A stretch of 64,000 nt of DNA from Podarcis filfolensis. Lineage: Eukaryota. A program made the position numbers and the translations under genes. This document shows positions 1 through 64,000 of the stretch, piece by piece. Below the pieces are notes generated by a model. The model was not told the origin of the DNA. It saw only the letters and a list, made by a program, of their open reading frames with translations, and did not search any database. The stretch lies in the NCBI GenBank assembly GCA_964270895.1, contig OZ185441.1; one strand, written 5' to 3'. Numbering within the stretch: the first letter of the stretch is position 1; each line of letters begins with the position of its first letter.

Positions 1-1508
1 GCAGAAAGGACTTTATGATCTGAAAATAAAGGCAATGTACGCACTTTTGTAGCCCAAGATAATCTTTAATAATCTTAATAAAAACAATTAAAAAGCGAGA
101 GAGAGGGGGGAAATCAGCTAGTTCTGGCCAGTGGGAGAAATGAACCAACTTAAGGATGTATATTCAAAACTGAAACAGGGAATTGCGTCTATTTAGGGTT
201 CACTGTGGTGGTGTGAAATTCCAGGCACTCTAGATGGCACCTTTGAGCTACATTGGAATATAGAACTATATCACAGGTACAAATAAAAAATGTGTTGTGT
301 GAGGGGAGCTGGCATTGTATTAGTTAACAGTTTTCAATAAAGACCTTTTGGAATTGCCACTTGAAATGGTCAGGTAAGTGCACTGCAGTTGTCAGTCAGA
401 AATCAGAACATAGCAAGAACGTAATACAAAAGCTGTTATAAAGGTCCAACCATGCTTCGAGAAAATTGTGCTGTTCCTGATCATGCTTAAAAAGAATGTA
501 GCACAACTCAAAAGAAGTAAAGAAAAGGCCAATGAAAACTATCAAGAAAGACAAGTCTTCTATATGAGGTAAGTTTAAAAGATTAATGTTGATCCTGAGC
601 CACACTGCATATCGGCAGGGGAGCAAAGGAGTGGAAGCGGTATGGAGATGCTATAGGGCATTGTTTCCCTTGTTCACACTGGGATCACCATGCTCAATAG
701 CCATTTCCAACCATTTTACACAATGCTAAAACAAACTCAGATTCAATACACCAGCAAATAACAACAACATATGCAATAAGCTATGCAATACAGTACCAGA
801 TTTCATTCAGGTTTTTTTTTAATGTCACCTTTAATGTATGTTTCGGTGTTACATATAACAGAAATTTTGACGGTGAATATTTTTTTAGAACATATGGAAT
901 ACGCATAAGGTTGCTGCGCTCCCAGAATGACTGTGTGGAACTGTAATCCTGTTACCTGGATAACAGCTATACAAGTGGGACTTCATTATATTTAGGAAAT
1001 ATAATAATTAGCACACTGATCATTAAAAGTGTATGTAAGATGTGTGGGTAGGTGGGAATCATCCATAAAATAATCCTGCCATAATACAAAACATGATGCA
1101 AAATACCTAGAACACAGCATACCAATATAAAAAGCTACAGTTTGCTGCAGCCTAATACACAATTTTCTTGAATCAGTAACTGAAATGTTTAAACATTAGT
1201 TTGGGTTCTGGTCCTGGCTGCCCCTATCCATTGCTTGCTATGGGGGGCAGGGAGAAGAATGACAATTATAATTCGTAAATCTCAACCAACATCACTAGCA
1301 TATATGAGCATGTACCTAAATAAATTGCAATAGGAACATGCTGGACAATTTCTGCATTGTTATTGTAAGTAAAGCAAGATCCTCTGAGTTGTTTTACTTT
1401 GGAGCTTCTCCCAGGAGGATCCTTTGCTTGGAATGATAGATATTCCTATATCAGAATGAAAGTACAAAAGGCATACACCCCATCTGAGGAATTATTGTAA
1501 CATGCTGG

Positions 1509-1542
1509 TGCAGTTTTTGGTTGAGACTCTGGGTGTCGCTGC
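1509..1542 (+). promoter_or_regulatory. Pcdh CSE / CTCF site, CGCT type (exon 1)
   Basis: TGCAGTTT...GACTCTGGGTGTCGCTG; CGCT at 1537, 220 nt before ATG. Confidence 0.85.
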
Positions 1543-1756
1543 TCCCTAACCAGGCAGAGAAATGCACTGAGAGATGTTGCCATCTCAGTCCTGCTGCTCC
1601 ACCTAGAAAAAGAAAGCAAGGGAACAGAAACAAAGAAGATCTAGGAAGATCTAGATCCATTGGATTTGTTGTTTTATTTTTCCTAAAATATTGGCAAACA
1701 ATAGATTCAGAGCATCCAGGTTTAAGGGATTGAAAGTAAGAAGATAACATCTAGAA

Positions 1757-4186
1757 ATGGCTATTGCAAGACATTTCTGTCTTAGGTTCTACAAGGACAC
1801 AGCTTTCATTTTCATCATTTTTTTTTGCATCGCATGTGAGACTGCTACTGAACAGATTCATTATTCAGTTCCCGAGGAAATGCCAAAAGGTTCCTTTGTG
1901 GGGAATATTGCAAAGGATCTTAGACTGGATATAAAGGATTTCTCACATTATGGAGTCAGCTTTGTTTGCAGAGGTAAGATGGAATATTTTGCTTTAAACA
2001 ATAAGAATGGCCATTTATACATTAAGGAAAGACTGGACAGAGAGCAGACCTGTCCCCAGATACAAAGATGTCTCTTTAATTGTGAAGTTATTATAGAAGA
2101 TGCAATGAAGATTTATACAATTGAAGTAGAAATAATTGATGTCAACGACAATGCTCCAAGCTTCAAATCAGCTCAACTCCAGATAAAAATCAGTGAGATG
2201 ACTGAAGGTGGGACACGATTCCGTCTGGAAGATGCTCAGGATCCAGATTTAGGGATGAATTCTGTCCAGAATTATAAACTCAGTGCAAACAGACACTTTT
2301 CTCTGGATCTACAAACTAGATTGGATAGTGCAATATATGCAGAGATTGTACTGGAAACATCACTGGACCGAGAAGAACAAAATGTGCATGATCTTATTCT
2401 CACTGCCTTTGATGGGGGGGATCCACCCAAATCTGGCACAACCGAAATCCATATTATTGTCCTTGATGCAAATGACAACACACCCATTTTTAGCCAACCT
2501 GTATACAAAGTAACCGTTGCAGAAAATGTGCCCACAGGCTATACAGTAGTTACGGTAAAAGCCACTGACCTGGATGAAGGAATCAACAGAGAAATAACAT
2601 ACTCCTTCAGAAAAATATCTGACACAGCTTCTCAAAACTTCCACATAAACTCAGAGACAGGTGAAATTATTCTTGTGGGGAAGCTGGATTATGAAGAATC
2701 TACATTGTATGAAATAGAGATTCAGGCCATTGATGGGGGAGGACTATTTAATATATCAGAAGTTGTGATTTTTGTAAGTGATATTAATGACAATGCACCT
2801 GAAATAGCTGTCAGGTCACTTGCCAATTCAGTTCCTGAGGATTCTCAAGCTGGAACTGCCATTGCCTTGATAAACGTGCACGATGATGATTCTGGAGAGA
2901 ATGGGAAAGTCATATGCTCTATTCCTAGTAATATCCCTTTCCAATTAACAAAAGCAAATGCTAACTATTACACTATGGTCATTGCTAGACCGCTGGACAG
3001 GGAGCAAGTAGCAGCCTACAACATCACCATCACAGCCTCAGATCAAGGGATGCCACCTCTTTCATCAACCACCTTAATCCTCCTTCAGGTTTTAGACAAG
3101 AATGACAACGCTCCATACTTTGTGCAACCAGAATACACTTTTTACCTTGTAGAGAACAACCAGAGAGGGGACTCTATATTTTCTCTGAAAACAGAGGATC
3201 CAGACTGGGGGGAGAATTCAAAAACAACCTATTCCATCATTGAAAGTCAAATGTTTGATTCCTCACTCTCCTCCTACCTTTCCATTAATTCGGAAACAGG
3301 GGTTGGCTATGCCTTGAAAACCTTTGATTATGAAGAGTTTCGGGAGATTAAGTTCCATGTAAGGGCTCAGGACGGAGGCTCTCCACCACTCAGCTCCAAC
3401 GTCTCAGTGACTCTCTTCATCCTGGACCAGAATGACAACGCTCCCCAAATCCTATTCCCCTCGCCTCCCACCGACGACTCCACGGGGATAGAGCTGGCCC
3501 CTCGCTCCTCTGAGCCAGGCTACCTGGTCACTAAGGTGGTGGCCGTGGATGCGGACTCTGGCCAGAATGCCTGGCTCTCCTACCAGCTGATCAAGGCCAC
3601 TGAGCCAGGGCTCTTCACTCTGGGGCTCCACACGGGAGAGATCAGGACGGCCCGCTTCTTTCTGGAGAAAGATGCCCTCAAGCAAAGCCTGGTGGTTTTA
3701 GTCAAGGACAATGGGCAGCCTCCAATGTCGGCGTCAGTCACTGTCACTGTGGTTTTGGCTGACAGTATCCCTGACATGCTGACTGATCTGAGCAGTGTCC
3801 CAGTATCTGAAGACCCACAGTCAGATCTCACCTTCTACTTGGTGACTGCAGTGGCGTTTGTCTCCTGCTTGTTCCTTGCCTTCCTCCTTGTGTTATTGGC
3901 ACTCAAACTTCGCAGGTGGAAAAATTCTCAGTTGTGTGACAGTGGAAGTGTGCATTTTGATGGTGCTCCCATCTCCCAGTTTGTGGGGATTGATGGAGTC
4001 CGGGCATTTCTTCAGTCTTATTGCCATGAGGTTTCACTGACTTCAGGCTCTCGGAAAAGTCAGATTCTTTTTCCAATTGGAAGCTGTACCAATACTCTGA
4101 CACCACAACAGGCTCCTGATAAGCCAGGCCCTGTGTTACTCATAGGTGATTCTAACACAGTTACGGAGGAGGCAGCAATCCATCAG
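1757..4186 (+). CDS. PCDHGA: Protocadherin gamma A-like variable exon 1 (810 codons to donor; unspliced ORF stops at 4198)
   Basis: 813-aa ORF with signal peptide, six cadherin repeats (DxNDNAP, LDRE), EC1 CX5C, TM and the gA-type tail GVRAFLQSYCHEVSLT; CAG|GTGAGT phase-0 donor at 4186/4187. Symbol is subfamily-level only; no 1:1 orthology implied. Confidence 0.95.
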
Positions 4187-6282
4187 GTGAGTACATAAAT
4201 TTCAATACTTTGGCCCTTATTATTCAATAGGTTCTATTTTATGAAATTTAAAAGAATTTCTAAAATAACAAATCCTGGAAAAATCTGTTTATGCTTTCTG
4301 ATGTAAAGAGAGATGGTGTTTCATTAAATGATGAAGCACTTACTTTATTGATTCTAATAAATAATGTATTTTGATCCTAGTGATATTTTAACAAATTTTC
4401 TAAGAATAACAGAAAGCTGGATCAGATTTTGTTTTGAAAGGAAACTTGTGTACTATTCCTAAAGACCTTCATTGTGCATAACTTATATCAAAATCCACCT
4501 CCTGACCAGGTTAGAAACAGTCACAGGAAGCCCGATAGTCTTCGTTCTATCACAGAAGTATTTAGGAGGCTGGCAATGATCCTTGGCTTTTCCACTTGCC
4601 TGCCACAATGCAGGAGGTTGCTGGAGAGGGGAAAGGAGCAATACTAAGGTCTGGTCAGCTGCATACAATCTGAACTATATTTAAGGCAATAGACAGGCAC
4701 ATACATCAGCACAGCTTTGTGACCTAGTATTTCTTTTTAACCTTTTATAATACGGTTGTCAGTGATAGATGGTCTGCAAGAACAGACATTTGTCTCTTTT
4801 CTGTGAAGCTACTCAGGTTTGTAGCCAAACCACTCAGTGATCCTACAGCAGAACGCTTGCCCACAGTTATCTTTTCAGCAGATAAGAGGGCGTGCAAGTG
4901 ATAGAACAGCCTTCACATGAGGTTTTGTTTAGGAATGTACAACTTTTGCTACTGAAACTCAATAAAGTTATTTTGGAGTTCCTTGAAATGCTTGGCTCAT
5001 TGCAATGGAAGAAGATAATGTTGTTATAATGATGTAGCCACCAATATCATGCAGTTCTGATTACTTCCACCATAAAAATTATAGCATGACTGAAAAAAGT
5101 GTGGAGAAGGACAATAACGATTTTCAGTGATGAAAATGCATCCTTATGAGGAGAGTTCAAATCATTCATGCATAGCTTCAGGCAGCAGTGGACACAGCAT
5201 GGTGGGCAGCCTGGCCTCCTGGCAGGTGAGTCGCTGCCCTTTACCACGTGGAGGCAATGCAGCAGTGAGGTTGGCACGCTGCAGATGCAATCCAGAAAAA
5301 GAGCATGGTATTAAAATCAGTAAGTGTGTAAAACAGAAATAAACTTGATTGATTTAATCTTTCTCTGGATTATGGTCCTGAGCTTAGAAGTACAGTTACT
5401 ATAGTTCTAAAAAATCATTTTTGCTTTAATCTGTTCCTCCTTTTTAGTGGTCATGGTTCTATGGATTTCATAAGGTGAATCAAAACTGGTACATGCCAAG
5501 CTTCTGCATTTAGATCGCATAGCAGTAATTTCATGATCTTAATCTATGTTGGCCTCAATGTTATACATGTGCACACAGAAGCTCCTTTGTTGGTACTTTT
5601 TGGTCTAATGATTTCCACATTGGTGTGTGACAGGTGAATCTAATAAAGCATTCACTGAAGGATTCTCCAGTGGTCCTGGCTCCAACACTAAACAGCAATG
5701 AAGGTTCAAACTCTCACTTCATCAGATCATATTAAATTACCCACATGAAAAGGCTAGGTTGAAATTCAGATAGGATCCCGTACATGTTGAAATATAGAAC
5801 TGAGCTGAATGAGCTTTCAAAATGAACTTTTTACTATGGAAATCGGGACATTATGGTGCTAAGGAGGACAAATGTTGAGAAATGTTGGGGGTGGGTGTGC
5901 ATATGCAGCCAGTTTAGCTGGTTCTACAAACAGTGGCAGCAATGGGACGCAATGTTCCTATGTAATGCTTCAGTTATGTGACATTAAGAAGCCCTTCCAG
6001 AGGCCTTGTGTGCTCTGGTGAAGAATGTGGTGGTCCCTCACTGGCAGAGAACATGTGCTCAGCTGCTTCCACTTCCCATAGATTGGGGCCTCTAGATGCA
6101 CAAAAGGCTTCAGTCATCTACTGCACGTTGGAAGGCCCTGGAACCAGCCACAGAGGGATATGTGTGGTGGTGCCAGCCTTGCATCCTTGTACTACTGTCT
6201 CAATAACGTACTTACTATTTACTATTATTGCTTGAAGCGAGCTTTGATGGCAAAGGAAACTGCATTACATGAATTCAGGGCA

Positions 6283-6298
6283 AATAATAATAATAATA

Positions 6299-6333
<35 letters not shown>

Positions 6334-6550
6334 TTATTTATACCCTGCCCATCTGGCTGTGCTTCCCCAGCCACTCTGGGCAGCTTCCAACAAAATATTA
6401 AAAATGCTGTAATGCATCAAACATTAAAAGCTTCCCTTAACAGGGCTGCCTTCAGATGTCTTCTAAAAGTCTGGTAGTTGTTGTTCTCTTTGACATCTGG
6501 TGGGAGGGCGTTCCACAGGGCGGGCGCCACTATCGAGAAGGCCCTCTGCC
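6283..6550 (-). mobile_element. L2 LINE 3' fragment with (TTA)n tail
   Basis: Minus strand translates RAFSIVAPALWNALPPDVKENNNYQTFRRHLKAALLREAF (L2 ORF2 C-terminus); (AAT)n tail at 6283-6333 on the + strand. Confidence 0.75.
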
Positions 6551-6803
6551 CTCTGCATTCATTCAGTGTGGTATTGTCTACCACATTTAGTCTTCTAAAT
6601 CTTTAGACTATCTATGGTCATATTCTCGAAAAGGTTTCCTTTAAAATGGAAAATAAACATGTGTCTTAACTGAACATTTCCCATAAATATTTTAGAACAA
6701 AATGTTAAGAGATGATTATTGAAAGCAAATGCTACTCATTTATGAAATTCCACTGTGCTTTTCTGTGCCAAAGAAATTTATTCAGGGTCTCTGGAAGGAC
6801 TCA

Positions 6804-7166
6804 CAGACCCTCCAAGTACCCCTATTTTCCAAGAACAGCTCCAGATTTACAGAAGCCATCCTGGTTTCTGATTTGATCCTGCAATGTCCCACTTTTCCTT
6901 AGGATGTTCCTATTTTCATCAAAGAAATGTTGGAGGGTATGTCCATATTTTCATTGGAGAAATGTTGGAGGGACATGGAATGGGATGGCCAAGGGGCTTT
7001 TTTTCAGCCAGAACTCACCAGAACTCAGTTCCAGCACCTCTCAGGTGGGCACCATTGCCATTGCAAGAGAACAAGGGAGGCATTCATGGTGAGTTCCAGA
7101 ACCTCTTTTTCTAGGAAAATGACACTGGACGTCCCTTTTTTCATCAGAGAAATGCTGGAGGGTATG
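6804..7166. mobile_element. Cluster of non-autonomous hAT-like MITEs
   Basis: 6804-6941 has 12-bp TIRs CAGACCCTCCAA / TTGGAGGGTATG, and its right end recurs at about 6945-6972 and 7130-7166. A second MITE (GGGCTTTTTTT...CACTGG) lies at about 6991-7128, with a fragment also at about 12542-12596. No clean TSD. Confidence 0.6.
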
Positions 7167-7764
7167 GTGTCACAGTCACAGCAAATGCAGAGAAACATCA
7201 AATGATAAATTGACATGTACTAGGGTTTTACATAAACAGCACAATTTACATAAATGACACAAAATGAAAAAATAGTGCCACTCCTTCCTTGGTTGCCATC
7301 AGAACCTTGGCCTGGCTACTGGCCACAGTGGGAGGAAGACTGCCTCTGTCCACTGGCTTCAGCTCCACAGCCGCCTTCCCAAAAGGCTGTCAACACCAAC
7401 AACTCAGGGAAATGAAAGGAACAAGTCCTTTATAAAGTAAAAGAAGCAAAGCAGACAGGGAATTACACCTTTGGGAACTGTGTAGTTTGTTTTGAATTTT
7501 TAAATCAAACCTCAGTCCTGACCTGCAGTTAAGGGCTCAGGGCCTTACAGAGATGGCCAAACTTCATCCTCACTGGCTAAGGTAAGTGATCTCCCTTTCT
7601 TACAAAGGGATAACTGCCCATGATGGCGGCTGCTCCTAGCTTCAGCTCTCTTACAGGGCATGTGTATATCCTTCCTCCAGAAGTCTTAAAGGACGATTCA
7701 CAAGCACAAATAAGTATAGATTTATTTGTATTGAAGCCTTATAGGAGTTCACTGATTGGGTCTG

Positions 7765-8285
7765 TGTTGCTCCATGACAGGAGGAAGGAAGTCAAAATGA
7801 CACCGAGTTGGTTCAAAGAAAGAGTTTATTCTGCTCTCCGGATAGCAGAAGGCACCTGCGTGGTGAGTCCACAGCAAGTACTGTACAAAGAAATGACAGG
7901 TTTCATGCAGTTTATATATCCTCCAGGCACCCTCTCACTCCTCCCCTAGGAGCCCAACCACGTCGGCCTACGTACACAGGTTGACATCACATATGTTCCT
8001 GCTCTGGTACTCTCAACCATAAAAGGATCTTCCTTCCTGTACTTCTGACCATAAAAGGATCTTCCTCTTCCTACTCTTATCTGGGACGCAGAGGTCACCA
8101 TTTCCAAGAACACACTCTGGCGTTATTCCCAGACGTGGGTCTGCGCGTCTTTGTGGTCAGCACATAAGATAAAGTTCTGACGTGTTTTCGTTGTTCCCCT
8201 GGGGAGCCAAGGCCATCCCTTGCCTGTCCTGATAAAGGACAGAACTGTTTATGCAGTTGTGTCCTTATTATGGTTTTGCTCAACA
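7765..8285 (-). mobile_element. Putative ERV/LTR-retrotransposon solo LTR
   Basis: TGTTG...CAACA termini; minus-strand TATATAAA (7911-7918) followed by AATAAA (7825-7830); 19-bp direct repeat at 8016 and 8048 in the U3 position; TSD not clean. Confidence 0.55.
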
Positions 8286-9024
8286 GTTCAAGTTTTACGC
8301 ATTTAAAAGTGCTCTCTTTTGAAAGAACAAAAGGGGGGGGGGTTGAGTCAGTTTTAAAACTTACTACATTCCTTCAGTATAGCTTGGAACACAAACTTCT
8401 TCCTTCCACCATGGACATAACTATTTCTACACTGAAAGGGTTTAAGCATAACTACATTTACATAGGCTAAGGAAGAAAAGACCCACATCTAATTCTACAC
8501 ATTTTAAAGTAACCTTTATTTCTTTGTACAGAAATAAATTTGCTACAGACTGGGCAAATCTGATGGAAACATCAGATCAGTGACAAAAATTCTATATGCT
8601 TTAATAGATAGTAATTCCATCTAGTGAACTATGATAGACGGATATTCTAATGTGGAGCATCAGAATAAATAGCTCTCAAGGCTCTGATGCCTGACTTTTG
8701 AAGATTGAAGCCAATGAATTAAGATTGGTGTTCATGCATGGAATTTAGTCCTATTTTATTAAAATAAGTGAATAATCTCTTATACACACTATTTTATGCA
8801 GAGTTATCAATAAATGCCTAAAACACCAGTCTAGTTTTTTAAAAAATTGTAATAGCCAACAACAACCACCAGTACAAATTTATCTGAAGTCTAAATGTTT
8901 GATGTTGTTTCTTTAGGGCAATTTTTTACTTTTAAAAATTTATACTCGTGTTATGCCCCTTTATAAAGCAAAATAATTCTTTTATAATGGCAAATACAGG
9001 ACTACCAATGTAGGAAAAATAATC

Positions 9025-9058
9025 TCCTGTTTTCAGTTGAGCCTCTGAGTGTCGCTGT
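9025..9058 (+). promoter_or_regulatory. Pcdh CSE / CTCF site, CGCT type (exon 2)
   Basis: GCCTCTGAGTGTCGCTG; CGCT at 9053, 208 nt before ATG. Confidence 0.85.
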
Positions 9059-9260
9059 TGACTAATCTGGCACAGGAAGACAAATATTCAGCTGACCCAG
9101 CCACAGTATTCTTAAACACAGGCACAAAATATCTGATGCATCAATCTTGCACAGATATTGTAGGCACTGTTAACAGAGACTTCTATTTTTTATTTTTTAA
9201 AAACCACTAATTTAAAACCCAGAAGCTCCTGAGTCCTAGAATTGATAGTGTTGCAAGATA

Positions 9261-11684
9261 ATGGAAGAAAATCAGAGGCTGTGGATCAGCAAAGAAAGGG
9301 TCTTGCAATGCCTCATAATTGTGCTTGCTTGGAAGATAGTTTCTGGGAAGATTCATTATTCCATTCCTGAGGAGATGCAGAAAGGCTCTTTTGTGGGGAA
9401 TATTGCAAAGGATCTAGGAGTGGATGGAAATCATCTTTCAGACCACGGACTACGGATTGTTACCAGGTCAGGTACGAGTCAGTATTTTGCTTTGAATTAC
9501 AACAGTGGCCATTTACAAACCTCTCAGAGAATAGACAGAGAGGAAGTCTGTGGAAGGGCAGAAAGGTGTGTTTTAAGTTTTGATGTTATAGTTGAGAGCA
9601 AAATAGAGATCTATGGGGTTCAAGTGGAAATTATTGATATAAACGATAATGCTCCCCAGTTCTCATCGGGGAAACAGGAACTGAAAATCAGTGAGGCATC
9701 TACTGCCGGATCCCGGTTCCCTCTGCCTGAAGCTCAGGATCCAGACCTAGGGATAAATTCTATACAGACCTACCAACTCACAGGCAGTAGCCATTTTTCT
9801 CTGGAGGTGCAAGTTGAAGAAAATGGTGCCAAATCTGCTGAGCTGGTGTTGGGGGAAAATCTGGACCGGGAAGAGCAATCTGTTTTCAATCTGATCCTCA
9901 CAGCTACTGATGGAGGCGATCCAGTCAGGTCCAGCACTGCTAACATCCAAGTCATTGTTTTAGATGCAAATGACAATGCACCTGTTTTCAGCAAACCAAT
10001 CTATGAAATGAGCATCAAGGAGAACATTCTGAACGGGTCCAGCATTGCTACAGTTAGTGCTACTGATCTGGATGAAGGACAAAACGGAGAGATAAAATAT
10101 TCATTCAAAAAAATCACAAAGAAGGATTCCAAAATGTTTATTTTAAACTCAACGACTGGTACAATTACCTTAATGGGAAACCTTGATTATGAGGAATCAT
10201 CCTCATATGACTTTGAGGTGAAGGCTGAGGATGGAGGAGGGCTGAGTGACTGGTCAAAAGTTGTGATAATTGTTACGGATGTTAATGACAATGCACCTGA
10301 ACTATCAATAACCTTTTTCATCAATACCATTTCTGAGAATTCACCAATAGGAACAGTTATTGCCCTTCTAAATGTACAAGATGAAGATTCAGGGGTCAAT
10401 GGGGAGGTCACATGTTCAATTCCCAGTAAGCTCCCTTTCCAACTAAAACAGTCTTTTGATAACTTTTATAGTTTGGTGACACACAGTAACCTTGATAGAG
10501 AGAACACAGCAGACTACAACATCACTATCATAGCTACTGACCATGGAATTCCACCACTTTCTGTGTCAACTTTTATCTTGCTTCAAATCCAAGACACAAA
10601 TGACAACCCTCCTGTTTTTGCAGAACCATCTTACTTGGCTTATTTTACAGAGAACAATCCAAGAGGAGCTCAAGTATTTTCCTTAAAAGCAAACGATCCA
10701 GACTGGGAGGAAAATGCCAGAATAAGTTATTCCATAATTGAAGGGAACATGGACAAATTCCTTATTACCTCCTACCTCTCCATTAACTCTGAGACAGGGG
10801 TCATCTATGCTCTGAGTTCTTTTGACTATGAAGAGATCAGGGAGCTGAAGTTCCTGGTCAAGGCTCAGGATGGAGGTTCTCCACCACTCAGCTCCAACGT
10901 CTCAGTGACGCTCTTCATCCTGGACCAGAATGACAATGCTCCCCAAATCCTATACCCCTCCCCTCCCACTGACGGCTCCACGGGGATAGAGCTGGCCCCT
11001 CGCTCCTCTGAGCCAGGCTACCTGGTCACTAAGGTGGTGGCCGTGGATGCGGACTCTGGCCAGAATGCCTGGCTCTCCTACCAGCTGATCAAGGCCACCG
11101 AGCCAGGGCTCTTCACTCTGGGGCTCCACACGGGAGAGATCAGGACAGCCCGCTTCTTTCTGGAGAAAGATGCCCTCAAGCAAAGCCTGGTGGTTTTAGT
11201 GAAGGACAATGGGCAGCCTCCAATGTCGGCGTCAGTCACTGTCACTGTGGTCTTGGCAGACAGCATCCCTGACATGCTGACTGATCTGAGCAGCGTCCCA
11301 GTATCTGAAGACCCACAGTCAGATCTCACCTTCTACTTGGTGACTGCAGTGGCTTTTGTCTCCTGCTTGTTCCTCGCCTTCCTCCTTGTGTTATTGGCAC
11401 TCAAACTTCGCAGGTGGAAAAATTCTCATCTGTGTGACAATGGAAGTGTGCATTTTGATGGTGCTCCCATCTCCCAGTTTGTGGGGATTGACGGAGTCCG
11501 GGCATTTCTTCAGTCTTATTGCCATGAGGTTTCACTGACGTCAGGCTCTCGGAAAAGTCAGATTCTTTTTCCAATTGGAAGCTGTACCAATACTCTGACA
11601 CCACAACAGGCTCCTGATAAGCCAGGCCCTGTGTTACTCATAGGTGATTCTAACACAGTTACGGAGGAGGCAGCAATCCATCAG
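9261..11684 (+). CDS. PCDHGA: Protocadherin gamma A-like variable exon 2 (808 codons; unspliced stop 11696)
   Basis: 811-aa ORF, six EC repeats, gA tail; CAG|GTGAGC donor at 11684/11685. Confidence 0.95.
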
Positions 11685-12137
11685 GTGAGCACATAAATGT
11701 CAAGATTTCCCATTTGATCTTCCAGTATTCTAAAATGCATAGGAAACTTTCCTGAGTATAAAGATTTTCTGAATGCTGCTACTGCCATTGTTTAACAATG
11801 TATAACGATCTCTAGAACTGATAGGTTGTCTTTCTTACTCTATGTCTTGGTGGTATGTCTTGTAGTGCTCATGGCAGGTGAAGTCATCTTGCATATTCTG
11901 TACTGCGTTTCTACCATGTGCACAATGAACTTTGCCTTTTGAAAACGTTCCGTTTTTGACCTTCTGAATGCCTGTAGATGCAATGCTCCCTTTTTCTCAA
12001 CAATTTTATGTGGGATTATAAATTGATGCTCCCCTTTTCATCAAATACAGGAGCTACATTCAGGCTTCAGTTCTTTGGCAACATGGTGCTGGTCAACGTA
12101 AATGCTATATTTATCTTGTTTTTGTTTTTTATTTGAA

Positions 12138-12427
12138 NNNNNNNNNNNNNNNNNNNNNNNNNNNNNNNNNNNNNNNNNNNNNNNNNNNNNNNNNNNNNNN
12201 NNNNNNNNNNNNNNNNNNNNNNNNNNNNNNNNNNNNNNNNNNNNNNNNNNNNNNNNNNNNNNNNNNNNNNNNNNNNNNNNNNNNNNNNNNNNNNNNNNNN
12301 NNNNNNNNNNNNNNNNNNNNNNNNNNNNNNNNNNNNNNNNNNNNNNNNNNNNNNNNNNNNNNNNNNNNNNNNNNNNNNNNNNNNNNNNNNNNNNNNNNNN
12401 NNNNNNNNNNNNNNNNNNNNNNNNNNN
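12138..12427. other. Assembly gap (290 N)
   Basis: Run of N. Confidence 1.
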
Positions 12428-13111
12428 ATATGAAATAACATTAGTAAGTAAAACAAATCAGCAATAGCTCTATATCCAAAAATTGTTGTAACAGGGAACA
12501 TAAAATGTGTAGTTTTTACTTTTATTAATTGTTAATGATATCCAGTGCTTTTTTTCAGCTGGAGTGCAGTTCTGGCACCTCTCAGGTGGGCGCCCCACTT
12601 CATGCCTTTACATATTTCTGAGAAGCCCCAAACTAACATTTCAAGTCAAAATGGAAGCTGCCCAGTGTGTGCGAGTCTACACTTTTTTAAGATCTGTGAC
12701 TCCACCCAGCTCCTAGCCGCTCTTAGCCAGGATTGGTCAAGGTTAGGACTTAACTACAGGACTAATTCGTACTTCCTTTTCTTCAATCCGTCTGCTGTGT
12801 AGCGGCAGTGGGCTTTAAGCTGTCCCGCCAGCCTTCTACCATTGCATGAGTGTGCGTTTGTGCAAGGGCCCTTCTGAGCTGCCCTAGCCATCCGCCTGTA
12901 TCTAAGAGAGCAAGGGAGGCGGGGGCACATTTATCTTTAATCCTATCAATATTCTGTGCCTAACACTAAGGCTAAATTCTGGGACATTTGGTACTAGATT
13001 TGGGAATATGGAGCATAAATACTATTATAGACTAATGGCATTGTTATCTCATTGTCTAAACTAATACTATCCTTCAGGCAAATAAAGGTATAGTGAAAAA
13101 ATCTAGATATA

Positions 13112-13112
13112 A

Positions 13113-13146
<34 letters not shown>

Positions 13147-13481
13147 ACTACTACTACTACTAATATATTATTTATACCCCGCCCATCTGACTGGCTTTCC
13201 CCAGCCACTCTGGGTGGCTCCCAACTGAATATTAAAAACACAATACAGCATCAAACATTAAAAACTTCCCTAAAAAGAGCTGCCTTCAGATGTCTTTTAA
13301 AAGTAAGATAGTCGCTTATTGCCTTGACATCTGATGGGAGGGCGTTCCACAGGGCAGGGGCCACTACCAAGAAGGCCCTCTGCCTGGTTCCCTGTAACCT
13401 CACTTCTCGCAGTGAGGGAACCGCCAGAAGGCCCTTGGCGCTGGACCTCAGTGTTCAGGCAGAATGATGGGGGTGGAGACG
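13112..13481 (-). mobile_element. L2 LINE 3' fragment with compound trinucleotide tail
   Basis: Minus strand: RLHPHHSA*TLRSSAKGLLAVPSLREVRLQGTRQRAFLVVAPALWNALPSDVK; the tail reads (TAC)n(CTG)8(TAC)n on the + strand. Confidence 0.75.
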
Positions 13482-13980
13482 AAGTTCCAAAATATATCGG
13501 TCAGACTACACATCTAGTAAAGAAAATGAAATGATAACAAAATCCTATGCCCTGGAAACAAAGGAGAATTAATTATATATATATTAAAATATTTCTTCTA
13601 ATTTCAGTGAGTTATTAAAGACAGTTACCAACCCTCTCACACAAACAAAATTAATAAGAATTCAGAAACCTGGTCCTAATAAACTCCATGTTGATTTGGT
13701 AAAGTTGCATTACAAAAGGAATGTGTAACCTTCTCCCCTGACAGTTCTAATTCAATACTTAAATAATACACAAATTTAATTAATTTTGGGGCGGGGAAGA
13801 GAAGCAGGAATTAAAAGTAATACAATGGAAGAGATTCAGGCCAAAGGTGGGCAAGCAGTATCAAGAATACTAAAATATTATACATAGCATGCACCACAAC
13901 TTCTAGCCTTGACTAATTGGCTAAACTAATTGGGGAAATGCTGTAAAACACAACATTTTCAGTGACAACGATTGTCAATA

Positions 13981-14051
13981 TAACTTAGTCAGTAGAGCAT
14001 GAGACTCTTAATCTCAGGGCCGTGGTCCCTTCCGACTCTATGATTCTATGA
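13981..14051 (+). mobile_element. Internally deleted tRNA-Lys-derived SINE with CR1-type tail
   Basis: AGTAGAGCATGAGACTCTTAATCTCAGGG matches the tRNA-Lys(CTT) D/anticodon arm and is joined to TCCCTTCCGACTCTATGATTCTATGA (CR1 3' end). No T-arm, so not a functional tRNA. Confidence 0.6.
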
Positions 14052-15399
14052 ATATTGGTATAGAGAACCCCCCCCCCAATACTAGAAAATATGTAATATC
14101 GACTATACCAAAGGTCACCATAATCTTGGCTTCAAAATAGCATATTTGAGAAAACACTATAGTATTTTGGGGAAAAGACTTCAGTAAGAGTCAGCCTAGT
14201 TATTGTACAGGAGATAATGCACAACAACTATCTTCAGGTGAACTTTTTCTGTTAACTCAAAAAGCAGACTCAGAGGCTGTACCTGGAAGTGCAAAGGACT
14301 TCTGCCTCTTTCTCTTCCTGCTGTTTGCTGAAAACAAGCCTCCCTGGTTGTATTCTCATTCATGGAGAGATAGGGGGAGAAAATCAGCTTGGAGATTTTT
14401 GAATGAACAAATGGTAGGAATGAAAAAACAATAGTAAATGCTAATCTTCCCTTTATTAAAGCCCATATGAGCTGCTCCTGTTCCCGATGATGATGGTTCC
14501 CAACAAGATTAAAAGTTATCTCTCTGCCTACTTAATTGCACCATGTGGTGCTGCACTTGCAGGATGTGACAACACAACCAGCTCTTCCTCAGAACACCAT
14601 GGGGGGGGGGGTGCTGTGAAGTGACATGAGCAGAAAGATATTAATTGCTATGTGGCTCCAAGCCAAGGACGGCCACCTGAGAAAAGGTGAAAAGTGGGTG
14701 TAGAATGACAATCTCTCCTTTTAGAAATTGCCATCCTCAATTTCAGGCAAATCTCAAGTATTGGAATGTGCCATTCAGGTAGGAATGAGTGTCAAGACTG
14801 AGTTCAGTGTTCACTTCCTCCTCCTGCCTTGAAGAGCTGATAGTTGCTCATCACATCTTCCCATAAAGTATCATCTGATTTCCTGATTTCCTCCCCATCA
14901 TGCCTTTAGAGTTGTGAATGGTAGCAGCCTTCGAGAGTTTAATACTCTGTAGATTTGTGAAAGAAGTATTTTACAGAATGGATTATAAGTGGACATAGTG
15001 TGGGAGTCAAAGTATGTGACACATGTATTTGGATCATTTGTAGTGTCAGTTTTCTGCTGACACTCAGGTGTTGTGTAAGGGGTTGACCTGTATAAAAATA
15101 TTTGAGCCAAAAAAAGCCACACCTGTTCCCACTGTCCATATATTGTTATTCTATCTTCATTAAAAAAATAATGGATGGTAGATTAAAAGCATCATAAGTG
15201 ATATCAGAGGGGCAAATTTTGAGAACCATTCTTTCCAGATCCTATGGTTAGAGAACAAGAAAAGATTAGGTAAGTAATCTAGGACTTGTTAAGTGAAAAG
15301 ATAACCAACACATAGACTCTTGACCCAGTGTATGTTCCATTGTGGTCCATGACACCCTTTCCAAGCCCTGAATCAGCAGCAAAACATTGTGACTTTATA

Positions 15400-15890
15400 G
15401 CCCATGCAGTTCAGCATCCTGGCTGAGTGGTCAACCAGACACCTGTGGGAAACCTACAAATAGGACCTGAGCTCAAAAGCACCCTCGCATCCCGTGGATT
15501 CCAGCAACTGGTATTCAAAAGCATTACTGCCTCTAGCTGTGGAGGCAGAGCATAACCATTATGGGCAATAGCCTTCAATAGCCCTTTCCTCCATGAATTT
15601 GTCTAATCCTCTTTTAAAGCCATCTGAGTGGTCATCACTGCCTCCTGTGGGCTTGTGTTCCTTCATCTAACTATGCACTGCTTGTTCCTTTTATCTGTTC
15701 TGAATCTCCCAACGTTCAGCTTCACTGGATGTCCCTGCGTTCTAGTGTTTTGCATAATTGTATACACTTCTGTCATGTCACCTCTTACTCACCTATTCTC
15801 TAAACTAAAAATTCCCAAGAGCTGCAAATTTTCTTCATAGAAGGGGTTACTTGTACTCCTTGATAATTTTGCTTATTCTTTTTTGAATAG
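15400..15890 (-). mobile_element. Old CR1 LINE 3' fragment
   Basis: Recognisable reverse-complement CR1 3' text (CCTCCATGAATTTGTCTAATCCTCTTTTAAAGCCATC); boundaries approximate. Confidence 0.55.
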
Positions 15891-16806
15891 TGATCCACCA
15901 GGTGTATATACGGACAGGAGTTCTTTCAGAAAACAAGGTCCGGAGTTGTTCAGGGCTTTGTATCCAATATATTTAAATAATTTACCATGAAGTGCTCAAA
16001 CCTCTTAAATGCTCTTGAGATACTGAGGGAGACTGAAACCGCTGTGCCTTCTGATGTCTTCCTTTACCAACACACGCATACATACATTATTTTATTTGTA
16101 TGCCTCCTTTCCACAGTTCAAACCATGCTCAAGGTAAAAAACATAAAAAACATAACTACAACATAACAAAAGTAGTCATAAACAATAAATAAAACATGGA
16201 ACTGATAATAAAACATGAAACACAACCAAACTGAACAGTTTCTACATAAATCACAAGATCTAAAATAAAGATACAAAAAACCAACAGCAACAACAGCAGC
16301 AAACCCTCTTCACCCCCAAAAAGCTACACCCCAGCCCCAATCGTCTCACCCGCCATCCTTTCCACTTTAAAATTCACTCACCAGAGCATAGAACGAGGCT
16401 GCTGGGTGCCTGAGGCCACGGTCCTCTACACAGTGCAGTTATCTTATGAATAAGCACATGCACTGTTGAAACATTTAAAGCAGCCTCTCTGAGTGAGCAC
16501 CTTGCTACCCTAAGAGCAGATAAGCCTGGGATGTTTTATAAAACATGCAATAAAACCCTACTTACATGACTATATTCATAGATAATGAATGCAAACCTCC
16601 TAATGCAATTAACACCCCATATATTAATACACATTACAAGGACAGGAAAGAAGCACCAGCTTTTTAAAGTACTCCAGATGAAGGCAATGAGATTGCCTCA
16701 CCATATCACTTGGGTCTATTAAACAGGATGTGGAACTTTCAGTCCATCACATCCCTGACTCAGATTGTCTAGGCAAATATGAAAGTAAGATTATGTTAAA
16801 ATGAGC

Positions 16807-16840
16807 TATAGTTTTCAGTTGAGCCTCTGGGTGTCGCTGT
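16807..16840 (+). promoter_or_regulatory. Pcdh CSE / CTCF site, CGCT type (exon 3)
   Basis: GCCTCTGGGTGTCGCTGTTCACCAAT; CGCT at 16835, 197 nt before ATG. Confidence 0.85.
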
Positions 16841-17031
16841 TCACCAATTTGCCTACAGAACACACTGGGAGCTCCATAAATTCTCTAATGTATAAACAGA
16901 AAATATCTGCATGACCATACTTGCACAGACATTGCAGGGAGTGTAATAGGAGCAACTTTAAATAAAAAACAACAGCATTTACTCAAAAACGTCTGAGCCA
17001 GAATAAGTGGCATTTATCCTGTTGCAAGAAA

Positions 17032-19458
17032 ATGGGAGAAAACCAGAAGCAATGGAGCTGTAAAGAGACAATCTTGTTGCAATGCCTCATATTGATGTTC
17101 ATTTTGAAGACAGTTTCTGCACAACTTCATTATTCCATTCCAGAGGAGATGCAGAAAGGCTCTTTTGTGGGAAATATTGCAAAGGATCTAGGAATGGATG
17201 GAAATAATCTTTCAAACCGTGAGCTCCGGATTCTTACCAGAACAGGTATGACTCAGTATTTTGCTTTGAACTACAACAGTGGTCATTTACAAACCACTGA
17301 GAGAATTGACAGAGAAGAAATTTGTGCATGGGCAGAGAAGTGCAAATTAAATTTTCAGGTTATTGTTGAGAGTAAAAGAAAACTTTATGGAGTTGAAGTG
17401 GAAGTTACTGATATAAATGATAATGCTCCCCACTTTCCTCCAGGACAACTGGAGGTGAAAATTAATGAAATATCTATAAAAGGGTCTCGGTTTCCTCTGC
17501 CTGACGCTACTGATCCAGATCTGGGGATAAATTCTGTTCAGAATTACCAACTCACAGGTAGCGTGCATTTTTCTCTGGATGTTCAAACAGGAGAAAATGG
17601 TCCCAGGCATGCTGAGCTGGTGCTGGAAAAATCTTTGGACAGAGAGGAACAGCCAGTTTATGATCTAATTCTTATGGCTATGGATGGGGGTGATCCTGTC
17701 AGGACTGGCACTGCTCAAATTCAAGTCATTGTTTTAGATGTAAATGACAATGCACCAATTTTTAGCCAACCAGTCTATGAAATCAGCATTGAGGAGAACA
17801 TTCCCAAAGGGTCCATAGTCTGTGCAGTCAAAGCCACTGATCTGGATGAAGGAATCAACGGAGAGGTGAAATACTCCTTCAAAAAAACCACAAAAAAGGA
17901 TTCACAAATGTTTCTTTTAAATTCAACAACTGGCATAATAACCCTCATGGGAAACTTGGACTTTGAGACATCATCCTTCTATGAATTTGAGGTGCAAGCC
18001 ATGGATGGGGGTGGTCTAAGTGACAGGTCAAAGGTTGTGATCATGGTCACAGATCTGAATGACAATGCGCCAGAATTAACTGTGACCTTTCTGACCAACT
18101 CCATTCATGAGAACTCATCAACCGGAACAGTTATTGCTATTATAAATGTAGAAGATCAAGATTCTGGAATCAATAGTGAGGTCACATGCACAATTCCCAG
18201 AAACCTCCCATTTCAGCTAAAACAATCCATGGACAACTTTTATAGTTTGGTGACAGATGGCCTCCTTGACAGAGAACAAGTGGCAAACTATAACATCACC
18301 ATCACAGTAACTGATCATGGAATGCCTTCTCTTTCTACAGCCACTATCATAGCCCTGCACATTTTAGATACAAATGATAACCCACCTCACTTTGCAAGAT
18401 CAGATTACAAATCATTTTTCATGGAAAATAATCAGAGAGGAGCATCCATCTTTTCTCTAACTGCAAATGATCCAGACTGGGAAGAAAACTCCAGAATAAC
18501 ATATTCCATCATAGAAAGTCAAGTGACTGGCTCCCCTCTCTCCTCCTACCTCTCCATTAACTCTGAGACAGGGGTCATCTATGCTCTGAGTTCTTTTGAC
18601 TATGAAGAGATCAGAGAGATGAAGTTCCTGGTCAAGGCCCAGGATGGAGGTTCTCCACCACTCAGCTCCAACGTCTCAGTGACACTCTTCATCCTGGACC
18701 AGAATGACAATGCTCCCCAAATCCTTTACCCTTCCCCTCCCACTGACGGTTCCACAGGGATAGAGCTGGCCCCTCGCTCCTCTGAGCCAGGCTACCTGGT
18801 CACTAAGGTGGTGGCCGTGGATGCGGACTCTGGCCAGAATGCCTGGCTCTCCTACCAGCTGATCAAGGCCACCGAGCCAGGGCTCTTCACTCTGGGGCTC
18901 CACACAGGAGAGATCAGGACAGCCCGATTCTTTCTGGAGAAAGATGCCCTCAAGCAAAGCCTGGTGGTTTTAGTCAAGGACAACGGGCAGCCTCCAATGT
19001 CGGTGTCAGTCACTGTCACTGTGGTCTTGGCAGACAGCATCCCTGACATGCTGACTGATCTGAGCAGTGTCCCAGTATCTGAAGACCCACAGTCAGATCT
19101 CACCTTCTACTTGGTGACTGCAGTGGCTTTTGTCTCCTGCTTGTTCTTCGCCTTCCTCCTTGTGTTATTGGCACTCAAACTTCGCAGATGGAAAAATTCT
19201 CAGCTGTCTGATAATGCAAGTTTGAATTTCACTGGTGCACCAGTTTCACAGTTTGTGGGGATTGACGGAGTCCGGGCATTTCTTCAGTCTTATTGCCATG
19301 AGGTTTCACTGACTTCAGGCTCTCGGAAAAGCCAGATTTTTTTTCCAATTGGAAGCTGTACCAATACTCTGACACCACAACAGGCTCCTGATAAGCCAGG
19401 CCCTGTGTTACTCATAGGTGATTCTAACACGGTTACGGAGGAGGCAGCAATCCATCAG
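17032..19458 (+). CDS. PCDHGA: Protocadherin gamma A-like variable exon 3 (809 codons; unspliced stop 19470)
   Basis: 812-aa ORF, six EC repeats, gA tail; CAG|GTGAGC donor at 19458/19459. Confidence 0.95.
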
Positions 19459-19712
19459 GTGAGCACATAAATTTCAGTACTTCCCATTTGATCTCCCAGT
19501 ATTCTAAAATGCATAGGAAACTTTCCTGAGTACGAAAGGTTTCCTGGCTCAGGCAATCACCACCCAGGAATGGAAGACTAAGAAGAACCACAGCATGGTG
19601 TAGATTGCACATCTCTTCCTGAGGCCCCTCATTTGCATGTTTAGTAAAAGCTAAGGATGCATTCCTGAAGGCTGCTAGTGCCATTGTTTAATAATGATTA
19701 ACAAGGTCTCTA

Positions 19713-20009
19713 AGTGGGTTAAACCACAGATCCTAGGACTTGCCAATCAGAAGGTTGGTGGTTCGAATCCCTGCAATGGGGTGAGCTCCCATTGCTTGGT
19801 CCCTGCTCCTGCCAACCTAGCAGTTCGAAAGCATGTCAAAGCAGGAAGGTAAACGGCGTTTCTGTGCGCTGCTCTGGTTTGCCAGAAGCAGCTTAGTCAT
19901 ACTGGCCACATGACCCGGAAGCTGTACGCTGGCTCCCTCGGCCAATAAAGCGAGATGAGCCCAGAGTCGGTCACAACTGGACCTAATGGTCAGGGGTCCC
20001 TTTACCTTT
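19713..20009 (+). mobile_element. Sauria SINE, 5'-truncated, 15-bp TSD
   Basis: B box GTTCGAATCC at 19761, characteristic body and GGGTCCCTTTACCTTT tail; TSD TTAACAAGGTCTCTA at 19698-19712 and 20010-20024. Confidence 0.85.
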
Positions 20010-20210
20010 TTAACAAGGTCTCTAGAACAGGTAGGTTTACCAGAACATTTGGTAGAAGGGCTCTCTCTTCATGGCTGTAGGACAGAGGTGGACAACCAGT
20101 GAACTGCATACACCCTCCACTTCTGTCAGTGCAGTTCCCCAAACTGCCTATACCTTCCTGCTCCTGCCAAAGAGAAGCACCACCAACAGAGACAGGGTGG
20201 GGTGGGGAAT

Positions 20211-20470
20211 CAGTCATATCTCATCTATCTGGTGACTGCAGTGGCTTTTGTTTGCTGCTTGTTCTTCATTTTCCTCCTTGTGTTACTGGCCATCAGGTTG
20301 CACAGATGGAGAAAACTGCAGCTGTTTGAGTCAAGGAGTGTGAATTTCAGTGGTACTCCTGTCTCACAGTTTGTGGCTATTGACAGAATCCAAACATTTG
20401 TTTACTCTTATTGTGATGATCTTTCTCTTACCACTGACTTTAGGAAAAACCAGTTTAACATTTCCCATTT
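20211..20470 (+). pseudogene. Relic of a gamma A variable exon (TM plus proximal cytoplasmic part only)
   Basis: Translates [82 protein letters not shown], a degenerate copy of the gA TM/tail; no ectodomain, ATG, CSE or donor. Confidence 0.85.
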
Positions 20471-20740
20471 ATCTCTTTTCTTCACCCTTTTCAAAGCAAT
20501 GAGACATGTTGGTAATTATTTTACTTCACTTATAGCTAGTATCTTATTTTACTAGTGGGGAAATCTTTATTGGTTTAATCTGTGTTTTCTTAAACCACTG
20601 GGGCTTACATGACACTAAGGATTTCATATTTGAAATTTATTGTGATTTGGCTCTGTGCAGGATATTTGAGCAAACTACCTACACAAACCAACCTGCCCAC
20701 TGTATTTATTTCTCATCATAGGCCTTGCTCTGTGTTCTGT

Positions 20741-20916
20741 CAGGTTGCCATATGTCCAGAATTTCCCAGACATATCCAGAATTTGTCAGCATCATCTGGG
20801 CAGAAATCAGAAAAAAATTAGGGAAAGTCCGGGCGTATGGCAGCCCATGTGGGCAGTTGTGATCTTGCCCAACAACTTTTCTGTCCAGATTTTCACTGTT
20901 TGAAACATGGCAACTG
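20741..20916. mobile_element. Degenerate hAT-like MITE
   Basis: AGGTTGCCAT...ATGGCAACTG ends; the interior resembles the 22950-23162 element. Confidence 0.4.
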
Positions 20917-21629
20917 AAGGTCTGATTGCCTGAGACACAAGCCAGAAGGCACAGTGGGTGGTCTTCTCACTTTGGTGAGTGGCAAGGAGGGGAAAAGAGG
21001 GGGAAAGAAGATAGCAGAAAGAGGAATAAAAGGGGTGGCCTATTTTTTTGTCTTGGCCCCTCCCCCCCCCCCCCGACTGTGCCCACATTTGGCTTCAGCC
21101 CTGTCCACCACTGGCTTTTGTCTTGCCCAGCATCTGCATACGGCCCCTGGCAGATTACTTCTGGCCCCCTGTTCTGTTCTGTTGTGGAATGCCTCCCTGC
21201 TGGGAAGTCCGATTGCCCCCCTCATTAACTGACAGACTGTGAAGACCTCTATGTTCAATTACACTGTCAATTACTTCCTCCACCTTCCTGTTGGTTGATT
21301 GATTGTTTTCATTCAAGTTGTGATTTGCTTTGGAAGTCCCTGGACTAAAAGCTGAGATGAACCTATTTTGAAAAAATAAATACATTTTCCTGTGGTAACA
21401 TGATTTTCTGGTTGTCTTTACCAACCACTATTCTTAAACAGGTGTAACTTGTGCCTAGTTAGGTGCAAGTAATAATTGCTCACAGTAGGCATAAAGTATC
21501 TCTAAGCCTGGAAGGAAAGGTGGTGTTGCTATATGCACTTTGAGTGCTGGTGGGAATTGCATGCTGAAATAGCTGCCCTATCCTGCCTGCATTACAGTTC
21601 CCAATCCCATACCAGGAGCCATGTGTTAG

Positions 21630-21753
21630 AACAGGCCCTCCAAATGTTTTGGGACTACAATTCCCATCATCCCAGACCACTGGTCCTGCTAGCTAGGGAT
21701 GATGGGAGTTGTAGTCCCAAAAACACCTGGAGGGCTGAGTTTGGGGATGCCTG
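21630..21753. mobile_element. Hairpin MITE (hAT-like)
   Basis: 27-bp inverted arms at 21647-21673 and 21696-21722 (1 mismatch); ends with TTTGGGGATGCCTG. Confidence 0.55.
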
Positions 21754-22152
21754 GGCCAGAAGGAGACATCCATCCTCTAATCTACCTTGCTGGACTGGGT
21801 CATTAGTCAAATATAGATTCATTTTGCTATGTGTATGCATTATGTTTTAGTCTATGCATTTGGCTAATCTTTCTTCACTGAACAATGGTGTTACTATTCA
21901 CTGATAACTCCACGTTTTCAGGCAATAAGAATTTAACCTATCAAATTAATATCAACAATAAGACCCATAGAATGTTAGAGAATGTTAGAAAATCATTCTG
22001 AATCTATGATTGCATTCAAGTCAAGAGTGGATACAAGCCGTTCTGGATATATCTTAGACCCCCTAAAGAAAGTTTCTCATCACTCAAATCCTCTCTGCTG
22101 AATGGCTCTGCACTGATACAATAATGGCAGAAAAGAAAGTTCTCAGTTCAAA

Positions 22153-22205
22153 ACTACTACTGTTACTACTACTACTACTACTACTACTACTATTACTACT
22201 ACTAC
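22153..22205. repeat. (TAC)n microsatellite
   Basis: Imperfect TAC array. Confidence 0.9.
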
Positions 22206-22949
22206 GATTAATTATTACATTTCAGTTTACAGTCTGACAAACTGAAATTCTGGCAGAGTAGTGCACACTTTGAATGCACTTGTGTAGAAGCTTTTTCTTC
22301 ATGTCATAAACATTCCTGATTAATTACAATAAACTTCCACATGTGCCAAAGCAATCCAAAAACGCAATACATCTAACAAATCTTTTATCTTCAGATATAA
22401 GTCTCATTGAGTTTATACTCAGGTAAGTTGGTATAGGATTGCAATGTAAAAACTGTAATAAAATCTTACTAGCAAAGGTTGAATAGAATTAAGTACCAGT
22501 ACTATGAAAACAGAAATGAAAAACCAATTATTCAAAAGGATCATATGCGTCTTCTTGGGAAATACCATTGAAAAGCATCCAAAAAAGTCAAAGGGAGAAT
22601 ATTGAATAATTCACCACCTAAGGAATTAGGAATCATCACACAGAATCGTAAGGAAAGATGTATCACCCAAAACTTCCTCTAGTGCAGCAGTGGCCAGCCA
22701 GATGCCACAGGGAAGATTACAAACATATGAGAAAAATGTCAAATGAATATGCATGCCTAAAGAATGAAAGAGTTATTCTGTGCTAAAGTGAATTTAAATT
22801 TCTTTTTCAGCATTTTATTATGGCCAATAGAACAGAAATAAAGCACACAATGCACCAAAATCTTAAAGACAGAACAAAATACAAAATTTAAATTTGCTAA
22901 ACAAGTTCATAATTAAATAAAGGCCAAATCACCAGAATTCTGGCAGGGA

Positions 22950-23162
22950 TAGGGTTGCCAGGGCATCCCACAATTGTTTTTAGGAAAACCTGAAACTTGT
23001 TGAGCTTTTTCTAGACAAAAACACCCCCAAAACCATGATTTTGCGATTGACTTGAATAAGAATGAGGACAAAGCGCCAACTCTTGGAAATTCCCCCAAGA
23101 TGTCAATTCCGCCTTTGAAATCCTAGTAACGTCCAGGGAAATCCGAACGTATGGCAGCCCTA
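22950..23162. mobile_element. hAT MITE with perfect 8-bp TSD
   Basis: TIRs TAGGGTTGCCA / TGGCAGCCCTA; TSD GGCAGGGA at 22942-22949 and 23163-23170. Confidence 0.9.
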
Positions 23163-23465
23163 GGCAGGGATGTAGGCTTTCTGAATTATTGCATGGTTTT
23201 CTTCTGCTGGCAACTGCTTGCGTTTATGCTACATCAAAAACACCCTAAAGTGTCATTATCATCTACCAGGAAAAGCAATAAAAATATTAAAATAACAGTT
23301 TGTATGCAATAAAAAACAAATCTGAATTAAGCTTATGTGACTTCTAATCAAGCAATACTAAAGTACATTTGGACAACCAGTGAAATAATTTTTAGTCCTT
23401 CACAATTCTCCATAGATATCAGGGCAAAAAAGGAATATAGAATTATAAACATGAATATAAGCAAA

Positions 23466-23499
23466 TTCAGTTCCCCATGTGGACTCTGAGTGTCACTGT
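23466..23499 (+). promoter_or_regulatory. Pcdh CSE / CTCF site, CACT variant (exon 4)
   Basis: CAGTTCC...GACTCTGAGTGTCACTG; CACT at 23494, 242 nt before ATG. Confidence 0.8.
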
Positions 23500-23735
23500 T
23501 GGACAACATGGGAGCAGCCATGGCTCAGCATTTCCGAGACTCTTGGAGCAGTCTCTCTCTCTCAACACTTCAGCTGAGCAGAAAGGAAAAGCTTTTATTT
23601 TAAAAGCTGCTCAAGAAAGGAAAGCTCTCAGTTTCCCAAGGATCAGCTGAAAAGAAGAATATTTCTATTATTTCAAATAAGTGTACTGGGAGTCTTGAAA
23701 ACTGTACTGAAAGAAGGAAGAAATCAGGAAAGGCA

Positions 23736-26165
23736 ATGGATGTGGTGGAAGTAAAGCAGGCAGAGAGAACAAGGAAGATCACCAGGAGGCAAGTACTGTT
23801 TCTGTTCATATTCTGGTCTGTGTTCTGCTGCCAGGTAGTGTCTGAGCAGGTTCAGTATTCGGTTCCAGAGGAAGCAGAGCAGGGCTCCTTTGTGGGGAAC
23901 CTTGCTAAAGATCTGGGGTTGGATCTCAGAGAGCTGTCAAAGCGCAAGCTTGGTATTTCTTCAGAAAAGCAATTCTTTGATCTGAATGAACAAAATGGCA
24001 ACCTGTATGTGAATGAGAGAATAGACCGGGAAGAGATTTGTCGGGAATCATCCACTTGTGTCCTCAAATTAGAAGTTGTGGCACACAATCCTTTGAATAT
24101 TTTCCACATAAATATTTTTATCCAGGACATTAATGACAATGCCCCATATTTCCGGAATGAAAATGTTGAGCTTAAATTGAGTGAGTCTACTCTGCCAGGA
24201 ACTCGATTTGCTCTTGGAAATGCTGAAGATAAAGATATTGGAACAAATTCCCTGCAGAATTATCAATTGAGCTCAACTCCATATTTCAAGTTGGAAATTC
24301 AAAACAGCAATAATGGTGGCAAATATGCAGAATTAGTATTGCAGAAACAACTGGACAGGGAAAAGGAACAAATGCATAACATGGTCCTTACAGCCATGGA
24401 TGGTGGAGAACCTCCAAAAACCGGAACAGTCAAAATATTGGTAAGAGTTATTGATGCTAATGACAATGCTCCTGTTTTCACCCAGGCAAACTATAAAGTG
24501 AGCCTGAAGGAGAGTGCACCCAAAGGAACCTCTGTGCTTCAAGTCAAAGCATCTGACAGTGATGAAGGGTCAAATGCTGAGATCACTTATACATTCAGTG
24601 ACATCCCAGAAACAGCTGAGCAGAAGTTTCATCTGGATCCCAGAGATGGAACAATTACACTTATAGAAAGTGTTGATTTTGAGGACAGACAAAAATATGT
24701 GATGATAATTAAGGCAAGTGATGGAGGAGGCTTGGCGGCACATTGCAATGTGGAGATTGAGGTTCTTGATGAGAATGACAATGCTCCAGATGTGATCCTT
24801 ACATCCGTGTCCAGCCCAGTTCCTGAAGATGTCACATCTGGAGCTGTGATTGCTCTCATTAAAGTTCAGGACAGGGATTCTGGGGATAATGGAGAAATCA
24901 TCTGTCACCTGAAGGAACTTGTACCTTTCCTGATAGTCTCATCTTCGGATAATTACTTCAAGCTCCTCATAGATGGTGCCCTTGACAGAGAAAGGACTCC
25001 CGAGTATAATATTACAATCACAGCCACAGACAAAGGCACACCTCCACTCTCCACACACAAAACCATATCAATACAGATCTCAGATATCAATGATAACCCA
25101 CCAGCCTTTGAAAAATTTTCCTATACTGCCTACATTCCAGAAAACAACCCATCTGGAGCTTCAATTTTCCACATCAAGGCCTCTGACCCAGATCTGGATC
25201 GCAATGCCCGAATCACTTACTCCATCCTTAACAGCAACATCAAGGACCTGCCTCTCTCCTCCTATGTCTCCATTAACTCTGAGACTGGAATCATCTATGC
25301 CCAACGCTCCTTTGACTATGAGCAATTCAGGGAGTTTCAGATTCAAGTGAAGGCCCAAGATGGAGGTTCTCCACCACTCAATAGCAGTGCCACAGTGACA
25401 GTATGTGTTTTGGATCGAAATGATAACGCTCCGCAGATCCTGTACCCCTCACAATCAACAGAGGGCTCACCTTTCTTTGAGATGGTGCCTCGGTCAGCTG
25501 AGTCGGGTTATCTGGTGACGAAGGTGGTGGCCGTGGACTTTGATTCGGGACACAATGCCTGGCTCTCCTTCCATCTCCTGCAGGCCACAGAGCCCTCACT
25601 CTTCAGCATTGGCTCCCACACAGGAGAGGTGCAAACAGTCCGAGCATTACTTGAGAGAGATGCAGTGAAGCAGAGGCTGGTCATCCTGGTGAAGGACAAT
25701 GGGCATCCTCCTCTCTCAGCCACCACAACGTTGAGCCTGGTGTTTGCTGAGAACTTCCAGGAGGCTCTTCCAGAAATGAACTCCCAACCAAATGACTCAG
25801 AGTATCAGTCTGATCTACAGTTTTATTTGGTATTGGCCTTGACCTTGGTGTCCTTTCTGTTCCTGGTGACGGTGATACTGACCATTCTGATAAAGCTTCG
25901 AAGGTCAAGGAACCCCACTTTCCTTCAGTGCTTTATTCCTGACCCCCATTCAAAGGCTGGTGCCATATTCCCACCCAATTATGAGGACGGAACTTTGCCT
26001 TATTCCTACCAGGTCTGTCTGTCCTCTGAATCCAGGAGGAATGAGCTGACATTCCTGCAGCCCACTGTCCAAATAGCAGAGAACATCCTTTGCAATGGCA
26101 ACTCTGACATTTCTTTGGTGGTCAGTGGAGGTAATTTAATTTCTGAAAAGGAAAATGACAGCACG
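23736..26165 (+). CDS. PCDHGB: Protocadherin gamma B-like variable exon 4 (810 codons; unspliced stop 26192)
   Basis: 818-aa ORF, six EC repeats, TM and the gB-type tail [17 protein letters not shown] (cf. mammalian gB PPNYSEGTLPYSYNLC); ACG|GTGAGT donor at 26165/26166. Confidence 0.93.
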
Positions 26166-27232
26166 GTGAGTTATATTGCATGTTCCTTATAGGCAATTTG
26201 GTGTTATCACTTGTTTGAGAGTTTAATTGTAAACAGTGGATGTTATCAAACTGGCATCCTAGAGAATTCAGACAATGTCATCAGGGAAATAGGTAGGGAG
26301 TAGTATTGAGCTGCTACTGCTGTAGAGCAAGCTAATTGGACTTTCCAGCAGCTATTGAGGGGCAGCATAGCAGGATGGCGGAGGCTGTGTCAGAATTGTC
26401 CAGGTACAAATCTGCATGGTAACTCGGTGTCGTGCTAAGATCACAGAGTGGTGCAGCATGGCTGAGTGGAGAGAATGATATTTTCTTCTTCTTCTTATCT
26501 TTGCAGTACAAATGCAATTGAATATGTAGCTATTTTCACATTCTGTCCTTTAAGAAATTTACAAGAAGAAATACCAAAAAGTCTTTCATAGAATATTCTT
26601 TAAATAAGTTGGTAAATTTCTTAGTAATTGGTAAAGTTTTTCAACTGAATTTTAGGAAGTGTTTGTGGAGCTTTTAATGGGTTGGATTATTTAATGAGAG
26701 TAAAGGATTAATTAATCACTAAACATTTTAGAATAACTTGATTTGGTTCTCATATATACAAATAATCTTACATAGCATTTGGATATTGTGTTCCTGTCAC
26801 AGACAGAGCTTGGGATTTGGGTCTGATGAGAATAGCACAACATATTAAGTGGTGGAGCTCTGATGGAAGCTATCAGTTGTACAAGCATTTCTTAGGTCCT
26901 GTGACTGCATGCTGTTTGTAGAATGAAAAATGCTCATGTACAACCTGTGTAGAAGAGTGACATCAAAAGGAAGTTTCTCTTGGCATGATTTCTAGAGATG
27001 TTGTATACCACTCTTTGTGGGGGGGTAGTGGTGGGGGGACTATAGAATTATTTTAAATAAAAAATTAAATAATATGCACATATTCCCCTGCTTCCAAGAT
27101 ATGTATATACTGGAAATGGTCCCTGAATTGACAAATACCCTAAACCAAACATGACCGTATCATGAACCCGAAACGATCCCCTGCCCCCCCCCCGCCGGCT
27201 CCTGCCCTGGCCAGGTCCTGTATTCTCTTATA

Positions 27233-27438
27233 CAGTGGTACCTCGGGTTACATACGCTTCAGGTTACATACGCTTCAGGTTACACACTCCGCTAACCCAG
27301 AAATAGTGCTTCAGGTTAAGAACTTTGCTTCAGGATAAGAACAGAAATTGGGCTCCGGCGCGGGAGGCCCCATTAGCTAAAGTGGTGATTCAGGTTAAGA
27401 ACAGTTTCAGGTTAAGAACAGACCTCCAGAACGAATTA
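27233..27438. mobile_element. Tc1/mariner-pogo (Tigger-like) MITE, right end deleted
   Basis: TA|CAGTGGTACC start; the full copy is at the paralogous position 51290-51531. Confidence 0.75.
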
Positions 27439-28744
27439 TTGAGTGACAGCTACCAATGGTAGATGCCCTTTTAACTCTTTGGCATGGAATGTTTTCTTAT
27501 GGAGAGTCAATCTGGCCAGGACATACACCTGCACATCCTGTAATTGCTGTACTTTAAAGCTGGGTCATGTTCACCACCAGTGTATATTCCATTAGGAAAG
27601 ATGAAGACTAATGTTAAAAGAACATTTGTTGGCATTATCTAGTGGATAATTCAGTGTCTTGTCCCTCCTGCTAATGGCCAAATTCAGTTTTAGCAGTTTA
27701 ATCTTGTAGAACAAGAAGTACAACATCAAGTTATCCATCCACAGTAGTGGTGTTTGTGATAAGCTGGAGCTGTGGATGAGGCAGCAGTGTGGCTGGGTCT
27801 GTATGCTTCTGTCAGCAACCAATCTGGCATTCCTGCTGGTGCACCTGCATGGTCCTAACCTTGCCGTGGCTGAAGCCCAGCCCTTTCCAGATAAGCAGTG
27901 GCAATAAATTACAGAGAATGTGGCCATTTTACTTCTTTGCTCTGTGCAGTAATACCTAGTGTTCAAGGCACTTCACATATATTGCTGTGCAACTCTTACA
28001 ATAACCTAGAAAAGTAGATCAATGTTATGATATTGGGGTAGGGGGAGAGGCTGCATTCAAATTTGTGGGGAATATTGCATTAGTTATTTTTCCTGCGTTT
28101 AATGGCAGCATTTCTGTCCTGTTCTTTTCACTGTGGTACCTGCTGTGCTAAGGAACTGTGGTTTTTGACTGATATACCAGCAAGTTGGGCTGAATTTCAT
28201 GCACACCAGTGTATTTGGTATCACACAACAATGAATGTCATTGGCTAATGCCGCAACTCTGTCAGCCTTTCTGCACATGGATGCCTCTGTTTCCCCATGA
28301 AAACAGCAGGAAAGAACTGTGTGTCAGCATATCAGTTTCCTCACTTTACAACTACAAACATTGCACTGACACAAAGAAAATAGGAAGTACCAGAGGCTTA
28401 CTATTCTTTTTTCTGCATCCAAAACGAATCTTTTGAATATCCAGCAAACAACATTGCTGAGAAAGTTCAATATTTCAGAATTCAATTCATTCCAGAATTT
28501 CCAGTAATGGGGTAGAGAAGGAACCCTAAACACACTTGTCTTTCCTGCTCCTTTTCAGTTTGTTTACTACAACAGAAGTTGTCACTCTTCTTTATCCTTA
28601 GTGGGTAAATTTGAAGGAAAAAATAAAGAATATAGAAAAATATACATAGTTATCCTAGCTATATCTTCATTTATAATATTTATAATACTATAATATAATA
28701 GTACAGTGAAATGGTGTTTATTTAATTTTCAAAACTGAGCTTTT

Positions 28745-28778
28745 TGCACTTTGGGCTTGATCCTCTGGGTGTCACTGT
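28745..28778 (+). promoter_or_regulatory. Pcdh CSE / CTCF site, CACT variant (exon 5)
   Basis: TGCACTTT...TCCTCTGGGTGTCACTG; CACT at 28773, 197 nt before ATG. Confidence 0.8.
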
Positions 28779-28969
28779 TCACCAGAATGGAGGAGAAATG
28801 AGAAATCCTGCCCAATTGAAGTTGCCTTTCCGTTAAACACAAACACAAAATATCTGAAGGAACAAGCTGTTTGTCAGCGTAAAGAAGAAACAGAAGTGCA
28901 TTTTTCTTTAAAAAATTGGATACAGCATCATTTGAATCAGAATTGAAGGGCCTTTAACCTGCTGCAAGG

Positions 28970-31393
28970 ATGGAAGGAATTCAGAGGCTGTGGAATTGCA
29001 GAAAAGGAATCTTCCAGTGCCTTTTCATGATGCTTTCTTGGAAGGCAGTTTCTGGGCAGATCCACTACTCCATTCCAGAAGAGATGCACAAAGGCTCTTC
29101 TGTGGGGAATATTGCAAAGGACCTGGGAATGGATGGCAAGCTGCTCCCAAACCATGGACTGCGCATTGTTTCTCCTGTAGGTATGATTCAGTACTTTTCT
29201 TTGAATGCCAACAATGGCCATTTGCAGATATCTGAGAGAATAGATAGAGAGGAAATTTGTGGAGAGGCAGAGAAATGTATGTTGAAGTTTCAGGTTCTTG
29301 TTGAAAGCAAACTGAAGCTTTATGGAATTGAAGTGGAAATTACAGATATAAATGACAATGCTCCCCACTTCCCTCTATGGGAACAGGAGCTGGAAATCAG
29401 TGAGGCATCTACACCTGGATTCCAGGTTCCTCTTCCTGAAGCTCAAGATCCAGATTGGGGGATAAATTCCGTGCAGAGCTATCAACTCACAGGCAGTAGC
29501 CATTTTGCTTTGCATGTGCAAACAGAAGAAAATGGTGCCAGACTTGTTGAACTTGTGTTGGAAAAGTCACTGGACAGAGAGGAACAATCAGCTTACGATT
29601 TGCTCCTCACAGCTACTGATGGAGGTGATCCTATCAAATCTGGCACATTACAAATCCACATCGCCGTCCTTGATGCAAATGACAATGCACCAGTTTTCAG
29701 CCAACCTCTCTATGAAGTGAGTGTCAATGAGAATATTCCCAAGTGGTCCACACTCTTGACAGTGAGAGCAACTGATAAGGATGAAGGAATCAATGGAGAC
29801 ATTAAATATTTTTTCCAAAAAATCACAAAGAAAGACTCCCAAATGTTTCTGTTAAATTCCACAACAGGTGAAATCATCCTTACTGGGAATCTTGATTATG
29901 AGGAATCATCTTTATATGTATTTGAGATACAAGCCAAAGATGGAGGAGGCCTGAGTGACAGATCAAAAGTTGTGATATCAGTTACGGATCTGAATGACAA
30001 TGCACCCGAATTATCAATTACCTTTGCCACCAACACCATACTTGAAAGTTCACCATCCCAAACGGTAATTGCCATTTTAAATGTCCAAGACCGAGATTCA
30101 GGAATCAATGGGGAAATCACATGTTCAATCCCTAGCAATCTCCCTTTTCAGCTAAAGAAGTCCATGGATAACTTTTACAGTTTGGTAACTGATGGTGCCC
30201 TTGACAGGGAACAGGTGTCAGTCTTCAATATTACTGTCACTGTTACTGACCATGGAGTCCCCCCTCTTTCTACAGTCACAGTTATCACACTTCATGTTTT
30301 AGACACAAATGACAACCCACCCCTCTTTGAAAAAACAGACTATACTTTCTATTTTGTTGAGAATAACCAAAGAGGAGCGATGGTCTCTTCCTTAAGAGCA
30401 AATGATCTTGACTGGGAAGAAAATGCCAGAATAACATATTCCATCACTGATGACCAAAGAAGTGACTCCCGCCTCTCCTCCTACCTCTCCATTAACTCTG
30501 AGACGGGGGTTATATATGCTCTGACCTCCTTTGATTATGAAGAGTTTCGAGACATTCGGTTCCGTGTAAAGGCCCAGGATGGAGGTTCTCCACCACTCAG
30601 CTCCAACGTCTCAGTGACTCTCTTCATCCTGGACCAGAATGACAACGCTCCCCAAATTCTATACCCTTCCCCTCCCACTGATGGCTCCACAGGGATAGAG
30701 CTGGCCCCTCGCTCCTCTGAGCCAGGCTACCTGGTCACTAAGGTGGTGGCCGTGGATGCAGACTCTGGCCAGAATGCCTGGCTCTCCTACCAGCTGATCA
30801 AGGCCACCGAGCCAGGGCTCTTCACTCTGGGGCTCCACACGGGAGAGATCAGGACGGCCCGCTTCTTTCTGGAGAAAGATGCCCTCAAGCAAAGCCTGGT
30901 GGTTTTAGTCAAGGACAATGGGCAGCCACCTCTCTCTGCTTCAGCCACTCTGACTGTGGTGCTGGCTGACACCATCCCTGCAGTCCTCTCAGACCTGAGC
31001 AGCATCTCAGCTCCTGTAGATCCTCCATCTGACCTCACCTTCTACCTGGTCCTTGCAGTGGCTTTTGTCTCCTGCTTGTTCTTCACTTTCCTCCTTGTGT
31101 TGCTGGCCATCAAGTTGCACAGGTGGAGAAATTCTCAGCTGCTTGAATCGGGGAGTGTGAATTTCAGTGGTGCTCCTATCTCACAGTTTGTGGGGATTGA
31201 TGGAGTCCGAGCATTTCTGCACTCCTACTGCCATGATGTTTCTCTGACTTCAGGCTCTAAGAAAAGCCAGTTTAGTATTTCCAAGGCAAATTATTCCAAT
31301 ACTCTGAGCAATCAACAGACTTGTGAGGTAAAGAATCCTATCATATCTGGTGAAGATTTAAATTTTAATGATGGTGATCCAGTCATAGTCCAG
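28970..31393 (+). CDS. PCDHGA: Protocadherin gamma A-like variable exon 5 (808 codons; unspliced stop 31402)
   Basis: 810-aa ORF, six EC repeats, gA tail; CAG|GTGAGT donor at 31393/31394. Confidence 0.95.
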
Positions 31394-32277
31394 GTGAGTT
31401 AATCTGGTTATCTTTTGATTTTATATGAACTTACTCATCTTGGTGAATTTTACATCTATCTGCTATCTGCAATACTATACTGGAAGGTATTATTATACAT
31501 AGCATTTTATTTGATATTTATTAGTACCACCACAGTTGTTTTTTCAGTATTTGTGTTTCATGCTATAACACAGACAAATTATTTCACACAATTACATTTC
31601 TTATCTTTACTGTTATATTGCCCAGCAGTAAAATGACTCTCTGATCCTCATTGCCAAGTATATATTATGGTATGTAAAAATATAATTGATGCTATGCAGC
31701 ATTTTAATGAACATCAATATTATGGGCACCATCCATAGGAGAGATAAGCACATGCTTATGTTCCTTCTCCAGAAATCACTGGGTCTCAGAAATGCTTTTC
31801 TTTGGCCAAAATGTACCATATAGTTGTAGGATATTTTGGAATAACATGTGCATAGTAAGAATAATCATGTGTTATAGTTATGCACTTGTTTGACTGATAT
31901 TCTAGCATCTGCTGAATCGAGAAAAATGAATATAACATACTAACTGAATATGAATTAAGATAGATTATTTAGCGCATTTGTGCAATTAGTTTTAGGCTGA
32001 ATCTTCTGTCTTTTCCATTAGTAAATGTCATGTGGATTCTCATGTTCTCTGCCGGGATGGGTAGGGCAGAAGGAAAATCAAAGATGTAAACTGGCAGAAG
32101 AAAACACTCCCATATGCAAGGATTAAAGCAAATCTTCCATATGATGGACCTCTACCACTTTCCAAACCTATAAAAGGAATTAGATCAAAGACAGAGAGGT
32201 GTGTGGATAGGAAAAACTTTCACATAAGACTAGGCAGAGACAGCTGTTTCTTGTAATGGCTTTGAAACGCTAAGCGC

Positions 32278-32458
32278 CAGGGCCGGCCCACCCACGAGGG
32301 AAGGTGTGGTGACCACTTTAGGTGGCAGAGTCCACCAGGGCGGCAGATCCCGATGTCAGTTCCTGACGTAGATCTTCACTTACCCCATCTTCCCTGGTGA
32401 GGAGGGGGTGCCATTCTCAGGTCTGTCTCAAGTGCCAAAATGTACTGGGCCGGCCTTG
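32278..32458. mobile_element. hAT MITE
   Basis: TIRs CAGGGCCGGCCC / GGGCCGGCCTTG; 8-bp TSD CTAAGCGC / CCAAGCAC (6/8). Confidence 0.7.
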
Positions 32459-34307
32459 CCAAGCACTGCTTGGCTTTTTGCTACATACAAAACTATTCCT
32501 GGAGAAAATATACCAGAACTTTCCTATCACTAAATACAGTATGGTAATTAATTCTCTTCTGACAGATAAACAATAATCTCTGCTGTGGAGCCTCTTCTAG
32601 AAAATGCATATTCACTCTTTTTGATCTCCTGTGTGTATCTGTGGCAGCCTTTATGTTTTAGAAGTGCTGGCAGCTCTTCTCCCCCATTCTTCTGAGGAAA
32701 TTTTTATCTTTTCTGAATACTTTTTCTACTGCCCTCACAATTAAGCAAGCACCTTCAATCCCTTACTAGTCCTCATATTAAACCTTGCTAATAAATAAAT
32801 AAAAATCCAGTATATATGCAATGCTGGAGCGCACAGTCCTGATTATATGATTTTTTTAAAAAAAGTTCTTAAATGCCATGAATATGAGCTGTTTGTTCCT
32901 AGAAACTGGGATGTGTCGTTCCTGTGGTGGGTTTGTCTGAGATGAAGTAATCCCTAGAAGTTATTTTCTCTAGATATTACTACACAGTAAATGTGGATGG
33001 ATGTTAAAAACTCACCCAAAGGCAAATGTGAACACTTTGCAAAGAGGCTTAGACATATCTTATTCTGTGAAAGAGCTAAAGACCTGCCAATCATTAAGAA
33101 TTCACTGTATAGTTAACTTGCAGTATAATGGTATACATACCTACTCAGACGTGCTTAATGGATACAGGATGGCAGACGAGGCTTTGGTTTAGGGTTGGCA
33201 TTGGGGGAAAACAGGGTTCTTGTGCCTTTAACAGATTTATGGCAGACAGAAATTCAAGAGGTTGAGCTTTTCCTAGTATGGAAATACAATTATGGGAAAA
33301 GTTTCACCATGACTGTGCTCACTCTAATTTTGTGGTATACCGTGCTCCCCACAGCAGCCATTTTGTATTATGCCATGCACCCATGGCAACCATTTTGTGA
33401 TTGGCACACACAGCACTCTCTCAGAATTAAAAAAAGTGACCACTGGTCCAATGGTGTAATTGTAAAACAGGCAAACTGTCAGGTTTCTGAGGTGGCAGCA
33501 GCTAGAGTGAGGAAAGGTGAAGAGCAGGCCCTCAGCCTGGCAGAACCACCTCCCCCGCTTCCTTGCTGAGGAGAAATGAGCAGGCCTTGGGACTGAGGCT
33601 TTATAAAATGATGTGAAGCTGTACTGGTTCCCTGACCACCTGAATTGATATTTTTGCCTAGATGGGGTAACCACTGTACAATACTTCTGGTGGACATGCT
33701 GTCATGTGCCTCCCTGCCACAGGGGACCACTATCTGAGATATATTTGGCAGGTATTCATGGAAGGGATGTGGAACTCCCTGCCCTGGAAAGTCCTCTGGG
33801 CCTCCTGCCTGATGGCATTTCACTGCCTGCTGCAGGCCTTTTTATTCCAATAGGCACTAATCCTGCCTTGAAGCTGAATATTCTTGACTATATCTCAAAT
33901 ATAGACATTTTTTTAAAAAATCCACACTGACTCCATGGCAGGATTGTTGAAGTGACTTATTTTATCTGCAAAGTCTGAGGTAAATTACCATAGTGTACAG
34001 AGTCCAGATTTATTCTTCCAAAAGAACTCTGCCAAATTCTTCTTAATATATTTGGGGACAAATGATAGAGAAGGAAGACGATTTATTTACTGCTGCTGCA
34101 ATATTACCACTCCAAATTCTAGGATGGATTGAGGGGAGCATCACATGTTCGAAACAAAGGGAAACAGAGGTGTGAGTGACATTTATTCCTTCCTGTATAA
34201 TATGCAAAGCAGAGCTAGGCACAAGGATCATGGAATGATGGATGATTCTAGCAGGTGAAATTCTTGCATTTTATCATAGTGGAGACACATGTGTTCTCAC
34301 TTCAAAT

Positions 34308-34860
34308 ATTAGAATTATAGAGTTGAAAGTGACCTCAGTAATCATCTAGTCCAACCATCTGCCAATGCAGGAAATTCACCATTGCTGATAATCTCTGTTT
34401 AGAACTTCTAATGAAGAAGAGTACACAACTTAATGGATGCAGTCTGATCCACTTTCAAGCAGCTCATGCCTGCAAAAGGTTCTTCCTAATAGTCTAAATG
34501 CTTTTTCTTGCAATTTGAATTCTTTTTTTGTTTCCCCATTTTGGACACATTCCAGTTTGCCAATATTCTTCTTAAACTGTGGTGCATGGAAATGGGCACA
34601 GTACTCCGGGTGAGGTTGTCTTACCAAAGCAGGATATAGATATTCCATTACTTCTCACAAGCTGGACCCAGTATTTCTGTCAATGTGAACTAGAACTGCA
34701 TTAGCCTTTCTAGCTATTGCATTGCACTGCTGGCTCATGTTTACCTTGTTGTCCGCTAAAGCCCTAGATCCTTTTCACATGTACAACTGTCAAGCCAGGT
34801 ATCACCCATCCTAGATTTGTGCACCTGATTCTTCCTACCTAACGCAGAGATTTAAATTTA
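34308..34860 (-). mobile_element. CR1 LINE 3' fragment
   Basis: Minus strand LYPALVRQPHPEYCAHFHAPQFKKNIGKLECVQ resembles the CR1 ORF2 C-terminus; CR1 3' UTR/tail at the 34308 end. Confidence 0.75.
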
Positions 34861-36310
34861 TCTCTATTGAAAGCTGTTTTGTTAAAAATGTCCCCTTTCT
34901 GCATCCAGTCATGATCCAAGTATTATTAGCTATTATTAGGCATGAGGGAGCTGCTTTCTATGAGTAGACTCTATGCAGTTGGGATCTAAGTGAGAAACCA
35001 TGTAGGCTGAGTTTATGCAAGAGGAGTGCGTTCAGTTTATGTGGGTAGGACCTGCGTGATCAGCTCACTCATTACGCCCCAGCTGCATGGAGACTGTTTG
35101 GAGGAAAGCAGCTCCCAAGCAAGAGGCATGCTATTTAAAAGCCTTCTGAGTCACTTGGTTTTCTTGTGCTTCGCCAGCTTTCACCACAACTCAAATGGCA
35201 TCCAGCTAGGCTTCTGTTTCTGATGTTTCAGGTCCCCACTTCAGCAGGAAGTAGAAGAGACACTGGTGTTTATTATCTTACCTTCTACATGGTGCCTACT
35301 TAAAAGCATACCTCATGAGAGGCCATCTGAATACCTGTAGCCTCCAACTACACAGTAAAGTTGCAAAATTTCTAGTTATGGGTGCTTATGGAATCAGGGG
35401 TGGGATTTCAGATAGTTGTAGTCACACCTCCCAGTGGCCATGATGTGAGGTGTGTTCATTTGAGAATATTGTTGGTTAGCTATAAATCAAAGAAGTGACT
35501 GAGTTGATGGCCAAAGTCAAATTGAGTTGACTTCAGAGAACAACCAAGCCTCCAAAAGAAGAGCTGTCAGTGATAAAATCATAAGAGGATAATGGAATAC
35601 AACAGCAAACTGGAAGTATCTGGGATAGATTATCGAAATTGTTTCCCCACTTTAATGGAGACTTAAAAGATTCAGATCTGCTACCTCAGAATGTAATGGT
35701 GTGAAAACAAAAGTGCCTTCTTGATACCCTTAATACATCTCTTGTTTCAAAACGCCAGTTTCAGATTATTATGGTACTAGAAAGAATAGCTATCCTCATG
35801 ACGGGCAGGGTGCAAGTCTTAGTTCTTGGACACTTTAGTTCCATTAATCTTGTTCTGATTATTGGCTTTCACTGAAAACGCTCTGCAGTTCTACTTACTG
35901 GATGTAATGGAAACTTCTCATCTCAAAGTTAGTGTAAGAGCCTGAGGAACTATCAGATGAGAACTGAAGAAACTGGACACATGGGATTACTGAAGGAGGG
36001 AAAGATGGAGAGGAAAGAGGATGTATGATTATTTTTCAAGCACAGCCCTGTGGAAGTTGACTTTCCATGATGCAATCCCCTGCATCTAAGAGCTGCCTGT
36101 GAAAGACAGAACCACTTGGACAGGGTTGGGGGGGAAATCGCACAAATGTAACTGCATGTGAAGGTCAAATAAAGAATTAACTCTGAGAAGGAAATGGGAG
36201 AGGCAGGGAAGAATGATTAGAAAACTGCACATGATAGATCAGCATACATAGATGAGCAGGACTGAATTGCACATATCGTAGTATAATCACCTGCCAGATC
36301 CTTGGTTATA

Positions 36311-36551
36311 CAGTGGTACCTTTAGTTACAAACGCCTCAGGTTGCAAACGCTTCAGGTTACAAACTCCGCTAACCTGGAAGAGTTACCTCGAGTTGAGAA
36401 CTTTGCCCCAGGATGAGAACGGAAATCGTGTGCTGGCGGCGCAGCAGCGGCAAGAGGCCCCATTAGCGAAAGCACACCTCTAGTTAAGAACAGTTTCAGG
36501 TTAAGAATGGACCTCCGGAACAAATTAAGTTTGTAACTAGACGTACCACTG
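36311..36551. mobile_element. Tc1/mariner-pogo (Tigger-like) MITE
   Basis: 23-bp TIRs CAGTGGTACCTTTAGTTACAAAC (2 mismatches) with TA TSDs. Confidence 0.85.
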
Positions 36552-36782
36552 TATGCTTATAATATTCAATATTCAACTAAGACTGGGAGTAAACACGAGA
36601 ACACCTGAGAAAAAGTACCTATTGTGATTTTTTTTTTAAGGACAAAACTGGCTTATATGAGTTATATATCTATTAGTGAGTTGAACAAAAAGATCAGTCA
36701 ACTGAAATTTCCTGATAATACCATAAAGAATAGAAGGAGTTATGGAAGAAAATGTGTATTTAGGATTCCAAAATAAGGCTTC

Positions 36783-36816
36783 TGCAGTTTTGTATTGAGC
36801 CTCATGGTGTCGCTGT
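36783..36816 (+). promoter_or_regulatory. Pcdh CSE / CTCF site, CGCT type (exon 6)
   Basis: TGCAGTTT...GCCTCATGGTGTCGCTGTTCACCAAT; CGCT at 36811, 244 nt before ATG. Confidence 0.85.
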
Positions 36817-37054
36817 TCACCAATAAGGAAAAAAAGTAAAAGATCTAGCCTCACAACCTTAGCTATTACAGTGCAGCACACAATAACTGAGGCGAGGCTG
36901 AACATGACAGTACAGAAAGCAAAACTGAAGGAAGTTTTGCTTAGAAACAATTTGGCTATTTTGAACTGGAACTAGGAGCAGAACAAAGGGAACACCAGAA
37001 ACCAATATTAGAGTTTTTGAACAGAACCAGCATTTTTTATCCTGGTACAAAATC

Positions 37055-39457
37055 ATGGAAGAAACCCAGAGACTCGGGAGTTGCAGAAAAGGAATCCTTC
37101 AATGCCTTGTCATGGTGACTATCTGGAAGCTAATTTCTGGGCAGATCCGCTATTCCATTCCTGAGGAGATGCAGAAAGGCTCTTTTGTGGGGAATGTTGC
37201 AAAGGACCTGGGAATGGATGGGAAGCAGCTTTCAGACCATGGACTCCGCATTGTTTCCAGTGTAGGTATGGTTCAGTATTTTGCTTTGAATGTCAACAAT
37301 GGCCATTTACAGATTTCTGAGAGAATAGATAGAGAGGAAATCTGTGGAGAGACAGACAAATGCATATTGAAGTTGCAGGTTTTTATTGAAAGTAAATTAA
37401 AACTTTATGGTATTGAAGTGGAAATTACGGATATAAATGATAATGCACCTTGGTTTCTACCAAAGGAATGGAAAATGAAAATCAGTGAGACATCAACACT
37501 TAGAGACAGGTTTCTTCTACCCAAAGCGCAGGATCCAGATCTAGGGATAAATTCTATACAAGATTATCAACTTGCAGGCAGTAGCCATTTTTCTCTGCAT
37601 GTGCAGACAGGAGAAAATGGGGCAAGACATGCTGAGCTGGTGCTGGAGAAACTTCTGGACAGGGAAGAGCAACCAGTTTATGATCTCATCTTCACAGCTA
37701 CTGATGGGGGTGATCCAGTGAGATCTGGTACTGCTCAAATTCATGTGATTGTTCTAGATGCAAATGACAATGCACCGATTTTCACGCAACAAATCTTTGA
37801 AGCAAGCATGAATGAAAATATTCCTAAAGGGTCGATAGTGTGCACAGTGAGAGCCACCGATGTTGATGAAGGAACCAATGGAGAGGTAAAATACTCCTTT
37901 GAAAAAAACACAGAGAAAAATTCTAAAATGTTTCTACTGAATTCAACAACAGGAGACATTACCCTTGCAGGAAGCCTTGACTTTGAAATATCATCCTTAT
38001 ATGAATTTGAGGTGCAAGCCATTGATGGTGGTGGTCTAAGTAACAGATCAAAGGCTGTTATCTTTGTAAAAGACTTAAATGATAATGCACCTGAAATAGC
38101 AATAACTTTTGTTCTCAACTCTGTGTCTGAGAACACACCAACTGGAACTGTCATTGCCATTTTAAATGTCCAAGACAGAGATTCAGGAGTCAATGGGGAA
38201 GTTATATGCTCAATTCCCAATAGCCTTCCTTTTCAACTTAAAAAAACAATGGACAGTTTTTACACTTTAGTGACAGACAGAGCCCTTGACAGGGAACAAG
38301 TGGCGACCTATGATATCCCTATTACAGCAACTGATAATGGGACTCCGACATTATCAACCTCTGCAATTATTTCACTGCAGCTGTTAGACACAAATGACAA
38401 CCCCCCAGTCTTTTTACAGTTAGCCTACACCTCTTATCTCCTAGAAAATAATCCAAGAGGTGCCTCAGTCTTTTCCCTGAAAGCAAGTGATCCAGACTGG
38501 GAAGAGAATTCCAGAATAGTATATTCCATCACTGATGACCAAGGAAGTGACTCCCGCCTCTCCTCCTACCTCTCCATTAACTCTGAGACAGGGGTTATAT
38601 ATGCTCTGACCTCCTTTGATTATGAAGAGTTTCGAGACGTTCGGTTCCGTGTAAAGGCTCAGGACGGAGGTTCTCCACCACTCAGCTCCAATGTCTCAGT
38701 GACACTCTTCATCCTGGACCAGAATGACAATGCTCCCCAAATCCTGTACCCCTCCCCTCCCACTGACGGCTCCACGGGGATAGAGCTGGCCCCTTGCTCC
38801 TCGGAGCCAGGCTACCTGGTCACTAAGGTGGTGGCCGTGGATGCAGACTCTGGCCAGAATGCCTGGCTCTCCTACCAGCTGATCAAGGCCACCGAGCCAG
38901 GGCTCTTCACTCTGGGGCTCCACACGGGAGAGATCAGGACGGCCCGCTTCTTTCTGGAGAAAGATGCCCTCAAGCAAAGCCTGGTAGTTTTAGTGAAGGA
39001 CAATGGGCAGCCACCTCTCTCTGCTTCAGCCACTCTAACTGTGGTCCTGGCTGACGCCATCCCTGCAATTCTCTCAGACCTGAGCAGCATCTCAGCTCCT
39101 GTAGAGCCTCCGTCAGACCTCACTTTCTACCTGGTCCTTGCAGTGGCTTTTGTCTCCTGCTTGTTCTTCACTTTCCTCCTTGTGTTGCTGGCCATCAAGT
39201 TGCACAGGTGGAGAAATTCTCAGCTGCTTGAGTCGGGGACTGTGAATTTCAGTGGTGCTCCTATCTCACAGTTTGTGGGGATTGACGGAGTCCGAGCATT
39301 TCTGCACTCCTACTGCCAGGAGGTTTCTCTCACTACAGACTCTAGAAAGGCAAATTATTCCAATACTCTGAGCAATAAAGAGGCTTGTGAGGCAAAGGAT
39401 CCAATCCTACCTGGTGAAGATTTAAACTTGAACAATGAAGGCTTAATCGTAGTCCAG
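37055..39457 (+). CDS. PCDHGA: Protocadherin gamma A-like variable exon 6 (801 codons; unspliced stop 39475)
   Basis: 806-aa ORF, six EC repeats, gA tail with a 7-codon deletion; CAG|GTGAGC donor at 39457/39458. Confidence 0.95.
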
Positions 39458-41392
39458 GTGAGCAAACAATTTTAGATTAACATGCTTTTTTGTTGTTTTA
39501 TTAATATCAGAATATATTTCCCATTTGCCTCTGCTTTCTCATTATATTCAGAACTATGTCAGTCTTCTTTTTATTCCGTTCAGCTCTTCCTTCTTTTAGT
39601 CATCACTGCGTATGTGATCCTTCTGTGAAGTATCTTCTTTCATCAAATCTTTATCTTGATGCATCAGGTGACCAATCTTTGCCTCATTTGTGTTACTTCG
39701 GACTGCTTGTGGGGGCTCAAAAAACAGAATGCTCTGTAAGAAAACATAGTTCCCTACATGTTGCAAACAATCATGCCTGGGAGACAGTTATTAGCCTAAT
39801 TTTATTTCTCTCACCTAGTTTTTATGTGGAAGTGTATTTCCCAACCAGTATTGATCAAGACTTCAGTATGTGGGTTCTTGTTTAATTTACGGATGGATTT
39901 GGTGCATTCTTAATTGTTTTAACTTTGACTGTTGTATTTTGTTTTTATCTCATTTCTGCATGACATTTCCAAAAGTTGGGATGGATGGATAGACAGCTAG
40001 TATATCAATAAATGAGTATATAAATGTAAGCAGCCACCTATCTCGGTACTGGCAAGACATAGGTTTACTGCCTCGGTGAGCACTAGAAACTAGGGGCCTA
40101 TGAGAAGTCAGTGTCCACTCCAGGCATTCAGGCAGACAAGCTCTTAAACTGGAAGCAAAGTGATTCATTGTTCTTTTTTTCCCCAAGCAGCTTGTACACT
40201 ACAAATACCTACTGTGGTCTGCATGGACAGATAGGATAGTCAAACATCTAGTCAGCAAGTAACTTTGGTGGACTTGTTTGCATGTCCATGGTACTTCATA
40301 GGGACTTCTCTGATAGTAAGTAACCCCTTTCCACTACACTCCCTCCAGAAAGCTGATATTGATATTCCCATTGCCAAAAGGCTTGTTATGTCATTTTCCA
40401 AAAGCAGTTATGGTTTTACTTAACCTTTTATTGACTGAGATATTATTGATGTTTGTATATTTTAGAATGATAAGATAAGGAGACTTAATTGGGGAGGGGA
40501 CTCTGGGAATAAAAAAGAAAAAAATGCAAGCAATTGTATATAAGATTGGTTGCATTATGTTCCTTATAACTTGGAACCTTCACCCTGTGTCAGAAAACAA
40601 CAGCAACACACTAACTTTTTTTGGGGGGGTGGGTTCTACCCCAATGAGATTTCCAATATAAGGGGAGGGTAGAATTTTGAATCCCAGAAAATATATGTGT
40701 CTGTGGTGTCAGAAGAAGAGTGCTTGAGTGTCCAAAAATCCCAAGCCGGAAAACACTTATTTGTAGGATGTGTTTCTGACCCCATTAAGAAACTCACAAG
40801 AAAACTGTCCTGGGATAGAGAGATGTCCCCAAACAAGATTATATGGTTTGTGCCAAGTTATTGACACAGATGTAACTCGTAGGGGCTGAACTTTGGAGAT
40901 ATTGTAGGGGTGACCATTTGTGACAATGTCCTGGAAGTCCATTTATTGCAGAATGAAAACTACACTGGAGAGGGGGTGGGGATGCTTTGATTCACAGAAA
41001 ATTGCATGAGAGAAACTGGAAATGATTTATTACTTAGGAACATTGTGGGGGAAATGGTTCTAGAAATAGTTGCTTTAAATTATTGTAAATACAAGTGGTA
41101 AAATATTTTGATCACATTAATCAAATGCACATTGGTTAGTTTGGTCTTTCAGTATTTTATTTCTTTGCAGAAATTATTTAAACAGAATAATGCAAAAGTA
41201 TAGAGATATTAATGCTATGTTTAAACTGGATGAAAGACAGATAGCAAATAACATACAAATTTTTTACGTGTTATCTCTTTTATAAAGAGTGCAGGTAGCT
41301 TTAGTCCAGGTCCTATGGGAAGATTTTAAATACAAGTTCTACCATCTTTTTTAATCACTTTAATTCAGCGAGGACCCAGTTTTCTTTGATTT

Positions 41393-41652
41393 ACCGTATT
41401 TTTTGCTCTATAAGACTCACTTTTTCCCTCCTAAAAAGTAAGGGGAAATGTGTGTGCGTCTTATGGAGCGAATGCAGGCTGCGCAGCTATCCCAGAAGCC
41501 AGAACAGCAAGAGGGATTGCTGCTTTCGCTGCGCAGCGCTCCCTCTTGCTGTTCTGGCTTCTGGGATTCAGAATATTTTTTTTCTTGTTTTCCTCCTCCA
41601 AAAACTAGGTGCGTCTTGTGGTCTGGTGCGTCTTATAGAGCGTAAAATACGG
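41393..41652. mobile_element. Tc1/mariner-pogo MITE with perfect internal hairpin
   Basis: TIRs CCGTATTTTTTGCTCTATAAGAC / GTCTTATAGAGCGTAAAATACGG with TA TSDs; empty site in the paralogous spacer at about 46915. Confidence 0.9.
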
Positions 41653-42244
41653 TAATTTCAAACATAAAATGGGGTTCATCAGTACCGTTAGCTAAACCTC
41701 CCTGCCATTTCTTCCCCTTTTCAAGTAAAAAAAAAAAAAATCACCTTTGTGTGGGGTGCTAGTATTAACTGTCAATGGGCAGAGGTAGAAAAGTCCTAAC
41801 CTTGAACCAGAAATGATGCACAGAAGTGGAATTTCCTGCCAGAGAGGATGTCAAGTGTATTTCCCTCTGCCTCCTGATCCAATGAAGGAGACATTGACAA
41901 ACCTTGTGTACCCTGACAAGGAATTACACTCCTTAAATGACCTAGAAGACCCCAATTTCTTTAGAAGCCTCTGGAAACAAAGCTTCTATATCTGATGAGC
42001 CCTCCTCACCAACAAGCATCCCCTCTCTACTATTCCTATGGTTTTTCTTGGTTTTTCTTCACTTATTTTTAAAGAAAGAAAATAAAGCAATGATGCTGAA
42101 TGGTGAGGGACTGGGAAGCAAAGAGGATGCACACAAGTGATGGAGAAGAAATTTGTTTCTGACTGCATTTAGAGGTGAACATGTATAACAAGCAATTCCC
42201 TACTTAAGAGATAAAATTCCATGTAGAATTATAGAAATAGTAAA

Positions 42245-42278
42245 AGCAGTTCCCCGTGTGGACTCAGAGTGTCACTGT
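42245..42278 (+). promoter_or_regulatory. Pcdh CSE / CTCF site, CACT variant (exon 7)
   Basis: GCAGTTCC...GACTCAGAGTGTCACTG; CACT at 42273, 245 nt before ATG. Confidence 0.8.
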
Positions 42279-42517
42279 TGGACAACATGGGAGCAGCCAT
42301 GGCTCAGCATTTCTGAGACTCTTGTGGAGCAGTCTCTCTCTCTTAACACTTCAGCTGAGCAGAAAGGAAAACCTTTTATTTTAAAAGCTGCTCAAGAAAG
42401 GAAAGCCCTCAGCTTCCCAAAGATCGGCTCAAAAGAACAATATTTCTATTATCTTACATAAGTCTACTGGGAGTCTTGAAAACTGAAGTGAAAGAGGAGG
42501 AGAAATCAGGAAAGGCA

Positions 42518-44947
42518 ATGGATGTGATGGAAGTAAAGCAGGCAGAGAGAACAAGGAAGATCATGAGGAGGCAAGTACTGTTTCTGATCATATTCTGGTC
42601 TGTGTTCTGCTGCCAGGTGGTGTCTGAGAAGGTTCAGTATTCAGTTCCAGAGGAAGCAGAGCAGGGCTCCTTTGTGGGGAATCTTGCTAAAGACCTGGGG
42701 TTGGATGTCAGAGAGCTGTCAAAGCGCAAGCTTGGTATTTCTTCAGAAAAGAAATTCTTTGATCTGAATGAACAAAATGGCAACCTGTATGTGAATGAGA
42801 GGATAGACCGGGAACAGATTTGTGGGGAATCATCTACTTGTGTCCTTAAATTAGAAGTTGTGGCACACAATCCTTTGAATATTTTCCATGTAAATATTTT
42901 TATTCAGGACATTAATGACAATGCCCCACATTTCCAGAATGAAAATATTGAGCTTAAATTTAGTGAATCTACTCTGCCAGGAACTAAATTTGCTCTTGGA
43001 AATGCTGAAGATGATGATATCGGAATGAACTCCCTCCAGAATTATCAGTTGAGCTCAACTCCATATTTCAAACTAGAAATTCAAGCTGGCGATGATGGTT
43101 CCAAATATGCAGAATTAATATTACAGAAACAACTGGACAGGGAAAAGGAACAGATGCACCACATGGTCCTAACAGCCATGGATGGTGGAGAACCTCCAAA
43201 AACCGGAACAGCCAAAATATTGGTAACAGTTATTGATATTAATGACAATGCCCCTGTTTTCACCCAGACAAACTATAAAGTGAGCCTGAAGGAGAGTGCA
43301 CCCAAAGGAACTTCTGTGCTTCAAGTCAAAGCATCTGACAGTGATGAAGGGTCAAATGCTGAGATCACTTATACTTTCAGTGACATCCCAAAAACAGCCA
43401 AACAGAAGTTTCATCTGGATCCCAGAGACGGAACAGTTACACTTATAGAAAGTGTTGATTTTGAGGACAGACAAAAATATGTTATGAAAATTCAGGCAAG
43501 TGATGGAGGAGGATTGGCGGCACATTGCAATGTGGAGATTGAGGTTCTTGATGAGAATGACAATGCTCCAGATGTGATCCTTACATCCGTGTCCAGCCCA
43601 GTTCCTGAAGATGTCACATCTGGAGCTGTGATTGCTCTCATTAAAGTTCAGGACAGGGATTCTGGGGATAATGGAGAAATCATCTGTCACCTGAAGGAAC
43701 TTGTACCTTTCCTGATAGTCTCATCTTCGGATAATTACTTCAAGCTCCTCATAGATGGTGCCCTTGACAGAGAAAGGACTCCTGAGTATAATATTACAAT
43801 CACAGCCACAGACAAAGGCACACCTCCACTCTCCACACACAAAACTATATCAATACAGATCTCAGATATCAATGATAACCCACCAGCCTTTGAAAAATCT
43901 TCCTACACTGCCTACATTCCAGAGAACAACCCATCTGGAGCTTCAATTTTCCACATCAAGGCCTCTGACCCAGATCTGGATCGCAATGCCAGAATCACTT
44001 ACGCCATCCTTAACAGCAACATCAAGGATCTGCCTCTTTCCTCCTATGTCTCCATTAACTCTGAGACTGGAATCATCTATGCCCAACGCTCCTTTGACTA
44101 TGAGCAATTCAGGGAGTTTCAGATTCAAGTGAAGGCCCAAGATGGAGGTTCTCCACCACTCAATAGCAGTGCCACAGTGACAGTATGTGTTTTGGATCGA
44201 AATGATAACGCTCCGCAGATCCTGTACCCCTCACAATCAACAGAGAGCTCACCTTTCTTTGAGATGGTGCCTCGGTCAGCTGAGTCGGGTTATCTGGTGA
44301 CGAAGGTGGTGGCCGTGGACTCTGATTCGGGACACAATGCCTGGCTCTCCTTCCATCTCCTGCAGGCCACAGAGCCCTCACTCTTCAGCATTGGCTCCCA
44401 CACAGGAGAGGTGCAAACAGTCCGAGCATTACTTGAGAGAGATGCAGTGAAGCAGAGGCTGGTCATCCTGGTGAAGGACAATGGGCATCCTCCTCTCTCA
44501 GCCACCACAACGTTGAGCCTGGTGTTTGCTGAGAACTTCCAGGAGGCTCTTCCAGAAATGAACTCCCAACCAAATGACTCAGAGTATCAGTCTGATCTAC
44601 AGTTTTATTTGGTATTGGCCTTGACCTTGGTGTCTTTTCTGTTCTTGGTGACAGTGATTCTGACCATTCTGATGAAGCTTCGAAGGTCAAGGAACCCCAC
44701 TTTCCTTCAGTGCTTTATTCCTGACCCCCACTCAAAGGCTGGTGCCATATTCCCACCCAATTATGAGGACGGAACTTTGCCTTATTCCTATCAGGTCTGT
44801 CTGTCCTCTGAATCCAGGAGGAATGAGCTGACATTCCTGCAGCCCACTGTCCAAATAGCAGAGAACATCCTTTGCAATGGCAACTCTGACATTTCTTTGA
44901 TGGTCAGTGGAGGTAATTTAAATTCTGAAAAGGAAAATGACAGCATG
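42518..44947 (+). CDS. PCDHGB: Protocadherin gamma B-like variable exon 7 (810 codons; unspliced stop 44986)
   Basis: The ORF track starts at TTG 42476, but the paralogous ATG is at 42518; gB tail; ATG|GTGAGT donor at 44947/44948. Confidence 0.93.
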
Positions 44948-46039
44948 GTGAGTTATATTGCATTTTGTATGTGTGTGTGGAATTAGGTGTGTTATCACTT
45001 GTTTGAGAGTTTAATTGTATACAGTGGATGTTATCAGACTGGCATCTGAGACAATTCATGCCATGTTACCAGGAAGGTAGGTAGGGAGTAATACTGAGCT
45101 GCTACTGCTGCAGAGCAGCCTAATGGGATGCATTTTTCAGCAGTTGTTGAGGGAGATAACTGCAAATTGTCAAAACCTCAGTCTGAATTATCTAGATGCC
45201 TATCTTCATGCTGACTTAGGGTAATGATCTGGGACCACAGCAATGCATGTTTTAGTGGAGACAGTGCTAAATTGTTCTCTTTCTTTCTTTCTTTCTTTGC
45301 AGCATGACTAAAATTGAATATGTAGCTATTTTAATGTTCTCTCTTTAAGAATATACAGTATATGCAAGAACAAACACAAAAACATCCTACATAGTATACG
45401 CTTCAAGAAGTTTGCAATTTTTTAAGTTATTGGCAAAATTCTCCTTATTATCAAACTAGATATTGGGAAGTTTGTGGAGAGCTTTTTATGTGTTATGGGG
45501 AAGGAAATAGCGGATTGAACATCTTTTGTTGGCAGTCTGCCCGCAGAGAGTATTACATGGTGATTGATAATAGCCAGACATAAGTCTTGGTTCCCATATT
45601 CATTTCGGGGGAAAAGAGTGAACAAGAGATTTATCTCTGGTGCTTTGAAAAAGCTGTTTTCTGTGTCAAGAGACCAAGAAGCAGTCAGCTCCTAGGAACT
45701 CGGATGGGGGTTAAGCGACTTGAGAGCTGAGGAATTTACATCTTGTCCTAAAGCCATGTAAGAGCCATGATGGGTATGGGATCTGCAAAAGTCTCCCTTT
45801 CCTAATTATATTTGGGACAGTTATAATTTATAACTGAGGGAGATTTGTCCAGTTTTAGCAATGGAAATCTGTATTTTTGTATTTTTTAGATTGAGAGTAT
45901 ATAAATGTTCTACATCGTTAAACTTTTATATTATTAAAAATGAATAAAAATAATATTTTTAAAATGACAGCCATAATTTAAAGCACACAGAAAGTTAAAA
46001 TCACAACAGAATAGATTAATACAAATTAAAGCAAATTAA

Positions 46040-47794
46040 AAATGCAAGCAATCGTATGTAAGATTGATTGCATTATGCTCCTTATACCTTGGAACCTTTA
46101 CTGTTGGAAAAAAACAGCAACACACTAATTCTTTGGAAGGGGTGGGGTGTTTCTAACCCAGTGAGATTTCCAATGTATGGTGGGGGTAGAATTTTGAATC
46201 CCAGAAAATATATGTGTCTGTGGTGTCAGAAGAAGAGTGCTTGACAATGTCCAAACATCCCAAGCTGGACAACACTTATTTGTGGGATGTGTTTCTGACC
46301 CCATTAAGAAACTCACAAGAAAACTGTCCTTGGTTAGAGAGATGTCCCCAAACAACATTAAATGGTTTGTGCCAAGTTAGTGACACAGCTGTAAGTGGTA
46401 GGGGCTGAACTTTGGAGATATTGTAGGGGTGACCATTTGTGACAATGTCCTGGAAGTACGTTCATTGCAGAATCAAAACTGCACTGGAGCGTGTGGGGTG
46501 GCAATGCTTTTATTCACACAAAATTGTATGATGGTTAAAGAGCAACTGGAAATGATTTAATATTGGGAACACATGGGAATAAATGGTGCTAGAAATAGTT
46601 GCATTGCATTATTGTAAATACAAGTGGTAAAATATTTTGATCACATTAATCAAATGCACATTGGTTAGTTTGGTCTTTCAGTATTTTATTTCTTTACAGA
46701 AACTTTTAAAATGTAATTATGCAAAGTATAGAGATATTAATGCTATGTTTAAACTGGATGAAAGACAGCAAATAACATAATAATGCATTACATGTTATCT
46801 ATTTTATAAAGAGTGCAGCTAGCTTTAGTCCAGGTCCTATGGTAAGATTTTAAATATAAGTTCTCCCATCTTTTTTAATCACTTTAATTCAGTGAGGACC
46901 CAGTTTTCTTTGAATTAGTTTCAAACATAAAATGGGGTTCATCAGTACCGTTAGCTAAACCTCCCTGCCATTTCTTCCCCATTTCAAGTAAAAAAAATCA
47001 CCTTTGAAAAGGTGTGAGGTGCTGGTGGGAACTGTCAATGGACAGAGGTAATACAGTCCTAACCTTGAACCAGAAATGATGTTCCTGAACATGCACAGAA
47101 GTGGAATTTCCTGCCAGAGAGGATGTAAAGTGTAGTTCCCTCTGCCTCCTGATCCAATAAAGGAGACATTGACAAACCTTGTGTACCCTGACAAGGAATT
47201 ACACTCCTTAAATGACCTAGAAGACCACAATTTCTTTAGAAGCCTCTGGAAACAAAGCTTCTATGTCTGATGAGCCCTCCTCACCAACAATCATCCCCTC
47301 CTCTACTATTCCTATTGTTTTCTTGTGTTTTTTCCCCACTTGTTTTTAAAGAAAGAAAATAAAGCAATGATGCTGAATGGTGAGGGACTGGGAAGCGAAG
47401 AGGATGCACACAAGTGATGGAGAAGAAAATTGTTTCTGATTGCATTTAGAGGTGAACATGTATTACAAGCAATTCCCTACTTAAGAGATAAAATTCCATG
47501 TAGAATTATAGAAATAGTAAAAGCAGTTCACCGTATGGACTCAGAGTGTCACTGTTGGACAACGTGGGAGCAGCCATGGCTCAGCATTTCTGAGACTCTT
47601 GGAGCAGTCTCTCTCTCTCTTAACACTTCAGCTGAGCAGAAAGGAAAAGCTTTTATTTTAAAAGCTGCGCAAGAAAGGAAAGCTCTCAGTTTCCCAAAGA
47701 TCAGCTCAAAAGAACAGTATTTCTGTTATCTCACATAAGTGTACTGGGAGTCTTGAAAACTGAAGTGAAAGAGGAGGAGAAATCAGAAACAACA
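46040..47794 (+). repeat. Duplicate of the gB7 upstream region (40520-42517)
   Basis: Collinear high similarity, lacking the 41393-41652 MITE. Confidence 0.85.
47522..47555 (+). promoter_or_regulatory. Pcdh CSE / CTCF site, CACT variant (exon 8)
   Basis: GCAGTTCA...GACTCAGAGTGTCACTG; CACT at 47550, 245 nt before ATG. Confidence 0.8.
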
Positions 47795-50224
47795 ATGGAT
47801 GTGATGGAAATAAAGCAGGCAGAGAGAACAAGGAAGATCATCAGGTGGCAAGTACTGTTTCTGTTCATATTCTGGTCTGTGTTCTTCTGCCAGGTGGTGT
47901 CTGAGCAGGTTCAGTATTCAGTTCCAGAGGAAGCAGAGCAGGGCTCCTTTGTGGGGAACCTTGCTAAAGATCTGGGGTTGGATGTCAGAGAGCTGTCAAA
48001 ACGCAAGCTTGGTATTTCGTCAGAAAAGCAATTCTTTGATCTGAATGAACAAAATGGCTACCTATATGTGAATGAGAGGATAGACCGGGAAGAGATCTGT
48101 GGGGAATCATCCACTTGTGTCCTCAAATTAGAAGTTGTGGCACACAATCCTTTGAATATTTTCCACGTAAATATTTTTATCCAGGACATCAATGATAATG
48201 CCCCACATTTCCAAAATGAAAATATTGAGCTTGAATTGAGTGAGTCTACTCTGCCAGGAACTAGATTTGCTCTTGGAAATGCTGAAGATGATGATATTGG
48301 AATAAACTCCCTCCAGAATTATCAATTGAGCTCCACTCCATATTTCAAACTAGAAATTCAAGCTGGCAATGATGGTGGCAAATATGCAGAATTAATATTG
48401 CAGAAACAATTGGACAGGGAAAAGGAACAGATGCACCACATGGTCCTTACAGCCATGGATGGTGGAGAACCTCCAAAAACCGGAACAGCCAAAATATTGG
48501 TAACAGTTATTGATATTAATGACAATGCTCCTGTTTTCACCCAGACAATCTATAAAGTGAGCCTGAAGGAGAGTGCACCCAAAGGAACCTCTGTGCTTCA
48601 AGTCAAAGCATCTGACAGTGACGAAGGGTCAAGTGCTGAGATCACTTATACTTTCAGTGATATCCCAAAAACAGCCAAGCAGAAGTTTCATCTCGATCCC
48701 AGAGATGGAACAATTACACTTATAGAAAGTGTTGATTTTGAGGACAGACAAAAATATGTGATGATAATTAAGGCAAGTGATGGAGGAGGCTTGGCAGCAC
48801 ATTGCAATGTGGAGATTGAGGTTCTTGATGAGAATGACAATGCCCCAGATGTGATCCTTACATCCGTGTCCAGCCCAGTTCCGGAAGATGTCACATCTGG
48901 AGCTGTGATTGCTCTCATTAAAGTTCAGGACAGGGATTCTGGGGATAATGGAGAAGTCACCTGTCACCTGAAGGAACTTGTACCTTTCCTGATAGTCTCA
49001 TCTTCGGATAATTATTTCAAGCTCCTCATAGATGGTGCCCTTGACAGAGAAAGGACTCATGAGTATAATATTACAATCACAGCCACAGACAAAGGCACAC
49101 CTCCACTCTCCACACACAAATCCATATCAATACAGATCTCAGATATCAATGATAACCCACCAGCCTTTGACAAATCTTCCTACACTGCTTACGTTCCAGA
49201 AAACAACCCATCTGGAGCTTCAATTTTCCATGTCAAGGCCTCTGACCCAGATCTGGATCGCAATGCCAGAATCACTTACTCCATCCTTCACAGCAACATC
49301 AAGGACCTGCCTCTTTCCTCCTATGTCTCCATTAACTCTGAGACTGGGATCATCTATGCCCAACGCTCCTTTGACTATGAGCAATTCAGGGAGTTTCAGG
49401 TTCAAGTGAAGGCCCAAGATGGAGGTTCTCCACCACTCAATAGCAGTGCCACAGTGACAGTATGTGTTTTGGATCGAAATGATAACGCTCCGCAGATCCT
49501 GTACCCCTCACAATCAACAGAGGGCTCACCTTTCTTTGAGATGGTGCCTCGGTCAGCTGAGTCGGGTTATCTGGTGACGAAGGTGGTGGCCGTGGACTCT
49601 GATTCAGGACACAATGCCTGGCTCTCCTTCCATCTCCTGCAGGCCACAGAGCCCTCACTCTTCAGCATTGGCTCCCACACAGGAGAGGTGCAAACAGTCC
49701 GAGCATTACTTGAGAGAGACGCAGTGAAGCAGAGGCTGGTCATCCTGGTGAAGGACAATGGGCATCCTCCTCTCTCAGCCACCACAACTTTGAGCCTGGT
49801 GTTTGCTGAGAACTTCCAGGAGGCTCTTCCAGAAATGAACTCCCAACCAAATGACTCAGAATATCAGTCTGATCTACAGTTTTATTTGGTATTGGCCTTG
49901 ACCTTGGTGTCCTTCCTGTTCCTGGTGACGGTGATTCTGACCATTCTGATGAAGCTTCGAAGGTCAAGGAACCCCACTTTCCTTCAGTGCTTTATTCCTG
50001 ACCCCCATTCAAAGGCTGGTGCCATATTCCCACCCAATTATGAGGATGGAACTTTGCCTTATTCCTACCAGGTCTGTCTGTCCTCTGAATCCCGGAGAAA
50101 TGAGTTGACTTTCCTGCAGCCCACTGTCCAAATAGCAGAGAACATCCTTTGCAATGGCAACTCTGACATTTCTTTGATGGTTAGTGGAGGCAATTTAATT
50201 TCTGAAAAGGAAAATGACAGCACG
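47795..50224 (+). CDS. PCDHGB: Protocadherin gamma B-like variable exon 8 (810 codons; unspliced stop 50251)
   Basis: The ORF track starts at TTG 47753; paralogous ATG at 47795; gB tail; ACG|GTGAGT donor at 50224/50225. Confidence 0.93.
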
Positions 50225-51289
50225 GTGAGTTATATTGCATGTTCCTTATAGGGAATTTGGTGTTATCACTTGTTTGAGAGTTTAATTGTAAACAGTGGAT
50301 GTTATCAAACTGGCATCCCTGAGAATTCAGACCATGTCATCAGGGAAGTAGGTAGGGAGTAGTATTGAGCTGCTACTGCTGTAGAGCAAGCTAATTGGAC
50401 CTTCCAGCAGCTATTGAGGGGCAGAATAGCAGGATGGCGGAGGCTCTGTCAGAATTGTCCAGGTACAAATCTGCATGGTAACTCGGTGTTGTGCTAAGAT
50501 CACAGAGTGGTGCAGCATGGCTGAGTGGAAAGAATGATATTTTCTTCTTCTTCTTATCTTTGCAGTACAAATGCAATTGAATATGTAGCTATTTTCACAT
50601 TCTGTCCTTTAAGAAATTTACAAGAAGAAATACCAAAAAGTCTTTCATAGAATATTCTTTAAATAAGTTGGTAAATTTTTTAGTAATTGGTAAAATTTTT
50701 CAACTGAATTTTAGGAAGTGTTTGTGGAGCTTTTTATGGGTTGGATTATTTAATGAGAGTAAAGGATTAATTAATCACTAAACGTTTTAGAATAACTTGA
50801 TTTGGTTCTCATATATACAAATAATCTTACATAGCATTTGGATATTGTGTTCCTGTCACAGATAGAGCTTGGGATTTGGGTCTGATGAGAATAGCACAAC
50901 ATATTAAGTGGTGGAGCTTTGATGGAAGCTTATCAGTTGTACAAGCATTTCTTAGGTCCTGTGACTGCATGCTGTTTGTAGAATGAAAAATGCTCATGTA
51001 CAACCTGTGTAGAAGAGTGACATCAAAAGGGAGTTTCTCTTGGCATGATTTCTAGAGATGTTGTATACCACTCTTTGTGGGGGGTAGTGGTGGGGGGACT
51101 ATAGAATTATTTTAAATAAAAAATTAAATAATATGCACATATCCCCCCGCTTCCAAGATATGTATATACTGGAAATGGTCCCTGAATTGACAAATACCCT
51201 AAACCAAACATGACCATATCATGAACCCGAAACTATCCCCTGCCCCCCCCCCCGGCTCCTGCCCTGGCCAGGTCCTTTATTCTCTTATA

Positions 51290-51531
51290 CAGTGGTACCT
51301 TGGGTTACATACGCTTCAGGTTACATACGCTTCAGGTTACACACTCCGCTAACCCAGAAATAGTGCTTCAGGTTAAGAACTTTGCTTCAGGATAAGAACA
51401 GAAATTGGGCTCCGGCGGCTCGGCAGCATCGGGAGGCCCCATTAGCTAAAGTGGTGATTCAGGTTAAGAACAGTTTCAGGTTAAGAACGGACCTCCAGAA
51501 CGAATTAAGTACTTGACCTGAGGTACCACTG
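51290..51531. mobile_element. Tc1/mariner-pogo (Tigger-like) MITE
   Basis: TA|CAGTGGTACC...GGTACCACTG|TA. Confidence 0.85.
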
Positions 51532-52129
51532 TACATTACTGATGTCCAGTGTGGATGCAATCGCAAAGTACTGGCATTCATTTCCTTGGCATTTGCATTA
51601 GAGATTATGACAAATTGTAACAGTTGTAGTGAACACTTTGTATGTAAGGATGTGTGGATGTGGAGCATGTGGTTAGTATTTCTACTTATACCATCTCTAG
51701 TCATGCTTCCATACTGCAGAAATATAGGGGACAAATGACTATTGAGTCACAGCTACCAATGGTAGATGCCCTTTTAACTCTTTGGCATGGAATGTTTTCT
51801 TATGGAGAGTCAATCTGGCCAGGACATACACCTGCACATCCTGTAATTGCTGTACTTTAAAGCTGGGTCATGTTCACCACCAGTGTATATTCCATTAGGA
51901 AAGATGAAGACTAATGTTAAAAGAACATTTGTTGGCATTATCTAGTGGATAATTCAGTGTCTTGTCCCTCCTGCTAATGGCCAAATTCAGTTTTAGCAGT
52001 TTAATCTTGTAGAACAAGAAGCACAACATCAAGCTCTCCAACGAAGATGGCCGAAAACCACCTACCTTTGCTGTTTAACAAGCGCTCACATGCTAGTTTT
52101 TAATAAAGCTCTCTTCTGAGTTTGACATC

Positions 52130-52400
52130 CATAGAATCATAGAATCATAGAGTTGGAAGAGACCACAAGGGCCATCGAGTCCAACCCCCTGCCAAGCAGG
52201 AAACACCATCAGAGCACTCCTGACGTATGGTTGTCAAGCCTCTGCTTAAAGACCTCCAAAGAAGGAGACTCCACCACACTCCTTGGCAGCAAATTCCACT
52301 GTCCAACAGCTCTTACTGTCAGGAAGTTCTTCCTAATGTTTAGGTGGAATCCTCTTTCTTGTAGTTTGGATCCATTGCTCCGTGTCCGCTTCTCTGGAGC
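52130..52400 (-). mobile_element. CR1 LINE 3' fragment
   Basis: CATAGAATCATAGAATCATAG is the reverse of the CR1 (ATTCTATG)n tail; possible CATCC TSD. Confidence 0.8.
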
Positions 52401-53467
52401 AGCATCCAGTTTTCACATGTGTGCTTCTAAGCTACCATTGAATGTTATCCATCCACAGTAGTGATGTTTGTGATAAGCTGGAGCTGTGGATGAGGCAGTG
52501 GTGTGGCTGGGTCTGTATGCTTCTGTCAGCAACCAATCTGGCATTCCTACTGGTGCACCTGCATGGCCCTAACCTTGCCGTGGCTGAAGCCCAGCCCTTT
52601 CCAGATAAGCAGTGGCAATAAATTACAGAGAATGTAGCCATTTTACTTATTTGCTCTGTGCAGTAATACCTAGTGTTAAGAATGTTCAAGGCGCTTCACA
52701 TATAGTGGTGTGTAACTCTTACAATAACCCAGAAAAGTAGATCAATGTTATGATATTGGGGTGGGGGGAGAGGCTGCATTCAATTTGTGGGGAATATTGA
52801 ATTGGTTATTTTTCCTGCGTTTAATGGCAGCATTTCTGTCCTGTTCTTTTCACTGTGGTACCTGCTGTGCTAAGGAACTGTGGTTTTTGACTGATATACC
52901 ACCAAGTTGTGCTGAATTTCATGCACACCAGCGTATTTGGTGTGACACAACAATGAATGTCATTGGCTAATGCCACAACTCTGTCAGCCTTTCTGCACAT
53001 GGATGCCTCTGTTTCCCCAGGAAAACAGCAGGAAAGAACTGTGTGTCAGCATATCAGTTTCCTCACTTTACAACTATAAATATTACACTGACACAAAGAA
53101 AATAGGAAGTACCAGAGGCTTACTATTCTTTTTTCTGCATCCAAAACGAATCTTTTGAATGTCCAGCAAACAACATTGCTGAGAAAGTTCAATATTTCAG
53201 AATTAAATTCATTCCAGAATTTCCAGTAATGGGGTAGGGAAGGAACCCTAAACACACTTGTCTTTCCTGCTCCTTTTCAGTTTGTTTACTACAACAGAAG
53301 TTGTCACTCTTCTTTATCCTTATTGGGTAAATTTGAAGGAAAATAATAAAGAATATAGAAAAATATACATAGTTATCCTAGCTATGTCTTCATTTATAAT
53401 ATTTATAATATTATAATAAACTAGTACAGTGAAATGGTGTTTATTTAATTTTCAAAAGTGAAGTTTT

Positions 53468-53501
53468 TGCAGTTTGGGCTTGATCCTCTGGGTGTCACTG
53501 T
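53468..53501 (+). promoter_or_regulatory. Pcdh CSE / CTCF site, CACT variant (exon 9)
   Basis: TGCAGTTT...TCCTCTGGGTGTCACTG; CACT at 53496, 199 nt before ATG. Confidence 0.8.
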
Positions 53502-53694
53502 TCACCAGAATGGAGCAGAAATGTGAAATCCTGCCCAATTGAAGTTGCCTTTCCGTTAAACACAAACACAAAATATCTGAAGGAACAAGCTGCTTGTCAG
53601 TGCAAAGAAGAAATGGAAGTGCATTTTCCTTAGAAAAAAATTGGATACAGCATCTTTTGAACGAAAATCTAAGGGTCTTTAACCTGCTGCCAGG

Positions 53695-56097
53695 ATGGAA
53701 GGAATTCAGAGGCTGTGGAATTGCAGAAAAGGAATCTTCCAGTGCCTTTTCATTATGTTTTCTTGGAAGGCAGTTTCTGGGCAGATCCACTATTCCATTC
53801 CAGAAGAGATGCACAAAGGCTCTTCTGTGGGGAATATTGCAAAGGACCTGGGAATGGATGGCAAGCAGCTCCCAAACCATGGACTGCGCATTGTTTACCC
53901 TGTAGGTATGATTCAGTACTTTTCTTTGAATGCCAACAATGGCCATTTGCAGATATCTGAGAGAATAGATAGAGAGGAAATTTGCAGAGAGGCAGAGAAA
54001 TGTATGTTGAAGTTTCAGGTTCTTGTTGAAAGCAAACTGAAGCTTTATGGAATTGAAGTGGAAATTACAGATATAAATGATAATGCTCCCCACTTCCCTC
54101 TATGGGAACAGGAGCTGGAAATCAGTGAGGCATCTACACCTGGATTCCAGGTTCCTCTTCCCAAAGCTCAAGATCCAGATTGGGGGATAAATTCAGTGCA
54201 GAGCTATCAACTCACAGGCAGTAGCAGTTTTGCTTTGCATGTGCAAACAAAAGAAAATGGTGCCAGACTTGTTGAACTTGTGTTGGAAAAGTCACTGGAC
54301 AGAGAGGAACAATCAGCTTACGATTTGCTTCTCACAGCTACTGATGGAGGTGATCCTATCAGGTCTGGCACATTACAAATCCACATTGTTGTTATTGATG
54401 CAAATGACAATGCACCAGTTTTCAGCCAACCTCTCTATGAAGTGAGTATCAATGAGAATATTCCCAAGTGGTCCATACTTTTGACAGTGAGAGCAACTGA
54501 TATGGATGAAGGAATCAATGGAGACATTAAATACTCTTTCCAACAAATTACAAAGCGCGACTCCCAAATGTTTCTGTTAAATTCCACAACAGGTGAAATC
54601 ATCCTTATTGGGAATCTTGATTATGAGGAATCATCTTTATATGCATTTGAGATACAAGCCAAAGATGGAGGAAGGCTGAGTGACAGATCAAAAGTTGTGA
54701 TATCTGTTACAGATCTGAATGACAATGCACCTGAATTATCAGTTAACTTTGCCACCAACACCATACTTGAAAGTTCACCATCCCAAACGGTAATTGCCAT
54801 TTTAAATGTCCAAGACCGAGATTCAGGAATCAATGGGGAAATCACATGTTCAATCCCTAGCAACCTCCCTTTCCAGCTAAAGAAGTCCATGGATAACTTT
54901 TACAGTTTGGTGACTGATGGTGCCCTTGACAGGGAACAGGTGTCAGTCTTCAATATTACTGTCACTGTTACTGACCATGGAGTCCCCCCTCTTTCTGCAG
55001 TCACAGTTATCACACTTCATGTTTTAGACACAAATGACAACCCACCCCTCTTTGAAAAAACAGACTATACTTTCTATTTTGTTGAGAATAACCAAAGAGG
55101 AGCCATGGTCTCTTCCTTAAGAGCAAATGATCTTGACTGGGAAGAAAATGCCAGAATAACATATTCCATCACTGATGACCAAAGAAGTGACTCCCGCCTC
55201 TCCTCCTACCTCTCCATTAACTCTGAGACGGGGGTTATATATGCTCTGACCTCCTTTGATTATGAAGAGTTTCGAGACATTCGGTTCCGTGTAAAGGCCC
55301 AGGATGGAGGTTCTCCACCACTCAGCTCCAACGTCTCAGTGACTCTCTTCATCCTGGACCAGAATGACAATGCTCCCCAAATCCTGTACCCCTCCCCTCC
55401 CACTGATGGCTCCACTGGGATAGAGCTGGCCCCTCGCTCTTCTGAGCCAGGCTACCTGGTCACTAAGGTGGTGGCCGTGGATGCGGACTCTGGCCAGAAT
55501 GCCTGGCTCTCCTACCAGCTGATCAAGGCCACCGAGCCAGGGCTCTTCACTCTGGGGCTCCACACGGGAGAGATCAGGACAGCCCGCTTCTTTCTGGAGA
55601 AAGATGCCTTCAAGCAAAGCCTGGTAGTTTTAGTGAAGGACAATGGGCAGCCACCTCTCTCTGCTTCAGCCACTCTGACTGTGGTCCTGGCTGACGCCAT
55701 CCCTGCAATTCTCTCAGACCTGAGCAGCATCTCAGCTCCTGTAGAGCCTCCGTCAGACCTCACTTTCTACCTGGTCCTTGCAGTGGCTTTTGTCTCCTGC
55801 TTGTTCCTCATCTTCCTCCTTGTGTTACTGGCCATCAAGTTGCACAGATGGAGAAATTCTCAGCTGCTTGAGTCGGGGACTGTGAATTTCAGTGGTGCTC
55901 CTATCTCACAGTTTGTGGGGATTGACGGAGTCCGAGCATTTCTGCACTCCTACTGCCAGGAGGTTTCTCTCACTACAGACTCTAGAAAGGCAAATTATTC
56001 CAATACTCTGAGCAATAAAGAAGCTTGTGAGGCAAAGGATCCAATCCTACCTGGTGAAGATTTAAACTTGAACAATGAAGGCTTAATCGTAGTCCAG
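53695..56097 (+). CDS. PCDHGA: Protocadherin gamma A-like variable exon 9, chimeric (801 codons; unspliced stop 56115)
   Basis: 806-aa ORF; EC1-5 near-identical to exon 5, EC6/tail near-identical to exon 6; CAG|GTGAGC donor at 56097/56098. Confidence 0.95.
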
Positions 56098-57948
56098 GTG
56101 AGCAAACAATTTTAGATTAACATGCTTTTTTGTTGTTTTATTAATATCAGAATATATTTCCCATTTGCCTCTGCTTTCTCATTATATTCAGAACTATGTC
56201 AGTCTTCTTTCTATTACCTTCAGCTCCCCCTTCTTTTAGTTATTACTTTATATGCGATCCTTCTGTGAAGTATCTTCTTTCAACAAATCTTCATCTTGAT
56301 GCATCAGATGATCTGTCTTTGTCTCTTACTTTCGACTGCTGGTGGAGGCTCACAAAACCTTGTGCACATCTATAAAAAAACATAGTTCACTACATTATTG
56401 AAACTATCATGTATAGGAGAAGGCTAGGCTCATCCTATTTTCATGTGCAGTAGGTGAGTTCCTGTGAGATTGATTCTAAATTGTTTTAGCTTTGTATGTT
56501 GTATTTGGCTTTTATTTCATATTTTTATTACACTTCCAAATAGTGGGTGGTTTAAAAAATCTGTATCAATAAATAAGTATATAAATGCGAGCCCTCACCT
56601 GCCTTGGTACTGATAAGTTTTAGTCATGAAATGAAAACTAGGGCCTAGTATCCTATGACAAGTTCTCATTCCCATCTTTCAACCAATACTGTAACTTCTT
56701 TCCACTACATACCCAACTGTACACCAATAAGCTGATACTGAGATTCTCATTGCCACAAGACTTATTTTTTTAAGAAAAGTAATAATGAATTTACTTAACT
56801 CATTTATTGGGTGAGATATTTTGGCTGTTTGTATATTTTAGTTCGATAAAATGAGGAGAGGGGAGGGGACTCTGGAAATATATTTACAAGCAATTGTATT
56901 GTAAGATTGGTTACATAATGCTCCTTTGTAACTTGCAACCTTCACCCGCTATTGAACTACAGCAGCAACAAACAAATGGTTTGGGGGGGGGTTGTATTTT
57001 CTACTCTATTGAGATTTCTTGTGTAAGGTAGAGGTAGAATTTTGAACCCCAGATAAGGTGTCATGTGTTGCCTTCTCTCTGTAAAATGAATGAAAACAGC
57101 TTCAGCCGACGGTGTGTTCTTCTAGGTAGTTCCACACTCCTACAATGGGTACATCAATGGAAAAGTTTATTTACTCCTTTGTAATGTAACTGTAAGCTGG
57201 TTTGATTCCAGAGCTTTTTGGTGAAATTTTGCTTGCATTTTTCTATTTTAAAAAATGCTATCATTGCTGGAGTTGTAAACACCCTACAATGGCAAAAATT
57301 GATGCACTTTATGAGGGTTTTTTTTTTGTTCCTGTAAGGAAACAATGAATGGTAACGTGCTGAAATCTGGGTGAGTTGTTTGGGTGACCATATCTGGCAA
57401 TGTCTTTGAAAGACTATCCTGAAGTTCTACTAATGTGTGAATTGGACAATGCAAAGTATGCTGGGAGGATGCTTGGATTCCCACAAAATTGTTTGATGTT
57501 TAAGAGAAAGTGGGAATTATTTAGGGATTACAGTATTTGAACACTAGACAAAAATAGTGCTAAAAAAAGTTGCTTTTCCTTATTGTAAATACAAGTGGCA
57601 TATTCTCTTGATCACATTAATAAAATGCACACATCACTATGTGGGTCAACCTAAAATTATCACAAGCTGAACCTCTGACAGGAATACGTATTAAAAATTC
57701 ACTTGTGATAATTTCCTAATATTATTTAGATTTTTTTAATGCACATTAAACATGGAAGAAAGAAATTTGGAACTCTGGTCTCATTGACCTGCATTCTGAA
57801 AAGAGTTCTTAATGGAGTGAACAACTATAAGGTCTGATCAACAATCCATTGAGGGGGGTACAACTTGAAAACAATGGTAAAGGGATAAATTAAAAGCAGT
57901 TCTCTACATTAGAAATTATATACTATGTACCATTATTGAAATGGCAAA

Positions 57949-57982
57949 TACAGTTCCCCATGTGGACTCAGAGTGTCACTGT
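57949..57982 (+). promoter_or_regulatory. Pcdh CSE / CTCF site, CACT variant (exon 10)
   Basis: CAGTTCC...GACTCAGAGTGTCACTG; CACT at 57977, 244 nt before ATG. Confidence 0.8.
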
Positions 57983-58220
57983 TGGACAACGTGGGAGCAG
58001 CCATGGCTCAGCATTTCTGAGACTCTTGGAGCAGTCTCTCTCTCTCTTAAGACATCAGCGGAGCAGAAAGGAAAAGCTTTTCTTTTAAAAGCTGCTCAAG
58101 AAAGGAAAGCTCTCAGTTTCCCAAAGATCAGATCAAAAGAACAGTATTGGTGCTATCTCACTTAAGTATACTGGGAGTCTTGCAAACTATACTGAAAGAA
58201 GGAAGAAATCAGGAAATGCA

Positions 58221-60650
58221 ATGGATGTGATGGAAGTAAAGCAGGCAGAGAGAACAAGGGAGATCACCAAGAGGCAAGTACTGTTTTTGTTCATATTCTG
58301 GTCTGTGTTCTGCTGCCAGGTAGTGTCTGAGAAGGTTCAGTATTCGGTTCCGGAGGAAGCAGAGCAGGGCTCCTTTGTGGGGAACCTTGTTAAAGATCTG
58401 GGGTTGGATGTCAGAGAGCTGTCAAAGCGCAAGCTTGGTATTTCTTCAGAAAAGCAATTCTTTGATTTGAATGAACAAAGTGGCAACCTGTATGTGAATG
58501 AGAGGATAGACCGGGAAGACATCTGTGGTAAATCATCTACTTGTGTCCTCAAATTAGAAGTTGTGGCACACAATCCTTTGAATATTTTCCATGTAAATAT
58601 TTTTATCCAGGACATCAATGATAATGCCCCACATTTCCAGAATGAAAATATTGAGCTTAAATTTAGTGAATCTACTCTGCCAGGAACTCGATTTGCTCTT
58701 GGAAATGCTGAAGATGATGATATCGGAATGAACTCCCTCCAGAATTATCAGTTGAGCTCAACTCCATATTTCAAACTAGAAATTCAAGCTGGCGATGATG
58801 GTTCCAAATATGCAGAATTAATATTACAGAAACAACTGGACAGGGAAAAGGAACAGATGCACCACATGGTCCTAACAGCCATGGATGGTGGAGAACCTCC
58901 AAAAACCGGAACAGCCAAAATATTGGTAACAGTTATTGATATTAATGACAATGCCCCTGTTTTCACCCAGACAAACTATAAAGTGAGCCTGAAGGAGAGT
59001 GCACCCAAAGGAACTTCTGTGCTTCAAGTCAAAGCATCTGACAGTGATGAAGGGTCAAATGCTGAGATCACTTACACTTTCAGTGATATCCCAAAAACAG
59101 CCAAGCAGAGGTTTCATCTGGATCCCAGAGATGGAACAATTACACTCATAGAAAGTGTTGATTTTGAAGAAAGTCAATATCATGTGATGATAATTCAGGC
59201 AAGTGATGGAGGAGGATTGGCGGCACATTGCAAAGTGGAGATTGAGGTTCTTGATGAGAATGACAATGCTCCAGATGTGATCCTTACATCCGTGTCCAGC
59301 CCAGTTCCAGAAGATGTCACATCTGGAGCTGTGATTGCTCTCATTAAAGTTCAGGACAGGGATTCTGGGGATAATGGAGAAGTCACCTGTCACGTGAAGG
59401 AACTTGTACCTTTCCTGATAGTTTCATCTTCAGATAATTATTTCAAGCTCCTCATAGATGGTGCCCTTGACAGAGAAAGGACTCCAGAGTATCATATTAC
59501 AATCACAGCCACAGACAAAGGCACACCTCCACTCTCCACACACAAAACCATATCAATACAGATCTCAGATATCAATGATAACCCACCAGCCTTTGAAAAA
59601 TCCTCCTACACTGCCTACATTCCAGAGAACAACCCATCTGGAGCTTCAATTTTCCACATCAAGGCCTCTGACCCAGATCTGGATCGCAATGCCAGAATCA
59701 CTTACTCCATCCTTCACAGCAACATCAAGGATCTGCCTCTCTCTTCCTATGTCTCCATTAACTCTGAGACCGGGATAATCTATGCCCAACGCTCCTTTGA
59801 CTATGAGCAATTCAGGGAGTTTCAGATTCAAGTGAAGGCCCAAGATGGAGGTTCTCCACCACTCAATAGCAGTGCCACAGTGACAGTATGTGTTTTGGAT
59901 CGAAATGATAATGCTCCACAGATCCTGTACCCCTCACAATCAACAGAGGGCTCACCTTTCTTTGAGATGGTGCCTCGGTCAGCTGAGTCGGGTTATCTGG
60001 TGACGAAGGTGGTGGCCGTGGACTCTGATTCGGGACACAATGCCTGGCTCTCCTTCCATCTCCTGCAGGCCACAGAGCCCTCACTCTTCAGCATTGGCTC
60101 CCACACAGGAGAGGTGCAAACAGTCCGAGCATTACTTGAGAGAGATGCAGTGAAGCAGAGGCTGGTCATCCTGGTGAAGGACAATGGGCATCCTCCTCTC
60201 TCAGCCACCACAACTTTGAGCCTGGTGTTTGCTGAGAACTTCCAGGAGGCTCTTCCAGAAATGAACTCCCAACCAAATGACTCAGAATATCAGTCTGATC
60301 TACAGTTTTATTTGGTATTGGCCTTGACCTTGGTGTCCTTTCTGTTCCTGGTGACGGTGATTCTGACCATTCTGATGAAGCTTCGAAGGTCAAGGAACCC
60401 CACTTTCCTTCAGTGCTTTATTCCTGACCCCCACTCAAAGGCTGGTGCCATATTCCCACCCAATTATGAGGACGGAACTTTGCCTTATTCCTATCAGGTC
60501 TGTCTGTCCTCTGAATCCAGGAGGAATGAGCTGACATTCCTGCAGCCCACTGTCCAAATAGCAGAGAACATCCTTTGCAATGGCAACTCTGACATTTCTT
60601 TGATGGTCAGTGGAGGCAATTTAATTTCTGAAAAGGAAAATGACAGCACG
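58221..60650 (+). CDS. PCDHGB: Protocadherin gamma B-like variable exon 10 (810 codons; unspliced stop 60677)
   Basis: 818-aa ORF, gB tail; ACG|GTGAGT donor at 60650/60651. Confidence 0.93.
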
Positions 60651-60699
60651 GTGAGTTATATTTCATGTTCCTTATAGGGAATTTGGTGTTATCACTTGT

Positions 60700-61850
60700 T
60701 TGAGAGTTTAATTGTAAACAGTGTATGTTATCAAACTGGCACCCCAGACAATTCATGCCATGTCACCAGGGAAGTAGGTAGGGGGTAGTACTGAGCTGCT
60801 ACTGCTGCAGATCAAGCTAATGGAAGGGCAAAATTGCAAGCTGGGGGGAGCCTCAGTTAGAATTATGCAGATGCACATTTGCATGCTGACTTAGGGTGAG
60901 AATCTCGGACCACAGGATGGGATAGCATGTTTGAGTGGAGACAGTGCTTATCCTTCCTTCCTTCCTTCCTTCCTTCCTTCCTTCCTTCCTTCCTTCCTTG
61001 TATGACTAAAATTGAATATGTAGCTATTTTAATGTTCTGTCTTAAAAAAGCCCAGAAAAACAGACATCAAAAAATATTACATTGTATATTCTTCAAGAAG
61101 TTTGAAAATTTTCTATTTATTGGCCAACTTCTCCTTATTATTAAACTAAATATTAGGGAGTTTGTGGGGAGTTTTTTATGTGTTGTGGGGAAGGAAATAG
61201 CGGGTTGAACATCTTTTGTTGACAGTCTGCCAGCAGGGATAATTACATGGTGATTGATGATAGCCAGACATAAGTCTTGGTTCCCATATTCATTTTGGAA
61301 AAAAGAGTGAACAAGAGATTAATCCCTGGTGCTTTGAAAAAGCTGTTTTCTACTGTCAAGAGACCAAGAAGCAGTCAGCTCCTAGGAACTCGGATGGGGG
61401 TTAAGCGACTTGAGAGCTGAGGAATTTACATCTTGCCCCAAAGCCATGAAAGAGCCGTGATGGGTATGGGATCTGCAAAAGCCTCCCTTTCTTAATTATT
61501 TTTGGGACAGTTATAATTTATAACTGAGGGAGATTTGTCCATCAGCTGGTGATAATTTACATTCAGTGTGTGAGCTGCTTTTTGGCTTCAAGAAGAAGGG
61601 AAGGGAAATTGAACATTAAAGGGTTGAAGGCAGAACAAAATGCCTATTTTGTGGTTTGAGACAAGAAAGTTTTAAACGAACAATGGAGATCTGTGTTTTT
61701 GTATTTTTCAGATTGAGAGTATATAAATGTTCTACATTGTTAAACTGTTATATTATTAAAAATGAATAAAATAATATTTAAAAATGACAACCATAATTTA
61801 AAGCACACAGAAAGTTTAAATCACAACAGAATAGATTAAAACAAATTAAA
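60700..61850 (+). repeat. Paralogue of the gB7 downstream intron (44990-46030)
   Basis: Long shared blocks, e.g. GAGACCAAGAAGCAGTCAGCTCCTAGGAACTCGGATGGGGG. Confidence 0.85.
60951..60999. repeat. (TCCT)12 microsatellite
   Basis: Perfect tetranucleotide array. Confidence 0.95.
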
Positions 61851-61869
61851 ACTCATACACAGTTGGGTC

Positions 61870-64000
61870 TGATTAGAAAAGCACAGTGTATGATATGGTG
61901 AAGCATTGATGGAAGCTGTCAGTTGTAAAACACTCCTCAGGTCCTGTGACTGCATGCTGGTTGCAGAATGAATAGAGCTCATGCACAGCCTTTGTTTGAT
62001 CAATGAGTGGAGCAAGTAGTCTGTCTCTCATGGAATCATAAAGTTGCAAGGGACCCAAGGGTCATCTGGTCCAACCCCCTGCAATGCGGGAATCTCAGCT
62101 AGAGCATCCATGGCAGATGGCCATACAACCTCTGCTAAAAAAACCTCCAAGGAAGGAGAGTCCACAACTTCCCACAGGAGACTGTCCCAATATATCACCA
62201 AAGATGAATGAAGCACTCCTAAATTCTCCCAACATTTTACCTCATCCTTTCTAAAACAACTTAGCACAAGATTGTTCAAGATAATGATTGTTCTCATATC
62301 AATTCATCTGTCCACCAAGATCTTCAGTGGAGACATTCCTGGTGGTCTCATTAGCTGCATCAGTACATGTTCTGGCAACCATGAGGATGGCATTCTCTGT
62401 GGCGGAACAGTCTGCACTTTTGAATTCAATAGTAATGTACGGTGCAGTGCTCTCTTCAACATTTAAAGACGTATCTATGTTACCAAGTATTTGCTGGCCA
62501 TCGGTGTTCAACTCCACTAAGCTGCTGACAACAGTGTTATATACTGTACTTTATTATTCATATTATTGCATTGAACTGGTGCTTATATTGTCTTAAATTG
62601 ATATGATACACAACCTAGATACTCTTTGAGTGTGGGACAGGGACTATATAATTATTTTAAATAAATAAATATATAAAATGCATCAATTCCCCATCTCCAA
62701 AAACCATATACTAGAAAGACAAAACACAGGCAATGAGCAATAGGGAAAAACAGTGGTCCCTGTACTGACCTATATGCAGACCCAAATATGTGTGCATCAT
62801 GAACCCAAAATCTCCTTCCCCCTTTGCTTAACAGTCAGAACAGCTAAGAGCATTTGCAATGTATGATTAGAAATTATGACCAGTTGGAACAGTTGTGGCG
62901 AACAGTATGTATGTAGGTGAGTATGCATGTGGCTAGTATTTCTACCTATACCATCTCCAGTCATGCTTCCATAATGTAGTAACATAGGTGACAAATGACT
63001 ATTGAGTCATAACAATGTTAGATGCCCTCTCACCTCTTTGGCTTGGAATGCTTTCCCATGGAAAGGCAATCTGGCAAGGACATACAGCTGCACACCCCTG
63101 TGTTTGCTGCTTCGTATACATTAATGCTGGATCGTAATGCCTAATGTGTCGAAAAGTTTGTTGCCAGTGCATATTCTGTAGTGAAAGATGAAGACCAAAT
63201 TTGAAAGAAACTTTTATGGCATTGCTTAGTGTATCGGATGCTTGATTTTCTGTCTTCTGGGGGAAAGCATTCAGCAAATTAAGTATAGCAGTTTTAGTAG
63301 TCCTGCTGATTTTGTAGAACAAGAAGCAGAAGAGGATCGAGATCTCCAAGAAAGATGATCGGAGGTTTAACAGGTCATCACATGCTAGTTTTTAATAATG
63401 CTTGTTCTGAGCTTGACAACTGGTGGTCACACATGAGCACATAAGCTGCCATTGAAAGTTACCCACCTGCAGTAGTGACATGCATGGTGGTGGACAGCTG
63501 GTGAATCCACCCCTTACCCCCATACACTGTTGCCTACCTGGGTGGGGCAGCAGTGAGGCTGGAGTCATGTGCTTTTAACTGTGGGAACATTTAGCACTGC
63601 TGCTGGTGCACCTGCACAGCCCCAACCACACAGTTGTGTCAGCCCAGCCCTGACCAGGTAAGTCCCAGCATCAACACTAGTGTTGGAGGGTTGCTCCACA
63701 GCTCCACCCCATTGCATGTGCCACCAATCTCTTCCTGCTTCTTTTTATTTCTGTAATGTGATGTGGTGTAGTAGTAATAATTGGCTTTAATAGCATTCAT
63801 CTTGGCTTTATTTTCTTCTAGGCACAATATGAGCAATAAATTAAGGAGGACATGGCCTTCTTTGCACTGTACAGTCATACTTGGTGTTTATAGAGCACTT
63901 TAGTGTAGAAAATGGTTGATATACATTCCCTTGTAACTCTTCAATAACCCAGAAAGATAGATCAGCATTATTTTCCTCATGTTGTGAATGAGATGGAGAG
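61870..64000 (+). repeat. Older, diverged paralogue of the gB-gA spacer (about 26820-28030 / 50880-52750)
   Basis: Collinear motifs, e.g. GGTCCTGTGACTGCATGCTG, GACAAATGACTATTGAGTCA, CAATAACCCAGAAA. Confidence 0.75.
62029..62190 (-). mobile_element. CR1 LINE 3' fragment
   Basis: Reverse complement of the CR1 3' end (GGACCCAAGGGTCATCTGGTCCAACCCCCTGCAATG). Confidence 0.75.

Follow-up and report, generated by a model that had tools for sequence, protein, structure and literature searches.

Protocadherin-Gamma Variable Exons in the Window

The window, i.e., the whole stretch of 64,000 nucleotides analyzed from contig OZ185441.1 of the Podarcis filfolensis assembly GCA_964270895.1, contains ten protocadherin-gamma variable exons (v1 to v10), all on the + strand and spaced by 4.5–8 kb. 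Their ORF are intact in all ten cases and encode 806–822 aa, counted from the first ATG. The architecture is the expected one, a large single exon of approximately 800 codons with six cadherin repeats, a TM segment and a short cytoplasmic part, and the Pfam domains of the ORF are Cadherin (five to six copies), Cadherin_2 and Cadherin_C_2. Exon v1 (1757..4198, 813 aa) is divergent and gamma-A-like (gA-like). The gamma-A (gA) exons are v2 (9261..11696, 811 aa), v3 (17032..19470, 812 aa), v5 (28970..31402, 810 aa), v6 (37055..39475, 806 aa) and v9 (53695..56115, 806 aa), whereas v4 (23736..26192, 818 aa), v7 (42518..44986, 822 aa), v8 (47795..50251, 818 aa) and v10 (58221..60677, 818 aa) belong to the gamma-B (gB) type. 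All were delimited as ORF, v7 and v8 being given from the first ATG; Pfam domains further characterize v1, v4 and v5, and best matches the latter two.

The top matches of the exons are gamma-B sequences of Podarcis and Zootoca (93–95%) and gamma-A6-like sequences (93%). The tandem arrangement in one orientation, with nearest relatives annotated as gamma-A or gamma-B, identifies the exons as members of the gamma cluster. The three shared constant exons to which the variable exons of such a cluster are spliced lie beyond the window.

The CSE and Its Box in the Ten Promoters

Each variable exon (10/10) is preceded by a single conserved sequence element (CSE), placed on the gene strand 197–245 bp 5′ of the ATG. 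The box of the element is embedded in GTGTC[G/A]CTG on the + strand of all ten promoters. Allowing up to two mismatches, the matches of the 17-mer CTCNGNGTGTCRCTGTT in the window are exclusively these ten sites, against 0.15 expected from shuffles. The classic CGCT box is found in 4/10 promoters, those of v1 (CSE at 1527..1543, box at 1537), v2 (9043..9059, box at 9053), v3 (16825..16841, box at 16835) and v6 (36801..36817, box at 36811). In the other six the box reads CACT. These are the promoters of the gB exons v4 (23484..23500, box at 23494), v7 (42263..42279, box at 42273), v8 (47540..47556, box at 47550) and v10 (57967..57983, box at 57977), and of the gA exons v5 (28763..28779, box at 28773) and v9 (53486..53502, box at 53496). 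All ten are + strand matches of the 17-mer; the gB block alignment and the gA alignment additionally define the elements of v4 and v5, respectively. The CACT promoters are counted as variant CSEs because the remaining features of the element are present. A preliminary description had listed the same tetranucleotides; a direct check of the sequence returns all ten states and coordinates exactly, and alignments and best matches confirm its attribution of CACT to four gB and two gA promoters.

The flanks of the CSE differ between the gA and gB types in the promoter alignment. Both types have in common the 11-nt GTGTCACTGTT, on either side of which the flanks diverge, and the promoters of the v5/v9 lineage lack the CCAAT motif adjoining the box. 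An assembly artefact as the source of CACT is ruled out, because the same base is found in six separate paralogues and in the orthologous promoters of the independent Lacerta agilis assembly.

Two CACT Lineages and Their Spread by Duplication

The gB exons v4, v7, v8 and v10 have a mutual nucleotide identity of 95.6–96.9%, and the gA pair v5/v9 of 95.7%. The closest other exon of the window to this pair is v6 (82–84% nucleotide identity), whose box is CGCT. The promoter alignment yields the same groups as the exon identities, i.e., the four gB and the v5/v9 pair. The self-match of the window reveals, in addition, a B-A unit present twice on the + strand, the first copy (23435..31398) containing v4 and v5 with both promoters and the second (47498..56102) containing v8 and v9 with theirs. 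Positions 23435–27438 match 47498–51507 at 95.7% and positions 27730–31398 match 52444–56102 at 94.9%. This segmental duplication of approximately 8 kb copied both CACT lineages. The six CACT boxes are two paralogue lineages, one gB and one gA, and not six events, and the six copies arose through recent tandem duplication (dS about 0.1) that includes the B-A block. The at least two independent losses proposed in the preliminary description are therefore borne out by exon identities, promoter alignment and block duplication.

Three gB promoters of the orthologous region of Lacerta agilis carry CACT, as does its gA promoter of the v5/v9 type, and both lineages are older than the split of Podarcis filfolensis from this species. 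The GATCC signature shared by the v5/v9 promoters and an Elgaria gA promoter was considered as a proof of orthology and downgraded, the Lacerta agilis orthologue being GAGCC.

The same G-to-A transition recurred in other squamate families. CACT is found at gB-type promoters of Hemicordylus, Sceloporus, Candoia and Thamnophis and at gA-type promoters of Elgaria and Candoia, and CGCT is retained in Gekko, Tiliqua and the turtle Emys; Rhineura (amphisbaenian) and tuatara are outside this sampling. The exon tree needs five CACT changes, at least four of which are forced by well-supported branches. In the same tree the paralogues cluster by species, as in concerted evolution, which blurs orthology between families, so the number and age of the CACT events are approximate. 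For the gB promoters, one origin in the common ancestor of lacertids, snakes, iguanians and anguimorphs followed by a reversal in Elgaria is indistinguishable from three parallel losses. The survey of squamate CSEs suggested in the preliminary description thus finds CACT in several families; the variant is not specific to this lizard window, and the survey favours a tolerated variant over the special promoter class that had been proposed.

The preliminary description had also offered an alternative in which gene conversion carried a single loss from one promoter type (gB or gA) to the other. The concerted evolution of clustered protocadherins and the 11-nt segment common to both CSE types are compatible with such a transfer. 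However, the flanks differ around this segment, and a conversion tract would need to be shorter than about 20 bp. The two states are also uncoupled in an adjacent B-A pair of Elgaria, which reads CGCT/CACT, and CpG transitions, the commonest point mutation, have recurred here at least four to five times. A conversion origin is hence very improbable.

CpG Content and Predicted CTCF Recognition

The promoters and exons of the window are poor in CpG. The observed/expected ratio is 0.06–0.52 in the promoters and 0.19–0.29 in the exons, the same as in intergenic DNA, and the mammalian-type CpG-island promoter, with a CpG-rich promoter and 5′ exon, is not found among them. All nine other squamate loci are likewise CpG-poor (about 0.2 for squamate gamma promoters and exons), and one turtle locus is CpG-rich (0.82 and 0.70). 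This scarcity in squamate gamma promoters means that an element normally has no CpG besides that of the box, and that the CACT core has none. The box CpG is the sole CpG within 30 nt on either side in 19/21 squamate CGCT CSEs, and no CpG is present over the same distance in 8/12 CACT CSEs.

The match of the element to CTCF is imperfect. When the C of the box is set at position 12 of the core consensus CCASYAGRKGGCRS, 8–11 of 14 positions agree, which is no improvement on neighbouring registers. Anchored at this C, the 11 upstream core positions give 7–8 matches in gA-type elements (p 0.038–0.008) and 5–6 in the gB type (p 0.30–0.13, not significant); the motif match does not by itself mark the gB-type CSEs as CTCF-like. 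Nearly all copies deviate from the consensus at positions 3, 6 and 11. The lizard CSE is at best a non-canonical candidate CTCF site, and CTCF would be expected to bind it by homology with the mammalian CSEs. In this register the changed base would be core position 13. CTCF accepts CpG, mCpG, CpA and mCpA at positions 12–13 (PMC11514455), which agrees with the earlier statement that the core tolerates A at the box position.

These features bear on the model of the preliminary description, in which CGCT promoters form a methylation-gated class, methylation of the box CpG blocking CTCF, and CACT promoters form a methylation-blind class that still binds CTCF. The isolation of the box CpG and the lack of any CpG around most CACT boxes speak for this model, and there are no CpG islands offering other methylation targets. 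The stable maintenance of CACT in particular lineages is also in line with the model, as are reviews by one group stating that a methylated CGCT box precludes CTCF binding (including PMC7811963). On the other hand, CTCF is reported from biochemical and structural studies to tolerate or slightly prefer a methylated core position 12, inhibition being confined to methylation of position 2 (including PMC11514455); the literature is in conflict over whether methylating the box cytosine blocks CTCF. Moreover, some CACT promoters still have a CpG at −18 or +13 relative to the box. The box cytosine of the CACT promoters falls in a CAC context, described in PMC7978034 as the preferred neuronal non-CpG methylation context, and the label "methylation-blind" is too strong. 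Two classes separated by methylation gating are, on balance, unlikely.

Conservation, Selection and Direction of Decay

A gB CSE block of approximately 45 nt is kept from turtle to lacertid, and the G/A of the box is the main variable column of its core. Together with the gA-type alignment, it displays the subfamily-specific flanks across species that are typical of the element. Among 41 CSEs the box is CGCT in 24, CACT in 16 and CAGT in one, and TGCT occurs in 0/41. The independent losses of the CpG are all to CpA (5/5, one-sided p = 0.03). The C at position 12 is invariant, while position 13 is G in 24/37 CSEs and A in 13/37, four later-added CSEs also having A. A purine at position 13 after the C at position 12 is CTCF-like. 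Since the alternative decay product TGCT is never seen among these CSEs, the C at position 12 is probably kept by selection.

About 60% of the squamate CSEs retain CGCT against a CpG-poor background (observed/expected about 0.2), which suggests that G is favoured and therefore that CACT may not be fully neutral. This retention would fit selection on the CpG itself, a point for the gating model, but can equally reflect a plain affinity preference of G over A.

The CACT elements could also be weakened or decaying promoters, with lower CTCF affinity and isoforms rarely used or being lost. The commoner G at the box position, the poor CTCF core match of the gB-type CSEs and the additional loss of the CCAAT motif in the v5/v9 lineage point in this direction. 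However, all six exons downstream of CACT promoters are intact and under purifying selection, with a dN/dS of 0.18–0.30 that equals that of v5 or v9 versus v6. These exons were recently duplicated rather than lost, and lacertids as well as several other families preserve both the CACT state and its flanks. Ongoing decay is accordingly improbable.

The CACT Box as a Probable Tolerated Variant

The CACT box is probably a tolerated variant of the known CSE, derived from two old CpG-to-CpA mutations, spread by duplication and recurrent in squamates. The G-to-A change in the CGCT-box CpG is the one that a methylated bottom-strand cytosine would leave on deamination. In the window it traces to one gB and one gA lineage, both older than the split from Lacerta agilis, and recent tandem duplication, including that of the B-A block, then raised the two lineages to six copies. 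We infer that the CACT elements are stable, working CSE variants and not decaying promoters, because core position 13 would accept either G or A. An ordinary tolerated variant is the plain reading on present evidence.

A broader scenario extends the gating model. Squamates would have lost the CpG islands at gamma promoters, leaving the lone CSE CpG as the last methylation target. The CpA promoters (all gB of this clade, one lacertid gA lineage and parallels in cordylids, iguanians, anguids and snakes) would then constitute a second, stable class that is chosen independently of CpG methylation at the CTCF site. This scenario has little probability, and the "different choice logic from mammals" of the preliminary description is a hypothesis, not a finding.

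The question is relevant in both directions. The causal role of the lone CGCT-box CpG is disputed between groups, and the squamate cluster, with a lone CpG and old, conserved CACT lineages beside CGCT neighbours, provides naturally matched promoters for testing it. Similar behaviour of the CACT and CGCT classes would mean that choice does not need the box CpG, and a difference between them would mean a distinct regulatory logic outside mammals. Were the two-class reading true, the cluster would serve as a natural experiment in which the parts of CTCF binding and of methylation gating in stochastic isoform choice can be told apart.

Comparison with Known Systems

The stochastic choice among mammalian protocadherin promoters is linked to how these CpG-rich promoters are methylated and to CTCF binding at the CSE. 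The mammalian CSE (Wu et al. 2001) is a CTCF site according to Guo 2012 and Monahan 2012, as summarized in PMC7811963 and PMC6881428; the lizard CSE is a candidate CTCF site by homology. As in mammals, the lizard has one element per variable exon, on the gene strand about 200 bp 5′ of the ATG, with subfamily-specific flanks, and the mammalian CGCT box is present in four of its ten promoters. The comparison with mammals relies on literature descriptions rather than on sequence alignment, and within this scope the two differ in that every mouse CSE is described as bearing CGCT (supplement legend of PMC6881428; PMC7811963), whereas six lizard promoters have CACT. By these descriptions, CACT is not a frequent form of the box in mammals. 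The lizard promoters and exons also differ in their scarcity of CpG from the mammalian PCDH genes, at which CpG islands are reported (PMC6617643).

Outside mammals, the published paper on the anole protocadherin cluster comes without promoter analysis. The CSEs of the zebrafish alpha and Xenopus tropicalis alpha clusters are without the CGCT box, and those of Xenopus gamma are "conserved to a lesser extent" (PMC4978886). As in the lizard, the box is not universal there, while the other CSE sequence and the position are kept. The zebrafish and Xenopus differences concern whole subclusters and are taken from sequence logos (PMC4978886), whereas in the lizard one defined G-to-A transition at a CpG splits the promoters of one gamma cluster and can be followed through lineages and duplications. 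The lizard CACT shares the position and the alternative base with ordinary CpA-type CTCF sites (positions 12–13, PMC11514455), but the lizard CSE differs from these in its off-consensus positions 3, 6 and 11.

Exons and promoter elements

The window contains ten long ORFs on the + strand, of 806-836 aa (806-822 aa counted from the first ATG), corresponding to the protocadherin-gamma variable exons v1 to v10. The three ORFs scanned with Pfam (v1, v4 and v5) encode five or six cadherin repeats, together with an N-terminal Cadherin_2 domain and a Cadherin_C_2 cytoplasmic segment. In a word-based protein search the v4 type shows 93-95% identity to the "protocadherin gamma-B" of Podarcis and Zootoca, and the v5 type 93% to a Podarcis "gamma-A6-like" protein; the top match among those listed is from Podarcis lilfordi (97.9%). 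The gamma-B (gB) and gamma-A (gA) labels of the preliminary description are right in kind.

All ten exons carry GTGTC[G/A]CTG 197-245 bp upstream of the ATG, in the conserved sequence element (CSE) of the promoter. Read directly on the + strand, the box is CGCT at 1537, 9053, 16835 and 36811, and CACT at 23494, 28773, 42273, 47550, 53496 and 57977. The count of six CACT and four CGCT promoters matches at every tetranucleotide and coordinate, with CACT at four gB exons (v4, v7, v8 and v10) and two gA exons (v5 and v9). The 17-nt element pattern, searched with up to two mismatches on both strands of the window, returns the ten CSE sites and no others, and shuffles give 0.15 matches. The 9-mer GTGTCACTG is found on the minus strand at 18685 and 38705, about 1650 nt into v3 and v6 and at the same coding position; the surrounding bases do not fit the 17-nt CSE pattern, so both copies are probably conserved coding sequence rather than promoter elements. 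Between v2 and v3, positions 12138-12427 are 290 consecutive N.

Two lineages of CACT boxes

The gB exons v4, v7, v8 and v10 share 95.6-96.9% nucleotide identity and v5 is 95.7% identical to v9, whereas the nearest other window exon to v5 and v9 is v6, a CGCT exon, at 82-84%. The promoter alignment gives the same groups as the exons, each with its own flank type. Self-comparison of the window reveals that 23435-31398 (v4, v5 and the promoters of both) and 47498-56102 (v8 and v9) are one duplicated block of about 8 kb, with about 95% identity, and that v7 and v10 are additional copies of the gB unit. Consequently, the six CACT boxes reduce to two mutational lineages (gB and gA v5/v9), as expected from the proposal of at least two independent losses. 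The other route proposed, transfer between gB and gA by conversion, is unlikely, since the identical stretch around the box is just 11 nt and an adjacent B-A pair in Elgaria is CGCT/CACT. Synonymous divergence is 0.08-0.11 across all these duplicate pairs, which fits a single recent burst of duplication.

For most pairs of duplicated gB units, homology reaches just 50-90 nt or so past the box on its upstream side (23435, 42190-42221, 47462-47498 and 57889-57944), which puts the start of the duplication unit nearly at the CSE itself. In the pair v7 and v8 it continues for about 620 nt farther upstream.

Box states in other squamates and a turtle

A squamate survey, as suggested in the preliminary description, was run on ten loci from nine species, reached via single-exon gene models. 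The sequence upstream of every long ORF was scanned with a matrix from the window CSEs, with two box positions left free. The box counts in 41 CSEs are CGCT 24, CACT 16, CAGT 1 and TGCT 0. The orthologous region of Lacerta agilis has CACT in front of three gB exons and of the gA exon of v5/v9 type, so both window lineages are older than the split between Lacerta and Podarcis filfolensis. CACT recurs at gB-type promoters of Hemicordylus, Sceloporus, Candoia and Thamnophis, and at one gA-type promoter each in Elgaria and Candoia. Gekko, Tiliqua and the Elgaria gB promoter have CGCT, as does the turtle Emys in 3/3 elements.

CACT requires five changes on the maximum-likelihood tree built from 33 variable exons, and well-supported branches force at least four of them. 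Paralogues group by species, indicating concerted evolution, and the number and age of the CACT events are therefore approximate. For the gB CACT, the exon tree does not separate a single early origin, later reversed in Elgaria, from three parallel losses. Two gA paralogues of Candoia that are close relatives (L005:3098 and L005:23869, branch lengths 0.05-0.07) carry CACT and CGCT, respectively; in this snake the same transition has thus occurred recently. A gB-like exon elsewhere in the Lacerta agilis cluster (L008:9725) has CAGT in place of CGCT, that is, two box changes, and a weaker overall CSE score.

Maintenance of the CACT elements

The gB CSE is a block of about 45 nt kept from turtle to lacertid, upstream of which the sequence is unalignable, and the box G/A is the main variable column of the core block alignment. 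ORFs are intact in the exons that CACT promoters precede, and their dN/dS is 0.18-0.30, the same as when v5 or v9 is compared with v6, a CGCT exon (0.24-0.26); the recent history of these units is duplication with no loss. Decay of a CpG yields TpG or CpA with equal chance. The independent CpG losses were to CpA in 5/5 cases (one-sided p = 0.03). This fits a selective filter that would retain C at the first box position and allow a purine at the second, as at positions 12 and 13 of the CTCF core.

In mammals the CSE is a CTCF site in forward orientation, and its CGCT box is contacted by ZF3 (PMC7811963). In CTCF-DNA structures Glu362 reads C12 and Arg339 of ZF3 reads G13, and either CpG or CpA is possible at core positions 12-13 (PMC11514455), in agreement with the claim that the core accepts A in the box. 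When the box C is placed at position 12, the lizard CSEs match the core consensus at 8-11 of 14 positions, no better than nearby registers. Over the 11 upstream core positions the gA-type CSEs match 7-8 (p 0.038-0.008) and the gB-type just 5-6 (not significant). The match to the core consensus is thus modest, and CTCF binding at lizard CSEs is putative, by homology with the mammalian elements.

The best explanation, which we consider probable, is that two old CpG-to-CpA transitions were spread by duplication to the six promoters, where the CACT boxes would be tolerated and still functional CSE variants.

Two further features lie downstream of the box. The CCAAT motif (CACCAATAAGG in v6 and most gA promoters) is CACCAGAATGG in the v5/v9 lineage (28782-28788 and 53505-53511) and likewise in its Lacerta agilis orthologue (L011, about 9817-9823); both the box CpG and the CCAAT have therefore been lost in this lineage. 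A further conserved block of the gB promoters, GGACAAC-A/G-TGGGAGCAGCC, begins 10 nt downstream of the box (23504-23517, with the same offset in v7, v8 and v10). Across squamates this block is retained, and in another register it agrees with the CTCF core IUPAC at 10/14 positions.

Methylation and CpG content

The CpG observed/expected ratio is 0.21 for the whole window, 0.19-0.29 for its exons and 0.06-0.52 for its promoters, each taken from 500 bp upstream of the box through to the ATG. In nine other squamate loci it is 0.07-0.27 in promoters (1-5 CpGs per 500 bp), 0.17-0.31 in exons and 0.16-0.33 in intergenic sequence. The turtle locus has 0.82 in promoters (about 20 CpGs), 0.70 in exons and 0.48 in intergenic sequence. 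No CpG islands were found at protocadherin-gamma promoters or variable exons in the nine squamate species sampled, the ratio of about 0.2 being the intergenic level. Mammalian PCDH genes are reported with CpG islands (PMC6617643). As judged with a single turtle locus for outgroup, squamates as a whole may have lost the CpG-rich condition that the turtle shows and that is reported in mammals. The box CpG is retained in about 60% of squamate CSEs despite this strongly depleted background, which suggests selection for G, via affinity or the CpG itself.

In 19/21 squamate CGCT elements no CpG other than that of the box lies within 30 nt on either side, and 8/12 CACT elements have none in the same interval; CACT promoters are therefore truly without nearby CpG targets. 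This, together with the CpG-depleted loci, keeps alive the putative two-class model of the preliminary description, in which CGCT promoters are gated by methylation and CACT promoters are blind to it, which would be a choice logic unlike that of mammals. According to reviews from the Wu laboratory, CTCF cannot bind a CGCT box that is methylated (including PMC7811963). The opposing literature speaks against the model: methylation at position 12 is tolerated or slightly favoured by CTCF, and CTCF accommodates each of six states (CpG, CpG with full methylation, both of the hemi-methylated forms, CpA and methyl-CpA) (including PMC11514455). If this tolerance is also true of the CSE, loss of the box CpG would alter little. 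"Methylation-blind" is moreover too strong a term, since the box cytosine now lies in CAC, the preferred context of neuronal non-CpG methylation in mammals, with non-CG methylation detected in zebrafish brain too (PMC7978034). The two-class model is considered improbable, and tolerated CACT variants are preferred.

Relation to known CSEs

A literature search for CSEs of squamates, or for CTCF at the protocadherin loci of reptiles, found no paper, and promoters are not analysed in the paper on the anole cluster. According to published work, zebrafish alpha and Xenopus alpha CSEs have no CGCT box, and in Xenopus gamma the box is more weakly conserved (PMC4978886). At the level of sequence, the squamate CACT box is a well-defined new form of a known element, with a traced lineage history. 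Two papers describe CGCT in every mouse CSE (PMC7811963, PMC6881428), whereas six of the ten window promoters have CACT.
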